Assembly: GCA_045863235.1 (NCBI GenBank)
Contig: BTUM01000016.1
Span: 32,001 to 96,000, forward strand
Origin: Candidatus Xenobia bacterium
Lineage (GTDB): Bacteria; Vulcanimicrobiota; Xenobia; Xenobiales; QWHO01
Length of the DNA: 64,000 nucleotides
Direction of reading: 5' to 3'
This document shows, piece after piece, positions 1 through 64,000 of this stretch. A program made the translations under genes and the position numbers. The notes beneath the pieces were generated by a model, which had not been told where the DNA came from, searched no databases, and worked only from the letters and a program-made list of their open reading frames with translations. Positions within the stretch are counted from its first letter, which is position 1; each line of letters begins with the position of its first letter.

Positions 1-2158
1 CTACGCTGAGGAAACCGGAAAGAGGGTCACCATGCAAGCGGAGGGAGCGCGGCTGGCAGCCGGAGGGATGCGAGTCGAGTCCTTCCAGGACAACCTCGAG
101 GAGTTGCTCGAGCGCCGCCCCGAGCTGGTGCTGGTGAGCGACCTGGCCCGGGCCAACGAGTCCGGCGCTCGCCATCGCAAGCGCTACCAGGACGTGGAGG
201 AGCTTCTGGCAGCCGGCATCGACGTCTTCGCAACCCTGGACGTTCAGCGCATCGAGAGCCTGAACGACCTGGTAGCGCGCCTCTCCGGCATCACTGTGCG
301 CGAGACGGTGCCCGATCGCATTCTGGACCTGGCCCACCACGTCGAGCTGGTCGATCTCTCTGCACCCGAGCTACGCCTGCGCCTGGAGGAGGGGGGCAAT
401 CTGCTGGCCATGCGCGAGCTGGCCCTGCGCAAAGCTGCCGAGCTGGCGGGGCAGCGCGAGGCGCTGGCCTCGCGGATGGAGCAGCCGGTAGCCGCTGAGA
501 GCATCCTGGTCTGCGTCAGCCCCGAAAGCGAGAACAGGCGCCTTCTGGGCCTGGGCCGACGGATGACAGCGGGACTGCATGCTGACTGGACCGTGCTCTA
601 TGTGGAGACTCCCTGGCACACCAAAGAGCAGCGCGAGTCGGTGAGTCAGACTCTGCACCAGGCCGAGGAGCTGGGCGCCCGCAGCGCGACCATCACCGGT
701 CAAAACGTCTGTGAGGGGGTGCTCGACTACGCCCGGGCGCACCAGGTGACCCGCATCCTGGCCAGCAAGGCCGGCGGACTGGGAGAGAGGCTGCTCAAGA
801 AGAGCGGCGACATCGACCTGCACTTGATCGGAGAGACCCCTCGGCGCAAGCTTCATCCTTACCTGGGGGCCGGAGGATTGGTCGCCCTGGCCCTGCTCCT
901 GGCCTGGCCGGCCAGAGGGCCCCAGGGGGCCGAGTCGGTCCTGCTCTGCTTGATGGCCGTGCTCACCTCGGCCGTCTACTGGGGGCGGGGGCCGGCCCTG
1001 GTGGCGGCGGCTTTGAGCGTGCTGCTAGCCCCCTTCACTCCGCTCAACCTGGCGGCCCTGGTGGCCGTGGCCCTGGTGGTCAGCACCCTGGCCCACCGGG
1101 CCAGGTCGCAGGTGGCTGCCGCTCGTCGTCGCGAGACGGCCACCGTGGCAGCCTGCGAGCTGAGCCAGGACCTGGTGGCCGCCTCTGACGCGAATGCGGT
1201 GCTGGCCATCCTCAAGCGTCACGGGGAGCGGGTCTTCGGGGGCGTGTTCACCCCCCTGCCCGAAGGCCTGAGCGGAGTGGAGCAAGCCGCGGCCGAGTGG
1301 GCCCTGGCCCGGAGCCTGCCCGCCGGGCGCCACACGGACACCCACTCGGAGGCCAGCTCGCTGTACCTGCCTCTGGGTCGCCAGGGAGTTGTGGCCGTGC
1401 AGCTCGACTCGGTCTCGCGCGAGCAACGACGTTTGCTGGAGACCTTTGCCAGCCAGTCCGGGCTGGCCCTCGAGCGGGTCCATCTGGCCGATGAGGCCAG
1501 CCGGCATGAGCTCCTCAAGGCCAAGGAGAAGCTCCAGAATGCCCTGCTGAACTCGGTCTCGCACGACCTCAAAACCCCCCTGGCCTCGATCACCGGCGCC
1601 CTGCGCAGCCTGCGCGAGGACGGCGAGCTGCTCGACGACACCGCCCGGCTGGAGTTGACCGACAACGCCTGCGCCGAGGCCGAGCGGCTCAACCGGCTGG
1701 TGACCAACCTGCTGGACCTGACCCGCCTGGAGGGAGGAGCCCGCCCGGTACGCCTCGAGCTCTGCCAGCTGGCTGAGCTGGTGAGCGCGGCTCGCGACGC
1801 TGCTCGGTGCGAGCGCACGGTCGAGGTCGAGCTGGAGATCAGCGCCTGGATGCTCGATTTCGTGTTGATCCACCAGGTGCTGGTCAACCTGCTCGACAAC
1901 GCCCTGAAATACTCCACTCCTCACACTCCCCTTTTGATCAGAGCCCGAGAGCTGGAAGGAGAGCTGGAGCTGAGCGTGCTCAACGAAGGCCCCCCACCGA
2001 GTGAGCTGGAGCGGGTCTTCGAGGCCTTCTTCCATGGCCCCACCGGAGGCTCGGGGCTGGGTCTCTCCATCTGCCAGGCCATCGTGCACGCCCATGGTGG
2101 ACGCATCGGCATGCACTGCGAGAACGGCCATACGGTCGTCAGCGTGAGGCTGCCTTGA
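1..2158 (+). CDS. kdpD: KdpD-like sensor histidine kinase (probably 5'-partial; frame open from base 2)
   Basis: RHRKRYQDVEELLAAGIDV and ESLND...VRETVPD KdpD N-domain motifs, Usp-like domain, TM block, GAF-like region, H-box SHDLKTPL, N-box NLLDNA, GLGL G-box; followed by kdpE-like gene. Confidence 0.85.
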   Translation, partial: YAEETGKRVTMQAEGARLAAGGMRVESFQDNLEELLERRPELVLVSDLARANESGARHRKRYQDVEELLAAGIDVFATLDVQRIESLNDLVARLSGITVRETVPDRILDLAHHVELVDLSAPELRLRLEEGGNLLAMRELALRKAAELAGQREALASRMEQPVAAESILVCVSPESENRRLLGLGRRMTAGLHADWTVLYVETPWHTKEQRESVSQTLHQAEELGARSATITGQNVCEGVLDYARAHQVTRILASKAGGLGERLLKKSGDIDLHLIGETPRRKLHPYLGAGGLVALALLLAWPARGPQGAESVLLCLMAVLTSAVYWGRGPALVAAALSVLLAPFTPLNLAALVAVALVVSTLAHRARSQVAAARRRETATVAACELSQDLVAASDANAVLAILKRHGERVFGGVFTPLPEGLSGVEQAAAEWALARSLPAGRHTDTHSEASSLYLPLGRQGVVAVQLDSVSREQRRLLETFASQSGLALERVHLADEASRHELLKAKEKLQNALLNSVSHDLKTPLASITGALRSLREDGELLDDTARLELTDNACAEAERLNRLVTNLLDLTRLEGGARPVRLELCQLAELVSAARDAARCERTVEVELEISAWMLDFVLIHQVLVNLLDNALKYSTPHTPLLIRARELEGELELSVLNEGPPPSELERVFEAFFHGPTGGSGLGLSICQAIVHAHGGRIGMHCENGHTVVSVRLP

Positions 2159-2829
2159 CCCGGGTGCTGGTAGTCGATGACGAAAAGGCCATCCTGCGCT
2201 TCCTGCGCACTTCACTCGGAGCGCACGGCTACAAAGTGCTGGAGGCCTCCACAGGGGAGCACGCCCTGGAGCAGGCGGCCTTGGAGCGTCCCGAGGTCAT
2301 CCTGCTCGATCTCACCCTGCCCGACATCGACGGCGTGGAGGTCACCAGGCGTCTGCGCGAGTGGTCACGCGTGCCCATCATCGTGGTCTCGGTGCGAGGC
2401 AGCGAGGCGGACAAGATCGAGGCCCTGGACGCCGGCGCCAATGACTACCTGACCAAGCCCTTCGGCCTGGGAGAGCTGATGGCCCGCATGCGGGTGGCCC
2501 TGCGTTCGCGCCTGGGTGACTCTCCCGAGCCGGTCTTCCGCTACGAGGGGCTGGAGGTGGACCTCTCCCGGCGACTGGTCAGCGTGGACGGGGTGGCTGT
2601 GCGCCTTACGCCCACCGAGTATGATTTGTTGAAGACCCTGATCGTGCACGCCGGCAAGGTGCTTACCCACCGCATGCTCCTGCGCGAGGTCTGGGGACGA
2701 GGCTACGAAGAAGACAATCACCTCGTGCGCGCCAATATCTGCAACCTGCGCGCCAAGCTCGAGCGCGATCCGACTCGTTCACGCTTCATCCAGACCGAGC
2801 CGGGGGTAGGCTACCGGCTGAAAGCCTGA
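2155..2829 (+). CDS. kdpE: KdpE-like OmpR-family response regulator
   Basis: Receiver (VVDDE, LLDLTLP, KPF) plus winged helix ending IQTEPGVGYRL; 4-nt overlap with kdpD. Confidence 0.9.
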   Translation: MTRVLVVDDEKAILRFLRTSLGAHGYKVLEASTGEHALEQAALERPEVILLDLTLPDIDGVEVTRRLREWSRVPIIVVSVRGSEADKIEALDAGANDYLTKPFGLGELMARMRVALRSRLGDSPEPVFRYEGLEVDLSRRLVSVDGVAVRLTPTEYDLLKTLIVHAGKVLTHRMLLREVWGRGYEEDNHLVRANICNLRAKLERDPTRSRFIQTEPGVGYRLKA

Positions 2830-2847
2830 CAACGCCGGCACAAAATC

Positions 2848-2886
2848 GTAACACAAAGGCAACATGGTCTGGTTAGAATACGAAGG
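2848..2886 (+). promoter_or_regulatory. Putative leaderless promoter with 11-bp-period direct repeat
   Basis: GTAAC-N6-GCAAC, 10 nt, TAGAAT, 7 nt, ATG at 2887. Confidence 0.5.
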
Positions 2887-4350
2887 ATGAAAGACCACGC
2901 TGCGCCCTCCTCGATCTCCTCGGTCCGCACCTCCCCCGGAGCTGCGCGCCCTTCCACCTCCGGGCCCGCCCCCACGGCGGCGGCCAACAGGGCTGGGGGA
3001 GGGCAGGTCTCCCATCAGCACGAGGTCGACCATCCTCGCAATGATGTGGTGCAGCTCTCCGAGGCGGGTGAGACCCCGGCCAGGAGCCCCCTGGCCCAGG
3101 TGGCCGACCGGCGCGAGCGCGAGCAGCTGATCAACGGAATGCTTTACACCGAAGGCCCCGGCGCCCCATCGGCCCAGGAGGCCGAAGCCCTGCGCAACTC
3201 ACTGGGGGTGGTGGACGCTGGCACGCTGCGGCTCGTGCAACAGCAAGGACTCAAGATCGGCGTGGTCAGCCCGGGCGAGGACATGTACCAGATGGGCGTG
3301 CTGCGCGAGGTCGACATCAACCAGCTCCAGAGCAAGCTGCCCGAGCACCGGGCCGCCATCGACGCCATGGACAAAGGGCTGGATCAGAAGTTCGGCCCCC
3401 AGATCTCCGCTCTCACCACCCAGCTCCAGGGTCTCAAGGCCGACGATCCCAGGCGGGGTGAGCTCGAGCAGCAGCTTTCCAGCCTGCGCGATCAGCGCAC
3501 CTTCGAGCTGGCGCAGTCGCTGGAGACGTCCGGCATCCCCGCGCGCCCCCTGTTGCCCCCGCTGTCGGCTAAGGAAGCCAGCAACAACGAGCTGGTGACC
3601 ATGGCCACGAACGTGACCAACAGCCCGCTCCCCACCTCCGCCATGGCCGACATCCACGGTGCCACCACCCCCGAGCGCCTGAAAGAATTCGAGCAGCTGA
3701 TGGTGGGCCTCAACGGCGAGCGGCTGGAGGTGGCCCGCAAAGAAGGCCTGGAAAGCCTGCGCTCGCGCGTGGCGGCGGCCAAGCCTGAAGATCGCGAGCG
3801 GCTGCAGGGATACCTGGACGCCGCACTGGCCGACCCCACCCAGATCCCCATCGACCATCGAGCCCACAACATCGTAGTGCCGAATGTGCACTACGTGGAG
3901 AACGGTCGGCTCAGCAAGCATGACAAGCTTTCTCTGGCCAACTGGGGCGACGGCAAGAACACCGCGGCGCCCCTGATGGACCCGAAGACCGGCGAGGGCA
4001 GCGTGCTGGCCGGGCAGTACTTCGAGGACGTCAATCGATTGCTCGTGCGCGACTCGCAGGTGAAGAGCGATACCCCCATCCACGAGATGGGCCATGCCAT
4101 CGAAGGCGCGGTGCAGAAGGCCGACCCCAACTTCTACCAGGGCTTTGAGCCCCGCTTGATGGAGGCTTACCAGAAGGCCCTGGACGGGACGACCGTCAGC
4201 AAGTACGCCCAGGCCAGCCCGCGCGAGTACATCGCCGAGGGAGTGGCCCACTACTACGAGGATCCGAAGGCCCTCAAAGCTACCGATCCGGCCCTCTTCG
4301 CCCTGACCCAGGAGCTGATCGACCGAGCCTCGGCCCTGGGCAACCGCTGA
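2887..4350 (+). CDS. Hypothetical protein with C-terminal zincin metallopeptidase domain (lethal-factor/ATLF-like)
   Basis: HEMGH followed by SKYA..SPREYIAEG and LKATDPALF; low-complexity S/P/A N-terminus, no signal peptide. Confidence 0.7.
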   Translation: MKDHAAPSSISSVRTSPGAARPSTSGPAPTAAANRAGGGQVSHQHEVDHPRNDVVQLSEAGETPARSPLAQVADRREREQLINGMLYTEGPGAPSAQEAEALRNSLGVVDAGTLRLVQQQGLKIGVVSPGEDMYQMGVLREVDINQLQSKLPEHRAAIDAMDKGLDQKFGPQISALTTQLQGLKADDPRRGELEQQLSSLRDQRTFELAQSLETSGIPARPLLPPLSAKEASNNELVTMATNVTNSPLPTSAMADIHGATTPERLKEFEQLMVGLNGERLEVARKEGLESLRSRVAAAKPEDRERLQGYLDAALADPTQIPIDHRAHNIVVPNVHYVENGRLSKHDKLSLANWGDGKNTAAPLMDPKTGEGSVLAGQYFEDVNRLLVRDSQVKSDTPIHEMGHAIEGAVQKADPNFYQGFEPRLMEAYQKALDGTTVSKYAQASPREYIAEGVAHYYEDPKALKATDPALFALTQELIDRASALGNR

Positions 4351-4525
4351 GCGGCGATCGCACCACGCCTGGAGCGAGACGCGGAAGCCTCATTGTCGTC
4401 CACCCGGGCCGGCCCAGAAGAGTTGATGGCATATGTCGTGTGCGACATAGCGTAGTAGATCCATACGAAGGAAAACAGACATCCAAGTGCGCACAGGTGG
4501 AAACTTCAAGAAAGAGGGTCCACTC

Positions 4526-5605
4526 ATGTCACGGTTACGCCTCCTGATTCTGACGCTTGCCCTGCTGGCCGCTCCGGCCCTGGGCCAGGCGCACTACCAG
4601 CCGGGGATCTTCCCGCTGGATTCCCTCACCAACATGCCTGCTTTTCCCGGAGTGTACTTTTCCGAGAACTTCATCTACTACACCGGCCAGGCTCAACTGG
4701 ACCGCACGCTGCTGAACGGGCGCCTGCCGGTCACGCTCAATCTGGACGCCAACATCTTCGCCGCGAATCAGATCGTCATGTGGCAGACCGGGGAAAAGTT
4801 CCTCGGGGCCGACTACGGCGCCATGATCCTGCTTCCTCTGATGCAGCCGAGCGCAGGAGCCCAGCTTGACGTGGGCCTGGTCCAGGCCCGCCAGGTGGGG
4901 GGCAGCAAGTTCGGCCTCGGCGACGCGCTCATCCTGCCGCTGATCCTGGGCTGGCACGGCCAGAAGTACGACGCAGTGTTCAGTTACGGCATCTGGGCTC
5001 CCACCGGCTCCTACTCGACCAGCGCGCCGCTCAACGTGGGCCGCGGCTTCTGGACGAACCAGCTTCAGCTCGGGGGAGCCTACTACCTCGACGAGGAGCG
5101 CACCTGGAGCCTCAACGCGGTGGGCACGTACGAAGCCGACACCACCCGCTCCAACGGGTTCTACCCCGGCGACTACTTCTCGCTCGACTGGGGCGTTCGC
5201 AAGAAGCTGGACGACCAGTGGACGATCGGCCTGACCGGCTACGACACATGGCAGCTTAACCCGGCCAGCGCGGGCTTCGGGTTTAACAACCAGATCACCA
5301 ACTCCGCCCATGCCATCGGAGGCGAGGTATCGGTGACCATCCCCGAGGCCGACTTCCTGGGGATCACGCTCAAGTTCTCGCACGAGTACGACGCCTACGC
5401 GCGCTTTCAGGGCGACGTGGCCAGCCTGACCTTCTCGGTGCCCATCGACATGGAGCTGCCCAGCGCGCCTCCGCCCGCGGCCAAACCCGCCGAATCAAAG
5501 CCAGAACCGGTGCCGGCCGAGCCCTCGAGCGAAGTGGCCCCCACCAGCGAGGCAGCAATACAACTGAGTGCTCCTGCGACCGAGCCGGCTTCAGAATTGC
5601 CCTGA
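4526..5605 (+). CDS. SphA / MetA-pathway-of-phenol-degradation family outer-membrane beta-barrel channel
   Basis: Signal peptide; KFLGADYG, GLGD...PLILGWH, APTGSY...NVGRGFW motifs; Pro/Glu-rich tail. Confidence 0.8.
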   Translation: MSRLRLLILTLALLAAPALGQAHYQPGIFPLDSLTNMPAFPGVYFSENFIYYTGQAQLDRTLLNGRLPVTLNLDANIFAANQIVMWQTGEKFLGADYGAMILLPLMQPSAGAQLDVGLVQARQVGGSKFGLGDALILPLILGWHGQKYDAVFSYGIWAPTGSYSTSAPLNVGRGFWTNQLQLGGAYYLDEERTWSLNAVGTYEADTTRSNGFYPGDYFSLDWGVRKKLDDQWTIGLTGYDTWQLNPASAGFGFNNQITNSAHAIGGEVSVTIPEADFLGITLKFSHEYDAYARFQGDVASLTFSVPIDMELPSAPPPAAKPAESKPEPVPAEPSSEVAPTSEAAIQLSAPATEPASELP

Positions 5606-5654
5606 CGCACCGCTGTCTGAGCGGGTAGCGATCCAAATTTCCGTTGGAGGAACC

Positions 5655-8156
5655 ATGCCGAGAAAGCTCCTGACTCTGGTCGTCTTGACATTACTGCTTG
5701 CCATGGTGCCGGCCACGGCCCAGGAGGTGACCGGCCCCCCCGGTTCGCCGGGCGCGACCACCACCATCGACGGGAAGCAACTCCCGGCCCCCGATCCCAG
5801 GTTCGAGGGCGTGATCCGAGAGGACGCACTGCAGTCCAAACCCTGGTGGGCGCCACGCATCGTGCCACCCAGGAAGGCACCCAACATCCTGCTCATCATG
5901 ACCGACGACTCGGGCTTCGGCGTGCCCAGCACCTTCGGGGGCGTCATCCCCACCCCCGCGCTCGATCGCGTCGCTCGAAACGGGCTTCGCTACAACAACA
6001 TTCACTCCACCGCGCTGTGCTCACCCACCCGGGCCGCGCTGATCACGGGCCGCAATCACCATTCCACCGGTTTTGGCGTCATCTCCGAGCAATCCACGGG
6101 TTTCCCCGGCTATAACAGCGTCCTTCCCAAGGACAAGGCCACCATCGGCCGCATCCTCCGAGACAACGGCTTTGCGACCTCCTGGTTCGGCAAGGACCAC
6201 AATGTGCCCACCTTCCAAGCCAGCGCCATCGGGCCGTTTGACAACTGGCCTATCGGACAGGGCTTCGAATACTTTTACGGCTTCGTCGGCGGCGACGCCA
6301 ACCAGTGGCAGCCGAACCTCTTCCGGAACACCACCCAGATCTATCCCTTCCAGGGTAAGCCGGGGTGGAACCTGGTCACCGGCATGGCCGACGACTGCAT
6401 CGACTACCTCCATCGCATCGACCAGATCCAACCAGACAAGCCGTTCTTCTGTTACTACGTGCCGGGCGCAACGCACGCGCCGCACCACCCCACGAAGGAG
6501 TGGGTCGACAAGATCCACGCCATGCACCTTTTCGACGGCGGCTGGAACAAACTGCGTCAGCAAATCTTCGAAAATCAGAAGCGGCTCGGCGTCATCCCGG
6601 CCGATACCAGGCTGGAGCCCTGGCCCCGGGAGCATCTCAAGAATTGGGACGACTGCACCGCTGAGGAGAAGAAGCTCTTCATCCGCCAGGCAGAGGTCTT
6701 CGCGGCCTACGTCGCTTACAACGACCACGAGATCGGCCGCGTGATCCGGGCGATCGACGACATGGGCAAACTGGACGACACGCTGATCATCTACATCAAC
6801 GGGGACAACGGCACCAGTGCCGAGGGCGGTCCCCTGGGCACGCCCAACGAGGTCGCCTTCTTCAACGGAATCAACATGATGCCGGTGCAGGAGCAGATGA
6901 AGTATTACGATGCCTGGGGCACCGAGAGAACCTACAACCACATGTCCGCCGGCTGGTCCTGGGCTTTCGACACGCCCTTCACCTGGTTCAAGCAGAACGC
7001 TTCCCGGCTCGGTGGCATCCGTCAGTGCATGGCAGTCTCCTGGCCCAACGGGATCAAGGAGCGAGGCGGGCTGCGCCAGCAGTTCCTGCACGTCATCGAC
7101 GTGGTGCCGACCCTGCTCGAGGTAAGCGGGATCTCGGCACCCGAGATGGTGGATGGCATCAAGCAGGCGCCCATCGAGGGCACCAGCTTCGCCTACACCT
7201 TCGATTCCAGTAATTCCAACGCTCCCTCTCGCCACAAGACCCAGTATTTCGAAATGATGGGGCAGTGGGCTCTCTATCACGATGGCTGGATGTTGAGCAC
7301 CAAGGTCAACCGGGCGCCCTGGGAGGCCTTCGGCAAGGCCAACCCGGACCCGCTCAACAATCAGGTTCTCGAGCTCTACGATCTCAACACCGACTTCAGC
7401 CAGTCCCAGAACGTGGCCGACAAGCATCCGGACAAAGTGGCTGCCCTGAAGAACATTTTCATTCAGGAAGCCAGGAAGTATCAGGTCTTTCCCATGGACG
7501 CCTCGGTGGCCGCTCGGATCGTGGCGCCGCGTCCCAACATCACCGCCGGTCGCACCGAGTTCGTGTATACCCGGCCGATGGTGGGCCTGCCGCAGGGCGA
7601 TTCGCCCTTCTTGCTCAACTGCTCGTTCACCATTGCCGCGGACATCGACGTGCCGGTCTCCGGCGCCGAAGGGATGATCCTGACCTCGGGCGGGCGGTTT
7701 GCAGGCTACGGATTCTACCTGCTCAAGGGCAAGCCGGTGTTCGTCTGGAACCTGGTCGACCTGGAACGCGTTCGCTGGGCCGGAGCCGAGCCGCTGTCAC
7801 CCGGCAAGCACAGGCTCGAGTTCGACTTCAAGTATGACGGGCTGGGTGTGGGCACGCTGGCCTTCAACGATATGAGCGGCCTGGGTCGTTCTGCCACCGG
7901 CACCCTGAAGGTCGACGGCACCGAAGTCCAGACCATCCAGATGCCGAAGACGATTCCGATGATCCTGCAATGGGACGAAAGCTTCGACATCGGGTCGGAC
8001 ACGCTGACAGGCGTCAATGATGCCGACTACCTGCCGCCCTTCCCTCTGACCGCCAGGCTGGAAAAGCTGACCATCAAGGTGGACCGGCCCGAGCTGACGC
8101 CCGAGGACATCAAGAAGCTCGAGGAGAGCCAGCGCAACAACCGATCCAGCGAGTAG
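5655..8156 (+). CDS. Secreted arylsulfatase (AtsA-like) with C-terminal LamG-like extension
   Basis: PNILLIMTDD, CSPTRAALITG formylglycine motif, GKDH, HAPH, GDNG; GGAGG RBS before ATG 5655; signal peptide. Confidence 0.93.
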   Translation: MPRKLLTLVVLTLLLAMVPATAQEVTGPPGSPGATTTIDGKQLPAPDPRFEGVIREDALQSKPWWAPRIVPPRKAPNILLIMTDDSGFGVPSTFGGVIPTPALDRVARNGLRYNNIHSTALCSPTRAALITGRNHHSTGFGVISEQSTGFPGYNSVLPKDKATIGRILRDNGFATSWFGKDHNVPTFQASAIGPFDNWPIGQGFEYFYGFVGGDANQWQPNLFRNTTQIYPFQGKPGWNLVTGMADDCIDYLHRIDQIQPDKPFFCYYVPGATHAPHHPTKEWVDKIHAMHLFDGGWNKLRQQIFENQKRLGVIPADTRLEPWPREHLKNWDDCTAEEKKLFIRQAEVFAAYVAYNDHEIGRVIRAIDDMGKLDDTLIIYINGDNGTSAEGGPLGTPNEVAFFNGINMMPVQEQMKYYDAWGTERTYNHMSAGWSWAFDTPFTWFKQNASRLGGIRQCMAVSWPNGIKERGGLRQQFLHVIDVVPTLLEVSGISAPEMVDGIKQAPIEGTSFAYTFDSSNSNAPSRHKTQYFEMMGQWALYHDGWMLSTKVNRAPWEAFGKANPDPLNNQVLELYDLNTDFSQSQNVADKHPDKVAALKNIFIQEARKYQVFPMDASVAARIVAPRPNITAGRTEFVYTRPMVGLPQGDSPFLLNCSFTIAADIDVPVSGAEGMILTSGGRFAGYGFYLLKGKPVFVWNLVDLERVRWAGAEPLSPGKHRLEFDFKYDGLGVGTLAFNDMSGLGRSATGTLKVDGTEVQTIQMPKTIPMILQWDESFDIGSDTLTGVNDADYLPPFPLTARLEKLTIKVDRPELTPEDIKKLEESQRNNRSSE

Positions 8157-8272
8157 GCCGCCCCGCCGAGGCTGTCGCGCCTCGGCGGGCTCGGCGGGCT
8201 CGCGGCCGGGCTATCGCGTGCAAGGGTGCATCCGGGCGTAGGACGGCCCGCCGCTGCGTTGAAGGGGAACAG

Positions 8273-10294
8273 ATGAGACACTGGCTCACCTTCTGCCTGG
8301 CCATCCTGCTCCTGGTCGCGGGCTCGGCCCAACCGGTCAAGAAAGCGCATGTTGCATCGGAGCTGATCAGCGACCAGTCGGTGGTGGCCCCGGGCAGCAC
8401 GTTCTGGGTGGGCCTGCGCCTGGAGATGGAGCCCGAGTGGCACACCTACTGGGAGAACCCCGGCGACGGCGGGCTGGCCACCAAGATCGAGTGGACCCTG
8501 CCCGAGGGCGTGACGGCCGGTCCGATCCAGTGGCCCGCCCCCGAGCGCGTCGAGCTGGCCGGGCTGGTCAGCTACGGCTACTCGCACGAGGTTATTCTGT
8601 TAACCCAGCTCCAGACCGCTCCCGACCTCAAGAGCGGGCCGCTCACGCTGAAGGCCAACATCACCTACCTGGCCTGCAAAGAGGAGTGCATCCCCGGCCA
8701 GGCCGACCTGACCCTCAAGCTCAGCGTTGCACAGGCCAGCCAGCCCTCCGAGCAGGCCGAGAGCCTGGCCCGGGCCCGCGATCGGCTTCCGCTGGGGCCG
8801 GACCCTGCCGTGCAGGCCCGCCTGGAAGGCACGAAAATCCTTCTCAGCCTGCCGCCCGGCGCTCAGAAGGCCGAGTTTTTCCCGCTCGATAACGAGCAGA
8901 TCAAGCTCGATGCCCCCCAGGCCCTCAAACAGGACCAGCTCGAGCTGCAGGCAGCCGAGAAGGCTCCCGCCCGGCTCTCGGGCGTGTTGGTGGTGGGCGA
9001 CAAGTCCTACCAGGTGGATCTGCCCCTGACCACCGGCGGGGCAGCGGCCCAGGCCCCTCAGGTCAGCTTTCTGCCGGCCTTCCTGTCGGCCTTTCTGGGC
9101 GGGCTCTTGCTCAACCTGATGCCCTGCGTCTTCCCGGTGCTCTCCATGAAGGTGCTGGGCTTCGTGGAGGCGGCCGGCGAGAGCAAAGGCAAGCCCTGGA
9201 TGCACGGGGTGGTGTTCACGCTGGGCGTGCTGGTCTCGTTCTGGGCGCTGACGGCGGCGCTGCTGGCCGTCAAGGCGGGCGGGGCCAAAGTGGGCTGGGG
9301 CTTTCAGCTGCAAGAGCCGGGCATCGTGATCGCCCTGGCGGTGCTCTTCTTCGCGCTGGGACTGAATTTTCTGGGCGTCTTCGAGATCGGCCTGACGCTC
9401 ACGCGCCTGGGCGATGTGGCCGAGCGCAAGTCGGGCCTGAGCGGCGCCTTCTGGAGCGGGGTGCTGGCCACGCTGGCGGCCACCCCCTGCACCGCCCCCT
9501 TCATGGGTAGCGCGGTGGGCTTCGCGCTGACCGCACCGGTGATGCAGACCTTCCTGATCTTCACCTCGCTGGGGCTGGGGATGGCCTTCCCCTACCTGGT
9601 GCTCTCCAGTGTGCCGGCTCTGCTGCGCTTCGTGCCCCGGCCCGGCCCCTGGATGGAGAGCTTCAAGCAGTTCCTGGCCTTCCCGCTGCTGGCCACCACC
9701 GGCGGCCTGCTCTGGGTGCTGGGCCAGCAGCGCGGCCCCAACGCCGTGGCCGTCATGCTGCAGGCCCTGGTGCTCTTTGGCATGGCCGCCTGGGCCTACG
9801 GCCGGTGGGGGTTCTCCATCAAGCCCGGAGTGCGGGCCCGGGGGCTGGCCTTCACCGCCCTGCTCCTGGCCGCAGGCCTGGCTGTCTCGGTGCAGGCCGC
9901 CCGCTTCGGCGCCCCTGACCCGAGCGGCCATTCCGGACCGTGGCAGAGCTTCTCGCCCGAGAAAGTAGCCGAGCTGCGGGCCGCCGGCAAGCCGGTCTTC
10001 GTCGACTTCACGGCCGCCTGGTGCTTCAGCTGCCAGGTCAACGAGCAGGTGGCCCTCAAGCCCAAAGAGGTGCTGGACGCCTTTCAAGCCCGGGGAATCA
10101 CCATGCTGAAGGCTGACTGGACCAACCGCGATGAGGTCATCACCCGCGAGTTGGAGAAGTTCGGCCGCAGCGGCGTGCCGCTCTATGTGCTCTATCCAGC
10201 CGGCGGCGAGCCCGAGGTGCTGCCCCAGGTGCTTACCCCCAGCATTGTGCTCAAGGCTTTGGAGAAGATCCCGACCAGCTCTTCAGCACCGTGA
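8273..10294 (+). CDS. dsbD: Thiol:disulfide interchange protein, DsbD family
   Basis: WHTYWENPGD and CKEEC N-domain, LNLMPCVFPVL and ATPCTAP TM cysteines, thioredoxin FTAAWCFSC. Confidence 0.92.
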   Translation: MRHWLTFCLAILLLVAGSAQPVKKAHVASELISDQSVVAPGSTFWVGLRLEMEPEWHTYWENPGDGGLATKIEWTLPEGVTAGPIQWPAPERVELAGLVSYGYSHEVILLTQLQTAPDLKSGPLTLKANITYLACKEECIPGQADLTLKLSVAQASQPSEQAESLARARDRLPLGPDPAVQARLEGTKILLSLPPGAQKAEFFPLDNEQIKLDAPQALKQDQLELQAAEKAPARLSGVLVVGDKSYQVDLPLTTGGAAAQAPQVSFLPAFLSAFLGGLLLNLMPCVFPVLSMKVLGFVEAAGESKGKPWMHGVVFTLGVLVSFWALTAALLAVKAGGAKVGWGFQLQEPGIVIALAVLFFALGLNFLGVFEIGLTLTRLGDVAERKSGLSGAFWSGVLATLAATPCTAPFMGSAVGFALTAPVMQTFLIFTSLGLGMAFPYLVLSSVPALLRFVPRPGPWMESFKQFLAFPLLATTGGLLWVLGQQRGPNAVAVMLQALVLFGMAAWAYGRWGFSIKPGVRARGLAFTALLLAAGLAVSVQAARFGAPDPSGHSGPWQSFSPEKVAELRAAGKPVFVDFTAAWCFSCQVNEQVALKPKEVLDAFQARGITMLKADWTNRDEVITRELEKFGRSGVPLYVLYPAGGEPEVLPQVLTPSIVLKALEKIPTSSSAP

Positions 10295-10832
10295 CCCAGT
10301 TGCCGGCCGGGCTCTCGCTGACGTATTTCACCAGCCCCACGCCGCTCGCGTAGTAGCTGGTCTGGTTGAGCGTGCCCCCGGACTGGGTGGTGAGCGTCTC
10401 CACCACCAGGCAGGTGAAGGTCCCCGCTGGCACCTTCACCTGAGCGCTGGCCAGGATGCGGTTGGAGTCCGTGATCTCGCTGCTGCGTCCCAGCCGGCCG
10501 GTCCAGGTCCAGCTGGTGCCGGGCTTCATGGGAAAGCGCAGGTAGGGCCGAGGCGGCTGGTACAGGGCTCTCTCGCCGTCCGGGTCTTCCATCCCGGTGA
10601 GGGAGATGCCGCCCGAGCCCACCTCATACCACTCCTGGGTCAAGACCTGGGGCATGGTGGTGCGCACCAGAGCCCGGTTGCCCTCGGTCTTGACCACCTC
10701 CACAGTGTAGTCGAACGACTGGCGGCCCTTGAACTGGTAAACCCAGCTCAACCCCGAGCCGACCGGAAAGTAGTCGGCTTCTGTCGCCAGCGCGCAGGGC
10801 AGCAGCAGGGCCAGCAGGGCAATCCACCTCAA
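10251..10832 (-). CDS. Secreted hypothetical beta-rich protein
   Basis: Signal peptide; DYFP..G..W.Y and VKVPAGTF.C...YYASGVGLVK patterns; TTG start overlapping upstream stop. Confidence 0.75.
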   Translation of the reverse strand: MRWIALLALLLPCALATEADYFPVGSGLSWVYQFKGRQSFDYTVEVVKTEGNRALVRTTMPQVLTQEWYEVGSGGISLTGMEDPDGERALYQPPRPYLRFPMKPGTSWTWTGRLGRSSEITDSNRILASAQVKVPAGTFTCLVVETLTTQSGGTLNQTSYYASGVGLVKYVSESPAGNWVTVLKSWSGSSPKP

Positions 10833-11800
10833 GACGTCACCCCTTCGGCGGCGGCGCGCTCGAGGTGGGGACGGGCCTCATCCTCTCGGCCCAGGCGACT
10901 CAGGGCCACGCCCAGCCGCAGGCGGGCCAGCGACTGGGTGGGATCGACCTCCAGCGAGCGCAAAAGCCAGGGCAGGCCGGCCTCCATCTGGCCCTGAGCC
11001 AGCTCCAGGTAACCGCGATAGGTCAGGGCCGGAGCGTGCTGGGGATTGAGGCGCACCGCCTCGTCCAGGGCCTCGGCGGCGGCCTGGAAGGCGCCCAGCT
11101 CGAGCTCGGCGCGGGCCAGCTGGTAGCGAAGGTCAGCCGCCTCGGGGGCCAGCGTGACGGCCCGCAGGAAGGCCTCGCGGGCGCCTTCCCAGTTCTCCTG
11201 GCCGGAGCGGGCCAGGCCCAGGGTCATCTGCTGCATGGCCGTGGTGCGGCCCAGGGCGGCCGAGGCTTCAGCGGCTGCGTACTCGCCTCGAAAGAGCTCC
11301 ATCCAGGCCCGATCGACCGGGTCGGTCGCGTCGAGATGGGCCAGGCTGACGGCCGGGTGGCCGCCCCCGGCGCTGACCGGTCCGGGAGCGCGCATGGCCA
11401 GGTAGTCTCTCTTGAGCTGGTGAATGGCGCGGGCTTCAGGCAGGAGCGCGAAGTACTCCTCGGGCGCAAACTCGCGCTCGTGGCCGCGAAACACGCACAC
11501 CTCGGGCAACACGGTGCGCTGCTCGCGGTAATGGCCGAAGGTGCGGCAGGCATAGGGACGATGAGCATAGACCGTGCAGCCGCCCTGGTAGTAGGGGCAG
11601 ACGGCCGCCGCGCCCTCCTCGCGAGCTGCGTAGCGGCGAAAGTCCTCCACCTTCTCGGGACCGACCCGGGCGGCCAGGTAGTCTAGCTCGAGATCGCTGA
11701 CCACGTGCTGAGAAAGGCCCGCGGCCGTGCAACACAGGTTGCAGCTCCCGCAGGGGTTGCCCGGGTGACGGGGCAGGGCGGCGTCGAGACGGGCGAACAA
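10829..11800 (-). CDS. YkgJ-like cysteine-cluster protein with C-terminal TPRs (start uncertain)
   Basis: CGSCNLCC...CPY...CTVYAHRPYACR, then TPR-like helices. Confidence 0.8.
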   Translation of the reverse strand: MFARLDAALPRHPGNPCGSCNLCCTAAGLSQHVVSDLELDYLAARVGPEKVEDFRRYAAREEGAAAVCPYYQGGCTVYAHRPYACRTFGHYREQRTVLPEVCVFRGHEREFAPEEYFALLPEARAIHQLKRDYLAMRAPGPVSAGGGHPAVSLAHLDATDPVDRAWMELFRGEYAAAEASAALGRTTAMQQMTLGLARSGQENWEGAREAFLRAVTLAPEAADLRYQLARAELELGAFQAAAEALDEAVRLNPQHAPALTYRGYLELAQGQMEAGLPWLLRSLEVDPTQSLARLRLGVALSRLGREDEARPHLERAAAEGVTS

Positions 11801-11835
11801 CTCGTCCAGGGCGACGTAGAAGTCGTGCCGGGTGC

Positions 11836-12165
11836 TCAGGTCAGCCAGCGGATGAACTTCCAGACATTGGTCTGGCCCCGTCCCGTCACCTTGATCGACC
11901 AGCCTCCGTCGATGAAGTGGGCCATGAAGGCCGAGCCGCCGTCGTTGAGATTGTAGGTGAACGTGTTGGGCTGGTCGATCCAGGAAGCGTGCGCCACCAG
12001 GCTCTGACCGTTGGGGGTCAGGAAGTGGATGGTGAACTGAGGTTGCTCCCCGTTATAGATGCGCACCGTGTTGCCGGTGGTCGACTGCCACTCGCTGTTC
12101 TTGGGCTCGGCCCGGACCGCCGGAGCCAGAGCCAGGAGGACCAGAAGGCTCAGGATGATTCGCAT
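11836..12165 (-). CDS. Small secreted hypothetical protein
   Basis: Clear signal peptide MRIILSLLVLLALAPAVRA; 109 aa. Confidence 0.7.
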   Translation of the reverse strand: MRIILSLLVLLALAPAVRAEPKNSEWQSTTGNTVRIYNGEQPQFTIHFLTPNGQSLVAHASWIDQPNTFTYNLNDGGSAFMAHFIDGGWSIKVTGRGQTNVWKFIRWLT

Positions 12166-12225
12166 GATCGGGAGGATTCCAGGCCGCGCCAGGGGCCCCT
12201 CCCGGGGGCGGCGAAACTCGCTTTC

Positions 12226-13041
12226 ATGGCAGCCCGCGCACTCTGGAGCGGATCGATCAACTTCGGGATGGTGAATATCCCCGTCAAGCTGTTCTCCGCC
12301 ACCAGCAACCACAACGTCTCCTTCCACCTCCTGCACGCCCCCTGCAAGAGCCGGGTCAAGTACCAGGTCTATTGCCCCGTGCACGAGACCGAGGTGCCCC
12401 GCAGCGACCTGGTCAAGGGCTACGAGTTTGCCAAGAACCAGTACGCGGTGCTGACCGAAGAGGACTTCGAGCAGCTGCCCGTTCCCTCCAGGCAGAGCAT
12501 CGAGCTGTCGGCCTTCGTCAAGCTCGACGAGGTCGATCCGCTCTACTTCGAGCAGAGCTTCTACCTGGCCCCCGATGAGATCGGCAAGAAAGCCTACGCT
12601 CTGCTGGTGCGCTCGCTGCAGGAGAAGGGCCTGGTGGGCATCGCCAAGGTGACCCTGCGCAATCAAGAGCGAGTCTGCGCCCTGCGCGCCAAAGACGGGG
12701 CGGTGGTGCTCTCCACGCTCCACTTTGCCGACGAGATCAAGGCCGTTCCCGAGGGCGTTCCGGGCGATCTCGAGGTGTCGGAGCGCGAGCTGCAGATGGC
12801 CAACACGCTGATCGACCTGTTGACGGCCGAGAAGTTCGAGGCCGGCGAGTTCAAGGACGAGTACCGAGAAGCGCTGATGAAGCTGATCGAGGCCAAGATC
12901 CAGGGCCAGGAGGTGGCCGCCTCGCCGGCTCCCGCGCCGGCCCAGGTGGTGGACCTGATGGCCGCCCTGCGGGCCAGCGTGGAAGCCGCCGAGAAGGCGC
13001 GCCAGAGCCGCCAGTCGGAGCCGAGCGTCAAGGCCGGGTGA
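12226..13041 (+). CDS. ku: Ku non-homologous end-joining protein
   Basis: RALWSGSINFGMVNIPVKL, LVKGYE, FKDEYREAL, VVDLMAALRAS. Confidence 0.95.
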   Translation: MAARALWSGSINFGMVNIPVKLFSATSNHNVSFHLLHAPCKSRVKYQVYCPVHETEVPRSDLVKGYEFAKNQYAVLTEEDFEQLPVPSRQSIELSAFVKLDEVDPLYFEQSFYLAPDEIGKKAYALLVRSLQEKGLVGIAKVTLRNQERVCALRAKDGAVVLSTLHFADEIKAVPEGVPGDLEVSERELQMANTLIDLLTAEKFEAGEFKDEYREALMKLIEAKIQGQEVAASPAPAPAQVVDLMAALRASVEAAEKARQSRQSEPSVKAG

Positions 13042-14069
13042 ACCTCCCCGTCCTGCCCCCGGTGGCCCCCATGCTGGCCAGCCTCAGCCGCGCCTTCCCC
13101 GAGGGTGCCGGCTGGAACTACGAGCCCAAGTGGGACGGCTTTCGCACGCTGATCTTCTTCGACGGCTCCGAGCTCTATCTGCAGAGCCGCGACCTCAAGC
13201 CGATGGGGCGCTACTTCCCCGAGCTGGAGCGCTCTCTGCGGGAGATTCTCCCGCCCCGGGTGGTGCTGGACGGCGAGCTGGTGGTCATCGGGCCGGAAGG
13301 GCTCGATTTCGACGCCCTGCAGATGCGTATCCACCCGGCCGCCTCGCGCATCCAGAAGCTGGCCGCCGAGATCCCCGCCTCCTTCGTGGCCTTCGATCTC
13401 CTGGCCCAGGACGGCCAGAGCCTGATGGCGGTGCCCCAGGTCGAGCGGCGCGCGCAGCTGGAGCGTCTGCTCTCGCAGGTGCCGCGCCCGGTCTACCTCA
13501 CCCCCAGCACCGGCGACCGGGCCCTGGCCGAGGTGTGGTTCCAGCGCTTCGAAGGAGCCGGCCTGGACGGCGTCATCGCCAAGCGCCACGAGCATCCGTA
13601 TCGCCCCGACAAGCGCGACTTCGTGAAGATCAAGCACCAGCGCACCGCTGATTGCGTGGTGGGCGGTTTTCGCTGGGCCAAGGACCAGGAAGGCCAGGCC
13701 GTAGGCTCGCTGCTGCTGGGGCTCTACGATGAGAGCGGCACCCTGCACCACGTGGGCCACACCTCCAGCTTCAAGGCGGCCGAGAAGCGCGAGCTGGTGC
13801 AGCGGCTCGAGCCCTACCGGGGAGGCGACAGCTTCGGCGACGGGCGCACCCCGGGCGCGCCCAGCCGCTGGACGGGCGGCAAGGACCTGAGCTGGGTGAA
13901 GCTGCGCCCCGAGCTGGTGTGCGAGGTGGCCTACGAGAAGCTGCAGCTAGACCGCTTCCGCCACGCCGCCACCTTCTTGCGCTGGCGCACGGACAAACCC
14001 GCCGAGCAGTGCGACTTCGCCCAGATCGACTCTCCCGCCCCCTTCGCGCTCGACGACATCTTCGGCTGA
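13038..14069 (+). CDS. ligC: ATP-dependent DNA ligase, LigC type
   Basis: YEPKWDGFR, LDGE, FDLL, DGVIAK, KIK, RFRH; GAPSRW loop; GTGA overlap with ku. Confidence 0.88.
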   Translation: MNLPVLPPVAPMLASLSRAFPEGAGWNYEPKWDGFRTLIFFDGSELYLQSRDLKPMGRYFPELERSLREILPPRVVLDGELVVIGPEGLDFDALQMRIHPAASRIQKLAAEIPASFVAFDLLAQDGQSLMAVPQVERRAQLERLLSQVPRPVYLTPSTGDRALAEVWFQRFEGAGLDGVIAKRHEHPYRPDKRDFVKIKHQRTADCVVGGFRWAKDQEGQAVGSLLLGLYDESGTLHHVGHTSSFKAAEKRELVQRLEPYRGGDSFGDGRTPGAPSRWTGGKDLSWVKLRPELVCEVAYEKLQLDRFRHAATFLRWRTDKPAEQCDFAQIDSPAPFALDDIFG

Positions 14070-15952
14070 TGCGCGCCCTGCCTATCGCGTTGCTGCTTGC
14101 CCTCTTGATGGTGCGCAACCTGGGCCCGCCCATCGACTTCGACGTCTGGTACCACGTGCGCATCGGCCAGGAGATCCAGCGCACCGGCGCGGTGCCCCAC
14201 TACGATACCCTGACCGGGGCGGCCGACAGGGTGGAGCCGCACTACTACGTCAACGACGAGTGGGGCATGGGCTGGCTTTGCTGGCAGCTCTACGGCAGCT
14301 GGGGCCACGCCGGGCTGGCCTTCGGGCTGGCCGGCCTCATTGGGCTGCTGGCCATGGCTATCTTCCTGGCCTGCCGGGCCGGCGGCGTTCCGGCCCTGCC
14401 GGCCACGCTCTCGGTGCTGCTGGCCGATGCCCTCATGCAGACCCGCTACGCGCTGCGGCCCCACCTGGTCACCCAGCTGCTGGCGGCGGCCATGATCGCC
14501 ATGTTGCTGCGCGCCGAGCGCTCGCCCCGCTGGCTCTGGGGCCTGCCTCCGGTCTTCGTGCTGTGGAGCAACGTGCACGCCGGGGTCTCGCTGGGCGTGG
14601 GGCTGCTGGGCCTGTGGTGGATCGGCTCGCTCTCGAGCTTGGGGCGCTTTCCCCTGAGCTGGCGCCAGCTGGCCCTGCCGACTCTGGGCTGCCTGGTGGC
14701 GCTGCTGTGCCGACCCGACGGCCACAAGCTCCCCATGTACGTGCTCACCCACTTTCGCCGCCCCCAGGTTTATGAGTGGGTGATGGAGTGGCAGCCGCTC
14801 ACGCGGGTCCTGCCCGACTGGTGGATGGGCCCGCTGCCGCTCTACCTGCTGCTGGCCCTGGTCGGCTTTCTGCTGGCCTGGCGCCAGAAGCGCCTCAAGC
14901 TGCCCTACCTCTTCGCCTGCCTGGCCCTGAGCTATTTCACCTTCCGCTGGGTGCGCGCCCTGGGCGAGCTGGGGGCGGTGGGGGTGCCGCTCATGGCCGC
15001 CACCTGGGCCAGCCTCAACTTCCCCGAGCGCCTCACGAAGCTGGCCAGAAGCCCCCTGCTCACGCTCCTCTTGAGCCTGCTCCTGGGCCTCTTGCTGGCC
15101 CGCGAGTGCACCCGCCCGGAGCACTTCCGATTCGAGCCGGGGCGCCACATCTACCCGGTCGGGGCAGTGGAGTTCCTCGAGCGGCATCCCGCCCGGGTGA
15201 TCTTCAACTCCAACCAGTTCGGCGGCTACCTGGTGTTCCGCCACCAGAAGCCGTTCTTTCACAGCGTGATGTCGGCCATCGCCGACCCTCTGCTGCGCGA
15301 CTATTTCGCGCTGCGGCAGAACCCCGAGCAGCTCGGCGAGATGGTCTCGCGCTACGGCCTGGATGCCTTCTTGCTGCACTACGAGTATTTCGACGATCTG
15401 AGCCGGCTGATCGCGGCCCTGGATCAGAGCCCGGACTGGGATCTGGTCTACTTCGACGACGTGGCCGTGCTCTACATGCCCTCCCGGCTGGGGCTACCGG
15501 CCTATCGGGCCCTGCACCCCGGCCGTCCCGACCCGCTCGGAACCGATCCTCTGGCCGCCCGGGCCGAGTTGGAGCGCTATCTGGCCGAGAGTCCCGGAGT
15601 GGCCCGCGGCTGGCTGCTGTGGGCCCTGCTGGGCGAGCGCACGGGCGAGCCGGCCATGCAGGCCGAGGGCTATCAAAAGGTGCTCGAGCTCACTCCCGAC
15701 AATGTGCAGGCCCGATTGGGACGGGCCCGGTTGCGCTTTGCCGCCAGGGACTTCGCCGGCGCCGCGGAGGATGCCCGCGAGGCCGTACGTCTGGCACCCG
15801 GCTACGCGCCGGCTCGCTTCAACCTGGCCGTGGCGCTGGCCGCCCAGAACGACCTGAAGGGGGCTCGGCGCGAGTTGGACCGGTGCCTGCAGCTCGACCC
15901 CGGCTTTCAGCCCGCCATCGAGCTGAAGAACAGGCTGACCCTGGCGCCCTGA
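14069..15952 (+). CDS. Polytopic membrane protein (GT-C-fold glycosyltransferase-like) with C-terminal TPRs
   Basis: DFDVWYH..G.EI loop, RPHL, LWSNVHAG, EWQP; many TM helices; TPR tail; TGATG coupling to ligase. Confidence 0.7.
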   Translation: MRALPIALLLALLMVRNLGPPIDFDVWYHVRIGQEIQRTGAVPHYDTLTGAADRVEPHYYVNDEWGMGWLCWQLYGSWGHAGLAFGLAGLIGLLAMAIFLACRAGGVPALPATLSVLLADALMQTRYALRPHLVTQLLAAAMIAMLLRAERSPRWLWGLPPVFVLWSNVHAGVSLGVGLLGLWWIGSLSSLGRFPLSWRQLALPTLGCLVALLCRPDGHKLPMYVLTHFRRPQVYEWVMEWQPLTRVLPDWWMGPLPLYLLLALVGFLLAWRQKRLKLPYLFACLALSYFTFRWVRALGELGAVGVPLMAATWASLNFPERLTKLARSPLLTLLLSLLLGLLLARECTRPEHFRFEPGRHIYPVGAVEFLERHPARVIFNSNQFGGYLVFRHQKPFFHSVMSAIADPLLRDYFALRQNPEQLGEMVSRYGLDAFLLHYEYFDDLSRLIAALDQSPDWDLVYFDDVAVLYMPSRLGLPAYRALHPGRPDPLGTDPLAARAELERYLAESPGVARGWLLWALLGERTGEPAMQAEGYQKVLELTPDNVQARLGRARLRFAARDFAGAAEDAREAVRLAPGYAPARFNLAVALAAQNDLKGARRELDRCLQLDPGFQPAIELKNRLTLAP

Positions 15953-16289
15953 CCCCTTGCTCCAGCTTCAGATCGATTGATCTGCCGCAGGGGCCACCAG
16001 GATAGATTCCTGGTCGAGGGGGGAGCGTCCTCAGGACGACCGCTTCGAGCGTAAATGATCCTGTGGACCTGTTCTTCTGGCTCGACGACTTCTTGAGGTC
16101 CCGCACGCCTCGAGCGGGCTGGTCGCTCTACGCGATTGAGTCCTTACGCGTCTTCGTCTTGATTCTGTCGACCGCCCTTTTAGCCTATGTCCTGGTGGAC
16201 AACTTCCACGTTCAGTTGCACCTTCCGGGGTAGCCGTTCTGGCCAACGTGGGAATCTACCTGGCCAACAGGCCCTGATGGGGTGGTGTG

Positions 16290-16784
16290 TCAGAGCGCCT
16301 GGTTCTCGCTCTGCAGGGCCTTCCTGGTGGCCTCGATGCGAGGGCGTAGCGTGCCCTGGATGCGGTCGCGGTAGCTCATCGCGTCATGGTAGTTCCGATG
16401 ATACGAATGCTCGTTCTGGTCGCGGTACTCGCCGGCGCAATGATGCAACACGGCTGACCCCACTCCGGTGAATGCGCCCGAGGTGATGACCACGAGGCCA
16501 ACGGGCCACAGCATCGGAACCGAGCGACTGGCCACCAGCATTCCAATCCCCGCCAGGAAGGCGAGGCCTCCGGCCTTCTTGGCGCGACCCAGCTTGCCGC
16601 AGATCTTGCGGCCTCGAGCCGCGCGAGCCTTGTGTTTGTCCGCCGCGTCCAGAGCACAGGTGACCAGCGGCTCGAGCCGGTCGAGCTCCGCCTGATCGTG
16701 TTCCAGCCTCATTTGCAGCGCCCGACGCTCATCGGGAGGCAAGGCGGCTCGGGACGGACTGGCCGGAAAGAGTGTTACGTCCAT
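16290..16784 (-). CDS. Hypothetical protein, coiled coil plus two TM helices
   Basis: 164-aa ORF with hydrophobic hairpin; promoter-like motif directly upstream. Confidence 0.65.
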   Translation of the reverse strand: MDVTLFPASPSRAALPPDERRALQMRLEHDQAELDRLEPLVTCALDAADKHKARAARGRKICGKLGRAKKAGGLAFLAGIGMLVASRSVPMLWPVGLVVITSGAFTGVGSAVLHHCAGEYRDQNEHSYHRNYHDAMSYRDRIQGTLRPRIEATRKALQSENQAL

Positions 16785-16822
16785 ATTGCCAGACTACCCC
16801 GGCACCCTCAAAAAGTGCTCAA
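16785..16822 (-). promoter_or_regulatory. Putative leaderless promoter, variant direct repeat
   Basis: Minus strand TTGAG-CACTTT-TTGAG, 10 nt, TAGTCT, 6 nt, ATG. Confidence 0.55.
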
Positions 16823-16995
16823 ATTGCTTTGGCTACAGCTTTCTTTTGGGACAGTCTTTCGTGTCAGTTGCCCAAGCACCCCTCGCTGCTGTGCACAGCG
16901 GCGCCGAACGCACGCCCACGGGTCCTATCGGATGGGACTTGGACGCGGAGCAGGGGGTCAAACAGTTACGAAAGACAGGCGCCCGACGTGTCGCT

Positions 16996-17024
16996 TTGAC
17001 TTTAGACGCGGAGGCACTTATAAT
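16996..17024 (+). promoter_or_regulatory. Sigma70-type promoter of vapBC (near-leaderless)
   Basis: TTGACT-17 nt-TATAAT, ATG 8 nt downstream. Confidence 0.8.
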
Positions 17025-17032
17025 TGGCACAT

Positions 17033-17251
17033 ATGGCTCAGGTCACTATCTATCTTCCAGACGAGATTCTCAAGCACGTAAAGCGCGAGGCAAAGCGGCG
17101 CAAGATCAGCGTGTCAGCCTACTTGACCTCCCTGGCGAGCCGCGCAGCCAAGCCACCTGAGTGGCCGCCCGACTTTGCGAGTCTCTATGGCTCTTGCCCC
17201 GACCTCAAAGAACCGGAAGACCCGCCGCCTGGTCCCGTAGAAGCTCTGTGA
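17033..17251 (+). CDS. vapB: Antitoxin, ribbon-helix-helix/CopG-like
   Basis: MAQVTIYLPDE...EAKRRKISVSAY RHH pattern; GTGA overlap with PIN toxin. Confidence 0.8.
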   Translation: MAQVTIYLPDEILKHVKREAKRRKISVSAYLTSLASRAAKPPEWPPDFASLYGSCPDLKEPEDPPPGPVEAL

Positions 17252-17643
17252 GCTACCTGCTCGACACGAATATCTGCATCCGCTTCCTGAACGGGACCGA
17301 CTCGGATCTGGCCAAGCGGCTGCTGGACTGCCCACCCGACGAGCTCTTCCTCTGCAGCATCGTCAAGGCCGAGCTTCTTTACGGAGCCCGCAAAAGCGAT
17401 CGCGTCGCGGACAACCTTCTCAGGCTCGAGCGGTTCTTTGCCGCCCTGGAGTCTCTGCCATTCTCGGATGATGCCGCTTCGCAATACGGACTCCTTCGCG
17501 CCCAACTCGAGCGCAGCGGAGAGCTCATCGGCGCAAACGACATGCTTATCGCTTCGATAGCGCTCGCCTGGGACCTCACCCTGGCAACCCGGAACGTGCG
17601 CGAGTTGAGTCGTGTACCTGGACTACGCGTCGAACGTTGGTGA
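17248..17643 (+). CDS. vapC: VapC PIN-domain ribonuclease toxin
   Basis: YLLDTNICI, ELLYGA, IGANDMLIASIAL, TRNVREL.RVPGLRVERW. Confidence 0.93.
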   Translation: MSYLLDTNICIRFLNGTDSDLAKRLLDCPPDELFLCSIVKAELLYGARKSDRVADNLLRLERFFAALESLPFSDDAASQYGLLRAQLERSGELIGANDMLIASIALAWDLTLATRNVRELSRVPGLRVERW

Positions 17644-17917
17644 CGCTTTCGCTCGGGCAATCCACGCGAGTGGCCATTGACGGCCGGTTCCGTGGTCTCG
17701 AAGGACCACTCGCATCTCATTCAACGTTCTTCAGGCTTGTCAGGGTGAGGTAGACCGGAGTGGGCTCGGTCTCCGGTCGCGAATATCGAGCAGGGCGGCG
17801 GCCTGCAGTTCGCCCGGCAGCGCGAGGCTCCCCTCGAACACGACCAGAGCGCGCTCGGGCGCGAGCTCGACGAAAGGAGCTGACCGGACGCCTTCGGTCC
17901 CTACGGCGTGTGACCCG

Positions 17918-20029
17918 TCAGGCGTTGACGGTCTGCTCTTCCAGACGGCCAGCCAGCTCGGCCAGCACCTCGGCCTCGGTCTCGCGGCCGAGCAGGGTCG
18001 AAAGCTGGCTCAGCTTGCGGATGGTGGAAGGCAGCTCGGGGTGCTGGCCGTCCTCGCGGATCTTCAGGGACCGCCGCAGGTGCTTCTCGGCTTCCTCGAA
18101 GTCTTCGGTGGTGATCTGAAGGTCGACGAGCCGCTCCAGGCTGCGGGCCACCTCGGCGTGATCGGGCCCGTAGCGCTTCTCTTTCAGCTCGATGGCCCGC
18201 CGCAGCGAGTTGTCGGCCTCGAAGAAGTCCTCGGTCTGGATGTAGACATCGGCCAGGGCGATCAGGCGCTCGGAGATGTCCACCTCCTCGCCCTGAGCCT
18301 CGGAGAGCTCCAGGGCGCGCTTGAGGAGCGGCTCAGCCTCGGAGGGACGGGTGCGGGAAAGGTAGAGGTGAGCCAGCTTGTCCAGGTGGGGCACCAGGTT
18401 GGGGCTGCTCGCGCCCGACTTGCGCTCGTGGATCTCGACCGCCTTCTTGAGCAGGCTCTCGGCCGCATCGATGTGCTCGCGCGAGGTGTAGAACTCGACC
18501 AGAGCCTCGATGCTCTTGTCGGCGGCCGGATCGTCGGCCTCAGCCCTGAGCTCGACGGCCTGGGCCAGCAACGGCTCGGCTTCCTCCACCCGCCCGAGCT
18601 GGTTGTAGACCTCGGCCAGGCCCTCCAGGGCCGGGGCCAGGTCGGGATGCTCCTCGCCCAGCGTGAGCCGCTGGATGGAGACCCAGCGCTGCATGTAGGG
18701 CTCGGCCGCGTCGAAGCGGCTCAGGCCCAGGTTGATCTGTCCCAGCCTTTGCAGCACCTGGACCAGCTGCGGATGATCGGGCCCGAGCTCGGTCTCCTGC
18801 ACCGTAAGGATGCGGCGGAGCATGGGCTCTGCCTCGGGCAGCTTGCCCTGCAGCACCATGACCTCGGCCAGGCGGAACGAGGAGGCGAGCGACTCGGGAT
18901 GCTTGGGGTCGAGCTTGCTGCGGTGGGTGGCGGCCACCTTGCGCAACAAGGCCTCGGCCTCGGCCAGATTGCCGCGCTGTTGCTGCAATTCGCCCTGGGC
19001 CATCAAGACCTGGGCCACCAGGAGGTGATTGCTGCCATACTCGGCCTGGCGCAACTCCAGGGCGCGCCCGAGATGCTCTTCCACCTCGTCCAGCCGGTTG
19101 AGCGCCATCATCACCTCGCCCAGCTTCAACAGATGCGAGGCCAGCTCGGGATGGTCGTTGCCCAGATTGGCTTCCTGGATGGCCAGGTTGCGCCGCAACA
19201 GCTCTTCAGCCTCCTCGAAGCGGCGCTGTGCAATCATAAGATCGGCCATGTTGGTGAGGATCGTGCCCGTGTCGGGATGGGTATCTCCCAGCACCTTCTC
19301 GCGAATGGCCAGCGCCTTCTGGTAGAGGGGCTCGGCCTCGCTGTAGCGCTCTTGAGCGCGATACAGCTCGGCCAGGTTCTTCAAATCGGTGGCCACGTCG
19401 GGGTGGTCGCCGCCCAGCTCTTGCTCATCGATCTCCAGGGCGCGCAAACAGAGAGGCTCAGCCTCTTCGAAACGCTTGTCGAGATAGCAGATGGCGGCCA
19501 GATTGTTGAGCGTGGCGGCCAGACCGGCGTGGTTGGGCCCGAAAGCCTTCTCGAGGATGTCCAGCGAGCGCGAATAGAGGGGCTCAGCCTCGGTATGCCG
19601 GCCCTGGGCCATGCGCACCGAGGCCAGGTTGCTCAGCTGCTTGGCCACGTCGGGATGCTCCGGCCCAAGGCTGGACTCTTTCAGCATCAAGGCCCGCTCG
19701 GAGTGCGCCTCGGCGGCGGTGAAGTCGCCCCGCATGCTGGCCAGGCCGGCCAGGTTGTCGAGCACGCCCGCGAGCTCGGGGTGAGCCGGGTCGGCGGCCT
19801 CGAAGATCTCCAGGGCGCGCTGGCTGAGGGGTTCGGCCTTGGCAAACTCGCCGTGGGTGGTGTGCAGGGTGGCCAGACGGCTCAAGCTGGTGCCCAGCCG
19901 CACGTCCTCGGCCCCAAAGTTCTTCTCGGCCTCACGGACGGCGGCCCCGTAGAGCTCTTCAGCCTTCTCGTAAAGCCCCTGCTTGAAATATTTGTTACCC
20001 GACTCGAGGTAAGTCTGCCAGACAATCAT
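17918..20029 (-). CDS. Tetratricopeptide repeat protein (42-aa kinesin-light-chain-type repeats)
   Basis: Repeated LG..HP..A..L.NLA.....G....AEPL..RAL.I.E. Confidence 0.92.
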   Translation of the reverse strand: MIVWQTYLESGNKYFKQGLYEKAEELYGAAVREAEKNFGAEDVRLGTSLSRLATLHTTHGEFAKAEPLSQRALEIFEAADPAHPELAGVLDNLAGLASMRGDFTAAEAHSERALMLKESSLGPEHPDVAKQLSNLASVRMAQGRHTEAEPLYSRSLDILEKAFGPNHAGLAATLNNLAAICYLDKRFEEAEPLCLRALEIDEQELGGDHPDVATDLKNLAELYRAQERYSEAEPLYQKALAIREKVLGDTHPDTGTILTNMADLMIAQRRFEEAEELLRRNLAIQEANLGNDHPELASHLLKLGEVMMALNRLDEVEEHLGRALELRQAEYGSNHLLVAQVLMAQGELQQQRGNLAEAEALLRKVAATHRSKLDPKHPESLASSFRLAEVMVLQGKLPEAEPMLRRILTVQETELGPDHPQLVQVLQRLGQINLGLSRFDAAEPYMQRWVSIQRLTLGEEHPDLAPALEGLAEVYNQLGRVEEAEPLLAQAVELRAEADDPAADKSIEALVEFYTSREHIDAAESLLKKAVEIHERKSGASSPNLVPHLDKLAHLYLSRTRPSEAEPLLKRALELSEAQGEEVDISERLIALADVYIQTEDFFEADNSLRRAIELKEKRYGPDHAEVARSLERLVDLQITTEDFEEAEKHLRRSLKIREDGQHPELPSTIRKLSQLSTLLGRETEAEVLAELAGRLEEQTVNA

Positions 20030-20125
20030 CGCTCAGGGCCGTCCATGATCAAGATGCCGATCGCCATTCTTGGCCTGTCTGTCATTCCCCTACACAATCG
20101 AGAATTTCAGCGACGACAGGAGCGG

Positions 20126-22000
20126 TCAACCGGTCAGCTCGTCCCAGGTCTTTGTGAGCGTCTCGCACTCAGCCGTGAGAGCCTGGTAGTTCTGCTCGAG
20201 CTCTCTGAGTCGAGGGCCGTTCTCGGGCCGGGCCATCTCCTCGGCCAGGCTCGCAATCTGTTCTTCAATGCCGAAAATCTTGGCCTCCAGGGCGGGAAGC
20301 GACCATTGGCGGGGGCTGGCGGGCGCGCGCTTGCCTTTGGGCACCAGGTCGCGCCCTTTCAGGTTCTGCTCGGCCAGCTCGGGAGCGGTCTTGACCGGGG
20401 TCCTGCGACGCCGCTGGAAGTCAGAGTAGTTGCCGGGATGACTGATCGCCTGCCCGTTCTGCAGCTCCACCACCCGGGTAGCCAGCGTGTCCATGAACGT
20501 GCGATCGTGGGAGATCAGCACGATGGTGCCCGGATACTCCTGCAGCGCCTCGGCCAGCGCCTCGCGCGCGGACAGATCGAGATGGTTGGTGGGCTCGTCC
20601 AGGAACAGCAAGTTGGAGGGGCGCACGATGCAGCGCGCCAGCGCCACCCGGCTGCGCTCGCCCCCGCTCAGCACGGACACCTTCTTGTGCACTTCGTCGC
20701 CCACGAACAGCAGGCAGCCGAGCAGCGTGCGCAGGCGGGTTTGATCCGTGTTGGGCGGGGCTACCTCTTCCAGAGCTTCGAGCACGGTCAGCTGACCGTT
20801 GAGCGCCTCGGCCTGGTGCTGGGCAAAGAAGACCGGAGTGAGTCGGTGCCCGTGCTTGATGCTGCCAGCGTCGGGCGGCTCGTGACCGGCCAGGGCCCGC
20901 AGCAGGGTGGACTTGCCCGACCCGTTGGGGCCCACGATGGCCACCCGCTCGCCCCGCTCGATCAACACGCTCAAGCCCTTGAGGACCTGAATGGGCCCAT
21001 AGCTCTTGCTCAGGCCTTTGGCCTGCAGCGCCTCGCGTCCGCTGTCCGGGAAGGGGCGAAAGCTCAGCCGCATGGGGCGGGGCTCGTCCTCGGGCAGCTC
21101 TACCCGCTCGATCTTGTCGAGCATCTTCTCTCGGCTCTTGACCCGGCTGGCCAGGGTGGCCTTGTAGCGGAAGCGTTCGATGAAGCGCTCGTCCTGGGCC
21201 AGCTTTCGTTGCTGGGTGTGGTAGGCGGCCTCCTGCAGCTCTCGGCGGCGCTCCTTTTCCTCGAGATAGAAGCTGTAGTTGCCGGCATACTCCTCGAGCT
21301 CCCCCCCGGAAAGCTCGAGGATCTTGTTGACGGTTCGGTCCAGGAAGGTGCGATCATGGGAAACCAGCAGCACCACCCCGGAGTAACGTGACAGATACTG
21401 CTCCAGCCACTCCACTGCCTCCAGATCGAGGTGGTTGGTGGGCTCGTCCAGCAAGAGCAGGCTGGGAGCCATCAGTAGCAGGCGCGCCAGCGCCCCGCGC
21501 ATCTGCCATCCTCCTGAGAACTCGCGGCAGGGACGGTCGAAGTCGCCCTGGGCAAATCCCATGCCGGCCAGCACGGTGCGGATGCGAGCGTCGATGGTCT
21601 GGGGCTCGGCGTGCTCATACTCGGCCTGGAGGCGGGCGTAGCGATCCATCACCGACTTGAGCTCCGAGCCAGACAGCGTGGCCATCTCGCCCTCCAGAGC
21701 TCGCAACTCGGCCTCCATGGCGCGCACCCGGTCGAAGAGGGCGTTCATCTCCTCGTAGAGGCTCACCTCGGGGCTCAGCTGGCCCTCCTGGCCCAGGTAG
21801 CCCACCTCCACCCCGGGCGTGGACGCAACGTGACCGGAGTCCGGCTCGAGCTGGCCGCTCAATATTTTGAGCAGGGTGGTTTTGCCGGTGCCGTTGCGGC
21901 CGATCAGGCCGAGCCGCTGCCCGGCCACCAGGGCCAGGTTGACCTTGCTCAGCACGGTGTGGCCCCCGTACGACTTGCTCACGTCCACCAGCGAGATCAT
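20126..22000 (-). CDS. ABC-F family ATPase
   Basis: Two NBDs (GRNGTGKT, GPNGSGKS; SGGW and LSGGE; LDEPTNHLD twice), no TM, C-terminal coiled coil. Confidence 0.93.
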   Translation of the reverse strand: MISLVDVSKSYGGHTVLSKVNLALVAGQRLGLIGRNGTGKTTLLKILSGQLEPDSGHVASTPGVEVGYLGQEGQLSPEVSLYEEMNALFDRVRAMEAELRALEGEMATLSGSELKSVMDRYARLQAEYEHAEPQTIDARIRTVLAGMGFAQGDFDRPCREFSGGWQMRGALARLLLMAPSLLLLDEPTNHLDLEAVEWLEQYLSRYSGVVLLVSHDRTFLDRTVNKILELSGGELEEYAGNYSFYLEEKERRRELQEAAYHTQQRKLAQDERFIERFRYKATLASRVKSREKMLDKIERVELPEDEPRPMRLSFRPFPDSGREALQAKGLSKSYGPIQVLKGLSVLIERGERVAIVGPNGSGKSTLLRALAGHEPPDAGSIKHGHRLTPVFFAQHQAEALNGQLTVLEALEEVAPPNTDQTRLRTLLGCLLFVGDEVHKKVSVLSGGERSRVALARCIVRPSNLLFLDEPTNHLDLSAREALAEALQEYPGTIVLISHDRTFMDTLATRVVELQNGQAISHPGNYSDFQRRRRTPVKTAPELAEQNLKGRDLVPKGKRAPASPRQWSLPALEAKIFGIEEQIASLAEEMARPENGPRLRELEQNYQALTAECETLTKTWDELTG

Positions 22001-22755
22001 AGAGCTCCGGCCGCCTTCAAGAGCGAGCGCCCCAGCCGGATGCGAAGCTGAAAGAAGTCCGCCGGCACCGGGTGGGGCTGATCCACCAGCACGGCAAAAT
22101 AGAGCGGGCCCTGCTCGCGCTCCACCCAGCCCACCCACCAGCCATAATCGCGGTCGCGGGTGCGGGCCCAGCCGGTCTTGGCAAAGATCCGATCTTGCTG
22201 GAGGTCCATCAGGGCCACCACCGTGTCCCTCGAGCGCTTCGAGACCGGCAGGCGCCCATCGTGCAGGCGTTCCAGGAACTCAACTTGCTCGCGGGGCGAG
22301 ATGGCCAGGGGCCCGTCCAGCCAGAACCGGTCCACTCGCTTGCCGACCTGAGCGTTGCCGTAGCCAAGCTTCTCGACCCAGCTCCGCATGCGGTCAAGGC
22401 CCACCTGGCGAGCCACCTCCTGGTAGTAGTGCACGGCCGAAACCCGGAATGCGCGGTCGAGGCTCATGTCCTGATTCCAGTTGGCGATCTCGCGCTCGAC
22501 CCCGTCCCATTCGAGGTCCATGGGGAGCACGCCGCACTCGAGACCGATCAGCGAATTGGGGATCTTGAAGGTGGAGGCTGGCACGTAACGACGCTGGCAG
22601 CGATCAGGGTGAAACTCGCGAAACCCGTGCTCGCGATCATAGAGCACGGCCGCGCCGTCCACCTTCTCGGCGGCAAAGCAGGTCGCGAAGTCGATTTCAC
22701 CTGCCACGGCCGGAAGCGCGAGCGTCAGAACGAGGAACCAGAGCCAGCCTTTCAC
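21997..22755 (-). CDS. Class D (OXA-like) beta-lactamase / serine hydrolase
   Basis: PASTFK, SAV, YGN, FWLDGPL.ISP.EQ, KTG; signal peptide. Confidence 0.88.
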   Translation of the reverse strand: MKGWLWFLVLTLALPAVAGEIDFATCFAAEKVDGAAVLYDREHGFREFHPDRCQRRYVPASTFKIPNSLIGLECGVLPMDLEWDGVEREIANWNQDMSLDRAFRVSAVHYYQEVARQVGLDRMRSWVEKLGYGNAQVGKRVDRFWLDGPLAISPREQVEFLERLHDGRLPVSKRSRDTVVALMDLQQDRIFAKTGWARTRDRDYGWWVGWVEREQGPLYFAVLVDQPHPVPADFFQLRIRLGRSLLKAAGAL

Positions 22756-22815
22756 GGCGCTGCCTTTCGTCGCCGGGCACAGGAGGCCTGCGCCCCGGCT
22801 CGAAGCCCTTCCAGT

Positions 22816-23100
22816 ATGAAGAGAATGCTGCTTGCTCTATTGCTGGCGTTGCTGCTCCCCGCTCTGGCAGCGACGTCCGCGGCCACCTTCACCGTCCAGG
22901 GCATGTCCTGAGGGGCCACCTGCGCCAGCCGTGTGCGGGCCATCGTGAGCAAATTGCCCGGAGTGAAGTCGGTGAATGTGAATTTCGGCAAGTCCACTGC
23001 CGAGGTGCGCTTCGATGACGCCATAACCGACCCCCAGAGACTTTCCCAGGGCCTCAAGGACGCCAGCGGAGGTCGCTACTCGATGCAGGTTCGCCCCTGA
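22816..23100 (+). CDS. Secreted heavy-metal-associated (HMA, MerP/CopZ-like) protein with in-frame UGA at codon 32; candidate selenoprotein
   Basis: Readthrough gives signal peptide + FTVQGMS(U)GATCASRVRAIVSKLPGVKSVNVNFGKSTAEVRFDDAITDPQRLSQGLKDASGGRYSMQVRP; TGA at 22909-22911. Confidence 0.75.
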
Positions 23101-23239
23101 CCACCCGCGAAACGCGGTTCAGGGGGTCGACCAGAGCCCGGCCCCACCCTTGGGGGGGAAGGCCGGGGTCCTGGCACAGTATGGTGATCGGCACGTCCTT
23201 TCGGCCGCGCCGCCAGCTCACTAGGAGACCAACCAGCGA

Positions 23240-24118
23240 ATGCCTCCGTTTAGCTCCGGTTTTCAACTGAAGATCATCGAGGGTACGGGCCGCGGACAGG
23301 TGTTCCCGCTCGACACCAAGGAGCTGACCATCGGGCGGGCTGCCAACCCTGGCGAGCGCGCGCCGGGCTACGTGTTCCTCTACGACGATACGGTTTCTCG
23401 CATTCACGCCCAGTTGTTCTGGGATGACGAGCAGAACGGCTACATTCTCCATCACCGATCCCAGACCAATCCAACGATGATCAACGCGGCCCCTGCCGAG
23501 GAGCCACGCCTGCTCGAGCCGGACGACTCCATCACCATCGGCAAGGTGGTCCTGCAAATTCAGCAGATCGAGCGACGCTGGGCCGGTGCTGTGGCACCGA
23601 TGGTGGCTCCGGGTGCCCCCACCCCATCCGCTGAAGCCCCCGCTGGAATCCCGACCCTTCAGAGCAAAAGGCCCCATGTACCCATGCCCACCGAAACCCG
23701 CAAAGTGGCCGTGCGCATCACCATGGGCGGCAACAAAGGGGGCCAGCGCAACGAATTTCGCCTCAAGGTGGTGGAGGGTCCCGATGCCGGGCAGTCCTTC
23801 CCCCTCAAGGGCACCATGGCCCTGGGCCGGGACACGGGGGAAGGGCAGGCCAACGCCGTGTTGCTCCGCGATGAGTTCGTCTGTCCCGACCACGCCGTGC
23901 TGCGCTGGAGCGAGCCGGACGGCAAGTATCAGCTCCTGTCCATCGCAAGTCCCGTGGCCATCCAGCGCACCATGGAAGGGCTGGTCTGGAGCACCGAGGT
24001 GCCCACCGAGGGACGGCTCTTGCTCGAGTCCCAGGACCTTCTCCGACTCGGCAACACGCGCCTGGTGATGGAGATGACGGTGGTCGATGAGGAGGAAGAG
24101 ACCGCCCGGCTCACGTGA
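23240..24118 (+). CDS. Double FHA-domain protein
   Basis: IGR...VSRIHA...TNPT first FHA; LGR...DHA degenerate second FHA. Confidence 0.85.
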   Translation: MPPFSSGFQLKIIEGTGRGQVFPLDTKELTIGRAANPGERAPGYVFLYDDTVSRIHAQLFWDDEQNGYILHHRSQTNPTMINAAPAEEPRLLEPDDSITIGKVVLQIQQIERRWAGAVAPMVAPGAPTPSAEAPAGIPTLQSKRPHVPMPTETRKVAVRITMGGNKGGQRNEFRLKVVEGPDAGQSFPLKGTMALGRDTGEGQANAVLLRDEFVCPDHAVLRWSEPDGKYQLLSIASPVAIQRTMEGLVWSTEVPTEGRLLLESQDLLRLGNTRLVMEMTVVDEEEETARLT

Positions 24119-25293
24119 CCCGCTCGCTGGAATGCTCAGCCACCTGCGCCTTCGGCCTGGAGGGGGTGGTGGCCCGTGAGCTGGAGGGGATCGGGGTCCA
24201 GGGCGTCCGCTCGGACAACGGCAGCGTGTCCTTTCAGGCCAGCCCTGAGGAAGTGTGCCAGACGAACCTGTGGCTGCGCACCGCCGACCGGGTGTGGGTG
24301 GTGGCCGGCCGTTTTCCAGCCCGCAGCTTCGAGGAGCTGTTCAGCGGTGTGCGCGCCCTGCCCTGGCCCGACCTTCTGCCCCGCCAGGCCGCCTTTCCGG
24401 TCGAGGGGATGAGCCACAACTCCCAGCTCTCCAGCGTGCCAGCCTGTCAGGCGGTGGTCAAGAAGGCCATCGTGGAAAGCCTGAAAGCGCGTTACGCCGT
24501 GGAGCGCTTCCCCGAGGACGGCCCTCTTTTCAAGGTCCGGGTGGCGCTGGTGAAGGACCAGGCGACCATCTCCCTGGACTCGAGCGGGCCGGGCCTGCAC
24601 CGCCGGGGCTATCGCAAGCTGACCGCCGAAGCCCCCTTGCGAGAGACGCTGGCCGCCGGATTGGTGCTGCTCAGCTACTACCAGGCCGACCGGGCCCTCT
24701 ACGACCCGTTCTGCGGGTCGGGCACCATCTTGATCGAGGCCGGCTGGATCGCGCTCGACCGGGCTCCCGGGCTGACGCGCAACTTCGCCAGCGAGGGCTG
24801 GCCCTGGATCGGGCGAGCCCGCTGGGAGCGCGCTCGCCGGGAGGCCGAAAGCCGACGCATTCACGGCCGTCGCCTGGCCCTGCTCGGCAGCGACGCCGAC
24901 CCGCGCGTGCTCAGCCTGGCCCGCTACCACGTTCACGCGGCCGGCCTGGGCAAGGTGGGCGTCTCGCTCCTGCGTCGCGAGGTGCGCGACTTTGCGCCCG
25001 AGCAAGAGTATTCCGTGATGATCACAAACCCGCCCTACGGCGAGCGCCAGCAGGACAGACCGGCGGCCCGGGCCCTGGCGGCCGAGCTCGGGCGCGTCAC
25101 CGAGCGTCTGAAGACCTGGTCGTTGTACTGCCTGACCTCCGACAGCGAGTTCGAGCGGGCCTTTGGACGCAAGGCGACGCGCAAGCGCAAGCTCTACAAC
25201 GGCATGCTGCAGTGCACCTACTACCAGTATCCGGGACCGCGTCCGCCGGAGGGGTTCGCGGCGATTCCGAGCGTGCTGCCGGACGAGGTCTGA
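24115..25293 (+). CDS. THUMP-domain RNA m2G methyltransferase (RlmL/YpsC-like)
   Basis: NLWLRTADRV, LHRRGYR, APLRETLAA, DPFCGSGT, NPPYGER, RKLYNG. Confidence 0.9.
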   Translation: MTRSLECSATCAFGLEGVVARELEGIGVQGVRSDNGSVSFQASPEEVCQTNLWLRTADRVWVVAGRFPARSFEELFSGVRALPWPDLLPRQAAFPVEGMSHNSQLSSVPACQAVVKKAIVESLKARYAVERFPEDGPLFKVRVALVKDQATISLDSSGPGLHRRGYRKLTAEAPLRETLAAGLVLLSYYQADRALYDPFCGSGTILIEAGWIALDRAPGLTRNFASEGWPWIGRARWERARREAESRRIHGRRLALLGSDADPRVLSLARYHVHAAGLGKVGVSLLRREVRDFAPEQEYSVMITNPPYGERQQDRPAARALAAELGRVTERLKTWSLYCLTSDSEFERAFGRKATRKRKLYNGMLQCTYYQYPGPRPPEGFAAIPSVLPDEV

Positions 25294-25296
25294 GGC

Positions 25297-25983
25297 TCAC
25301 CTGAAGAGCAGAGAGACCAGTTTGTCCACCATCGGGTCGTCCTCATCCTCGAAAACCAGACCCACGTGGAACTTCCGGTCCTGTGGCCGGCTGCGAATCG
25401 TCAACACCTGGGCTGGAACCGCCAGGGCAGGCAAGACGCCGCTCGCCTCTGTGTTCAGTTTGCATCGGGTACCCAGAGACGCTTCCGAGTCCGTCAAGAG
25501 CATGGCCCCACCCCTGCCGATGTTGAGCAAGGTTCCCTCGGCAATCGTCGTGTCGGAGAGATTGGTCAGATAGGCCCGGTGACCCGACCGGACGCGCACC
25601 TGGGTCCGCCTCTCCTTGACGTTGTCCTGGGAAAAACCCGAGCTGACCAGGGTCTCTTTGAGCCAGGAGAGCGACTTGGCCTCTTCCGTGTCGTCAAAGA
25701 CCAGTCCGGCCCCGAGACGGCTGGCCCAGACCGTTCGGCACCGCACCAGCCCTTTCTTGGAGGCTGGAACGCTCACGGCCACGTTTGACCGATTCGACAG
25801 CCGCTCTACGGGCTCGACACGAATCCCGGCCACGCTGATCTCGGTGATCGTGGCGGCAAACGAGCTCTTCTCGGTGCGCACCTCGGCCTGAATCTTGCAG
25901 GCCAGGCGTCGGACGCGCCTGCGTTCCTTCGCAGGTGCCCGGTGACCCGGTAGAAATGCCTTGATTTGTCTCCACAGGCTCAA
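25297..25983 (-). CDS. Tandem PilZ-domain protein
   Basis: ERRRVRR...EISVAG and ERRTQVR...NIGRGG. Confidence 0.8.
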   Translation of the reverse strand: MSLWRQIKAFLPGHRAPAKERRRVRRLACKIQAEVRTEKSSFAATITEISVAGIRVEPVERLSNRSNVAVSVPASKKGLVRCRTVWASRLGAGLVFDDTEEAKSLSWLKETLVSSGFSQDNVKERRTQVRVRSGHRAYLTNLSDTTIAEGTLLNIGRGGAMLLTDSEASLGTRCKLNTEASGVLPALAVPAQVLTIRSRPQDRKFHVGLVFEDEDDPMVDKLVSLLFR

Positions 25984-26043
25984 GTCTGGTGCTTTCGTTT
26001 TGCCGGAAGAAGCATCCTTTCGTCAGCCGGCTGCCTGGCGAAG

Positions 26044-26544
26044 TTAAGCCTCGCTCTTGGCCCCACTCAGCTTGCTGATGCCCCCCAGCGTGGTGAAGAA
26101 GCCACCAAGTCCCATGGCTACGGCGGTGAGACCGCCGACATGGCCGAAGGCGCCGGCCGCGCTGGCCATGCCGAGCACTCCGCCGGCGCACATCAAAGTG
26201 CCGCGCAAGACCCGGTTGTCATCACCCTGAGCCCACTGGTCGGAAGCACCGCTGAAGGCCAGCAGGCCACAAAAGCGCATGGCGCCGTTGAGCAGCGTGC
26301 CGGTAGGCACGGCGGCGATGGCCGGCAGGCCGAACATGCTGGGGATGCCGATGGAGGCGGCCGCCACCAGGCCGGTGCCGATCACGGCCAGGGCCACGCC
26401 GCTGGCGATGTTGCCCTTGCGGGGGGCCTGATCCTGGCTCAGGGTCACCGTCTCTTGCGGAGACGAAAGGCTGGGGGATGCTTGCTGGGGCGAGGTGGAG
26501 CGAAAGGCGCTGATGGCCGGGGTGGTGGCGGTCTGGATGGTCAC
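26044..26544 (-). CDS. Hypothetical membrane protein, Ser/Pro-rich N-terminus
   Basis: GTG start after AGGAGG; several Gly-rich hydrophobic segments. Confidence 0.65.
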   Translation of the reverse strand: MTIQTATTPAISAFRSTSPQQASPSLSSPQETVTLSQDQAPRKGNIASGVALAVIGTGLVAAASIGIPSMFGLPAIAAVPTGTLLNGAMRFCGLLAFSGASDQWAQGDDNRVLRGTLMCAGGVLGMASAAGAFGHVGGLTAVAMGLGGFFTTLGGISKLSGAKSEA

Positions 26545-26646
26545 GGAATGGGTTCCTCCTGTTGTCTCTCTCTGGGGCCATTCTGGCACAGGTCCGGCCC
26601 GACTCAGGTTAAAGCTCTGTTTCAGCGAGTTACCGGCGTGTTGCTT

Positions 26647-26684
26647 TTCAGCTCCCTTTCAGCCACCCGGACCATCATGCATGC
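26647..26684 (+). promoter_or_regulatory. TTCAG direct-repeat leaderless promoter
   Basis: TTCAG-CTCCCT-TTCAG, 10 nt, CATCAT, 6 nt, ATG. Confidence 0.65.
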
Positions 26685-27950
26685 ATGATCACGTCGGTCT
26701 CGGGCAATGCCACGGCCACCTGGCTCCAGCCCATCCACTGCGCCCAGGTCGAGGGCCAACCCGACCGGTTCGAGCCCAGCGAGCCGGCCCCGCTCAAGAT
26801 CTGGTTGCTGCACGGCAGCTACACCGGCGGTCACGCCTCGGCCGCTCGCTCGGTCAAAGAAGCGCTGCAGGAGCAGTGTCCCGAGGCCCAGGTCGAGATC
26901 ATCAACCACGCCGACCTTTCCAAAAACCCGATGCCGTTCTCCACGGCCGCCGAGAAGGCGCTGGAAGGTGGCGCCATCCGCCAGACGGTGCGCAACTGGG
27001 GGTTCGAGCGCAACTTCGAAGGCGACCCGCTGCAGAAATGGTGCGCCCGCCAGGGCATGAAGGTGGAGGCCTTTCTTACTGACAGCCTGCTCGAGCGCAT
27101 CCAGAACGAGCAGCCGGACGTGCTGGTGGCCACCCAGGCGCCGACCGCCGACATGCTGAGCTACTGGAAAGAGAACCAGGAGTTTGCCGCCCCGCTGCAC
27201 GCTGTTGTAACCGACTTTGGAGCCCACCAGATTTGGAGCCAGGAGGGCGTTTCGCGCTACTATGTGGCCGCCGAGAGCACCCGGGGTGATCTGGAGCGCT
27301 TTGGCGTCGACACCAGCCAGGTATCTGTCACCGGAATCCCCATCCGACCAGCCTTCGCTCGCCCTCCTCAGGACCGGGCTGAGATGAAGAAGAAGCTGGG
27401 CCTGGACCCTGAAAAGCCGTTCGTGCTGGTTCTGGGAGGCGCCCTGGGAGCCGTCAACTTCAACAAGACCGTGGGAGCCCTCGATGATCTCCCCTGCGAC
27501 TTTCAGATCGCGGTGGTGTGTGGCAAGAACGAAGCGGCGCGCAAGGCACTGGAGGCGGATACCTTCAGCCATCCCGTGCAGGCGCTGGGGTTCGTGGACA
27601 ACATGGTGGACTACCTGGACGCCTGCGACCTGATCGTTTCCAAGCCCGGCGGCCTCTCCACCTCGGAGATCCTGGCCCGGGGTCGGGCCATCCTGATCCT
27701 CGACCCCATCCCGGGGCTCGAGACGCAGAACGCCAGGCGCCTCACCCAGGCCGGAGTAGGGCGCTGGGCCAGCGATCTCACGGACATGGGCAAGCACGCC
27801 CTGGAGTTGCTCGGGAGCCCGGACAAGCGGGCCGAGATGGAGAAAGCCGCCCAGGCCATGGGCCGTCCCAACTCGGCCGCCGACGCAGCTTCGCAGATTC
27901 TGGCGGCCGGCTGGGAGCACCGCGAGCGGCTCTCCACCAGCGCCATCTGA
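26685..27950 (+). CDS. GT28 / MGDG-synthase (UgtP-like) glycosyltransferase with N-terminal extension
   Basis: GGHASAA, VVTDF..H..W, TGIPIRP.F, GGALG, VCGKN, SKPGGLSTSE, PIPGLE..NA. Confidence 0.88.
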   Translation: MITSVSGNATATWLQPIHCAQVEGQPDRFEPSEPAPLKIWLLHGSYTGGHASAARSVKEALQEQCPEAQVEIINHADLSKNPMPFSTAAEKALEGGAIRQTVRNWGFERNFEGDPLQKWCARQGMKVEAFLTDSLLERIQNEQPDVLVATQAPTADMLSYWKENQEFAAPLHAVVTDFGAHQIWSQEGVSRYYVAAESTRGDLERFGVDTSQVSVTGIPIRPAFARPPQDRAEMKKKLGLDPEKPFVLVLGGALGAVNFNKTVGALDDLPCDFQIAVVCGKNEAARKALEADTFSHPVQALGFVDNMVDYLDACDLIVSKPGGLSTSEILARGRAILILDPIPGLETQNARRLTQAGVGRWASDLTDMGKHALELLGSPDKRAEMEKAAQAMGRPNSAADAASQILAAGWEHRERLSTSAI

Positions 27951-28331
27951 TCAACCAGCCGCCAACCGATCGAGATAGACGTGCAACTGCCCCATGACCT
28001 CCTGGGCCTGCAAGAAGGTCCGCACGCAGTTCGCCATGGCTTCCTCGGAGGGATTGGCCACGTATTCCCCCAGCGCATCCACCGCGATCTGGGAGATGTC
28101 CAGGGCCGTGCAGGTCATTCTCTGCTGCTCCTCAAGGGCCTCGCGCACCTCCTCGGGACCGGTGATGGAGGTGACCGCTGCGCGGGACTCGCGCAACTCG
28201 GCGGCCAGGGCGTCCTGGTAAGTGACCAGGGCGTCGGCCGGCAGGCGCCCCTCGTGGACCTCCTTGAGGGCCGAGAGCAGCGACGCAAAGCTGGGATGCT
28301 CGAGATCGACCGGAGCGCTCTGGTAGCTCAT
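27951..28331 (-). CDS. Small acidic helical hypothetical protein
   Basis: 126-aa ORF, ATGA overlap with upstream amidase-like gene. Confidence 0.65.
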   Translation of the reverse strand: MSYQSAPVDLEHPSFASLLSALKEVHEGRLPADALVTYQDALAAELRESRAAVTSITGPEEVREALEEQQRMTCTALDISQIAVDALGEYVANPSEEAMANCVRTFLQAQEVMGQLHVYLDRLAAG

Positions 28332-29119
28332 TTCGTGTAGTAGATCCCGCTGTTGGGGTCTTTGTTGCGCTCAGAGATCACCTGGTGGCCGGGCCGATCA
28401 TTGTTGGAGCCGATGGTGCGGGTGCCGCCGGCGGCGGTAACGAGCTCCACGTGCCCGCGCGAGTGATTCATCCAGACGTCGCCCGGCTTGGCCTGGCTGG
28501 CCGGAATCCGGCGCCAGCCCTGCTTGATGAGGGCCTGCTCCATCGACTTGACGTTGACGTGATGGCCCTGCAGCTTGCCGGTGTTCTCCAAGAGCGAGCT
28601 GACAAAGTCGGCGCAATTGTTGGTCTGGCCGCCTGCGGCCGTGAATTTGGGCAGCTTGCCCTTGATGTCGATCGAGTTCTGGCCGATGAACTTTCGGCCC
28701 AGCTCGACCGCGTCGTTGCCGGAGTTGCCGCTAGGGGTCACGCTGCCAGCGCTGCCGGTGCTGCCCGAGCTGCCCACGCCCGAAGGAGAGCTCCCCCCAC
28801 CACCGCCGCCTCCGTTATTGAAGAGGGGCACGCCGGCCAGGCCGCCGGGAGCGATCCCGCTCTCGGAGGTGGCTCCCCCGCTGCCGCAGTTGGCGCAGCC
28901 TCCCCCGCCGCCCATTGCGCCCGACTGGCCGACCATCAGTCCCATCAGCATCCCGATCAGGTACTGCTGCATGTTGTACTGCTGCATCATAGCGCCATCG
29001 AGTCCCATCGGGCCGCCCAGGCGATTGACCGCCGCCCCCAACCCCATGGGCGCGTAACCGCTCATTTGGCTGAGATCTCCGGGGCCGCCCAGGGCCGTCA
29101 GTGCAGTGAGTGGGTCCAT
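28328..29119 (-). CDS. Gly/Met-rich N-terminus plus CHAP/NlpC-P60-like amidase domain
   Basis: NNCADFVS, KPGDV, GHVELV, IGSNN; AAGGAGG RBS. Confidence 0.75.
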   Translation of the reverse strand: MDPLTALTALGGPGDLSQMSGYAPMGLGAAVNRLGGPMGLDGAMMQQYNMQQYLIGMLMGLMVGQSGAMGGGGGCANCGSGGATSESGIAPGGLAGVPLFNNGGGGGGGSSPSGVGSSGSTGSAGSVTPSGNSGNDAVELGRKFIGQNSIDIKGKLPKFTAAGGQTNNCADFVSSLLENTGKLQGHHVNVKSMEQALIKQGWRRIPASQAKPGDVWMNHSRGHVELVTAAGGTRTIGSNNDRPGHQVISERNKDPNSGIYYTK

Positions 29120-29264
29120 CGGTCAACCTCCTTGTCGTGTCTGCATCTTACCACCTCGAGCAGGGCTCCCCCAAGTGGGCAGGTTAAGAAAATGAAACCG
29201 ATGTGAATTGTTTGTATCCGACTTGCGAACAGGGGAGGGCGCCAGTTGGCGAGAAGTGGGCCAT

Positions 29265-29404
29265 GCGTCGGGAGTTCGGGAAGCCGGTGAGAATCCGGCA
29301 CGGTTGCCGCCACTGTAAGCGAGGAGTCCGGAAGCGCCACTCTCCCGAGGGGAAGGCCTTCCAGGAGGGCACGGATCCGCGAAGTCAGGAGACCGGCCCG
29401 GCGC
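29265..29404 (+). ncRNA. Cobalamin riboswitch
   Basis: GGGAAGCCGGTGAGAATCCGGCACGG..GCCGCCACTGT, GCCACT...GGGAAGGC, B12 box AAGTCAGGAGACCGGCC; upstream of btuFCD-like genes. Confidence 0.92.
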
Positions 29405-29479
29405 GCGACCAGCGGCCCCCTCCGGACAAGAGGCGGGCAGGGCGCCGCTGAGCCTGGAAGAGAGGCAGGGCGCCCCGAA

Positions 29480-30274
29480 ATGCGGTTCCTGAGCGCGCTG
29501 ATCGCGCTGACTCTGCTTTGCGGCTGCGCCTCCCCACCCCGAGCCTCCTCCGGGCCGGCCCAGCGCATCATCAGCCTGGTGCCCAGCCTGACCGAGGTCC
29601 TGTTTTCGCTGGGTGCCGGACCGCGCGTGGTCGGCGTGACGGCCAACGACCACTATCCCCCCGAGGTGGAGGAACTGCCCCGGGTGGGCGACATGGCCCC
29701 CGACTACGAGCGCATCCTGGCCCTGCAACCCGATCTGGTGGTGGCCGACCCGGGCATGCAGCCGCGTGAGATCACCCGCCTGCGCGAGCTCGGGCTGCCG
29801 GTCCTGAGCCTGCCCTCCCAGAGCCTGCAGGGTCTGCAGCGAGCCCTCGTCGAGTTGGGCAAGGCCACCGGCACCGAGGCCCGCAGCCGGGAGCTGCAGA
29901 GCCAGCTGGCAGGCCTGAAACCGCCCACCGGACCGGGAGTGCGAGTTTTCGTGGAAATCTGGGACAAACCGCTCATGACCACGGGGGGCGGCACGTTCGT
30001 GGACGAGCTGATTACCCTGGCCGGAGGTCGCAACGTCTACGCCGACCGCAAGCAGTACCCCAGCATCAGCGTGGAAGACCTGCTGCTACGCCAGCCCGAG
30101 GTGATCGTGCTGACAGTGAGCCGGGTGGAGGAGGCCCGCTCCCGCCCCGGCTGGGATCGCCTGGCCGCCGTGCAGAGCGGACGGGTGTACCGCATGGAGT
30201 CAGACCTCCTGGTGCGGCCCACCCTGCGGCTCCCACGAGCTGTGGAGCAGTTGGAAGGCTTTCTGAGACCATGA
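29480..30274 (+). CDS. btuF: Cobalamin ABC transporter substrate-binding lipoprotein
   Basis: Lipobox LLCGC; RIISLVPSLTEVLFSLG, ERILALQPDLV; behind B12 riboswitch. Confidence 0.85.
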   Translation: MRFLSALIALTLLCGCASPPRASSGPAQRIISLVPSLTEVLFSLGAGPRVVGVTANDHYPPEVEELPRVGDMAPDYERILALQPDLVVADPGMQPREITRLRELGLPVLSLPSQSLQGLQRALVELGKATGTEARSRELQSQLAGLKPPTGPGVRVFVEIWDKPLMTTGGGTFVDELITLAGGRNVYADRKQYPSISVEDLLLRQPEVIVLTVSRVEEARSRPGWDRLAAVQSGRVYRMESDLLVRPTLRLPRAVEQLEGFLRP

Positions 30275-31227
30275 TCGCCCGCCTGGGGGGCGTGATGCTG
30301 GCTGGATTGCTGGGGCTGGCCGTCTGCCTGGTACTGGCCGTCTCGCTGGGCAGCGTAAGCATCAACCTGCTCGACCTCAACGACGTGAGCCGGGCCATCC
30401 TGCGCGACATCCGCCTGCCGCGAGCGCTGCTGGGAGCCTGCGTGGGCGCCTGCCTGGCCAGCGCCGGGGTGGCCTTCCAGGCTCTCTTGCGCAACCCGCT
30501 GGCCGACCCCTACGTGGTGGGCGCCAGCTCGGGGGCGGCCCTGGGGGCGGCCCTGGCCATCCTGCTGGGACTCACCGCCGTGCTGCCCCTGGCCGCCTTC
30601 GCCGGGGCCGTGGGAGCCATGCTGTTCATCGTGCGCCTGGCCCGTATCGGAGGCGCCCTGCCGGTGGACACGTTCCTGCTGGCGGGCGTGGTGGTGGGAT
30701 CGTTCCTCTGGTCGCTGGTGAGCTTCATGCTCACCATGGCCCGCCAGGACATGGCCCGCATCGTGTTCTGGCTCATGGGCAGCCTGGCCGATGCGCGCTG
30801 GAGCCAGCTGCCGCTCATCCTCCCCTACCTGGTTCTGGGCCTGGGCGGGCTCTACTATGCGGCCCTGAGCCTGAACCTGCTGACCCTGGGCGAGGAGGCG
30901 GCCATCCCCCTCGGGCTGCCGGCCGAGCGCGCCAAGCTGTGGGTCTTGCTGGCGGCCACCCTGCTGACCGCGGCGGCCGTCTCGGTGAGCGGGCTGATCG
31001 GTTTTCTGGGTCTGATCGTGCCCCATCTTTGTCGGGGCCTGGTCGGGCCCGACCATCGCCTGTTGCTGCCTGCGGCCGCCCTTGGGGGGGCCATGTTCCT
31101 GGTCTTGTGCGATACCCTGGCACGCAGCCTGCGCTCCGGCCTGGAGCTGCCGGTGGGCGTGATCACCGCCCTGTTGGGGGCGCCATTCTTCTTCTGGCTG
31201 CTCTACAGCCGCCGGAGGCTTACGTGA
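30271..31227 (+). CDS. btuC: FecCD/BtuC-family permease
   Basis: IRLPR, QALLRNPLADP, GLIGFLGLIVPH, LPVGVITALLGAPFF. Confidence 0.88.
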   Translation: MIARLGGVMLAGLLGLAVCLVLAVSLGSVSINLLDLNDVSRAILRDIRLPRALLGACVGACLASAGVAFQALLRNPLADPYVVGASSGAALGAALAILLGLTAVLPLAAFAGAVGAMLFIVRLARIGGALPVDTFLLAGVVVGSFLWSLVSFMLTMARQDMARIVFWLMGSLADARWSQLPLILPYLVLGLGGLYYAALSLNLLTLGEEAAIPLGLPAERAKLWVLLAATLLTAAAVSVSGLIGFLGLIVPHLCRGLVGPDHRLLLPAAALGGAMFLVLCDTLARSLRSGLELPVGVITALLGAPFFFWLLYSRRRLT

Positions 31228-32015
31228 GCCTGCGCGGCTCGGACCTGACCTGCAGCTACGGCTCCACCCTGGCCCTGAACAAGGTGTCCTTGCAGCTCGA
31301 GCCGGGCGAGCTGGTGGGAATTCTGGGGCCCAACGGCTCGGGCAAGTCCACCCTGCTCAAGGTGCTGGCCGGGGTGCTGCTCCCTGCCAGCGGACAGGTG
31401 CTGCTGGAGGAGCGGCCCCTGAGCGATTACCGGCGCCGCGAGCTGGCCTGCCGGCTGGCCTACGTCCCTCAGCAGGTGGAGCTGCCCTTTCCCTTTCGCT
31501 GCCGTGAGCTGGTCATGATGGGGCGCTACGCCCGCATGCGCGGCCCGGGACTGCAGGAGGGCGCCCACCTGGAGGCGGTGCGGCAAGCCATGCGGGCAAC
31601 CGGGGTGGAAGCGCTGGCCGAGCGACGCTTCGGCGAGCTTTCGGGGGGAGAGGCCCAGCGCGTGCGCATCGCCCAGGCCCTGGCCCAGGAGGGCCAGACG
31701 ATGCTGCTCGACGAGCCCACCTCCCACCTGGACGTGGCCTTCCAGCTAGAGCTGATGGGACTGCTGTCCTCCCTGGCGGCCCGGGGACAGGCTCTGGCGG
31801 CTTCCCTGCACGACCTCAACCTGGCGGCTCTGTTCTGCCACAGGCTGGTGCTGCTGAAGGCCGGCCAGGTGGTAGCTTCCGGCGTCCCGGCCGAGGTCCT
31901 TACGGTGGAGAGGCTCGAGCAGGCCTTTGGGGTGCGGTTGGAGGTGCAGCCCGGTCCCCCGGTCCGGGTCTTCGCCAGGAATCCGGAGCCGGTTGGGGAA
32001 ACGCCGGCGCTATGA
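31224..32015 (+). CDS. btuD: ABC transporter ATP-binding protein (BtuD/FepC-like)
   Basis: GPNGSGKS, LSGGE, LLDEPTSHLD, HDLNLA; GTG start in GTGA overlap. Confidence 0.85.
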   Translation: MSLRGSDLTCSYGSTLALNKVSLQLEPGELVGILGPNGSGKSTLLKVLAGVLLPASGQVLLEERPLSDYRRRELACRLAYVPQQVELPFPFRCRELVMMGRYARMRGPGLQEGAHLEAVRQAMRATGVEALAERRFGELSGGEAQRVRIAQALAQEGQTMLLDEPTSHLDVAFQLELMGLLSSLAARGQALAASLHDLNLAALFCHRLVLLKAGQVVASGVPAEVLTVERLEQAFGVRLEVQPGPPVRVFARNPEPVGETPAL

Positions 32016-33241
32016 AAATGACTCGCTATGCCCAGATGCTCTTGCTGCTCCTGCTGACCGCCTTCGTGGTGGCCTGCGGCGACGGCGGCAACAATAACGC
32101 CAACAACAACGACGACGACGTTCCCGAACCGGTCAACTTCTCCACTATCCAGGTGAATTTCGCCCTGGCGCGGGCCGTACCGGCCAACGTGACCTCGTTT
32201 CGCTTCAGCGGCCGCAACTCCGTGGGCACATTGATCTTTGGACCTGAGAACCGGGCCAAGGCCAGCACCATCATCCTGACCGTCCCGGTGGAGATGACCA
32301 ACCTCCAGATCGAGTATCTCGCCGGCGATACCGTGGTCGGCACCTACGGCCAGGCCGTGGTGCTGACCCAGGGCCTGACGGTGTTCATCGAGGATCCCAA
32401 CTTTGCGGACGTGGGCAGCGGCAACGACCAGAACCCCGGCAACCAGAGCGCGCTGCAGCGTCTCAACCAGTTGCGCTCGATCGCCGGGGTGGGCGCCGTG
32501 ACCGAGAGCGGCACCCTGAGCGAGGGCTGCGGCAACCACGCCATTTACATGGTCAAGAACAACGAGATCACCCACACCGAAGATCCCGCCAAGCAGGCCT
32601 TCACCCAGTCGGGCGCGGAGGCGGCCCAGCAGAGCAACCTGTCGGTGACCACTCAGTTCCAGCGGCCCGTCAACGAGATGATCGACGAGCTGATGGTGGC
32701 TCCGTTCCACGGGCTCGGTTTCATCGACCCGCGCCTGACCCAGACCGGCATCGGCTACTACACCGAGTCGCGCGGAACGAACGAAATTCAGAGCGCCCTG
32801 GCGGTCAACATCCTGGCCGCTCTGAACGGCAGCGGGACCTATCCGGTGATCTGGCCCAATAACGGCCAGAGCGTGAACCTGCGTCAGTTCAACGGCAACG
32901 AGTCACCCGACCCGCTGACCAGCCTGCCGGGATTCACCGCTCCCACCGGGCTCCCTATCTACGTGTTGCTCGGCACGGGCGGCATCACGCCGAACGTGAC
33001 CGACTTCTCGGTGGTGGAAGCGGGCACCGGCCCGCTCGAGGTGGGCGAGATCGACGAGACCAACTACGTCAACCCGAACGGCCAGGTGCAGAACCTGGGA
33101 CGGGCCATCCTGAACGCGCGCGACGCGGTGATCCTGATCCCGAAGAGCCCGCTGGTGGGTGGCAAGACCTACAACTGCTCGCTGACGGTCAATGGCGTGA
33201 ACCTGATCTGGAGCTTCTCGGTCAGCTCGAACGCTCCGTAG
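32012..33241 (+). CDS. Lipoprotein with CAP/SCP domain and Ig-like flanks
   Basis: Lipobox VVAC, Asn/Asp linker, LNQLR..AG, H..YM, PFH...IDP.....GIG. Confidence 0.8.
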   Translation: MKMTRYAQMLLLLLLTAFVVACGDGGNNNANNNDDDVPEPVNFSTIQVNFALARAVPANVTSFRFSGRNSVGTLIFGPENRAKASTIILTVPVEMTNLQIEYLAGDTVVGTYGQAVVLTQGLTVFIEDPNFADVGSGNDQNPGNQSALQRLNQLRSIAGVGAVTESGTLSEGCGNHAIYMVKNNEITHTEDPAKQAFTQSGAEAAQQSNLSVTTQFQRPVNEMIDELMVAPFHGLGFIDPRLTQTGIGYYTESRGTNEIQSALAVNILAALNGSGTYPVIWPNNGQSVNLRQFNGNESPDPLTSLPGFTAPTGLPIYVLLGTGGITPNVTDFSVVEAGTGPLEVGEIDETNYVNPNGQVQNLGRAILNARDAVILIPKSPLVGGKTYNCSLTVNGVNLIWSFSVSSNAP

Positions 33242-33260
33242 GGAGGAGCTGAGACGGGCT

Positions 33261-33298
33261 GAGCACCCGGTGCGCCAGCGCGCCGGGTGCTCTTTTTT
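33261..33298 (+). terminator. Intrinsic terminator
   Basis: GAGCACCCGGTGCGC/GCGCGCCGGGTGCTC stem followed by T6. Confidence 0.85.
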
Positions 33299-33309
33299 CC
33301 CGCCCTGAA

Positions 33310-33756
33310 CTACGACTTGTCGCCCTCATGAGCCAGCAGCCAGCGCTTGATCTCCAGGCCCCCGGCGTAGCCGGTGAGTTGGCCGTCGCTGCCGATGACC
33401 CGATGGCAGGGCACCACGATGGCCAGCGGATTGCGAGCGTTGGCCGCGCCCACGGCCCGCACCGCGCGCGGTCGGCCGATCCGCTGGGCCACCTCGGCGT
33501 AGCTGGCGGTCTGGCCGAATGGGATCCTGATCAGAGCGCTCCAGACCTCCATTTGAAAGGGAGTCCCGCTTGCCCCAAGCGGGAGGTCGAAGGTCCGCCG
33601 GCTTCCGGCAAAGTACTCCTCGAGCTGGCGACGCGCTTCGTGCAGCACCGGTTCGCCGGATTTTCCGTCCGAGGACTCGCCGAACAGGATCTCCACCAGC
33701 CGGTTGTGCCGAGCGGTCAGGGTCAGCGGCCCGAGCGGGCTCTCCATGGTCAACAT
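33310..33756 (-). CDS. ogt: Methylated-DNA--protein-cysteine methyltransferase
   Basis: GTPFQ, RAVG.AN..NP..IVVPCHRVIG. Confidence 0.95.
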   Translation of the reverse strand: MLTMESPLGPLTLTARHNRLVEILFGESSDGKSGEPVLHEARRQLEEYFAGSRRTFDLPLGASGTPFQMEVWSALIRIPFGQTASYAEVAQRIGRPRAVRAVGAANARNPLAIVVPCHRVIGSDGQLTGYAGGLEIKRWLLAHEGDKS

Positions 33757-35111
33757 CAGGGCAAGGTTCCTTTCGTCCAGAGATGCATGACAGCGTAGGC
33801 CCGCCAGGGGCGCCAGCGCTCGGCCAGCTCGAGGGCTTTCGGGCCCAGCAGCTTGCGAACGCCCAGGTCGGCCTGAGGAAACGCGTCCGGCCAGTGGAGG
33901 GCTCGCAGGGCCACGTAATGCGAGGTCCAGGGCCCAATTCCGGGAAGGCTCTCCAGCTTGCTCAGCGTTTCCTGGAGCGGCTGACTGCCGTCGAGGCGCA
34001 GCTCGCCTGCAGCCACCTGGCCGGCCAGGCCCACCAGACTGCGGGCCCGCGCCGTGGGCAGACCCAAGGAGGCGAGCTCCTCGGGGTCTTCGCCGGCCAG
34101 CGACTCCGGGCTGGGGAAGAAGCCTCCGTAGCGGGCCACCAGGCGCCCCGCCAGCGTAGTGGCGGCGCGCACGCTGACCTGCTGGCCCAACACGGCCCGC
34201 AGCGCCATTTCGAACGGGTCGAATGCCCCCGGCACGCGCAGTCCGGCATCATAGCCCGGCCCCAGCACCAGCGCAATCTCGGCCGGATGGGCGTCCAGGT
34301 CGAAGAGGTGGCGCAAGCGGGCGCGCAAGCTCAGCGTCTGACGGGCCATGGCAAGCGGCAGGCGAGCCACCAGTGCGGGCTTGCCGGGGTGGTGACGGAC
34401 CAGGATCTCACCCTGCGGGGTCAGACGGCGAACCTCATGCTCGCTCACCGACTCCAGGCCGGGCACGGCCCGGGCGCGCAGAAACGCGAGCATCCCGGCC
34501 CAATCATAAGGTGGACGGTAGTCCAAGCGAAGGCTCAGTCCGCTGGTCGGCCCGCATTCTCGGCGCAGCGAGGAAGGGGGCCGACCGAATTGCTCCTGGA
34601 ACAACGCATTGAAGCGGCGCAGGCTGCCGAACCCGCAGGCGAACGCGACCTCGGTCAGGCTCAGCTCGGAGTCGCGCAGCAACTGGCGGGCCATCGCCAG
34701 ACGCCGGGTCTGGGCCAGGCCCACCGGCGAAACACCCAGCTCGCTCTGCACCGAGCGGCGCAGATGGCGTGCGCTCACACCGAGCCTTCCAGCCAGATCT
34801 TCCAGGGACGCCTCATTCAGGAACCCTTCGTCGATCAGCTTCACGGCCGACCGCACCAGGCGCGAGACCGAGTCCACCGGCGCGTGCCCGGGCGCCAGCT
34901 CAGGGCGGCAACGCAGGCAAGCCCGGTAGCCGGCCCGCTCAGCCTGGGCCGCGCTGGCATAAAACGCGCAGCTCTGGCGGGCCGGGCGACGGGCGGGGCA
35001 GATGGGGCGACAGTAGATCCGGGTGCTGGACACGGCCACGAAGAACTGCCCGTCGAATCGGGGGTCTCGAGCCGACAGAGCCCGGTAGCAAGTCTCGTCA
35101 TCCAGCGTCAC
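33756..35111 (-). CDS. alkA: Ada metal-binding/AraC plus AlkA glycosylase fusion
   Basis: IYCRPIC, RACLRCRP, AraC HTH, AVLGQQVS, LPGIGPWT, DAFP..D. Confidence 0.92.
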   Translation of the reverse strand: MTLDDETCYRALSARDPRFDGQFFVAVSSTRIYCRPICPARRPARQSCAFYASAAQAERAGYRACLRCRPELAPGHAPVDSVSRLVRSAVKLIDEGFLNEASLEDLAGRLGVSARHLRRSVQSELGVSPVGLAQTRRLAMARQLLRDSELSLTEVAFACGFGSLRRFNALFQEQFGRPPSSLRRECGPTSGLSLRLDYRPPYDWAGMLAFLRARAVPGLESVSEHEVRRLTPQGEILVRHHPGKPALVARLPLAMARQTLSLRARLRHLFDLDAHPAEIALVLGPGYDAGLRVPGAFDPFEMALRAVLGQQVSVRAATTLAGRLVARYGGFFPSPESLAGEDPEELASLGLPTARARSLVGLAGQVAAGELRLDGSQPLQETLSKLESLPGIGPWTSHYVALRALHWPDAFPQADLGVRKLLGPKALELAERWRPWRAYAVMHLWTKGTLP

Positions 35112-35241
35112 CAGGCCACTCTAGCACGACCGTGGGAGGGGTGTCTCGCCGTTTTCGGACCTGACAAGAGCTGAGGCGGTGCAGAAGGCTCTGCTCGTTC
35201 ATCGAATGGCAAATTTCGGGCAATCTCGCAGCAAGGAACCG

Positions 35242-35279
35242 GCAACAATCCATTAACCGAGTTCTGCCAAGCTGATCCT
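35242..35279 (+). promoter_or_regulatory. Putative leaderless promoter with 11-bp-period repeat
   Basis: GCAAC-N6-TTAAC, 10 nt, CAAGCT, 6 nt, ATG. Confidence 0.4.
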
Positions 35280-36131
35280 ATGAAGCTCTACCAACCTCTC
35301 CACCTCTATCTACGGAACCTGCGCACCCGGGCCGGGCTGAGTCAGCTTCAGCTGGCCATCCTCTCGAGCGTGGATGCAAGGCGGGTCTGCGATTACGAGC
35401 AGGGCTTGCGCAAACCATCCCCGGCTCACCTCGAGCTCATGGCTCCGCATCTTAAGACAGACTTTCCGGCGCTGCTGCTCCACCCCGACCTCTGGCGCAG
35501 CCGCTCCACTCGGGACAAATGGTTCCAGGACAAGCATCATTTCTGGCCTGATATCGAGCGGTTCGGCCACGAGCGATTGAGGTCCGCCGTGGCTGCCTTT
35601 GGCCCGGGGATCAGGCGGCTCGTCGACAGTTGCTCGGAATCTGGCAAAGCGTTCCTGACCCTGACCCCGAGCGACTCCAGCCCGGAATGGACGTTCCAGT
35701 TGAAGCATATCGTGGGGGGAACCGAGCCATCTCTCGCCTCGCCGCTCGGGATCCAATTCCGTCGCCACTTCGTGACCCACCCGAAGGAGTATCGCTATGT
35801 GGGCGACTGCTCGGTGCCCTGCCTGATCGGAGCTTGCGCCAACGTGCGCTACATTCTGATCCCCAAAGTGAGCGTGCGCACCTTCGACCATCCCGACTTT
35901 CCCATCACGATGGATTTTCTTTGCGGTGTCCGCGAGCCCCGTCAGCCCATTCACCACCTGAACGTGGAGGTGGACGGCACAGGCCACGATCCTCGTTGGG
36001 ATGCCAGGCGCCAGAAGGCCCTCGCGATGCACACCGTGCGGTTCACGCAGGAGGACATCGGGAGAGCGGACTTCCTGGACCTGTTCCACGGCCGGATCAT
36101 CCCGTATGCCAATCTCTCGCGAGCAGCCTGA
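35280..36131 (+). CDS. XRE-family HTH fused to Vsr/DUF559-like endonuclease domain
   Basis: LRNLRTRAGLSQLQLA...YEQGLRKPS; MDFL...VEVDGTGH....D.RR...L...VRF. Confidence 0.7.
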   Translation: MKLYQPLHLYLRNLRTRAGLSQLQLAILSSVDARRVCDYEQGLRKPSPAHLELMAPHLKTDFPALLLHPDLWRSRSTRDKWFQDKHHFWPDIERFGHERLRSAVAAFGPGIRRLVDSCSESGKAFLTLTPSDSSPEWTFQLKHIVGGTEPSLASPLGIQFRRHFVTHPKEYRYVGDCSVPCLIGACANVRYILIPKVSVRTFDHPDFPITMDFLCGVREPRQPIHHLNVEVDGTGHDPRWDARRQKALAMHTVRFTQEDIGRADFLDLFHGRIIPYANLSRAA

Positions 36132-36235
36132 CGATCCCAGATTTTCTGCGGATCCCCCGTCGGGGCGTGGGATATCCCACGCTCAGCATGGGGATCCACA
36201 CTCTGCCAGGGGATCCCACTTTGGGCCGGGATCCG
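36132..36235. repeat. Six (G)GATCC-core short repeats with ~19-nt period
   Basis: ATCC cores at 36134, 36152, 36174, 36194, 36213, 36231 with different intervening sequences. Confidence 0.65.
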
Positions 36236-36339
36236 GTCCGGAGGCCGGCCGCCTCCACAGAGAAAGGCTCACGAGCACGACCACCCCAAGCTGTTCACAA
36301 TCCGAGTTGCCACGAGAGAGACGCAGCAGGGGCGCGTGG

Positions 36340-36460
36340 CGCATCGGTCCCAGGCCCGAGACGCCCAACAACATCATCCTCCGCGACCGTCCGCACACCC
36401 TGTACCACGAGCTGACGCACAACCTGGATTCCGCGGAAGGACATTGGTACAATCGCTACT
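36340..36460 (+). pseudogene. Possible zincin metallopeptidase fragment
   Basis: Frame reads NNIILRDRPHTLYHELTHNLDSAEGHWY (HExxH) without a credible start or continuation. Confidence 0.3.
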
Positions 36461-36492
36461 GTACGCGTCGTGACAGCATGGTTGCCGGGTGC

Positions 36493-37488
36493 TCAGCAGC
36501 GAGCGCCAACCGCTCCCCGCGCTGGGCGCAACCGGACCATCACTCCGCCCACCTGCACCGCCTGGTCGCCCTCCACGATGCCGCTCCCGGTGCCCTCGAT
36601 GCTCCACTCGCGGACCTTCTGGGCCTCCTTGTCGGCCTCTCGGAAGAGCTCCAACTGCGGTTGCCAGCGGTCCAGGATCTCGAGCTGCTTGTCCTGGTCA
36701 TGGATGATGAGGACGGGCAGGATGGCCAGTCCGAGCGCCGCGATAGGGAACCCGATGGCCGGGTGGCCCGACCCCGCGATCAGCATCCCGATCCCGAAGG
36801 CCCAGGGCGACGCCGAGCCGATGCGACCGAGCAGCGCGTCGCGCTGCTTGATCTCGAGGCGCTTGCGCTCCAGGGTCTTGTCGTCGGGACCTTTGAGCCG
36901 CTTGAGGTCCTTCTTCAGGAGCTCGCGCGCCGGTGAGGCTTCGGGCTTGTGCTCCGACTCGAGCACGGTCCGAGTCGCGCGCAGCAGGCTGCGCAGCTGG
37001 CCGAGCGTGGCCTCACCACCCAGCGAGACCGTGGGCGACGCGACCGGGCTCCCGGTGGCCGGCGAGAAGCTCCTGGCGTCGAGCTCCTCCTGCAGGGCTT
37101 TGTCCGCCTCCAGAGCCATCTCCCGGTCCACCTGTTCGACGACGGACCAGAGGCCCACTCCCATGGAGCCTGCGAGACACCCGAAGGAGGCGAGAGTGCC
37201 CAGCACCCCGTTCGGCTCTCGCGAGATCAGGGTGACCAGCCCGGCCAGGAACGCTCCGCTCAAGAGGAGCTTGCCACCGAGCTTGTAGGTCGCCTTGCGG
37301 GCCTGGGAGCGGAGGTGTCGCTGCACGTCCTGCACCGTGTCGCCCGGGTTCTTCTCCAGCACGTCGATGCGCTGCTTCACCTGACGGTAGGCGATGTCGG
37401 TGGCCGGGTTGGACAGGTGCGGCTCCAGGCGGGTGGCCCGCTGGCGAAGGTCCTCCAGAAGGTGGGACTTGGCGACCTGCACATGCAT
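36493..37488 (-). CDS. Hypothetical membrane protein (two helical+TM-hairpin units) with conserved C-terminal GGV tail
   Basis: ATG 37488 behind TTCAG-repeat promoter; tail SGIVEGDQAVQVGGVMVRLR. Confidence 0.75.
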   Translation of the reverse strand: MHVQVAKSHLLEDLRQRATRLEPHLSNPATDIAYRQVKQRIDVLEKNPGDTVQDVQRHLRSQARKATYKLGGKLLLSGAFLAGLVTLISREPNGVLGTLASFGCLAGSMGVGLWSVVEQVDREMALEADKALQEELDARSFSPATGSPVASPTVSLGGEATLGQLRSLLRATRTVLESEHKPEASPARELLKKDLKRLKGPDDKTLERKRLEIKQRDALLGRIGSASPWAFGIGMLIAGSGHPAIGFPIAALGLAILPVLIIHDQDKQLEILDRWQPQLELFREADKEAQKVREWSIEGTGSGIVEGDQAVQVGGVMVRLRPARGAVGARC

Positions 37489-37528
37489 GGCGCCACAGTC
37501 TGCACTCCGAGGCTGAAAAAAACCTGAA
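37489..37528 (-). promoter_or_regulatory. TTCAG direct-repeat leaderless promoter
   Basis: TTCAG-GTTTTT-TTCAG, 10 nt, CAGACT, 8 nt, ATG. Confidence 0.7.
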
Positions 37529-37616
37529 ATGGCCTGCCCGCCCACGCCAGAGTCCGACCAGGATCGCGCGAGCGCTGAACAGGACTCCAGCTCCCGCTCC
37601 TCCAACCACCACCCTC

Positions 37617-38252
37617 ATGGAAGGTTACTACACCGAGCTTCTGGCCGCGTTCGTGCGGGGCAAGCTGGGCCTGGCAGGCGAAGCGGGCCTGGACGATCTC
37701 ATGCAGCAGGCCCGAGCCCACGAGCTGCGCACCCACAAGTTCAAACGCTCGGCCGCGCTGCCCCGAGTGCGCAAAGTGTTGGGTGTGCTGCAGCAGCTAC
37801 GACCGGCCAGCCTGCTCGACTTCGGCACCGGGCGCGGGGTGTTCTTGTGGCCGCTGCTCGACGAGTTGCCCGAGCTCGCGGTGACGTGCCTTGACCTGCG
37901 CCCGGACCGCATCGAAGACTTGCAGGCGGTGTCCAGGGGCGGCATCGGACGGTTGACCGCTCGACAGGCTGACCTCGCGCGGCCGCTCGACTTTCCCGAC
38001 CAGAGCTTCGACGTGGTGACGGCGCTGGAAGTGCTCGAGCACATGCCTGACCCTCTCCCGGCCGTGCGCGAGGCGGTCCGCGTTGCCCGCCAGGCCGTCA
38101 TCGTCAGCGTGCCCTCGCAAGAAGACGACAATCCCGAGCACTTGCGGCTGTACACGCAAGACTCCCTGCAGAAGCTGCTCTACCAGGGCGGGGCGAGCAA
38201 GGTGCGGGTGGAGTACGTGCTCAACCACATGGTGGCGGTGGCCCGTGCATAA
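37617..38252 (+). CDS. Class I SAM-dependent methyltransferase (Hen1-like motifs)
   Basis: LLDFGTGRG, FDVVTALEVLEH, SVPSQEDDNPEHLRLY. Confidence 0.85.
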   Translation: MEGYYTELLAAFVRGKLGLAGEAGLDDLMQQARAHELRTHKFKRSAALPRVRKVLGVLQQLRPASLLDFGTGRGVFLWPLLDELPELAVTCLDLRPDRIEDLQAVSRGGIGRLTARQADLARPLDFPDQSFDVVTALEVLEHMPDPLPAVREAVRVARQAVIVSVPSQEDDNPEHLRLYTQDSLQKLLYQGGASKVRVEYVLNHMVAVARA

Positions 38253-39021
38253 GTATCCCCGCACCCACCACCTGGAGGGCTCGCGCCGCCAGCCCGGGGA
38301 CGAAGAGCTCGAGGACGTGCCCTACACGGCCGTGAGCGGCCGCCACCTGGTGGTGGAGGAGAAGCTCGACGGCGCCAACTGTGCCCTCAGCTTCGAGCCC
38401 GATGGCGAGCTCTTGCTGCAGAGCCGGGGGCACTACCTGACCGGAGGAGGCCGAGAACGCCATTTCGCCCTGCTGAAGACCTGGGCTGCCTGCCACCAGG
38501 CCAGGCTGTTCGAGCGTCTGAGGCACCGCTACGTCGTCTACGGAGAGTGGCTCTACGCCAAGCACACCGTCTACTATGACCGCCTCCCCCACTACTTTCT
38601 CGAATTCGACGTGCTCGACACCGAGACGGGCGTCTTCCTCTCGACGCCGCGTCGGCGCGAGCTGCTTGAGGGGCTGCCCGTCGTGTCGGTGCCGGTGCTG
38701 CACGAGGGCCAGGCTCCCTCTCTGAAACAACTGATCGCGATGATCCGCCCCTCGCTCTACAAGTCGCCCGGCTGGCTCGAGAGCTTGAGCGAGCAGTGCG
38801 CCCAGCACGGGCTCGACCCCGAGCAAGCCGCTCAGGAGACCGATCCCGAAGACCTGAGCGAGGGGCTCTACCTCAAGGTCGAACAAGAGGGCCAGGTGCA
38901 GGCTCGCTACAAGCTGGTGCGGGCCAGCTTTCTCACCGCCGTGCTCGACTCGGGCAGCCACTGGCTGAGCCGGCCCATCCTGCCCAACCGCCTGGCCGAC
39001 GGGGTGGATCTCTATGCTTGA
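38245..39021 (+). CDS. ATP-dependent RNA ligase family protein
   Basis: KYPRTHHL, EEKLDGAN, YGEW, FLEFDV, EGLYLK, RYKLVR; GTG start overlapping MTase stop. Confidence 0.88.
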   Translation: MHKYPRTHHLEGSRRQPGDEELEDVPYTAVSGRHLVVEEKLDGANCALSFEPDGELLLQSRGHYLTGGGRERHFALLKTWAACHQARLFERLRHRYVVYGEWLYAKHTVYYDRLPHYFLEFDVLDTETGVFLSTPRRRELLEGLPVVSVPVLHEGQAPSLKQLIAMIRPSLYKSPGWLESLSEQCAQHGLDPEQAAQETDPEDLSEGLYLKVEQEGQVQARYKLVRASFLTAVLDSGSHWLSRPILPNRLADGVDLYA

Positions 39022-40117
39022 GCCGGTTCCCCGCCCTCCCCACTGGCAGGTGGACTGGGAAGCGCTGGACCGGGCCTGGCCTTTCCTCTGGCCCATGAAA
39101 GAGTGCCCCCAGGCCAGCGAATACCACGGCGAGGGCAACGTCTGGATCCACACCCGCATGGTGTGCGAGCAGCTGGCTTCTCTGGCCCGCTGGCGCGAGC
39201 TGCCGGAAACCGAGCGCGAGCTGGTCTGGGCGGCGGCCCTGCTGCACGACGTGGCCAAGCCTGCCTGCACCCGGCCCGGACCGGACGGCCGGCTGACTTC
39301 GGCTGGTCACGCCCGCAAAGGGGCGGTGATGGCCCGCGCGCTCTTGTGGCGGCTGGGGGTGGCCTTCGAGCGGCGCGAGCTGGTGTGCGCGCTGATCCGC
39401 CACCATATGGTGCCGTTCTGGATCCTCGACCGCGACGACAGCCTGCGCCTCTTGCTGGAGGTCAGCCTGACAGCCCGCTGCGACCTGCTCTCGGTACTGG
39501 CCGAGGCCGACGCCCGGGGGCGCATCGCGGCCGACCAGCAGGAGCTGATCGAGGACACCTGGCTGTTTGCCGAGTTCGCCCGAGAGCACGGCTGTCTGAG
39601 CCAGCCCTACCCGTTCCCCAGCGAGCACACGCGCTATGTCTACTTCCGCTCCCCCCAGCGCTCGCCCGGGATGGAGGCCTTTGAGGACACCCGCAGCCGG
39701 GTCACGGTGCTGAGCGGCCTGCCGGGAGCGGGCAAGGATACCTACGCCCGCAGGCTCTCGTTGCCCCAGGTCTCGCTGGACGCCATCCGGGCCGAACTCG
39801 GCGTCAAACCCACCGACGACCAGGGACCGGTGGCCGAGCGGGCCCGCGAGCGGGCGCGAGAGTTCCTGCGCCGGGGGGAGCCGTTCGTGTGGAACGCCAC
39901 CAATCTCAGCCGCGAGCAGCGCGAGCGCTGCCTGGGCTTGCTGGCTGATTACCGCGCCCGCGTGGAGCTGGTCTATTGCGAAGCCGAGCACGACGAGCTG
40001 ATGCGCCGCAACGCCGAGCGCGAGCCGCCCTTCCCGGGAGCGGTTCTGGAGCGGCTCTTGGAGCGCTGGGAGGTGCCCGACCTGAGCGAGGCCCACCGCC
40101 TCGAGCTGGCCTTCTAA
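39014..40117 (+). CDS. HD-domain phosphoesterase fused to P-loop polynucleotide-kinase-like domain (HD-Pnk)
   Basis: HGEGNVWIHT, LLHDVAK, GH, HH, ADARGR; GLPGAGKDT, SLD.IR, WNATN. Confidence 0.85.
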   Translation: MLEPVPRPPHWQVDWEALDRAWPFLWPMKECPQASEYHGEGNVWIHTRMVCEQLASLARWRELPETERELVWAAALLHDVAKPACTRPGPDGRLTSAGHARKGAVMARALLWRLGVAFERRELVCALIRHHMVPFWILDRDDSLRLLLEVSLTARCDLLSVLAEADARGRIAADQQELIEDTWLFAEFAREHGCLSQPYPFPSEHTRYVYFRSPQRSPGMEAFEDTRSRVTVLSGLPGAGKDTYARRLSLPQVSLDAIRAELGVKPTDDQGPVAERARERAREFLRRGEPFVWNATNLSREQRERCLGLLADYRARVELVYCEAEHDELMRRNAEREPPFPGAVLERLLERWEVPDLSEAHRLELAF

Positions 40118-40156
40118 GTCCCGCGATGAATTGTTAAAAGGTCAGCGCGGGGCGCC

Positions 40157-42904
40157 TTAAGCCCGGTTCCTGCGCCGCACCAGCGCTCCCCCGAAGGCCA
40201 CGAAGGAGCTGCTCTCCAGCACTCCCGAGCCGGCTTGCTCGCTGACCACCCCGTGTTCGCGCAGGGCCTGCTCGACGTCGCCGCTCCCCCGAGCGGTGCG
40301 CCAGATCTCTAGTCCGCGCTGAAAGCGCTCGGCGTCGCTCTTCTCGCGCAAAAGGCCGGCCAGCTCGACCCGGGTCAGAATGCCCTGCAGCGTGTGCCAC
40401 TGCTCCTCGGGCTGGCCGGCGCCCACCAGCTCGGTGAAAGCGGCCATCGCCTCAGAGCGGTGCTGGGGACCGAAGCGCTCCACCAGCTCCCCGCCCCAAC
40501 CGCTCGCCCCCTCAGCCCAGCTCTCCACGACCTCGTCGGAGACATAGCCCTGAGTCTGCTCGATGCGCGCCAGGATCGCGCAGGCTCGCTCGGGCTCGAC
40601 TCCCTGGCGCAAGCGCTCCCGGTCGAGCTGCTCGAAGTGGTCGTGGGCATTGCTCCTCACCTGGTAGATCGTCGGCTGGCGCGACTCGGGAGCGGCGAGG
40701 GCGCGCAGCCGGTCCTCCAGCTCAGGGGCCCCCTGGGCCAGAGGCAGGGCCAGCACGAAATCGGCCAGATGCTCGTTGGAGAGCTTCTCCAGTGACTCCT
40801 GGCCGGTCAGCCGGCTGCCCAGCCACAGTCGCACCCGGGCCCTGTCGGCCTCGCTCAGATCGTTCAGCATCGCCAGAGCGGCCCGCAAAGGGGGAAGCTC
40901 GAAGGGGTCGCGCTGCTCCTGGGTATTGCCCCGATGCACCGTATGCTGCACGCAGATGGAGGCGGCCGCCAGCCGCTCTTGCAGGTCGCCCGACTGCAGG
41001 CCGGCCATGGCCTGCTCGAGCACCCGGTTGCGAGCCTCTTCGACCAGCGGCTCGAACCAGGCCTGGGAATAAGGGAGGCTGGCCTGGAGCAGCTCCCCCA
41101 GGCGGGCTTTCGTCTCCGGGGTGAGCGGGATGGAGGCCAGCACGGCCAGGTGATTGCGCGTCCGGGCATCGCACTCGATCAGACTTCCCGCCCCCGCAAG
41201 ACCGGAAGCGATGGGGTCGAGCAGGCGCTTCTCCAGGGCCGGGTCGGGCTCGGGAGCGAGCAGGGCAAAGCAATCGGCCGACCCCTCCCAGCAATTCTTC
41301 GCACCGGGAATGAACGACTGCTCCACCTTGTCCGAATCGAGCAGGTGAGCCAGCAAGGCCTCGCGATAGGGAACCAGCTGACCCTTCGGGTCGGCCAGCA
41401 TCAGCCCGTCCAGGTCCAGGCTGCGGGCCAGCCTCAGAGCCGGAGCGGTAAAGGTGTAGCGGGTCAGGTTCAGCTCGCCCTGTTTGGCCCCCTGCGGCAC
41501 CATCCAGCTGGTCAGCCAGTCCTTTTGCAGGGGGTCGGGCTTCCAGCCGGCCTTCAGGGCCGACTCGAAGATGGCGAAGTGGGCCGTATCGGGGTAGCTC
41601 GTCTGGCGCTGCCTCAACGTCTCGGCCGCGATCGCCGGGGCCAGTTGGGGCTGTTTCCTCATCAGGGTGAGCAGGTTGCGCACGCCCCAATTGAGCCCGT
41701 CGTAGCTGGTGTTGTTGAGGATCGCGCCCACCTGGGCTGTCACCTGCTCGGGGTTGGGGGGCGAAATCTCCCACAGGGCCGAGCAGAAGTCCAGGATGCC
41801 GCGGCCCTCGATGCCCAGTGCCTCGGCCCGGTCGGGCACCTGCTCGAGGGCCTGGCGGTGGGGCTGAAACAGCTGGTCCAGCCGAGGACTCTTGCGCGAA
41901 TCAGAGATAAGCCGCGCCATGGCCGACAGGTCCTCGTCGGAGGGGCGTCCGGCGGTAAGCTCCTCGACCAGCGCACGAGCGACCTCAGCGGCCTGCTCGG
42001 GCATCGTTTCGGCCAGCACCTCCAGCCGCTTGACTCCCTTGCGCTCGTTGAGAAGGGGGATCTGCTCGAGGATCTGGCGAGCCGCGGTCCTGACCTCGGC
42101 CGACGTGGAGGGCGGCGCTGCCTCGAGCTCGAGCCGAAGACCCCGCACCGGGACGGGGCCCTCGAGCAGGGTAGCCTCAAGCTCTCCCTCGACCTGACCG
42201 TAGCGGCGCAGGAGGTCGCAAGCCCGGGCGGCCAGGGAGAGATCCAGCTCGACCGGCTCCTTCTCGCGTAGGTCAGGAGCAAGCTCTTCCCGGCTGCGTC
42301 GCAGGTGCTTATGGGCCAGCAGCATCAGGCTGCGCAGGGCCGCCGGCGTGGCGGGCTCCTTCTGCAAAGCGCTTTCGAGCCGATCCAGGGTCAGCTGGAC
42401 GCGCTCGGCGTCAAAGCCCGAGATGCGGGCCTCCCAATCGATTCGCTGGCTCGCTCCCTCGACCGGTCCGTAGAACACGCACAGCTCCTCCAACCGGTTG
42501 CCCCCGTGGACATTGGACAGGGTCCGCCGGGCCAGGTAGCGGGTGACCGGGTCGGGGCTTTCGGCCCACTTGTGCGCCCCGGTGCCGCTGACGATCTCGG
42601 GCATGGCGCTGGCTCGCTCGGCCAGCCGCAGCTTGAGGGGCCAGAGGTCGGCGGGGGGTTGCTCGGGGGGCAGGGGCTGTTCAGCTTGCGAGGCTGGGGG
42701 CTCGGCAGTGGGGAGAGGAGCGGGTGCGGAGGGCCCCGGACGCGGGCCTCCCAGTTCGGTCTGGTCCAGCGGGTCGGCCTCGAAAGCCTGGCCAGGCCGG
42801 GCGGCCGTCTGGGGACGGGCGGCGGCAAAGTTTGAGCTCAAGGCACGCAGCTCGGGGGTCACTGTCAGGGGAGTTCTGCCCGGGGCGGGTTGTTTCCCCT
42901 CCAA
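40157..42904 (-). CDS. Large helical hypothetical protein with Pro-rich N-terminus and C-terminal GGV-type tail (start uncertain)
   Basis: 915-aa ORF; tail SGVLESSSFVAFGGALVRRR. Confidence 0.75.
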   Translation of the reverse strand: MEGKQPAPGRTPLTVTPELRALSSNFAAARPQTAARPGQAFEADPLDQTELGGPRPGPSAPAPLPTAEPPASQAEQPLPPEQPPADLWPLKLRLAERASAMPEIVSGTGAHKWAESPDPVTRYLARRTLSNVHGGNRLEELCVFYGPVEGASQRIDWEARISGFDAERVQLTLDRLESALQKEPATPAALRSLMLLAHKHLRRSREELAPDLREKEPVELDLSLAARACDLLRRYGQVEGELEATLLEGPVPVRGLRLELEAAPPSTSAEVRTAARQILEQIPLLNERKGVKRLEVLAETMPEQAAEVARALVEELTAGRPSDEDLSAMARLISDSRKSPRLDQLFQPHRQALEQVPDRAEALGIEGRGILDFCSALWEISPPNPEQVTAQVGAILNNTSYDGLNWGVRNLLTLMRKQPQLAPAIAAETLRQRQTSYPDTAHFAIFESALKAGWKPDPLQKDWLTSWMVPQGAKQGELNLTRYTFTAPALRLARSLDLDGLMLADPKGQLVPYREALLAHLLDSDKVEQSFIPGAKNCWEGSADCFALLAPEPDPALEKRLLDPIASGLAGAGSLIECDARTRNHLAVLASIPLTPETKARLGELLQASLPYSQAWFEPLVEEARNRVLEQAMAGLQSGDLQERLAAASICVQHTVHRGNTQEQRDPFELPPLRAALAMLNDLSEADRARVRLWLGSRLTGQESLEKLSNEHLADFVLALPLAQGAPELEDRLRALAAPESRQPTIYQVRSNAHDHFEQLDRERLRQGVEPERACAILARIEQTQGYVSDEVVESWAEGASGWGGELVERFGPQHRSEAMAAFTELVGAGQPEEQWHTLQGILTRVELAGLLREKSDAERFQRGLEIWRTARGSGDVEQALREHGVVSEQAGSGVLESSSFVAFGGALVRRRNRA

Positions 42905-42922
42905 CCCGAGTTCGCGCCTCGG

Positions 42923-44056
42923 TCAGCCGGGTGCGAGCCTCTTCTTGAGTCGTACCGAGCCGAAGCGGACGCTGCCAGCATCCTCGGTCACGGCCGAGGA
43001 GGAGTCCTCGGGAACCACTCGCAGCTCGAGGCGGCTCACGTCCCCGTTGCGCCGGGTGACGTAGAGCCAGCCCTCGGGCCCCCGGGCGGCGCCCACGATG
43101 TCCGAGGGAACCTCCAGCTCCTCGCCCAGGCAGATCAGGCGCGGCGCGCTCTTGCTCCCGGTGATCAGAGCTCCGTCCGACCCCATCGTGTTGACCTCCA
43201 GAGTGGGATCCACCGGCAGCTTCTCCACCAGGCCCGGCAGCACGCCCCGCTCGCTCCCATTCGCATCGAAGAGGTGGACCGCGCCTCCAGCCAGTGCCAG
43301 AGCGATCGAGCCGGGAAGGCCCAGCCCCGGCTGGCCGGGCAGACTGAACTCGCCCAGGGCAACGTCCATCTCCACGCGACCCGTGGCCGGCTGGAGAGCC
43401 ACCAGGTGGTGGCGCATCCCCGGCTCCATGGTGATGAAGTAGTAACGCCCATCGGGACCGAGCCGGGGAGGACGCCCGGCGATTCCGGGCAGATCTTTCA
43501 AGCGCTTGCTCTTGAAGAGCAGGGAGGTAGGGTCGTAGCGCACCACGCGCCCCTGGTTACCGACCAGCAGCACCGACTTGCCCGGTCCCGGGAGCACGAA
43601 GAAACTGTGAGGGGTTCCCAGCGCGTCGTGAATCCTGGCCTTCTCATTGCCGTCGGGGTCGAAGGCCAGCAGCATGCATCCTCGGGTCGAGACGTAGATG
43701 CGCTCGCCCTGCACCACCGGCGCGTTCATCGGCTCAAGGAGAGGTCGGGCCCAGAGCAGCTTACCCTCGGGGCTGATCCGGTGCAGGTTGCGACCGCCCA
43801 GGACGTAGACCGAGCCGTCGGGCGCAGGCGTCGGGGGGTGCTCGAGCGGGCCTTTCAGCCGGCAGCTCCACACCGGTGCTCCGCTCGCATCCAGGGCCTG
43901 CAGGTTGCCCGAGCGGTCGCCCGCGTAGACCCGGTCGGCCGCCAGGACGGGAGGCAGATCCACCGGCTCGTCCGCCAGCCGGGCCAGGGTGGTCAGCACG
44001 GGCCGGGGGGTCCCAAACAGGGTCGCAGCCGCAGTGCTCGAGGAGACGGTTGCCAT
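42923..44056 (-). CDS. PQQ-like beta-propeller protein with C-terminal GGV-type tail
   Basis: Repeats such as YAGDRSGNLQALDASG..VW; tail SAVTEDAGSVRFGSVRLKKR. Confidence 0.8.
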   Translation of the reverse strand: MATVSSSTAAATLFGTPRPVLTTLARLADEPVDLPPVLAADRVYAGDRSGNLQALDASGAPVWSCRLKGPLEHPPTPAPDGSVYVLGGRNLHRISPEGKLLWARPLLEPMNAPVVQGERIYVSTRGCMLLAFDPDGNEKARIHDALGTPHSFFVLPGPGKSVLLVGNQGRVVRYDPTSLLFKSKRLKDLPGIAGRPPRLGPDGRYYFITMEPGMRHHLVALQPATGRVEMDVALGEFSLPGQPGLGLPGSIALALAGGAVHLFDANGSERGVLPGLVEKLPVDPTLEVNTMGSDGALITGSKSAPRLICLGEELEVPSDIVGAARGPEGWLYVTRRNGDVSRLELRVVPEDSSSAVTEDAGSVRFGSVRLKKRLAPG

Positions 44057-44096
44057 ACTCCACCAGTATGCGCGGGCCCGCTGAAGAGAAGCTGAA
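44057..44096 (-). promoter_or_regulatory. TTCAG direct-repeat leaderless promoter
   Basis: TTCAG-CTTCTC-TTCAG, 10 nt, CATACT, 8 nt, ATG. Confidence 0.7.
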
Positions 44097-44139
44097 CCCC
44101 GCCCGCACCGGCTTCTCCACCTGCGGCCAACGAGGGAAT

Positions 44140-45234
44140 TCAGCGCCTGTGGTGTCGCTCGAGCCAGCCCTCGAGGTCGAAGTAGCCGGGTAAGGTGGCG
44201 GCGAACCGCCGGACGTCGGGCTCCTCGTCCTCCAGGTCGGTGGGGCCGAAGAGCTGCGCGGTCACCCAGTCCACCCAGGCCACCGGGATGGGCGCGAAGC
44301 GGCGGAAGTAGGACTCGAGCTGCTCGGTGGACTGTGATTCCTGCCAGCGATACCAGACGAGCATGAAGCCTTGTCCGGGCCCCATGCGCCAGCCGATCGA
44401 GGAGCGCGAGATTTCTGGGAAGCGCAGCCAGGGAGGGGGCAAGACTCCGTCCGAAGTGAGAGCAAGCTCCCTGGCCAGACACTCTTCGTCGATCTGGCGG
44501 ACTCTGCGCTGGTGCTCCTCACACTCGGGGCCCAGTGAATCTCGAATCAGCTGGCCCCGCCTCGGCCCGGCGCGCACGGAAAGCACGCCCTCCGGCCGCC
44601 AGATGCTGGAGCGCCCGGCGGCCCGGTCATAGCCTTCCCCGGTGGACCCGGCGAAACTGGCCACGGCCACCCAGACCTGATGCTCGGTCGCGATGCGGCG
44701 GGCACGCTCATCCTGCAGCTCGGCTTGCTCCGGGTGCTTGAGCGTGGCGGCCAGGTAGGCGTCGCAGCCCCTCGCCGCAGTGTCGGAGGCGTGCTGCGCG
44801 ATGCTGGTATCCTTGCAGATAGCCAGGCCGAGCCGCCAGCCGTCCACCTCCAGCACTTCGGGCTGCGTGCCGGGGGAAAATCTCCTGGCCTCCGACTCGG
44901 ATAGCCAGATCTTGCGATAGGCCACCCTGACCCCGCTGCCCTGGACGGCCAGCATGGCGATGTGGCAGCGCCCCTCCTCGCCCTGCACGGGGGCGCCCAC
45001 CAGTGCCAGCGAGCCCTCCCGGCCGCACGCCGTCACCAGCTTCTCCAGGCGCGGATCGTCGGGCGTGATGGCCGGCGCGTCCAGATGGTAGCCCGTCAGG
45101 GACATCTCGGGGAAGAGCACGACGCGAGAGGGACACCCACGTTTCACCGTGGCGGCATGGATGGCCGCGTTCTCGGCCACGTCATAGGGAACGCAGTGGG
45201 GCTGCGCCACGGTGATCGAGAGCGGCTCCGGCAT
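44140..45234 (-). CDS. Carbon-nitrogen hydrolase (nitrilase superfamily) with extra C-terminal domain
   Basis: E-K-C triad: FPEMSLTGY, YRKI, AICKD; C-terminal PPW...SIGWRMG domain. Confidence 0.82.
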   Translation of the reverse strand: MPEPLSITVAQPHCVPYDVAENAAIHAATVKRGCPSRVVLFPEMSLTGYHLDAPAITPDDPRLEKLVTACGREGSLALVGAPVQGEEGRCHIAMLAVQGSGVRVAYRKIWLSESEARRFSPGTQPEVLEVDGWRLGLAICKDTSIAQHASDTAARGCDAYLAATLKHPEQAELQDERARRIATEHQVWVAVASFAGSTGEGYDRAAGRSSIWRPEGVLSVRAGPRRGQLIRDSLGPECEEHQRRVRQIDEECLARELALTSDGVLPPPWLRFPEISRSSIGWRMGPGQGFMLVWYRWQESQSTEQLESYFRRFAPIPVAWVDWVTAQLFGPTDLEDEEPDVRRFAATLPGYFDLEGWLERHHRR

Positions 45235-45349
45235 GAAGGGACGGTTCGAGATGTTGGCCGCACATCTTCCTTTGATTCGATGAGCCAGAGTCTCCGGGCC
45301 CACTCGCTGGTTGTCCGAGCCCACTCACTCGGCTTACGACTAGATTCTG

Positions 45350-45371
45350 TGCTATAATATTTCAGATTATA
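45350..45371 (+). promoter_or_regulatory. Extended -10 promoter overlapped by inverted repeat
   Basis: TG-C-TATAAT-N7-ATTATA upstream of ATPase gene. Confidence 0.55.
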
Positions 45372-45393
45372 AACCAGGAAGGAGCCCGGCCCG

Positions 45394-46803
45394 ATGTTCC
45401 TGGATCGGGATCGCGAGTTGGAGGGGCTGAACGAGCGCTTTCGAGAGGAAAGCGCCGAGCTGTTCGTTGTCTACGGACGGCGACGCATCGGAAAATCGGC
45501 CCTGCTGAATGAGTTCGGTCGAGGCAAACCGCACGTATACTTTCTAGCTTCCCAGGTGCGCGAGGGCGACAACCTGGAGCAGTTTCGCCAGGCCCTGTCT
45601 CTCGCCCGCACCGACCCGCTGCTGGACTCTCTGCGATTTCATTCATGGGAGACGGCGCTGGCCTACCTGGGCCGGGCCGGGGAGAGCGAACGCTTCCTGG
45701 TCGTGCTCGACGAGTTTCCCTATCTGTGCCAGGAGAATCCGGCTCTCCCGTCCGTGCTCCAAAAATGGTGGGACACTCAAGGCTGCAATAGCAAGCTGTT
45801 CCTGATTCTCTGTGGCTCTCAGGTCAGCTTCATGGAGGGAGAGCTCCTGGCCGAGCGCTCGCCTCTATACGGTCGACGCACGGGCCAGCAGCGCCTGGGG
45901 CCCTTGCTTCCGTGGGATGCGGCTCGGTTCTTCCCCAATTACTCGGTGCGGGACCGCCTGGCGACCTACGGCATCCTGGGGGGGGTGCCGGCCTACCTGG
46001 AACGATTTCGCCCGGGGCAGTCGCTCAAGGCGAATCTCCTGAGAGAAGCACTCAACCCTCAGGGCTTCTTGTATGACGAGGTCCACTTTCTGCTTCGCAC
46101 CGAGCTGACGCAGATCGCCACCTATCTCACCGTTCTAAAAGCTGTTGCTGGCGGTGCCACTCGAATCTCGGAGATTGCCGATCGGGCCGGACTGCCTGTG
46201 ACAGGAGTCTCCTCGTACCTGGGGACCCTGCGCGAGTTGGGTCTCATCCGGCGGGAAGTCCCCTTCTTGGAGCCCATTCCCGAAAAGAGCAAGCGCGGGG
46301 TCTACCGTGTGGCCGACCCCTTTATCGCGTTCTGGTGCCGGTTCATCCTGCCCTACCAGAGTCTGATCCAGGCCGGTCAGGGCGAGCTCGCGTGGCGCGA
46401 GCTCATCAGCCCTTTCCTGGACACCCACCTGGGGCAGGTGTTCGAGGAGGTATGCCGGCTCTTTGTCCAGCACCGATGGGCCGAGCTGGGTTCAGCTGTG
46501 CCCTTGCGGGTAGGCAGCCAGTGGTCCGGCGACCATGACCTGGATGTCGTGGCCGAGCTCGCTGACGGAGAGAAGCGCGAGCTCCTGGTGGGGGAGTGCA
46601 AGTGGTGGAAGGGTCCGGTGGGCCGAAACGTGCTTGAGGCAGTGAGAGCCCGGGCGCAATCGCTCCGAAGCCCGTCCCGACTGGCCCTGTTCTCACTCAA
46701 CGGCTTCACTGAGGACCTGCGGGAGACCGCTGAACGAGAGGACATCGCGTTGATCGACGGTGAGAAGCTGGTTTCCAGCCTGGACAGCCCGACATCGCGC
46801 TGA
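45394..46803 (+). CDS. Archaeal-type P-loop ATPase (ATPase_2 + wHTH + DUF234/PD-(D/E)xK-like)
   Basis: FLDRDREL, YGRRRIGKS, LDEFPYL, LCGS, PLYGRRT, GGVP.YL, DPF..FW.RF, DLDVV...GECKW. Confidence 0.88.
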   Translation: MFLDRDRELEGLNERFREESAELFVVYGRRRIGKSALLNEFGRGKPHVYFLASQVREGDNLEQFRQALSLARTDPLLDSLRFHSWETALAYLGRAGESERFLVVLDEFPYLCQENPALPSVLQKWWDTQGCNSKLFLILCGSQVSFMEGELLAERSPLYGRRTGQQRLGPLLPWDAARFFPNYSVRDRLATYGILGGVPAYLERFRPGQSLKANLLREALNPQGFLYDEVHFLLRTELTQIATYLTVLKAVAGGATRISEIADRAGLPVTGVSSYLGTLRELGLIRREVPFLEPIPEKSKRGVYRVADPFIAFWCRFILPYQSLIQAGQGELAWRELISPFLDTHLGQVFEEVCRLFVQHRWAELGSAVPLRVGSQWSGDHDLDVVAELADGEKRELLVGECKWWKGPVGRNVLEAVRARAQSLRSPSRLALFSLNGFTEDLRETAEREDIALIDGEKLVSSLDSPTSR

Positions 46804-47153
46804 CCAGGCCGTGCAGGTTGCCGTGTTGATACTTCACCGATGCGGAGGACAGCAACGTGGTCAAGTCAACAATCCGTTTCAGCGTCAAGACGACCGGACC
46901 TGACGCAACCGCCGGAGGGAGAGCAATTTGCTCACTCTGCCCAGGAACGCGTTACCGTCCCAAGGATTGACGATGGTCAAGGGTCATGAATGGCTTTCCC
47001 TTTCGAGCGCTCTCGAACCGGACGGTCAGTTGAGGTCCTCGTCTCGATCTCAATCGGGCCTTGCAGAGGCTTCCTGCAGAGGCTCAGACCCGTCCCAAAC
47101 TCAAGGCACTACCGGAATCTGGAGCAGGACGAACGCGCCCGCAAGTGTTTTCC

Positions 47154-48911
47154 TTACCCTGCCACGAGCTCTCCGGCCAGCCAGGCGCGCAAAGCGGCCG
47201 GGTACCAGTCCCAGGTCCCCTCGAAGCGGGCCGCCAGCGACTGAAGGCCATGCTCGCGCAACTCGCCAGCCAGCTCGGCGCGGCGCTCGGCAAAGCCGCT
47301 GGAGAGCTGCTCGGTGCCAAAGTGCACGCTCTCCTCGCACAATCCCCAGGCTTTGCGCACCAGGGCCGCCAGCGGGTCGGCCGGGGGGTCCAGGGCGATC
47401 AGGGGTAGATCCCAATCGGGGGCGGGCTCCTCCAGATCGGGCACCACCACGCGGTCGGGGGTGCGGAAGGCGACCGGCTCGAGCACCAGGTCGCCCGCCT
47501 CGTGGCGCAGAAAGCCGCTCACCTGGACGGCCGACGGCAAGCCCCGGGCCAGCGCGTCCAGAGCGCCGGGCACGGCCCCCTCGTAGGCTCGCGCGATGCG
47601 CACCTCCTCCCCCTCCGGCAGGACGGCGCTGGCCACGATCTCCTGCTCGCCCGGGGCGTAGGCTACCTCCACCTCGGCCAGGCTCAGCACCACGAAGTCC
47701 TCGGCCAGAACCAGGGGGCGCAGCAGGCGCGGCGGGCGGGGAGGAAACTCGAGCGACTGCAGCGACTCGGGCAGCGACTCCCAGGCCTGGCCCAGGGGCA
47801 TCACCGAGTGCTTGCTCTTCTCGCGCCTCAGAGTCAGGCTGCGGTTGGCGTGGCGGCGCACGCCCTGGCTGACCAGCTGGCCCCGGGCCAGGTCGCGCAG
47901 GCGCACGTCGCCGGCCAGAGTGACTCCCGGACCGGTGTAGGCGCGCTCGAGAACCAGCACCTGGCCGGCCGGGTCGGCCAGGTAGAGCCGTACCCGATCA
48001 CCCTGAATGCGGGCGCCCAGCGAGATCAGTCGCAGGTGGTCGAGTTCGGTCTCGGGCGCGGTGTCCTGGCCCAGCACGTAGGTAGCCGACAGCTCGCTCA
48101 CACCGGCCAGGCGGGTCCGCAGGCTGAGCAGGGCAAAGGCCGCCTCGCCCACCTTGTAGCGACCCGAGCTGGCTTTGTAAAGCGCGAGCTGCTCTTGCAG
48201 GCTGTCGAGCAAGACCAGCGGCCAGGTCATGCCCGCCAGCTGCCGGCGAGCTCTCTCGAACTGGGCCTCCAGGCCTTCGGCGTGGACGACCCCTTCGCGC
48301 AACAAACGCTCGCTCAGGGCCTCTACGGCCGAAAGCTCGTGGCGGCGGGATCGGGTGGCGCCGAACTCGACCGTCTGCTGACCCTGGCGGGCAGCCCAGA
48401 CGGCCAGGGCCAGGTGCGCGCAGGCTCCCTTGTCAGCGCAGTCGCAGCGAGCCATGGAAAGCTCGCGGGGCACAAGAAAGCGCACCGAGCAGGTGGGCAG
48501 GCGCACGGCGGCGCCCTCCACCTGGGCCCGAAAGCCCTTCGCCAGCAAGGCCCGGGCTTTCTCCAGCAGGCGCTTGCCCAGAAAGCGCTCCAGCTCCTCG
48601 TCGCCGATCTCACCCGGACTCCAGGGCACTTCGTCCGGGGCCTCGCCTCGCGGGTAAGCCAGGGCCACCGCCACCCGGTGGCGGCAGACGGTGGTGGCGA
48701 GGCAGGTGCAGTTGCCCTGAGCCAGGCTCTTGCCGGGCGGCAGCGTGGCCACCACGCCGTCCTCGAAGATTCCCCGCACGGTGCCGTCGGGGTCTTCTTC
48801 CAGGCGCGGGCCCCTGCCCTCCTCAATCTCGCGGGTGGCCCGCTTGACCAGCCCCATGTTGGACAGAGCCGCGATCGCCTCCGGGGTCAGGGCGGCCAGG
48901 TCGCTGCGCAT
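47154..48911 (-). CDS. SWIM zinc-finger protein (YehQ-like)
   Basis: N.GLVKRA; CTC....CRH and CDC....CAH; TGATG coupling to VWA gene. Confidence 0.85.
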   Translation of the reverse strand: MRSDLAALTPEAIAALSNMGLVKRATREIEEGRGPRLEEDPDGTVRGIFEDGVVATLPPGKSLAQGNCTCLATTVCRHRVAVALAYPRGEAPDEVPWSPGEIGDEELERFLGKRLLEKARALLAKGFRAQVEGAAVRLPTCSVRFLVPRELSMARCDCADKGACAHLALAVWAARQGQQTVEFGATRSRRHELSAVEALSERLLREGVVHAEGLEAQFERARRQLAGMTWPLVLLDSLQEQLALYKASSGRYKVGEAAFALLSLRTRLAGVSELSATYVLGQDTAPETELDHLRLISLGARIQGDRVRLYLADPAGQVLVLERAYTGPGVTLAGDVRLRDLARGQLVSQGVRRHANRSLTLRREKSKHSVMPLGQAWESLPESLQSLEFPPRPPRLLRPLVLAEDFVVLSLAEVEVAYAPGEQEIVASAVLPEGEEVRIARAYEGAVPGALDALARGLPSAVQVSGFLRHEAGDLVLEPVAFRTPDRVVVPDLEEPAPDWDLPLIALDPPADPLAALVRKAWGLCEESVHFGTEQLSSGFAERRAELAGELREHGLQSLAARFEGTWDWYPAALRAWLAGELVAG

Positions 48912-50041
48912 CAAGCCGAGACCCGCTCGCCGATCCAGGCGGCCAGCTGGCCCGGCGTCATGGCGCCCACATGGGCGCCCACGTCCACCAGCCGGCCGGC
49001 CAGCTCCTTGTCATAGATCGGCTCGGCTCCCTCGTCCAGGGCGGCCAGCCCCAGCACCGTGGTACCCTGCTCGCACAGGCCTTTGACGGTGCGCACCAGG
49101 CGCTGGGCGTCTCCCCCCTCGAAGAAGTCGGTGATGAGCGCGATGATGGTGCGACGAGGGTTCTCCACCAGGCCGGCAGCAAAGTCCACCGCTTTGGCGA
49201 TGTCGGTGCCCCCGCCCAGCTGCACCCGCATCAACAGCTCGACCGGGTCGGTGCAGTCGGCTGTCAGATCCACCACCTCGGTGGAGAAGACCGCCAGGTG
49301 CGTCTTCAGCATCGGCACCGACCAGAAGCAGGCGGCCGTGATGGCCGAGTGGATCACCGAGCCCAGCATGCTGCCCGACTGATCCACCAGCAGGATCAGC
49401 TGCCAGGCGGCCCGGTGGCGACGGCTGCGCTGGAAGAAGTAGGCCTTCTCGAGGTAGAGCTTGCGCGTCTCGGGGTCGTAATGCTTGAGGTTGGCCCGCA
49501 CCGTGCGCTCGAGGTCGAGGTCGCGGGAGAACTTGAAGGGGGACGAGCGGGCGTTGCGACGCGGGCCCGAGAAGCTTTTTTGCACTTCGCGGGCCAGCTT
49601 CTCCATCAGCTCCTCGACCACTTTGCGCACCAGCTCGCGGGCCAGCTCGAGCACCTCGGGGTTCATCAGGTGGCGGGTCTTGAGCACCGCCTGCAGCAGC
49701 GTCTGGTTGGGCTGGACCCGCTTCAAGACCTCGGGATTGGTCACCACCTCGTCGATCTGGAAGCGCTCCACGGCGTCCTTCTCCAGCCGCTCGATCGTCT
49801 CGCGGGGAAACAGCGTGTGGACCTGGTTGATCCAGTCGGCCACCGAGAGCTGGGGCGCCTCCTGACCGCCCTTGCGCCCCGCCATGATGTCCCGCGACTT
49901 CAGGCCCGGGTCGCGGTTATAGAGCCAGGACAGAGCCGCATCGCAGGCCCCCTCCTCGCCCTGCAGGCAGCAACCGAGCTGGGGCTGGGAGGCCTCGCCC
50001 AGCACCAGGCGCCAGCGTACCAGGCCGTCCTCATAAGCCAT
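48911..50041 (-). CDS. VWA-domain protein (YehP-like)
   Basis: RWRLVLG, MIDAS DQSGSM, GGGTDI, ITDFFEGG. Confidence 0.9.
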   Translation of the reverse strand: MAYEDGLVRWRLVLGEASQPQLGCCLQGEEGACDAALSWLYNRDPGLKSRDIMAGRKGGQEAPQLSVADWINQVHTLFPRETIERLEKDAVERFQIDEVVTNPEVLKRVQPNQTLLQAVLKTRHLMNPEVLELARELVRKVVEELMEKLAREVQKSFSGPRRNARSSPFKFSRDLDLERTVRANLKHYDPETRKLYLEKAYFFQRSRRHRAAWQLILLVDQSGSMLGSVIHSAITAACFWSVPMLKTHLAVFSTEVVDLTADCTDPVELLMRVQLGGGTDIAKAVDFAAGLVENPRRTIIALITDFFEGGDAQRLVRTVKGLCEQGTTVLGLAALDEGAEPIYDKELAGRLVDVGAHVGAMTPGQLAAWIGERVSA

Positions 50042-52178
50042 AGCGCTCGATGGTCCTTTCCAACTCGGCGTCGAGCTGCATGCCGGCCGCCACCAGGGCG
50101 GGGTCCACCGCGTTGCGCAACAGCTCGAAGTTGGACTCCAGCCCGTAGAGCCGGGCCACGATGGCGGCCACGGCCTGGCGTTCGCGGGGAGGGAAGGCGG
50201 AAAAGGCCAGGCGCAGGCCCGGCAGGGCGCGCAGAAAGTCGGTTCGGTCCAGCCCCCTGAGCAGCTGATCGACCAGCCTGAGCAGACCCTCGGCCCGCTG
50301 CACCTCCTCGCGGGCCAGGGCAAAGAGGCCGGCCAGGAAGTCTCCCAGGGCCTCGGGGGGATGCAGGGCGCGCACGGCTTGCTCGGCCTCCTCCTCGCCG
50401 GGAACCAGCTCGAGCGACCAGAGGTAGCCCAGAGCGGCGCCCTGGCACACTCGGGGTGCGTCCTTGAGCCGCCTTCGCATGACCCCTTCAGCCAGCTCGC
50501 GCGCAAGCTCGAGCTCGCGGCCCAGCTTGTGCATGTCGCGCAGGGTGACCACCGCCTTGACGATGCCGGCGGTGGCGCCGTCCAGACCTTCGAAGAGCCA
50601 CAGCCCGCGGGCGAAACCGGCCTGGAGGATGACTGGAAAGTCGGGTCCCAACTTCTGACGGTAGAGCCCGAAGAGGGTGCTCAGGGCACCGCCCAGGAGC
50701 TCCAGGTCGACCTCTGCCCCCAGCGCCCGGGCCACCTCCTGCACCAGCTCCCGGCCCAGCTCGGTGAGGCCGGCCCTCACGGCCAGGGCCAGGCAGGCCG
50801 CCAGGCCGACCGCATCCGTCTCGCCCGAGAGGGCCTGGCGCAGCACCCCGATGGCCGCCTGCTCGAGGTCGGAGCCGTAGGCCGAGGCCTCCACCAGGGC
50901 CGCCTCCAGGTCGAGGCTCTCCTGCAGCACCCAGGTCTCCTCCACCAGCTCCTCTGCCTTCAGGTGAAAGCCCGGCAGCCGCAGCAGGGCCAGGCGGCGC
51001 AGAAAGTAGCTTCTCTCCGTGCCCACCTCGACCGTCACCTGGCGGGCCGGCCGGGTGGGCTTCAGCTCGAGCGCCTCCAGGGCGGCCAGCACCTCGTCCA
51101 CCAGCGGCGGACGGGGCGTGCCGCCGGCCAGCTTGCCCACCCGCTTGCCCGAGAAGGCTGCCACCAGCTCCACCAGCACCGGGTCGGTGCCCGCCCCGAG
51201 TGTCCCCCGCCGGCTCCAGGGCAGCTCGCTCTGCAGGGCCTCCTTGACCAGAGCGCCCACCAGGCCGTCCAGCAGATCGGTGCGCATCGGGAAGTCGTGA
51301 CCACGCAGCCGGGCCAGGCCGTGGGCCAGCGTGCTGGCCGCCACCAGGTCGGCTGAGGAGAGGGCCAGCTTCTTGTCGCGCAGGCGGTGGGTCACGTCGT
51401 GCAGGGCCCGGCGGGCGGCCTCGCCGGCCCCCGCCTCCCAGACGTGCTGGTAGTAGCCGGGCGAGGGCATACCGGCGTCGTAGCCCTGAAAACTGTCCAG
51501 CCGGTGGAAGCTGAAAGGCACCAGATAGCTGCCGGTATCGCTGGCCGGCTCGAGCTCGGGCCACTCGGATCGGGGAAGGGCCTCTTCCAAGAAGGGCGCG
51601 TGGTAGCCTCCGCACACGGCCACCACGCGGTCTTCATAGGTATGCCGGGCCCAGCCCAGGCAGGCGGCCATGTAGGCCTCGCGCTCGGCATCCTCGGGGC
51701 TGACGCTGGTGCGAATGGTTTGAAAATAGCGCCGGAGGCGGTCTTCCAGGTCGTCTCCAGGATGTTCGAAGAGGTGGTCCCAGAGGCTGTCCGGGTCGTC
51801 GAAGCCCAGCTCGCGAGCCAGCTCGTCCTGGCCGGGCTCGCGTCGGTCGGCGTAACGGTTGGTGCGCTCGCGCATGGATTTGTGCCAGGCCGGCAGGTCC
51901 ATGAAGCGCACATCGGCCCCCAGCTCGCGTCCCACCGTCAGGGCCACCCACTCGGGCGAGTAGGCGCAGAACGGCGTCCAGGCAGCGCACTCGCCCTTCT
52001 GGAAGCTGAACACGGCCAGGGGTAGTTGGTGGCCCAGGTGCAGCTCGTCCAGGCGGCCGTTGAAGTCGGACGGCCCTTCGATCAGCACGCAGGCCGGTCT
52101 GACCGCGCGCAGCACCCGCTCGACCAGACGGGCGCAGGCGGGGCTGTGATGGCGGATACCGAGGACCCTGGTCGCCAT
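50031..52178 (-). CDS. DUF5682 family protein (YehM-like)
   Basis: GIRHHSPACA, LIEGP.D, SPEWVA, RE.YMA, CGGYH, GY.AGMPSP. Confidence 0.88.
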   Translation of the reverse strand: MATRVLGIRHHSPACARLVERVLRAVRPACVLIEGPSDFNGRLDELHLGHQLPLAVFSFQKGECAAWTPFCAYSPEWVALTVGRELGADVRFMDLPAWHKSMRERTNRYADRREPGQDELARELGFDDPDSLWDHLFEHPGDDLEDRLRRYFQTIRTSVSPEDAEREAYMAACLGWARHTYEDRVVAVCGGYHAPFLEEALPRSEWPELEPASDTGSYLVPFSFHRLDSFQGYDAGMPSPGYYQHVWEAGAGEAARRALHDVTHRLRDKKLALSSADLVAASTLAHGLARLRGHDFPMRTDLLDGLVGALVKEALQSELPWSRRGTLGAGTDPVLVELVAAFSGKRVGKLAGGTPRPPLVDEVLAALEALELKPTRPARQVTVEVGTERSYFLRRLALLRLPGFHLKAEELVEETWVLQESLDLEAALVEASAYGSDLEQAAIGVLRQALSGETDAVGLAACLALAVRAGLTELGRELVQEVARALGAEVDLELLGGALSTLFGLYRQKLGPDFPVILQAGFARGLWLFEGLDGATAGIVKAVVTLRDMHKLGRELELARELAEGVMRRRLKDAPRVCQGAALGYLWSLELVPGEEEAEQAVRALHPPEALGDFLAGLFALAREEVQRAEGLLRLVDQLLRGLDRTDFLRALPGLRLAFSAFPPRERQAVAAIVARLYGLESNFELLRNAVDPALVAAGMQLDAELERTIERYGL

Positions 52179-52190
52179 CGTGGCGCCTAG

Positions 52191-52310
52191 AGGCCCGGCC
52201 GGAAAGGCCGGGCCGATCTACATCTTGTGGCTAGGAGCCGGCCGCCTACACAACATCTTGTGGAGACGGAGGTTTCCTCCGACTCCACAAGGGGGTTTGC
52301 GGCCGGACTC
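52191..52310. mobile_element. MITE/REP-like 120-bp element flanked by CTAG
   Basis: CTAG at 52187-52190 and 52311-52314; imperfect terminal IRs AGGCCCGGCCGGAAA / GAGTCCGGCCGCAAA (rc); two internal hairpins. Confidence 0.55.
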
Positions 52311-54350
52311 CTAGTCGCCATCCCGGGGCCGGAACCAGAAGCTCAAGGCGTAGAGAGCCAGCGCGGTGAGATAGAGCGAGCGAAGTCCGAAAGCCATGGA
52401 GGTGTATTCCAGAGCGCCCCCGACCATCGCCCCCAGCATGTTGCAGGCCAGCGCGCTGGTGGCTCGTTTGGTCCTGGAGAAGGAGACGCCGAAGATGATG
52501 GCCGCGAACAACAGGGGCACCGAGATACCGGCCACCGCCCCCATCTTGGCGAGCACCGAGGCGCCCACGCTCAGCTCGCGCAGGGGCACCAGGTAGAGCA
52601 GCACCACCACCCCCAGCAAGAGGGCGTAGGGCAGCTCCAGAGCGGGTTTCTTCTCGCGCCCGAGCAGCCACACGTTGGCCAGGAAGATCATGGTCAGAAT
52701 GCTGGCGATCACGATGGAGTTGACGATCCAGGTGGAGCCGAACATCAGCCCCAGCTCGGTGATGCTCTTGGTCTCGATGAGCATGAAACCGGCCCCCAGG
52801 AAGAACATCTGGGGCTGGAACTGAAAGCCCGTGCCGCGCACCGTGGTGGAGATGAGCAGGGTGGAGATGAGCAGCAGAATGCCCAGCGCGATCAGATATT
52901 CCTTGGGGATGGTCTTGTTGTTGAGATAAAGCTGGGGCCAGTCGTCGGTGGCCTGGATCAGGGCTCCGGGCATGTTGGCTCGGGCATTCTCGACGTTGAC
53001 GTTGAGGCGCACCTCGCCCTCGACGTTGACCTGCTGGGTGATGGGAGCTTCCTGGCAGATGTACTGCGAGTACTGCTGGTTATAGATGAAGAAGGCAGGG
53101 TCCTTGCCAAACACGTCGCGCAGGGTGACGAAGAGACGAATGGGCACGAACTCACCCATGTAGCCCACGTTCACGTACATCACGCCGTCCTTGGCCAAAA
53201 GCCTGCGTGCCTCTTCGAAAGACTGGCGGGTGTAGACGTAGTTCTCGATCTTGATGCTGGACATCTGTGAGAACAACCCGTGCGAGTCGAGCGTGCCGAA
53301 GATGATCAGGTCGTACTTCTCGGTGGCCCGGCGCAGATAGGAGCGAGCGTCGTCGTTGATGAGATGCACCCGCGAGTCCAGATAGGCCTTCATGGGGTGC
53401 CGCTCGCGCCCGAGGCGGGCCACAATGGGATCGATCTCGACCGCGTCCACCTGCTCGGCGCCCTGCAGCAGAGCCATGGCCACGTCGTTGCCCATGCCGC
53501 CACCCAGGATGAGCACTTTCTTGGGGTGGGGCTTGAAGATGTAAGGGAAAGCATAGAATCGACGGAAGAACTCGCTCCCCTTCTCGGGCGAGAGGTCCAG
53601 GCCGGTCAACAGGCAGCTGTTGCCGATCTGGATGTAGACGTTGCCGTTGGGCTCGGTGTGAAAGCGGATGTTGTAGTAGGGAGACCAGTACTTCTCGTAG
53701 TTCTTGCTCTTCTCCAGGTGGCCCTCGAAACCGTAGAGCCCCATTCCAAGGAAGACGGCAAAGAGGACAAAGGCTGCCTTGCGGTGGGTGAAGGGCAGCA
53801 AGAGGAGCATCCCCACGGTGACCCACACGGCCGGGCCGGTGCAGAGGAACGAGAGGATGGAAAAGCCCGCGATCCCGAGCAGGCTGGCCAGGATGTTGAC
53901 GGTGTAGGCATAAAGCGGCGGAAACTTGTCGAAGTAGCGCTGCAACAGCTGTCCGAGCGGCACGAACGTCATGGCCACCAGGGTGGTGAACAGGGCCAGC
54001 GTGAGGTACATGTCGATGTGGCCTTCGCGGTTACCGATGTACGCATCGTCATTGAAAAAGACCCCCTCGTTGGGAGGCCGCACCTCGATCTCGAACTTGA
54101 GGAAGACCGCGAAAAGAGCCATCTGCACCAGGCAGAACAGCACGAAGCGCGTCAGCAGCGCGTCGTCGGTGTCGCGCTCCTTGAGCGGGCGGGCCAGGCC
54201 GATGCCCAGGCCCAGAAAACACGAGAGCAGAACGAAGTTCGAGAAGAACCCGAAGAAATGAATCGCGTCCGGCAGCCAGCGGATGAAGAGTAGCTCGAAG
54301 AACAGTACCAGAAAGCTGGCTAGAAACAGCTTGATTTTGTGGTCACGCAT
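52311..54350 (-). CDS. Polytopic membrane protein with spermidine-synthase-like SAM domain
   Basis: TM bundles either side of VLILGGGMGNDV...VEIDP...DDAR; ATDDWP; FFLGAGFMLIET. Confidence 0.85.
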   Translation of the reverse strand: MRDHKIKLFLASFLVLFFELLFIRWLPDAIHFFGFFSNFVLLSCFLGLGIGLARPLKERDTDDALLTRFVLFCLVQMALFAVFLKFEIEVRPPNEGVFFNDDAYIGNREGHIDMYLTLALFTTLVAMTFVPLGQLLQRYFDKFPPLYAYTVNILASLLGIAGFSILSFLCTGPAVWVTVGMLLLLPFTHRKAAFVLFAVFLGMGLYGFEGHLEKSKNYEKYWSPYYNIRFHTEPNGNVYIQIGNSCLLTGLDLSPEKGSEFFRRFYAFPYIFKPHPKKVLILGGGMGNDVAMALLQGAEQVDAVEIDPIVARLGRERHPMKAYLDSRVHLINDDARSYLRRATEKYDLIIFGTLDSHGLFSQMSSIKIENYVYTRQSFEEARRLLAKDGVMYVNVGYMGEFVPIRLFVTLRDVFGKDPAFFIYNQQYSQYICQEAPITQQVNVEGEVRLNVNVENARANMPGALIQATDDWPQLYLNNKTIPKEYLIALGILLLISTLLISTTVRGTGFQFQPQMFFLGAGFMLIETKSITELGLMFGSTWIVNSIVIASILTMIFLANVWLLGREKKPALELPYALLLGVVVLLYLVPLRELSVGASVLAKMGAVAGISVPLLFAAIIFGVSFSRTKRATSALACNMLGAMVGGALEYTSMAFGLRSLYLTALALYALSFWFRPRDGD

Positions 54351-54386
54351 CCCGGGATGCCTTCCTCGGGGGCCGGTCCAGCCCTG

Positions 54387-54462
54387 CTAGAGGTCGTACC
54401 GCAAACCCCTTGTGGGGAGGGAACCTCCGCCACCACAAGATGTTGTAGGCGGCCCGACTTCT
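54387..54462. repeat. Second, partial and inverted copy of the 52.2-kb element
   Basis: Reverse complement aligns with ~52232-52314 (GGCCGCCTA..CAACATCTTGTGG..CGGAGGTT.CCTCC..CCACAAGGGG.TTTGCGG..CTAG). Confidence 0.75.
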
Positions 54463-54628
54463 CTGGATTATGCTTCACAGCCAACTGCGCGCGACTGAAG
54501 GGGGAAACGGTCGGAATCGCCAAAGGAGTTCGCCACGCCTTCGGGCAGACGGGGGGTGCTCAGTGAAAATCTTCTTCATCCCGGGCGGGGCTCCAGGAGC
54601 GCTGACGCTCTGAGATCAGGGCGCGGGG

Positions 54629-55468
54629 TCAGCCACCCCGCCGCTTGAGCACCACGCCTCCCACCGCCACACCGCGACCGAGCTGGCCGATCGAGCTGCC
54701 CTGGGGCTCATGCTGCTCTTTCAGGGCCAGCACCTCCTGGAGCGAGCGCATCGCCCCCCCTGCAATCATGGTGTTGAGCTGGTTGCCCCCTTCGTGCTCT
54801 TCCCAGAAATTGTAGTTCGAGAACCCTTTGGTGAGGAAGTCGAGGCTCTTGCGGGTGCAGTCGAGCTGCTGCTCGGGGTCAAAGCGCGCCACCAGGTTGG
54901 CCAGTGCCCGGACGTGGGCGAAGCCAGGCTGCTCGGGGTGCCACTGGTCCGACTCCACCGAGGCGGCCATGGTCCGACCCAGCTGTACCAGCTGGCTGGG
55001 GGCGAGGTCCTGGTCCAGAGCCTCCATGGCCAGGTCCACCGGACGACCGGCGCAGTAACGGGCCTGGGTCTGCTCGCGGCTCTGGCGCACCAGGCAGGGC
55101 CCCTCGGTCTGGGGCAATTGCGACTCATCGCCCAGGATCGCCAGGGCCAGAGAAGCCACCGGTCGGTCCTGCAGGGCACCAAACAGAAGGTTGGCCGCCT
55201 GCAGGCGAAGCTCCGGCTCGTGGGCGGGGATCTGCCTCACCAACTCGCGCCCCCGCGTCAGCATGGCCTCGCCCGACATGGTCTTCAGTTCTTCCACCGC
55301 CGCCAGGTTGCGGGCTCGTTCGGCCCGCTGGGCAGCGATGTAGGCCTGCGCCTCGGCCAGCGCCTTGTCGTAGTCCGACTGCCCGGACCGGTAGGAATCG
55401 CCCGAGGAGCTGGCCCGGGCGGGCAGACTGAGCTGGTTGTGAGTGAAGACATGGGCGCCGATCCGCAT
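54629..55468 (-). CDS. Hypothetical helical protein with C-terminal GGV tail
   Basis: 279-aa ORF; tail SSIGQLGRGVAVGGVVLKRR. Confidence 0.75.
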   Translation of the reverse strand: MRIGAHVFTHNQLSLPARASSSGDSYRSGQSDYDKALAEAQAYIAAQRAERARNLAAVEELKTMSGEAMLTRGRELVRQIPAHEPELRLQAANLLFGALQDRPVASLALAILGDESQLPQTEGPCLVRQSREQTQARYCAGRPVDLAMEALDQDLAPSQLVQLGRTMAASVESDQWHPEQPGFAHVRALANLVARFDPEQQLDCTRKSLDFLTKGFSNYNFWEEHEGGNQLNTMIAGGAMRSLQEVLALKEQHEPQGSSIGQLGRGVAVGGVVLKRRGG

Positions 55469-55506
55469 GACTTGTGCTTAGCAGTGGACCCTGAAAGAAA
55501 GCTGAT
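55469..55506 (-). promoter_or_regulatory. TTCAG direct-repeat leaderless promoter
   Basis: ATCAG-CTTTCT-TTCAG, 10 nt, TAAGCA (weak -10), 6 nt, ATG. Confidence 0.6.
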
Positions 55507-55515
55507 CGGCTGTTC

Positions 55516-55583
55516 TGAAATGGGGCGCCCATTCAGGGCGGGTCCGTGTCCTGAATAGGGCGCCCCATTCGGGCGCGTCCGTG
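55516..55583. repeat. Tandem palindromic ~33-bp units forming a long hairpin
   Basis: AATGGGGCGCCCATTCAGG pairs with CCTGAATAGGGCGCCCCATT; both units end GGGCG.GTCCGTG. Confidence 0.6.
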
Positions 55584-55602
55584 GGCTTGCCTGAAGCCAG
55601 AC

Positions 55603-57429
55603 CTACCGACGGTAGCGGGCTACGAACTCCTCGGCGGCGGCGCGGTCGGGGAGCACGATCACTCCCACGTCGTCGAACCGTGCTGCCGAGTCGGTGGGCG
55701 AGGTGCTTCCGCTGGCCTGGTTGAGGAAGACGCGGATCCGCGTGGTCGAGGGCTTGAGGTCGTAGATCCCCCAGACCGGCACGACCTGGTCCCGGGCGGT
55801 CGCGGCCGAGCGCATGCTGTCGCCCTGGAGGTAGTCGCTGATCTGCTCTTCGCTCTCCATCAGGTAGCCGTAGAGGTAGGGCAGCCCGGTGATGTCGCCG
55901 TCCGGGTTGACGCGCTCGGAGGAGACCCGGGCCACCAGCACCACCACCCCGCTGCGCAGCGTGGGCGGCAGCACCACGTCTTGCCAGAACGAGCCCCCGT
56001 GACGGACCGTGAAGCGTCCCTCCTCCACGCTGGCCTCCCCATCCTTACGCCAACGGGCGGCGCCCTGGTTGGCCTTCGGGTTGCGCAGCAGGTTGCGCTG
56101 GCCAAGGATCTGCCCTTCCTCCGGGTCCACCGTGGCCGCCGGCGCCGCGGTTACGGCCTCAGGGCGGGGGGCCACCGGGGTGGCTCCGGGGCGCCAGACG
56201 ATCACGCTGCGGTCCTCCGAGCCCGAGATCAGGGCCTGCCCCGCCAGGGTCAGCGAACGGACGCCGTCGCGGTGACCCTTCAGCTGACCGGCGCGGCCCC
56301 CCCGGGAAACGGACCAGAGGTAGATGTCCCCGTTGTTGCCCGCCGTCGCCAGCGTGTCGCCGTCGGAAAGGAAGCAGACATCCCACATCGCCACGTCGCT
56401 CACGTAGTTGTTGAGCAGCTCCTTGCCACTGCTCGAGTCGAGCACCACCACGCTGGTGTCCAGCATGGCCACGGCCAGCTTCGAGCCGTCGCCGCTGAAG
56501 GCCACGCCCCCGGCGTCACACTCGGCCGAGACCTTCTTGAGCCGAATCTTCCGTTTGGACCAGTCGGAGGTGCTCCAGAGGACAACTTCGTTGCCGCGGC
56601 CGGCGCCGGCCAGGTAGCGTCCGGTCGGGTCGAAGGCCAGCTGGCGCACCCAGACCTCTCCCAGATCGCGACCGTTCACCACGACCGGCTGGTCGAAGCT
56701 GGTCGTGGCCAGCAGCTTGCCATCGGGGCTGAGGGCCAGGCACTCCCCTCGAGCGTCGACCGGGGCTCCGGTCCCGAGGGTCCCCTCGCTCAGGGGAAGG
56801 GCGTTGACGCTGTCCTTGTCGGCCACCAGCACGCGGGACTCGCTCTCAAAGCTCCAGTCCTCCTTCTCGAGCTTCCAGTGGCCGCTCTCCAAGAGCATGG
56901 TCGCCTGGCCCTTGCCGCGAACAGCGTCGTCGACCACGAGGCCGGTTGGGCGGCTCGGGAGAGTGCTCTGACTCACCTGATGGCCGGTTTCCAGAGACCA
57001 GACGCGGACGCTGTAGTCCCCGTTGCTGGAGGTCACCAGGAACCGGCCGTCGCTGGTGCAGGCGAGTTGATCGACCGCATCCTGGTGGCCCTTCAGAACC
57101 TGGGCCGGGGCCAGATTCTCCATCGCCTTCGTGGCCTTCGCCGGCTCGGGAGGGATGGAGAGCTCGAGGATGGCGCGAGCGCCATCCACCTTCACCTGCT
57201 CGATCTTGACGCTGGGCGGAAGCATCTTCCTGATCAGCTCGAGCTTCTTCGGATCCTTCAGCTCTTGAGCATGCTTTCCGGTGAGCCTCTGCTGGATCGC
57301 CTGGGCGTCACCGGAGCGCAAGGCGTCCTGGTAGGCCTGGTAGCTCTGCATGGCCTCCCGGCTCGGGCTCGCGCAGCCCGACATCACCAGGAAACCGACG
57401 GCGAGACACAATCTGCGTGTGCTGTGCAT
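55603..57429 (-). CDS. WD40-repeat lipoprotein with NTF2-like N-domain and jelly-roll-like C-domain
   Basis: Lipobox MSGC; LKGH...VRVW and LKGH...SEDRSVIVW; C-terminal NLLRNP..N.G...W...FDDV. Confidence 0.8.
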   Translation of the reverse strand: MHSTRRLCLAVGFLVMSGCASPSREAMQSYQAYQDALRSGDAQAIQQRLTGKHAQELKDPKKLELIRKMLPPSVKIEQVKVDGARAILELSIPPEPAKATKAMENLAPAQVLKGHQDAVDQLACTSDGRFLVTSSNGDYSVRVWSLETGHQVSQSTLPSRPTGLVVDDAVRGKGQATMLLESGHWKLEKEDWSFESESRVLVADKDSVNALPLSEGTLGTGAPVDARGECLALSPDGKLLATTSFDQPVVVNGRDLGEVWVRQLAFDPTGRYLAGAGRGNEVVLWSTSDWSKRKIRLKKVSAECDAGGVAFSGDGSKLAVAMLDTSVVVLDSSSGKELLNNYVSDVAMWDVCFLSDGDTLATAGNNGDIYLWSVSRGGRAGQLKGHRDGVRSLTLAGQALISGSEDRSVIVWRPGATPVAPRPEAVTAAPAATVDPEEGQILGQRNLLRNPKANQGAARWRKDGEASVEEGRFTVRHGGSFWQDVVLPPTLRSGVVVLVARVSSERVNPDGDITGLPYLYGYLMESEEQISDYLQGDSMRSAATARDQVVPVWGIYDLKPSTTRIRVFLNQASGSTSPTDSAARFDDVGVIVLPDRAAAEEFVARYRR

Positions 57430-57565
57430 TGTTTCCCCCTTCTGTTTGTTGCTGCAAGGATCATACGATAGAGCAGCGTCCGCCTGGCACATTCAGGCGA
57501 GCGGGGTTGAGTGCCGCCTGGGAAGCGGGGCGAGGGAGATTACCAGGCAGATCAATTGATCTAAT

Positions 57566-58651
57566 TCAGGGCAGGGCGTGCCGGGCGTCGAAGAACGCCT
57601 TCCAGAGCGGCCCGCGGCGCTTGGAAATACGCTGCTCGAGGTAGCGCCGCAGGCGCTTGACGTCCTCGGCGTTGTCCTTGATGGCCGTTCCCAGGATGCA
57701 CTCCATCAGGTCCTCGGGGTTGGCGGACCGGCCGCCCAGGTAGTGGGCCCGGATGCCCACGGCGTGGGCCACCGAGACCGCCTCGGCGGTGGACATGGCG
57801 GTGCTGAGGCGCTCCAGAGCGTCGCCCTCGGGGGTCTTGCCTTCGCGCAACTCGCGGAACGTGGTCACCAGGATTTCCAGCAGGTCGCGCGGGGGTGCCT
57901 GGGGCACCCCCGAGCGCTGCAGGAGCTGAGCCGTCTCGCGCTCGACCAGCTCCAGCTCCACCTCACGGTCTGCGATGGGGAACACGGTTTCGAAGTTGAA
58001 GCGGCGCTTGAGAGCGGCGCTCATCTCGTTGGTGCCCCGGTCGCGGGTGTTGGCCGTGGCCAGCAGGTTGAAGCCCTCGCGGGCGTAGAGCCGGGTTTCC
58101 TCGCCCTCGAGCTCGGGCAGGAACAGCACCCGGTCGGACAACACCGAAAGCAGCGAATCCTGAATCTCGCTCGGGCAGCGAGTGATCTCCTCGAAGCGCA
58201 CCACTTTGCCGTGCAGCATGCCGAGATAGAGCGGAGCCGGCACCAGCGCCTTGCGGCTGGGCCCCTCGGCCAGCAGCAGGGCGTAGTTCCAGCCGTACTT
58301 GATCTGGTCTTCGGTGGTGGCGGCGCTGCCCTGGATGGTCAGGGTGGACTCGCCGCTGACGGCCGCGGCCAGAAGCTCGGACAAGAACGACTTGGCCGTG
58401 CCCGGCTCGCCCACGAGCAAGAGCCCGCGGTTGGTGGCCAGGGCCACCATGGCCCGATCCACCAGCGAGGGGTTGCCCACGAACTTGGGCCGGATCTTCT
58501 GTTTGGGATCGCCCAGAATGAAGCTGCGCACCGCCCGGGGCGAGAGGGCCCAACCGGGCGGGCGCGGGTCTTTGTCGCTCTTTCTCAGCCGGGCCAGCTC
58601 GTCGGCGTAGACCAGCTCGGCCGGAGGGCGCTGCAGGCTATCGGTGGACAC
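57566..58651 (-). CDS. MoxR-type AAA+ ATPase (YehL-like)
   Basis: RPPAE, RPPGWALSP, GEPGTAKS, RFEEITR, ATANTRDRG.NEMSAALKRRFNF; GTG start inferred. Confidence 0.9.
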   Translation of the reverse strand: MSTDSLQRPPAELVYADELARLRKSDKDPRPPGWALSPRAVRSFILGDPKQKIRPKFVGNPSLVDRAMVALATNRGLLLVGEPGTAKSFLSELLAAAVSGESTLTIQGSAATTEDQIKYGWNYALLLAEGPSRKALVPAPLYLGMLHGKVVRFEEITRCPSEIQDSLLSVLSDRVLFLPELEGEETRLYAREGFNLLATANTRDRGTNEMSAALKRRFNFETVFPIADREVELELVERETAQLLQRSGVPQAPPRDLLEILVTTFRELREGKTPEGDALERLSTAMSTAEAVSVAHAVGIRAHYLGGRSANPEDLMECILGTAIKDNAEDVKRLRRYLEQRISKRRGPLWKAFFDARHALP

Positions 58652-58691
58652 GAGGGCCGCGTTCGACCGCCCGGGGTGGGTTCCCTGGGTT

Positions 58692-58730
58692 GTCAGGCTC
58701 CTTTCAGCCGTCGGGCTTACACTGTTCCCT
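58692..58730 (+). promoter_or_regulatory. TTCAG direct-repeat leaderless promoter
   Basis: GTCAG-GCTCCT-TTCAG, 10 nt, TACACT, 7 nt, ATG. Confidence 0.7.
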
Positions 58731-59882
58731 ATGCTGCGACCCGTGTACGCCGCCTCGGCCAACCCGCTCTACGCGCTGCAATCTCGGCGCGAGAACGAGG
58801 TGGTGGCCTGGCGCGAGAAGTTTGAGGGCGACTCCTGCCGCCACCCCTCTGGCTCGGTGGTGGTGAGCGACGGCCAGCGCCTGATCAAGCTCTCCGAGAC
58901 GGGCCATAGCGAGTGGAAGGTGGACAACGGCAAGTGGACTCCTTTCCGCCCGGCCGCCTTGCCCAACGGCGGCGCGGTCTGGTCGCCCGGCGGGAAGGGC
59001 ATCACTTTCTACACACCCGGGGGCGCGGTGCAGAAAGTTTGGGGGGGCGAGCACCAGACCCAGACCACCGTCCCCACCGTGGCCCCCGATGGCACCGCTT
59101 ACGTCTGCCTGCGCACCGAGGACGGCTCGGTGCTGGCCGCCCTGCGAAGTGACCAGGACGAGCCTGTGTGGGTAGCCAGACTCCCCTTCTTCGGCTCCGG
59201 GCCGTGCCTGCCGGATGGGCAGGGCGGCGTGATCTTCCGCACCGACGACGACCGGGTGCTCTCCCTCGATAAGGACGGCCAGGAGCGCTGGTGCCAGAAG
59301 CTGCCCGTGCGGGTCGACGGCCAGCTGGCTCTGGGCCCGAAGGGCGAGATCTACATCGGCTCGGAGAAGGGCCAGGTCTACCGTCTGGCCCCCGAGGACG
59401 GCGCTGTCACCCCCTTCTTCAAAGCCCGCAAGGCGGTCAGGGCGGCGCCCACGGTGACCGAGGAGGGCCGGGTCTACCTCACCAGCTTCGACCACAACCT
59501 CTACGCCGTCAGCCCCGAGGGCAAGGAGTTGTGGCACCACGACTGCGAGGACCTGGTGGACAGCTCGCCGGCCGTGCTCGATGACGAGACCGTGGTGGTA
59601 GGCAGCAACGCTGGCAAGGTCTGGGGCCTGTCTCCCGAGGGCGAGGAGCGCTGGTCGCAGGAAGTCGATTTCTGGGTCGAGGGCGCCATCCTGAGCGACG
59701 GACGCACGGCCTACGTGGCCGGCAAGGACGAGGTGGTGGCTCTGCGCCCGGGTGGCATCGCGGCCGACCTGGACGACTTTGCGATCGCGCCCGCCAACCA
59801 GGTCGGCGAGCACGGGGGCAAGGTGGTGGTGGGCGGGGTGCGTCTGCCACGCTGCACCCGGCGTGGAACAGGCTGCGACTGA
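58731..59882 (+). CDS. PQQ-like beta-propeller protein with C-terminal GGV tail
   Basis: Repeats such as YLTSFDHNLYAVSPEGKELW; tail NQVGEHGGKVVVGGVRLPR. Confidence 0.85.
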   Translation: MLRPVYAASANPLYALQSRRENEVVAWREKFEGDSCRHPSGSVVVSDGQRLIKLSETGHSEWKVDNGKWTPFRPAALPNGGAVWSPGGKGITFYTPGGAVQKVWGGEHQTQTTVPTVAPDGTAYVCLRTEDGSVLAALRSDQDEPVWVARLPFFGSGPCLPDGQGGVIFRTDDDRVLSLDKDGQERWCQKLPVRVDGQLALGPKGEIYIGSEKGQVYRLAPEDGAVTPFFKARKAVRAAPTVTEEGRVYLTSFDHNLYAVSPEGKELWHHDCEDLVDSSPAVLDDETVVVGSNAGKVWGLSPEGEERWSQEVDFWVEGAILSDGRTAYVAGKDEVVALRPGGIAADLDDFAIAPANQVGEHGGKVVVGGVRLPRCTRRGTGCD

Positions 59883-59893
59883 TTCGCTGGGCG

Positions 59894-61339
59894 TCATCGT
59901 GGGCGGATGAGGGGTTCCAAAGCGGTGGTCTCGACCCACAATCGCTCCAACTCGCGGGGCTCGCGCTCGAGGTACGGGAAAGCTTGCAGCGTTCGCCGCG
60001 TGGCCTGGTGCTCGCGGGCCGCGGCCAGCTTGTCCCCTCGCTCCCACAGCGTGCGGATCAGCACATAGCGAGCCTCCAGCTTGAGGGGAGCTCTCGCAAG
60101 CACTTTGCGCAGCAGGCGCAGCTGCGCCTTCGGCTTTGCTCTCATGCGCAGAGCCAGCTGCCAGTAACCCTCGGCCGGCTGGGCCAGGGCTCGGATTGCC
60201 TGACGCGCCATCCGGTGGGCGAAAGGCGGGCAGTGCTCGGCCAGGAGCAACCAGGCTTTCCAGAGCACAAGCCGCTCGCGTTGGGTGGGATAGCGCTGCC
60301 AGCGGAGTCGGAACTGGTTGCCCACCCGGGGATAGAACTCGATAGGAACGAAGGCCTGATCTTCTTGCACGACCTCGGTCAGCAGCGTGACGGCCTCTTC
60401 GGGTTGGTGGCGGCGAAGATGCAGCTGGGCCAGGTTCAGGTAGGCCATCCTGCCCAGTCCGATAGCCTTCTCGAAGCACGCCCGGGCTTCGTCGCGCAGG
60501 GCACCCTGGCGCTCCTCATCGGGCTCGAAGTCGGCCCGGGTGGCCAGCAGGCAGCCCAGCAGGTTGGCTCGGCGCGGCGTGGTGGGCCGCAGGGCCGCAC
60601 ATGCTTTTTCCAGGTTCGTGCGCCGCTCGGAGCAATAGACCTGACGCTCCCACCAGCAAGGACTGACGCGTCGACTTCGGGCGGGGAGGTCTTGCAGCGC
60701 TTGCTCCCAGGCCTGGCGCCAGGTCTGGTTGCTCGATTGCCTCCTGGCCACCTCGGCCCGACGAGCCGGCTCATCGTGCAGAAACCTTGCCTCGATCCGG
60801 CTCAGGGGCAACGAGCCGCACGCCAGGGCCTGGGAGGTCAGCTCGGGATCGTGTGTCAGGGTGATGCGGGTGCGGCGCAGGAAGTCGGCCTTCTGGATCT
60901 CATCCAGACCGGCCTGAAACTGAGCGGTCGACAGCTCGGCCCCCTGGCAGAGCAAGCGCAGGTCGTCCGGGGGCGGCCCGGGGTGGCCGAAGTCGCGCTC
61001 GAACTGAGGCTCGTCCAGGGGGTAGTGCAGCTCCGAATCGTAGCCCGCCGGAACAGCCTTGATCGCATCCACGGGCAGGCTGCTGGCGACCCGGGCGCGC
61101 TCGCGGTCAGGGACGAAGAGGACCGTGGGACAGGGCACCCGGGGCAGATTGCGGGGAAGTTGCCCGAGCTGGGCGGGAAACAGCAGCATCAGATCGGGGT
61201 TGTCCAGGGGTTGCTCGAGCGGCCAGAGCTGGTGGCTCGCCAGAGCCTCGCGCGCCTGGCGGCCGAGCCGGGTGGGACCGGGATCACCCAGCCAGATGTG
61301 CAGGGGCCGAGGCTCGGGAACAGAAGCTTGGCTGGCCAT
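59894..61339 (-). CDS. Degenerate glycosyltransferase-like (CgeB-type) domain plus TPR-like region
   Basis: P.GYD...HYP, ALACG.L, ARRAEVAR...TW patterns; helical TPR-like C-half; start uncertain. Confidence 0.55.
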   Translation of the reverse strand: MASQASVPEPRPLHIWLGDPGPTRLGRQAREALASHQLWPLEQPLDNPDLMLLFPAQLGQLPRNLPRVPCPTVLFVPDRERARVASSLPVDAIKAVPAGYDSELHYPLDEPQFERDFGHPGPPPDDLRLLCQGAELSTAQFQAGLDEIQKADFLRRTRITLTHDPELTSQALACGSLPLSRIEARFLHDEPARRAEVARRQSSNQTWRQAWEQALQDLPARSRRVSPCWWERQVYCSERRTNLEKACAALRPTTPRRANLLGCLLATRADFEPDEERQGALRDEARACFEKAIGLGRMAYLNLAQLHLRRHQPEEAVTLLTEVVQEDQAFVPIEFYPRVGNQFRLRWQRYPTQRERLVLWKAWLLLAEHCPPFAHRMARQAIRALAQPAEGYWQLALRMRAKPKAQLRLLRKVLARAPLKLEARYVLIRTLWERGDKLAAAREHQATRRTLQAFPYLEREPRELERLWVETTALEPLIRPR

Positions 61340-61730
61340 GAGAAAGGTTCTTTCGCTTCTGCTGGTCTGGGCCTGCCTGGTGGGCACTCTGGCCGCCCAG
61401 CCCACCGACCAGGGCCCCGAGTCCTTTGTGGACTACTACCTGAAGGCCTGGTCCAGGGGCGACTTTCAGAGCACCTACGCCTGCCTGAGCAGCCGCATGA
61501 AGAAGGCGCTCAGCTTCGAGAAGCACGTCAAGTCGTTGTCGTTCTCGGTACAGACCCCGGAGCAAAAGGAGAACCTGGCCGGCGCGGAGGTGCTCGAGGT
61601 TGCTCCGGTGCAGGGCAAGAACGGGGTGGATCCCATGCGCAAACGCGTACGCGTGCGCTACAAGGACGGCACCGAGGCGATGTTCATGCTGCTCTCCGAG
61701 AGCGGCCACTGGAAGCTGGACGGCCCCTGA
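61338..61730 (+). CDS. Small secreted NTF2-like protein
   Basis: Signal peptide; PESFV..YL.AW..GDF..TY..LS; L..ESGHWKL. Confidence 0.75.
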   Translation: MRKVLSLLLVWACLVGTLAAQPTDQGPESFVDYYLKAWSRGDFQSTYACLSSRMKKALSFEKHVKSLSFSVQTPEQKENLAGAEVLEVAPVQGKNGVDPMRKRVRVRYKDGTEAMFMLLSESGHWKLDGP

Positions 61731-62164
61731 AGTACGCCCGCCTCGAGTTGGAGCGGCGCTGGCTGGTTCCCTCGCCCCCGCCCGGGTGGACCCCGGAATC
61801 TCCTCACCGCGTGCTGGAAGACCGTTATCTGGAAGGCACCCGGCTGCGCCTGCGCAAGTCGACTTGCTCTGCTTCCGGGGACGTCGTCTACAAGCTGGGT
61901 CAGAAACTGCCCTGCGGACCTGCCACCCACCGGAAGTTGACCAACCTGTATCTCTCACAGGGGGAGCATCGTCTGCTGGCCAACCTCCCCGCCCGCGCTC
62001 TGTGCAAGCGACGCTACCGCATCGGGGAGCTGGTGCTGGACGTGCTCGAGTCGGGCCTGATGCTGGCCGAGGCCGAGTTCGCCTCGGAGGAAGAGATGGC
62101 TGACTTCGTTCCGCCTGTGTGGGTGGGCGAGGAAGTGAGCCTGATGCCTGAGTGGCCCCTATGA
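61727..62164 (+). CDS. CYTH-like (triphosphate tunnel) protein; apparent CTG start
   Basis: KYARLELERRWL, DRYL.GTRLRLR, KRRY, LAEAEF; CTGA overlap with upstream stop. Confidence 0.7.
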   Translation: MKYARLELERRWLVPSPPPGWTPESPHRVLEDRYLEGTRLRLRKSTCSASGDVVYKLGQKLPCGPATHRKLTNLYLSQGEHRLLANLPARALCKRRYRIGELVLDVLESGLMLAEAEFASEEEMADFVPPVWVGEEVSLMPEWPL

Positions 62165-63493
62165 GGGCCGGGCGGCCAGGGCTTTGCGGGCTTCCCCGGA
62201 GACGTAGCTGTTGCCCGACTCGACCAGCTCCTCCAGCTGCGGCACCAGAGGGGACCAGTCGTGCTCTTTGGCCTGCAAGGCAAGCTCGCTGGCGCAGGGC
62301 CCGGGATGGGCCCGCATCAGACGGCTCAGCTCCGCCCAGTCTTCCCTCGCTGTCCAGTACGCGGTCAGGGCGGCCGCGGCGTAGTCTCGCGCCAACTCAT
62401 TCTTACCATTGAGCACCTGGCGCAGGCACTCGAGAGCCGGAGCCAGGTCGTGACCCGCCCGCGCAGCCGCGGCCAGGCGGGCGGAGAAGTCGCTGGACGT
62501 CCGGGGCCGGGTGGCCATGATGCCCAGGCTGGCGATCACCTCGGGCGCGACCGGGCCTCGATCCATTTCGTGCTTCAAGATCCATGAGGCGGCTCGCAGG
62601 TCAAGGCATTGACCGGCCTCGAGCAGAGTGCACAGCGGAGCCAGCACGAAGGGCAGAGCGGCCCCCTTGCGCGAGAGAGCCTCCAGCCCGCGCAGCAGGG
62701 GCAGCGACAGCTCACGGTCGTTCAAACGAGCAGCCGCCTCCGGAGCCAGCTCGGCCACCGGCCGGCCTTCCCCGGCCAGGTAGGACCAGAGGCGAGCGGC
62801 CGGAGGGGTCCAGAGCTCACGGATGGCCTGCAGCGTCGCGGCCACCTCTCCGGTCCGCATCAGCAGAGCCACCGCCCGGTCAGCGGCGGGCCCCTTGAGG
62901 AGCTCGCGGGCCAGACCCGCAAAGGGGCTGAGGGCTTCCGGCGGCAGGCAGATGAGCAGCTCGCCCTGCTCGATGGGGCCGAGCCGGTCGAGCAGGGTCT
63001 GGAGCTTCTCCGGATTGCTCGCGTGGTGGTGGGCCAGCAGCGTCAGGGAGCGGGGGACGTCCAGGTTCTCCTCCAGCGGCTCGACGACTTCGGGGGCCAG
63101 CGGCTCGGTGAGGGCCAGCACCGCCTCGCGCCGAACGTGAGCCTGCGGATGGCGCAGCATCTCGGCCAGCTCCTCCCAGCGCGCCTGCTCGGCCAGGGCA
63201 CCGCACACCCCCCAGGCGGCCTCGGTGCGCACGAAACGGTCCGGGTGCTCGAGCCGGGTGGGATCGCTCGCGGGACGCAGGCGCTCGAGTCGGTACTCCT
63301 CGTCGAGCGTCATGTCGTCGTACTCGCGGGTATAGCTGTAGAGGTAGCGGTTGCCGCACTCAGGACAGGTTGCCGATGCCGACTCGGCCTCGGGATCGAT
63401 CCCCAGCCGTTTCAGCTCAGGCGGGACGGAGCTCACGTGGGAGACGTGGACCACCCGCTCGAGCTTGCTGCAGATCGAGCAAGGCTCAGCCAC
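62159..63493 (-). CDS. HEAT/ARM-like repeat protein with N-terminal Cys pairs
   Basis: CSIC...CPECG; VRTEAAW, VRREAVLAL, ARDYAAAAL. Confidence 0.7.
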   Translation of the reverse strand: MAEPCSICSKLERVVHVSHVSSVPPELKRLGIDPEAESASATCPECGNRYLYSYTREYDDMTLDEEYRLERLRPASDPTRLEHPDRFVRTEAAWGVCGALAEQARWEELAEMLRHPQAHVRREAVLALTEPLAPEVVEPLEENLDVPRSLTLLAHHHASNPEKLQTLLDRLGPIEQGELLICLPPEALSPFAGLARELLKGPAADRAVALLMRTGEVAATLQAIRELWTPPAARLWSYLAGEGRPVAELAPEAAARLNDRELSLPLLRGLEALSRKGAALPFVLAPLCTLLEAGQCLDLRAASWILKHEMDRGPVAPEVIASLGIMATRPRTSSDFSARLAAAARAGHDLAPALECLRQVLNGKNELARDYAAAALTAYWTAREDWAELSRLMRAHPGPCASELALQAKEHDWSPLVPQLEELVESGNSYVSGEARKALAARPS

Positions 63494-64000
63494 GGATGTT
63501 CTGGCGCAGGTGCTCGACGCGCTCGGCGGGAGGCCCGTGGGCGTCGTCTTCCTCGTCCCAACTGCTCAGGACCTGCAGGGCGGCCTCGGCCGGATAGCCA
63601 GCCTGGCCCATCAGCTCCACCGCCCGGCGGTCGGCGGAGTATTCCTCGGCGCGCTGCAGCTTGACCCACTCCTGCTCGAGCCGGACGGTATCCTCGCCCG
63701 CGCTGCGTAGCAGCGAGACGAGCGTTTTCTGGCCCCGCTGCACCACCTGCGCCCGGTTCTCGAGGTGGGCCATCTCGTGAGCCAGGATGAAGGCCAGCTG
63801 GGCCTCCATCGGAAAGGCCTGCAGAATACCCCGGGTGGCGTAGATGTAGCCCCCGTAGATCGATTGAGCCTGCTGCTCCTCGCTCTCCACCACCGAAAAA
63901 CGCCAGTCCAGCGGGCGGTTGGCATGCCGGGAGAGCTTTTCCCCCACCGCCTCCAGCCGGCCATCGGGACGCTCGGCCAGGGCAAAGCCGTTCTCGTAGC
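63486..64000 (-). CDS. M48-family metallopeptidase (5'-partial)
   Basis: GGYIYATRGIL, LAFILAHEMAH, EYSAD, HGP..ER. Confidence 0.82.
   Translation of the reverse strand, partial: YENGFALAERPDGRLEAVGEKLSRHANRPLDWRFSVVESEEQQAQSIYGGYIYATRGILQAFPMEAQLAFILAHEMAHLENRAQVVQRGQKTLVSLLRSAGEDTVRLEQEWVKLQRAEEYSADRRAVELMGQAGYPAEAALQVLSSWDEEDDAHGPPAERVEHLRQNIRG

Follow-up and report, generated by a model that had tools for sequence, protein, structure and literature searches.

Six copies of a direct repeat, TTCAG-N6-TTCAG, lie just upstream of start codons in the window, a 64,000-nucleotide stretch of the genome of Candidatus Xenobia (Eremiobacterota; 97.6% complete), and raise the question of what reads this element and what the genes behind it have in common. 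An earlier note on this DNA had proposed that the repeat, with a hexamer and an ATG at fixed distances, is a leaderless promoter through which one activator or alternative sigma factor switches on dispersed orphan genes together, in the manner of effector regulons. The six sites proved exact in coordinates, strands, pentamers and hexamers; they are the sole matches to the pattern in the window, and its sole matches of at least 10 bits to a matrix trained on the genome (24.6–33.7 bits; Table 1). Each ATG is in frame and lies 6 to 8 nt past the hexamer, at offsets of 38, 38, 40, 40, 38 and 39; here and throughout, gene and start calls come from our own simple caller. The window also contains REP-like repeats, one of which adjoins the site at 55506. 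The 901-aa gene behind the 44056 gene could be either co-transcribed with it or driven by a sigma-H-like promoter class.

Table 1. Boxes in the window and the genes that follow them.
Feature	Position	Strand	Start codon	Score (bits)	Remarks
Box, TTTGAG-N5-TTTGAG variant, -10 TAGTCT	16791..16823	-	16784	28.8	
Target gene, 164 aa	16290..16784	-			no Pfam match; central hydrophobic stretch; no GGV tail
Box, TTTCAG-N5-TTTCAG, -10 CATCAT	26646..26678	+	26685	28.3	
MGDG-synthase/GT28-like glycosyltransferase, 421 aa	26685..27950	+			
Box, -10 CAGACT	37497..37529	-	37488	33.7	
Target gene, 331 aa	36493..37488	-			no Pfam match; GGV tail
Box, -10 CATACT	44065..44097	-	44056	25.5	
PQQ-like beta-propeller, 377 aa	42923..44056	-			no signal peptide; GGV-type tail
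GGV-tail gene, 901 aa	40157..42862	-			no own box; 60 nt behind the 44056 gene
Box, weak -10 TAAGCA	55475..55507	-	55468	24.6	
Target gene, 279 aa	54629..55468	-			no Pfam match; GGV tail
Box, -10 TACACT	58691..58723	+	58731	29.0	
PQQ-like beta-propeller, 383 aa	58731..59882	+			no signal peptide; GGV tail

Over the whole genome, TTCAG-Nn-TTCAG occurs 112 times at n = 6 and 3–27 times at each of the other 19 spacings, a disparity on which a chance origin was rejected, and 99 of the 112 repeats are intergenic although the genome is 88% coding. Two features absent from the search pattern appear downstream of these repeats: the -10 bases T/A/T are enriched to 62/74/77%, and an ATG or GTG stands at offsets 38–41 in 54 of the 112. 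The final base of the spacer is T in 84–89%, so that the unit is better written as a hexamer repeat with an 11-bp period, and the full element as (T)TTCAG-N5-TTTCAG-N10-YAnnCT. Scanning with the box matrix at a threshold of at least 16 bits gave 379 sites (three permuted matrices gave 12, 0 and 1), of which 369 are oriented toward a gene on the same strand; the 359 target genes are dispersed over the genome. The proposal that one cis-element marks a dispersed regulon is supported, and the set is far larger than the six sites had indicated. Our literature searches found no paper on the TTTCAG box, the regulon or the GGV tail described below.

The position of the box is fixed relative to start codons. 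At 246 of the 379 sites the start codon lies 6–9 nt past the -10, a leaderless-type arrangement seen at 39 of 3000 random positions, and a Shine-Dalgarno-like motif precedes 6 of 249 leaderless boxed genes vs 1276 of 6756 other genes. Both observations suggest leaderless transcription of most targets, whose mRNAs would start at the ATG. The proposal that all targets are leaderless fits these 246 but not about a third of the sites (117 of 379), which have a short leader, mostly 55–90 nt from the box. Twelve RNA runs contain parts of the window, as assembled contigs only; at window positions 42000–61500 (contigs X1–X4) and in the pilin region of the export cluster considered below (X1, X2, X11, X12), depth is flat at ∼2–7 over genes and spacers alike and marks neither expression nor start sites.

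The box is conserved. It is kept before the 26685 glycosyltransferase in 10 of its 10 closest homologs (42–88% identity, three families), nine of which have an in-frame start at offset 38–41, and, for three other window genes, in seven of seven loci of congeners, including three of three for the 37488 gene and two of two for the 44056 gene. The weak -10 of the 55475..55507 site reads TAATCT in two congeners. Across families the hexamers of orthologous promoters are conserved and the bases between them have diverged, and TTTAAG variants of the hexamer occur among these promoters. Box numbers differ among lineages: six genomes of genus g4 have 35–51, small genomes of family f3 have 0–3 strict boxes, and family f2 genomes have many boxes and no matches to the GGV tail, so the range of the box is wider than that of the tail. 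In families f14 and f18 the box stands before response-regulator operons and before genes for envelope proteins with signal peptides, of the YceI-like and lipoprotein kinds.

Among the 141 of 359 targets scanned, 97 have no Pfam match; the targets are not all orphans, three of the six window genes carrying Pfam domains. The domains found include SLT, NlpC/P60, C92 amidase, endonuclease I, proteases and GDPD, and the targets also include four acyltransferases and eight PQQ-like propellers; they comprise lipid, cell-wall, protein and DNA hydrolases together with housekeeping enzymes bearing grafted N-extensions, and some conventional proteins of the membrane or with a signal peptide (MFS, nucleoside transporter-like, 7TM-HD). 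About a third end in the GGV tail, a beta-rich, basic C-terminal sequence that matched nothing in NCBIfam, the atlas or the sequences of the PDB; conversely, 125 of 189 GGV-tail genes are boxed (odds ratio 56). Target N-termini are Ser/Pro-rich, non-hydrophobic and often added onto an enzyme core, as in the window glycosyltransferase, which has an extension of ∼38 aa over its unboxed paralog; extensions of at least 20 aa over unboxed paralogs were found in 26 of 73 boxed vs 23 of 180 comparison genes. An N-terminal classifier (AUC 0.90) gives a positive call to 178 of the 249 leaderless boxed genes (71%); the share is 58% among the 84 boxed genes that have a leader and 50% among the 56 tail genes that lack a box. 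By crude hydrophobicity and pattern tests rather than SignalP, 7 of 249 leaderless boxed genes have a hydrophobic N-terminus vs 1606 of 6756 others, and none of 249 has a lipobox vs 69 of 6574 others; folds that usually act outside the cytoplasm (SLT, NlpC/P60, endonuclease I and the propellers) are among those without Sec signals. These results support the effector-like character suggested by the earlier note, and the Ser/Pro-rich N-terminus may act as a type III export signal.

A candidate export machine is encoded by a cluster of flgBC, fliEFGHIJ, slt, fliK, a hook-like gene, fliMNOPQR and flhBA, with flgFG, flgJ and fliA also present. Searches of the source genome did not find FliC, FlgK, FlgL, FliD, FlgH/I/A, MotAB, FlgM or FliS, the motile-flagellum set of flagellin, hook-filament junction, cap and MotAB stator among them, or a T6SS sheath; one relative carries flagellin, hook-filament junction, cap and MotAB in a separate cluster. 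FlhA passes the cut-off of the flagellar FlhA model (809 bits) and falls short of that for SctV (609), and the locus lacks the marks of an injectisome: an SctV-type gate, a secretin and an SctF needle were not found in it, and rod genes are present. Three secretins lie on other contigs, away from the cluster, and the L/P ring genes were not found, which leaves outer-membrane passage unexplained. An FlhA at least 66% identical to it is encoded by 51 of the 52 genomes that do not belong to families f14, f18 and f19, and by none of the 29 that do. Three pilin-like genes follow the cluster, one of them boxed, and one copy is boxed in four congeners. Of 41 relatives, 35 have the 81-aa pilin-like gene and 8 have flagellin; with this query the pilin-like gene was not found in the six g4 genomes. 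Its product has no Pfam match; its atlas look-alike is the HrpA pilin (0.91), a language-model lead with the family present on 23–24% of cluster members, and its AlphaFold model is a single long helix. We regard it as a putative pilus subunit. Of the machine proteins only FliE, FlgJ and FliK have a regulon-like N-terminal score; rod, hook-like and pilin N-termini score negative. The cluster is conserved in the box-poor f3 genomes, and box and machine are therefore not obligately linked. A second repeat, TGTTAAC, with 253 sites in the genome, was found before export operons, and its gene set shares 3 of 160 genes with that of the TTTCAG box. It fits the WalR/YycF box (TGTWAH-N5-TGTWAH; PMC4168254), which the TTTCAG box does not. 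It is likely that there are two tiers, with the operons of the apparatus under the WalR-like repeat and most of the cargo under the TTTCAG box.

Based on box geometry, conservation, shared N-termini, the lack of Sec signals, the overlap with the GGV tail and the genes that the export cluster contains, the best reading of the TTTCAG regulon is that it would supply the effectors of a secretion system derived from a flagellum. We incline, somewhat better than evenly, to the fuller statement that the box is the site of one OmpR/PhoB-type activator and that its targets are substrates of an export machine without filament or motor, which would deliver them into a prey or host cell. The most serious alternative, which we consider unlikely, accepts the activator and assigns it an envelope-stress or developmental regulon; the products would then remain in the cell, in the periplasm or in some internal compartment, and their common N-terminus would serve another targeting route or the translation of target mRNAs. 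The f14 and f18 boxes, placed as in envelope-stress regulons, speak for it, as do the many targets that are lipid enzymes or duplicated housekeeping enzymes and the failure to find an outer-membrane ring for the machine. However, in leaderless controls of two other promoter classes the classifier was positive for 12% of 162 and 46 of 252 (18%), vs 71% here; boxed genes with leaders keep the signature, the extracytoplasmic folds lack Sec signals, and the export cluster closes with a boxed pilin-like gene.

The view that an activator reads the box draws on its geometry. As in OmpR/PhoB-type promoters, it is a direct repeat with a 10–11 bp period that occupies the place of the -35, at a fixed ∼10 bp from a sigma-70-type -10. 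It presumably resembles the boxes of PhoB, CreB (TTCAC-N6-TTCAC) and MprA. The CiaR box of streptococci, bound by an OmpR-family regulator, reads NTTAAG-N5-TTTAAG ten bases before the -10 (PMC3091779), and shares with the present element a hexamer direct repeat, the 11-bp period, a better-conserved second copy and the distance to a sigma-70-type -10; TTTCAG and TTTAAG are one base apart, and TTTAAG is found in orthologous promoters here. CiaR has 15 promoters under its control, in contrast to the 379 sites here, two-thirds of them leaderless and before export-type genes. Because the geometry equals that of the CiaR box, an OmpR-type activator working with the housekeeping sigma factor appears likelier than an alternative sigma factor: a head-to-tail dimer would bind the two hexamers in place of a -35 element and recruit housekeeping RNA polymerase.

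The best candidate for this activator, tentatively, is the CiaR/PmrA-class response regulator G000:C4:32828; the ultra-conserved YycF-like G000:C4:205130 is a fainter second possibility, ranked lower once the WalR-like repeat was found. Both are present in all box-positive Xenobia tested and also in box-poor ones, and C4:32828, only 52–68% conserved across families, also occurs in G091 and the small f3 genomes, which have few boxes or none. None of 14 OmpR-type regulator genes checked in the source genome has an upstream box suggestive of autoregulation; boxes stand before two regulator genes of the OmpR family in distant relatives. Four further regulators were rejected or ranked lower, a quick tree serving for grouping alone: C22:57818 is absent from G017 (all 137 candidates scored), reaches 50% at best in G019 and has a variable recognition helix; C6:90245 is not conserved; C58:11228 is absent from four g2 genomes; and C6:55737 has its own TGTCAC repeat.

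Sigma-28 directs late flagellar substrates, and a FliA/WhiG-like sigma factor with altered promoter-reading residues might recognize the boxed promoter as a late class, which we consider improbable. A FliA-like gene (TIGR02479) follows flgFG-flgJ, with matches in 41 of 41 relatives; regions 2.4 (YNGLRR) and 4.2 (SKQRVSQ) of its product differ from the sigma-28 residues, and no other promoter class can be assigned to it, a CGAAY class first taken for FliA having proved to be a general sigma-H-like class. However, a sigma-4 domain requires 16–19 nt to the -10, and the repeats end ∼10 and ∼21 nt before it, neither at that distance. A pair of repeats implies binding by a dimer, the -10 is like the one found at leaderless genes without a box, and the sigma factor is equally conserved in the box-poor f3 genomes. 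Neither element of the sigma-28 promoter, of the type TAAA-N15-GCCGATAA, appears in the box matrix. A combination of sigma factor and activator is possible. Still less probable is an operator, bound by a repressor over the -35 region and released on contact with prey or host: the repeats do overlap the -35 position and the sign of regulation cannot be read from sequence alone, but no sigma-70 -35 element is seen in the matrix, either beneath the box or next to it, and the phasing to the -10 is fixed, which marks activators, repressor sites usually varying in position. That the sites are chance or mobile-repeat remnants, as the REP-like repeats in the window might hint, can be dismissed given the single preferred spacing, the divergence between conserved hexamers and the finding that only 2 of the 379 sites share 70% flank and spacer identity with another, with no mobile or REP-type signature of similarity across spacer and flanks.

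The proposed effector regulon has partial parallels elsewhere. In Hrp type III systems, which are non-flagellar, have a secretin and the HrpA pilin and are controlled by AraC-type or ECF regulators, one promoter element (PIP-box or hrp-box) marks scattered effectors with Ser/Pro-rich N-termini. Xenobia likewise has one element, scattered Ser/Pro-rich candidates and, closing the export cluster, the gene of a small helical protein that resembles a pilin, whereas neither a secretin in the locus nor AraC-type or ECF regulation was found. In Legionella the response regulators PmrA and CpxR mark many dispersed effector genes and effectors carry a C-terminal signal (PMC2701608); however, Icm/Dot is a type IVB system with eukaryotic targets, whereas the candidate machine here is flagellum-derived and its cargo has an N-terminal signature and, in ∼1/3, a C-terminal tail without library match. 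The needleless T3SS* of Myxococcus, needed for prey lysis, is similarly inherited vertically in a presumed predator and without secretin, motor or flagellin, but lacks FlgBC, FliE, FliG and a needle subunit (PMC3459982, PMC12075869), whereas the Xenobia cluster keeps rod, FliE, FliG, FliK and FliA and has multicopy pilin-like genes.

We can envisage, as a possibility short of an expectation, that Xenobia and related classes made an independent and still flagellum-like step from flagellum to delivery machine, keeping rod and export gate, losing filament and motor and gaining an HrpA-like pilus, and that this genus has several hundred effectors for bacterial prey or a microbial host, a two-tier circuit and a new GGV sorting tail on ∼190 proteins. 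If true, the effector arsenal would be Legionella-sized, and the machine would be a living intermediate for how flagella became injection devices. A predatory lifestyle of the lineage has been proposed only from marker counts (PMC9259500). One motif now yields a parts list of ∼360 candidate exported proteins from an uncultured, widespread lineage, tied to a conserved flagellar cluster that annotation would call motility; most belong to no known family, and antibacterial enzymes are likely among them. The targets of the box may offer a route to learn by what means this lineage, of which little is known and which is probably predatory, attacks other cells or makes use of them.

The six sites that the earlier note had described in the window stand exactly at the positions and in the form it gave, each with an in-frame ATG 6-8 nt past the hexamer as it had claimed, and a relaxed pattern search of the window revealed no others. 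Homologues from Ca. Xenobia, Xenobium, Bruticola and Vulcanimicrobiota place the host genome (G000; 8.36 Mb, 66% GC, 97.6% complete) in class Ca. Xenobia of the Eremiobacterota/Vulcanimicrobiota. Genome-wide, TTCAG-Nn-TTCAG occurs in 112 copies at n = 6 and in 3-27 copies at every other spacing from 0 to 19; 99 of the 112 are intergenic by our own gene calls (7062 genes, 88% coding). Two features absent from the search pattern emerged among these pairs, namely a YAnnCT hexamer, separated from the second repeat by ten bases, and a peak of ATG/GTG at offsets 38-41 (54/112). An iterated matrix retrieved 379 sites scoring at least 16 bits, assigned to 359 genes, and three permuted matrices retrieved 12, 0, and 1. 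An in-frame start lies at offsets 37-42 of 246 sites, a gene start further on in 117 and none in 16; the leaderless pattern is present at 39 of 3000 random genome positions. The box is the strongest spaced pair among the upstream regions of the genome and is not a mobile repeat, because 369 of the 379 sites face a same-strand gene and only 2 have flanks at least 70% identical to those of another site. The box is real and marks a large regulon, undescribed in the open-access literature searched.

Counts of the full pattern in 201 genomes (reversed-pattern controls, 0-4) gave 81-98 boxes per genome in three of the same genus, 69-75 in genus g5, 35-51 in g4, and 8-30 in g2; family f4 has 11-13, f3 has 0-3, f5 has 0, and the remainder of the phylum 0-8. 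The ten closest homologues of the window glycosyltransferase (42-88% identity; families f1, f2, and f3) all carry a box of 20-28 bits, followed in nine of them by an in-frame start at 38-41. Of the 29 loci examined for this gene, 19 have the box, the other 10 being distant paralogues or partial. It is retained in 7/7 congener loci of three further window genes. Across relatives, the hexamers and spacing are constant and the intervening bases vary.

Leaderless boxed proteins start M-[IQLN]-[IV] and are Ser- and Pro-rich; a hydrophobic N-terminus is present in 7/249 versus 1606/6756 others, and a lipobox in none of the 249. We cross-validated a classifier that uses residues 1-30 alone (AUC 0.90). 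It was positive for 178/249 boxed genes of the leaderless type, 58% of the 84 boxed genes that have a leader, 50% of 56 genes that bear the C-terminal tail described below but no box, and 42/147 genes behind a second repeat, TGTTAAC, and for only 12% of 162 sigma-H-like leaderless genes and 46/252 unboxed sigma-A-type leaderless genes. Leaderless translation does not explain the signature, since leadered boxed genes score high and unboxed leaderless controls low. Among 141 of the 359 targets scanned, 97 lack a Pfam match (1e-7), and the 44 matched include SLT, NlpC/P60, C92 amidase, endonuclease I, M48/C11/C1/C26/S51 peptidases, GDPD, four acyltransferases, MGDG synthase, lipid desaturase, and eight PQQ-like propellers. 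Boxed ordinary enzymes have an N-extension of at least 20 residues over an unboxed paralogue in 26/73 pairs versus 23/180 control pairs.

The tail, VxExxxxVxVGGVxVRxR (GGV tail), was detected by a position-specific profile in 189 genes and in 0/4822 mid-protein control windows. The earlier note had suggested testing such genes for overlap with the box, and the overlap is strong: 125/189 tail genes are boxed versus 230/6873 others. Three genomes of the genus have at least 100 tail matches apiece, and six more distant genomes have 2-11 (near a stop in 18/18 checked); none were found in ten f2 genomes rich in boxes, nor in PDB, NCBIfam, or the atlas.

G000 also encodes a flagellar gene cluster, the candidate export machine, whose FlhA passed the flagellar model and failed the SctV models. 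Profiles for flagellin and MotB gave no matches in G000, and tblastn with a relative's FliC, FlgK, FlgL, FliD, FlgA/H/I, MotA/B, FlgM, FliS, and FliW found none, while the same relative's FlgG and FlhA do match. No T6SS sheath was found in G000, and its three secretins all lie on contigs other than those of the cluster. Families f2 and f3 share the gene order of the cluster, whose FlhA is at least 66% identical in 51/52 genomes outside families f14, f18, and f19 and in 0/29 within them; flagellin-bearing relatives own a second, distant FlhA. Behind flhA lie three identical copies of an 81-aa gene (family in 35/41 relatives) with a predicted fold of one helix, whose atlas look-alikes are HrpA-pilin clusters (0.90-0.91, a lead only). 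One copy stands behind a TTTCAG box in each of four congeners; the remaining copies have sigma-A-type promoters.

Features in the window, elsewhere in G000, and in related genomes (G000, genome under study; other G, relatives; C, contigs of G000; L, loci)
Feature	Location	Remark
TTTCAG box	window 16822, 26647, 37528, 44096, 55506, 58692	
REP-like palindromic repeats	window 52186-52315, 54380-54460, 55510-55595	multicopy in congeners; one immediately upstream of the 55506 box
166-aa gene	window 26044-26544 (-)	divergent from 26647 box; Ser/Pro-rich regulon-like N-terminus, Shine-Dalgarno motif; same-strand box absent
Sigma-H-like leaderless promoter, AGG-N17/18-CGAA(C/T)	window, upstream of 57566-58651 (-)	class lies 8-10 nt before ~200 ordinary genes in G000
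Cobalamin riboswitch	window 29277-29395 (+)	before ABC transporter operon
KdpD/KdpE two-component pair	window 32-2829 (+)	unrelated to box
YidD-clostripain fusion	L262:1320-3794 (G000:C7:90747-93224)	boxed leaderless regulon member
flgBC fliEFGGHIJ, lytic transglycosylase, fliK, 271-aa hook/rod-like gene, fliMNNOPQQR, flhBA	C27	export cluster
flgFG, flgJ, fliA	C74	
FliA/WhiG-like sigma	L028:3-302 (G000:C74), L063	
Cytoplasmic FlhA domain alone	G000:C80:28012, C3:26973, C1:377631, C106:14866, C107:13658 (L002, L003)	five proteins, one fused to a FliG-like N-terminus; possibly substrate adaptors of the export machine
Secretion-type flhA, genus g2	L037 in G009; G005, G011, G015	matches as two pieces ~60 nt apart in a single open frame; insertion after membrane domain; behind metH-like gene
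TGTTAAC repeat (L005)	G000:C27:79435-79455	upstream of flgB
TGTTAAC repeat (L005)	G000:C27:69614-69634	upstream of hook-like gene
Pho-box-like TGTCAC-N5-TGTCAC (L087)	upstream of G000:C6:55737-56399	before response regulator; ten-base spacing to -10 as in TTTCAG box

Setting the observed element, its geometry and conservation, the target features, and the gene content side by side, we lean slightly toward one joint reading, in which an OmpR-type activator acts at the box and the targets are exported via the flagellum-derived apparatus. An OmpR-type dimer would occupy the two repeats, replacing the -35, and activate mostly leaderless mRNAs; the products would be exported through their N-terminal signals, and the GGV tail may further sort a subset. 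Against this reading, the outer-membrane ring of the export machine was not found in G000, box-machine coupling is weak in small genomes, envelope-type targets stand behind the box in distant relatives, and most rod and pilin N-termini lack the target signature. A minority of targets are ordinary membrane or signal-peptide proteins. That the regulon is instead an intracellular or envelope programme is the strongest of the alternatives, albeit an unlikely one.

The joint reading places an activator at the box. The unit (T)TTCAG-N5-TTTCAG stands ten bases ahead of the -10, a geometry equal to that of the streptococcal CiaR box, TTTAAG-N5-TTTAAG at a distance of ten (available part of PMC3091779), and the promoter type is already known as CiaR-like. 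Because the C preference of the boxed -10 recurs in that of 350 unboxed leaderless genes (a set chosen in part by pattern), and a sigma-4 domain could not span the distance to either repeat, the activator would act with the primary sigma. A FliA/WhiG-like sigma with unusual residues (regions 2.4 and 4.2 altered) could alternatively read the boxed promoter; it is conserved in this taxonomic order and retained in flagellin-less genomes, but the sigma-4 distance from the -10 counts against it too and we consider this improbable. Less credible still is that the box is a site of repression.

G000 has 26 winged-helix matches and 20 sigma factors. The box precedes 0/14 OmpR-type genes checked in G000 and two regulator genes in distant relatives. 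Profiling eliminated three OmpR-type candidates (C22:57818, C6:90245, and C58:11228) and left C4:32828, of the CiaR/PmrA class, whose helix NVVEVH[ILV]S[SA]LR is similar to VVEVYVSKVR of CiaR. It is present in all box-positive Xenobia tested and also in box-poor ones, and therefore stays a candidate regulator. The second 11-bp direct repeat, TGTTAAC-N4-TGTT(A/C)AC, has 253 sites at 160 genes in G000, among them export operons and one pilin copy, and precedes the flgB and hook-like operons in G000 and G013. It is WalR-like and likely read by the YycF-like regulator C4:205130, which is 95-100% identical across families. Judged by sequence, the TGTCAC repeat and its response regulator form a separate autoregulated system.

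Effector regulons under response regulators, as described for Legionella in the available part of PMC2701608, are a precedent for the type of regulon seen here. The available parts of PMC3459982 and PMC12075869 describe in the predator Myxococcus a secretin-less type III apparatus lacking rod, FliE, FliG, and needle genes, whereas the cluster here retains rod genes, FliE, and FliG. The cell-wall and membrane enzymes among the targets suggest that delivery may be to bacterial prey, in agreement with the predatory lifestyle proposed from marker genes for the related Ca. Eudoremicrobiaceae (PMC9259500), in the available part of which flagellar annotation was taken as motility. We found no description of the box, the 360-gene regulon, the GGV tail, or their putative link to this flagellum-derived machine in the open-access literature searched.

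Follow-up and report, generated by a model that had tools for sequence, protein, structure and literature searches.

The genome of Candidatus Xenobia bacterium, an uncultured bacterium of sludge, encodes an 18-residue protein tail, with the consensus G-[VI]-x-E-x4-V-x-V-G-G-V-R-[VL]-[RK]-[RK], which lies at most 30 residues from the stop codon in 180 of 7,016 called genes. The carriers fall into 83 body clusters, 61 of which are singletons. The tail looks like an undescribed docking label on the cargo of a flagellum-derived export machine. The explanation that we favour, with a probability of about 0.45, takes the tail as a beta-hairpin tag for the docking of type-III-type cargo, which a putative cytoplasmic chaperone or adaptor would read.

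Identification of the tail

The initial annotation described the tail on five proteins encoded in the window, the stretch of 64,000 nucleotides analysed here, and regarded their bodies as unrelated. All five open reading frames and their tails were recovered, four on the minus strand and the one at 58731..59882 on the plus strand (Table 1). The bodies do differ, but both PQQ-type propellers belong to one Pfam family, which leaves four body types. The longest frame, annotated as 40157-42904, is present with its tail, but it more likely starts at 42862 (901 aa). The TTCAG promoter reported for four carriers and its absence from the fifth were confirmed, with promoter scores of 32, 25, 27 and 32, and of -22, respectively. 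Contigs from an RNA library cover the region; the cover is flat over all genes and could be DNA.

Table 1. Tail carriers, tail motifs, promoters and tail-less regulon members in the window.
Feature	Position	Strand
164-aa tail-less regulon member, no Pfam family	16290..16784	-
Promoter of the 164-aa tail-less gene	16791-16828	-
Promoter of the MGDG-synthase-like glycosyltransferase gene	26641-26678	+
MGDG-synthase-like glycosyltransferase, tail-less regulon member, carrier-like N-terminus	26685..27950	+
Tail carrier of 331 aa with two hydrophobic hairpins plus helical stretches, without a Pfam family	36493..37488	-
Tail motif, profile score 34, 11 aa before stop	36529..36582	-
Predicted leaderless TTCAG direct-repeat promoter, including a -10 box; ATG 8 nt downstream	37497..37534	-
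Tail carrier of ~901 aa in a 14-member body cluster, without a Pfam family; immediately follows 42923-44056 and has no promoter of its own	40157..42862	-
Tail motif, score 25, 4 aa before stop	40172..40225	-
377-aa PQQ_2-type beta-propeller; tail carrier	42923..44056	-
Tail motif, score 37, 5 aa before stop	42941..42994	-
TTCAG direct-repeat promoter	44065..44102	-
279-aa protein, no Pfam family; tail carrier	54629..55468	-
Tail motif, score 28, 3 aa before stop	54641..54694	-
TTCAG direct-repeat promoter	55475..55512	-
TTCAG direct-repeat promoter	58686..58723	+
383-aa PQQ_2-type beta-propeller; tail carrier	58731..59882	+
Tail motif, score 36, 9 aa before stop	59799..59852	+

A profile HMM built from the five window tails only, run against the 42,214 ORFs of a six-frame translation of the genome, gave 86 matches of at least 8 bits, of which 83 were no more than 25 aa away from the stop. 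The iterated profile reached a score of at least 18 in the last 50 aa of 178 of the 6,171 called proteins with at least 120 aa, while mid-protein control windows gave 0 of 6,171 and shuffled tails (five shuffles per tail) gave no match. The tail is confirmed as real, concentrated at C-termini and much commoner than initially reported. Its matches are neither scattered along proteins, nor confined to one homologous family, nor shared with a described Pfam or NCBIfam sorting domain, the three results named beforehand as refuting the proposal. The 180 strong carriers compare with 188 under a loose count, and the weak profile matches include false positives, an integrase among them. An FHA-domain protein, whose last hairpin was a false tail match, was removed before the Pfam count.

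The tail has an acidic first half, a V-x-V-G-G-V-x-V core and a basic end (mean charge +2), and is preceded by a flexible Gly/Ala/Pro/Ser linker; many small carriers have a coiled-coil-like segment immediately upstream of it. The gap between tail and stop varies from 1 to 30 residues, seven copies are internal, and tandem as well as internal-plus-terminal copies occur.

Conservation and similarity searches

Selection acts on the residues of the tail and not on its bases. At identical tail residues, codon identity was 0.469, against 0.445-0.448 expected, and within a family of nine proteins with 22-90% identity, 4 of the 15 invariant columns fall in the tail. The DNA identity of the tails has a median of 46% and a maximum of 76%, with conservation at codon positions 1 and 2, which excludes an origin of the tail as a DNA repeat. 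No conserved DNA was found downstream of the tails.

The NCBIfam search returned no family for 89 of 89 tails at E values up to 1, and the Pfam search returned five unrelated families, none of them for more than 2 of 80 tails and with a best E value of 0.025. The tail profile matched PDB sequences only at E 0.25 or worse, a search of the ESM Atlas with one tail gave no usable match, and no description of this tail was found in the literature. Shared C-terminal tags on unrelated bodies are known as LPxTG, PEP-CTERM, GlyGly-CTERM and the T9SS C-terminal domain. As initially proposed, the tail differs from these; it has no transmembrane helix, no Sec signal and no NCBIfam or Pfam match. The small beta-hairpin of the initial annotation was also predicted for the tail alone, with only modest confidence (pTM 0.37, a low-information result), and a comparison of the predicted fold with 48,161 chains gave nothing at Z 2 or more.

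The TTCAG regulon

Most carriers, together with about 129 tail-less genes, have a common, predicted leaderless TTCAG-repeat promoter and a type-III-like N-terminus; the regulon comprises about 245 genes. Judged from sequence, the regulon shares a signature like the one expected of type III substrates, a non-cleaved N-terminus rich in Ser, Pro and Thr with an early hydrophobic residue. Ile or Val occupies position 3 in 66%, which fits the hydrophobic N-terminal flagellar export signal described in PMC8983047. A classifier trained on the tail-less regulon genes only recognised the N-termini of the carriers with an AUC of 0.90, while the structural substrates of the export locus mostly do not score: FlgB, FlgC, FliE and an 81-aa protein were all under its threshold. 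By a simple heuristic, 21% of 5,867 other proteins have a Sec-like N-terminus, but among the carriers 0 of 111 and about 1 of 69 do, in agreement with the lack of Sec signals noted initially. Leaderless translation could also have shaped the first residues without any role in export.

The tail marks the non-catalytic half of the regulon. Catalytic Pfam families were found in 2 of 145 carriers versus 19 of 55 tail-less members, the latter including lipid, sugar and peptide enzymes. The bodies of the 145 carriers comprise 24 propellers, 6 MAM-like repeat proteins and 113 proteins without a known family; carriers reach 1,814 aa, and some have hydrophobic segments. Among 316 genes flanking tail genes there was no recurrent partner family, chaperone-like or other.

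The export system

The genome encodes the export core FlhA, FlhB, FliP/Q/R, FliI, FliF and FliM/N, and retains flgB, flgC, fliE, FliG, rod proteins and FliK; the export gene cluster itself has no TTCAG promoter. FliH, five stand-alone paralogues of the FlhA C-domain and a 104-aa protein of the export locus are also encoded. Flagellin, the stator protein MotA and the P-ring protein FlgI, by which a motile flagellum is recognised, were not found in this genome, which is 97.6% complete. The 81-aa protein of the export locus, which was considered as a needle, is predicted to form one long helix and had no family or PDB match. Three secretin matches, of the type II and type IV pilus kinds, sit in loci away from the export system and represent alternative export routes. 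With flgB, flgC and fliE present and the secretins elsewhere, the system also falls outside the injectisome definition of PMC3459982, which calls for an SctC secretin within the system, an SctF needle and the absence of those three genes.

Other machines were searched for as well. No VirB4 (PF03135) was found in the genome, with controls detected, and the TraG-D_C coupling protein (PF12696) occurred in 0 of 11 tail-rich genomes and 1 of 25 overall, in searches with these two models. The T1SS protein HlyD (TIGR01843) was above the cut-off in 0 of 25 genomes, with weaker, efflux-like matches only. In searches with PF04984 for a contractile sheath and with PF04454 for the family 1 encapsulin Linocin_M18, neither was found, with controls detected in both cases.

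Distribution among relatives

The tail recurs at C-termini in distant families of Eremiobacterota, and for 30 of the 32 distant carriers with a homologue in this genome, the best match was itself a carrier. The 81-aa marker of the export locus is present in 24 of 80 genomes, 16 of which are not tail-rich; all 8 tail-rich genomes of the 80 have it, a co-occurrence that is not independent, as the genomes are kin. FlhA was found in 31 of 31 relatives, 26 of them with few or no tails, and a flagellin match was absent in 6 of 11 tail-rich genomes. Single weak tail matches outside the tail-rich lineages were distrusted: of two inspected, one was internal and one was under the profile threshold.

Proposed function of the tail

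In the favoured explanation, an activator binding the TTCAG repeats would switch on the approximately 245 genes together, and their products would be directed by their N-termini to the FlhA/FlhB/FliPQR gate of a type III export system that, in this lineage, derives from the flagellum and is non-motile. The tail would be bound in the cytoplasm by a putative chaperone or adaptor that would hold, order or dock the non-catalytic class (beta-propellers, long repeat proteins and membrane hairpins) for export. We infer both the export of the carriers and the reader of the tail. As the primary secretion signal, the tail is an unlikely candidate, because about 129 co-regulated tail-less genes have a similar N-terminus and relatives without the tail have the export core; it is probably a second address. 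Of the targeting or secretion signal proposed initially, the tail shared by co-regulated, Sec-less proteins stands, while its recognition by an export or loading machine is putative.

The tandem and internal copies fit a docking motif. The flagellar chaperones FlgN, FliS and FliT bind C-terminal regions of their cargo, the flagellar subunits. That the C-terminus of a substrate can dock at the export gate has a precedent in YscX, whose C-terminus binds YscV (PMC9163089). In these cases, as proposed for the carriers, a second, C-terminal element is found on a substrate with an N-terminal secretion signal, but there the targets are helical and belong to one or two structural subunits, whereas here a predicted beta-hairpin occurs in 83 body clusters. 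When the tail was modelled together with two FlhA cytoplasmic domains, the predicted complex scored 0.00, which is evidence for neither side.

More tentatively, several classes of Eremiobacterota may possess a third kind of flagellum-derived secretion device, in which rod and ruler were kept, motor and flagellin were lost and the 81-aa protein is a new subunit. Its several hundred substrates would be addressed at both ends: all would have a type-III-like N-terminus, and a universal C-terminal beta-hairpin, read by one chaperone or receptor, would separate scaffold and membrane proteins from the enzymes.

The main rival of a docking tag is anchoring after export, which we regard as less likely: the N-terminal signal alone would export the proteins, and the tail would later anchor them on the cell's own surface or appendage, or bind a conserved protein or acidic membrane of a host or prey. 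The N-terminus common to tailed and tail-less members, the tracking of cargo class by the tail, the linkage of tail and body across families and the basic tail end all speak for it. However, there is no known receptor or host, and the variable distance to the stop and the seven internal copies exclude end-dependent host signals; conservation over sludge and other habitats would require a very conserved target.

It is improbable that the tail is a self-association module resembling a miniature foldon, which would oligomerise the carriers or co-assemble them into a shared polymer. The alternating hydrophobic residues on the predicted hairpin, its complementary acidic and basic halves and the upstream coiled-coil-like segments would suit such a module, but tandem and internal-plus-terminal copies suit avid partner binding better than a fixed stoichiometry, and monomer-like propellers also carry the tail.

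A primary C-terminal export or loading signal for a T4SS, T1SS, contractile injection system, encapsulin, T2SS or type IV pilus is less probable still. The secretins of the last two are present; the tail resembles T4SS signals in that hydrophobic and basic residues come after an acidic block, and its xVGSVRL variants resemble encapsulin loading peptides. Against this stand the negative searches given above and, for the T2SS, the normal need of its cargo for Sec or Tat signals, Sec-like ones being absent by the heuristic for Sec. Least probable of all is a protease-adaptor or turnover tag clearing unexported proteins, or a DNA-repeat by-product, since the DNA identities exclude the latter and known degrons usually need a free end where the tail end is variable, even if co-induced, potentially harmful proteins could need fast removal.

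Comparison with known systems

C-terminal signals of type IV secretion reportedly include the Legionella E-block signals with DotM, and in Agrobacterium an arginine-rich C-terminal tail is used. The carriers are similar in being numerous and Sec-less (hundreds of proteins in type IV secretion), with acidic and then hydrophobic and basic residues near the C-terminus, but no VirB4 or coupling protein was found here, the motif is far sharper and internal positions are tolerated. The encapsulin cargo-loading peptide, with a consensus like LxVGSL[RK], is likewise a short C-terminal peptide with a VG[GS] core, a basic end and a flexible linker; the large carriers with hydrophobic segments and the lack of a detected family 1 encapsulin set the present proteins apart.

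To our knowledge, type III substrates have no shared, alignable signal. According to PMC3459982, the needle-less type III system of Myxococcales lacks FlgB, FlgC, FliE and FliG. It too is an export core derived from the flagellum that occurs in free-living bacteria and has neither secretin nor motor nor recognisable needle, but FlgB, FlgC, FliE and FliG are kept here, together with rod proteins and FliK. In Lysobacter enzymogenes OH11, which has no flagella, flagellar type III export is re-used for protein secretion; as here, flagellar export genes occur without flagellin, and a predator was proposed to export proteins that are not flagellar, while the abstract of PMC7688988 reports three substrates and no shared tag. 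The present system instead has about 180 tailed proteins, some 245 genes in its regulon and an 81-aa locus protein that is conserved.

With a sharp 18-residue tag on about 180 candidate substrates and a promoter that can be scored, the predicted cargo of an uncultured lineage can be listed almost completely from sequence alone. The tail offers a small, portable peptide with which to pull down its putative reader, and a way to approach how a hierarchy of export or the sorting of cargo can be encoded. The findings point to a machine intermediate between the flagellum and the injectisome that has not been described before, and may also point to a host- or prey-directed lifestyle of these bacteria, in line with the predatory or symbiotic one suggested by the initial annotation.

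Occurrence and anatomy of the tail

The five open reading frames of the window and their 18-residue C-terminal tails were present as the initial annotation had claimed. Its check on C-terminal concentration was run and bore the claim out: the five-tail profile gave 86 matches among 42,214 six-frame ORFs of the window's own genome (8.36 Mb, 97.6% complete), 83 of them within 25 aa of the stop. With an iterated profile and gene calling, a strong tail stood no more than 30 aa before the stop in 180 of 7,016 genes; a loose threshold, letting in a few false positives, gave 188. Tail scores were bimodal: among 6,171 proteins of at least 120 aa, 178 scored at least 18 at the C-terminus, as did no mid-protein window and no shuffled tail. 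A reverse profile from only 46 tails of other genomes gave 116 matches of at least 8 bits, 112 of them C-terminal against 14% expected by position, a check that is partly circular, as these tails were originally located with the own-genome profile, and that recovers only two of the five window tails at 8 bits. Genomic clustering is mild (30 tail genes adjoin another versus 8.8 expected).

The consensus G-[VI]-x-E-x4-[VL]-x-[VI]-G-G-V-R-[VL]-[RK]-[RK], acidic in its first half and basic at its end, follows a linker rich in Gly/Ala/Pro/Ser and is followed by a median of 4 residues (at most 10 in 157 of 180). In the AlphaFold2 prediction the tail folds as a hairpin with Gly-Gly at its turn (pLDDT 75, pTM 0.37). 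A DNA repeat was ruled out, as the conserved codon positions are 1 and 2, synonymous identity lies close to what codon usage predicts, and no downstream DNA is conserved.

The bodies form 83 clusters (largest 37, 27 and 14; 61 singletons), and carriers span 73 to 1,814 aa in this genome. Of eleven strong matches farther than 25 aa from the end, three are at 26-30 aa, one is probably due to chance, and seven are deep inside, mostly before an appended repeat region or as second copies. One database protein has two tandem tails. As internal and tandem copies exist, a free C-terminus is not required. In four carriers, short tandem repeats spanning about 200 aa follow the internal tail.

The tail had no match among NCBIfam and Pfam models or PDB sequences and, in line with the initial annotation, belongs to none of the described C-terminal families tested, although it functionally resembles a C-terminal docking or sorting peptide.

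Distribution among relatives

The nearest database records for a locus marker are titled Eremiobacteraeota or Vulcanimicrobiota, and the window stretch is present in sequencing runs from sludge, digesters and bioreactors. All five genomes of the genus hold 119 to 150 or more tail matches each; outside the genus, 26 genomes of the order gave 9 matches in one, 5 in another and 0-3 weak matches in each of the remainder. Across the phylum, where scoring was confined to 19 candidates per genome, 22 of 401 genomes gave a match. A broadened profile found 5 to 45 matches in 8 of 80 further genomes (four families) and single weak ones in 4. Among 59 matches in regions retrieved from other genomes, 53 lie within 30 aa of a stop. 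Thirty-two of 49 distant carriers have a homologue in the window's genome, and for 30 the best match is itself a carrier, so tail and body have been co-inherited over long distances. Whole-database searches, in which short tail profiles have little power outside their own lineage, gave 10 and 24 matches, all named ones being hypothetical proteins with labels consistent with the lineage. Stretches L053, L055, L059 and L065, from two sister-family genomes, encode a divergent, acidic tail ending IGD[VI]S[LI]P or IGGF; related tags may thus be missed elsewhere.

Promoter, N-terminus and cargo

Two TTCAG-type repeats 11 nt apart precede 116 of the 188 tail genes and 129 others (about 245 in the genome); a TAnnnT box follows after 10 nt, and the start codon after another 6-7 nt. 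The spacing resembles SARP or OmpR-type regulator sites, and the architecture would imply activator-dependent, leaderless transcripts. In one genome of another order, only 2 of 13 carriers have the promoter.

Carriers and tail-less regulon proteins alike begin M-x-[IV] and are Ser/Pro/Thr-rich, with a D-x-V-x-L-S-like motif in 22% and 13%, respectively, versus 2%. Carriers lack Sec-like signals, as first noted for the five window proteins. An N-terminal classifier trained exclusively on tail-less regulon genes separated 111 carriers from 2,864 held-out proteins (AUC 0.90) and reached an AUC of 0.80 on 69 promoter-less carriers.

Judged by family assignments, the tail divides the regulon by cargo class. 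The 145 carriers scanned (of 188) comprised 24 propellers, 6 MAM-like repeat proteins, 2 with a catalytic-type match and 113 without family, whereas catalytic families were matched by 19 of the 55 tail-less genes that were scanned (118 have strong promoters), including acyltransferases, phosphodiesterases, peptidases, an amylase and glycosyltransferases (Fisher p 2e-10, overstated because paralogues are non-independent and family-less bodies could conceal enzymes). The tail-less regulon also contains a caleosin-like protein alongside acyltransferases, phosphodiesterases and an MGDG-synthase-like member, a set that hints at a eukaryotic partner rich in lipids.

Candidate export machine

One cluster encodes FlgB, FlgC, FliE, FliF, two FliG, FliH, FliI, FliJ, FliM, two FliN, FliO, FliP, two FliQ, FliR, FlhB and FlhA; rod, rod-binding and FliK-like proteins are also encoded, while flagellin, MotA and FlgI were not found in this genome. 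FlhA occurs in 31 of 31 relatives. Flagellin was detected in 5 of 11 tail-rich genomes, so what the tail tracks is the non-motile system and not the flagellum. The flhA gene is followed downstream by a 104-aa gene, a candidate chaperone, and by tandem 81-aa genes, in an order that recurs in other classes. The multi-copy, highly conserved 81-aa family, predicted as a single long helix and a candidate filament or needle subunit, occurs in 24 of 80 phylum genomes (all 8 tail-rich and 16 others); two records with Acidobacteriota titles match it in part. Stand-alone FlhA-domain proteins, two of the five fused to FliG N-domains, are possible cargo adaptors; such partial matches recur across the order. 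VirB4, coupling protein, sheath, encapsulin and T1SS HlyD were looked for and not found; T2SS and type IV pilus secretins are encoded.

Features and their coordinates (G000, the window's own genome, with C for its contigs; L, individual DNA stretches)
Feature	Location
104-aa protein of no family, conserved in several classes, located between flhA and the 81-aa genes	G000:C27:57162-57476
81-aa protein without family, three tandem copies, 4 kb downstream of flhA	G000:C27:55986-57006 (L005:15989-16231 and copies)
FlhA cytoplasmic domain only, five stand-alone proteins	G000:C80:28012-29436, C3:26973-28175, C1:377631-378854, C106:14866-16857, C107:13658-15829
TTCAG direct-repeat promoters	window 16791-16828; 26641-26678; upstream of 63486-64199
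Carriers with internal tail and tandem repeats	G000:C3:76161-78410, C3:123379-125997, C32:68044-70242, C135:163-2361
Caleosin-like protein	L181:51-626 (G000:C13:65121-65699)
SWIM, VWA_CoxE, DUF5682 and MoxR-type AAA genes	window 47154-52178, 57566-58651

Where the tail may act

The simplest reading is a two-ended code, in which the regulon-wide N-terminus would be an export signal for the flagellum-derived gate and the tail a second address on the non-catalytic cargo. The former role is suggested by composition and by likeness to the hydrophobic N-terminal export signal of flagellar subunits (PMC8983047). We favour, at roughly 45%, a reader of the tail inside the producing cell over action after export, because type III systems offer precedent for C-terminal docking and because a single bacterial partner would more readily stay conserved between classes than a single host target. 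Flagellar chaperones are one such precedent. Another is the C-terminal docking of YscX on YscV (PMC9163089). Against an intracellular reader count that none was found, that the export cluster of this genome has no TTCAG promoter, that the N-terminal classifier does not recognise most of its structural substrates and that many relatives have the machine but no tail. Action of the tail after export is the near runner-up.

Literature searches, with thin coverage of subscription journals, brought up neither a description of the tail nor one of a type III system from this phylum. Taken together, tag and machine have a fair chance of being a new system. PMC9259500 proposes predatory behaviour for a related family and annotates secretion systems there.

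Other features of the window

The SWIM, VWA_CoxE, DUF5682 and MoxR-type AAA genes make up a MoxR-vWA-type module that is interleaved with the tail genes. Public-run contigs skip or break at intergenic positions 52185-52310 and about 54424-54461 and carry inverted joins that link about 52275 to 54424, a pattern suggesting that a small repeated element flanks 52311-54350.
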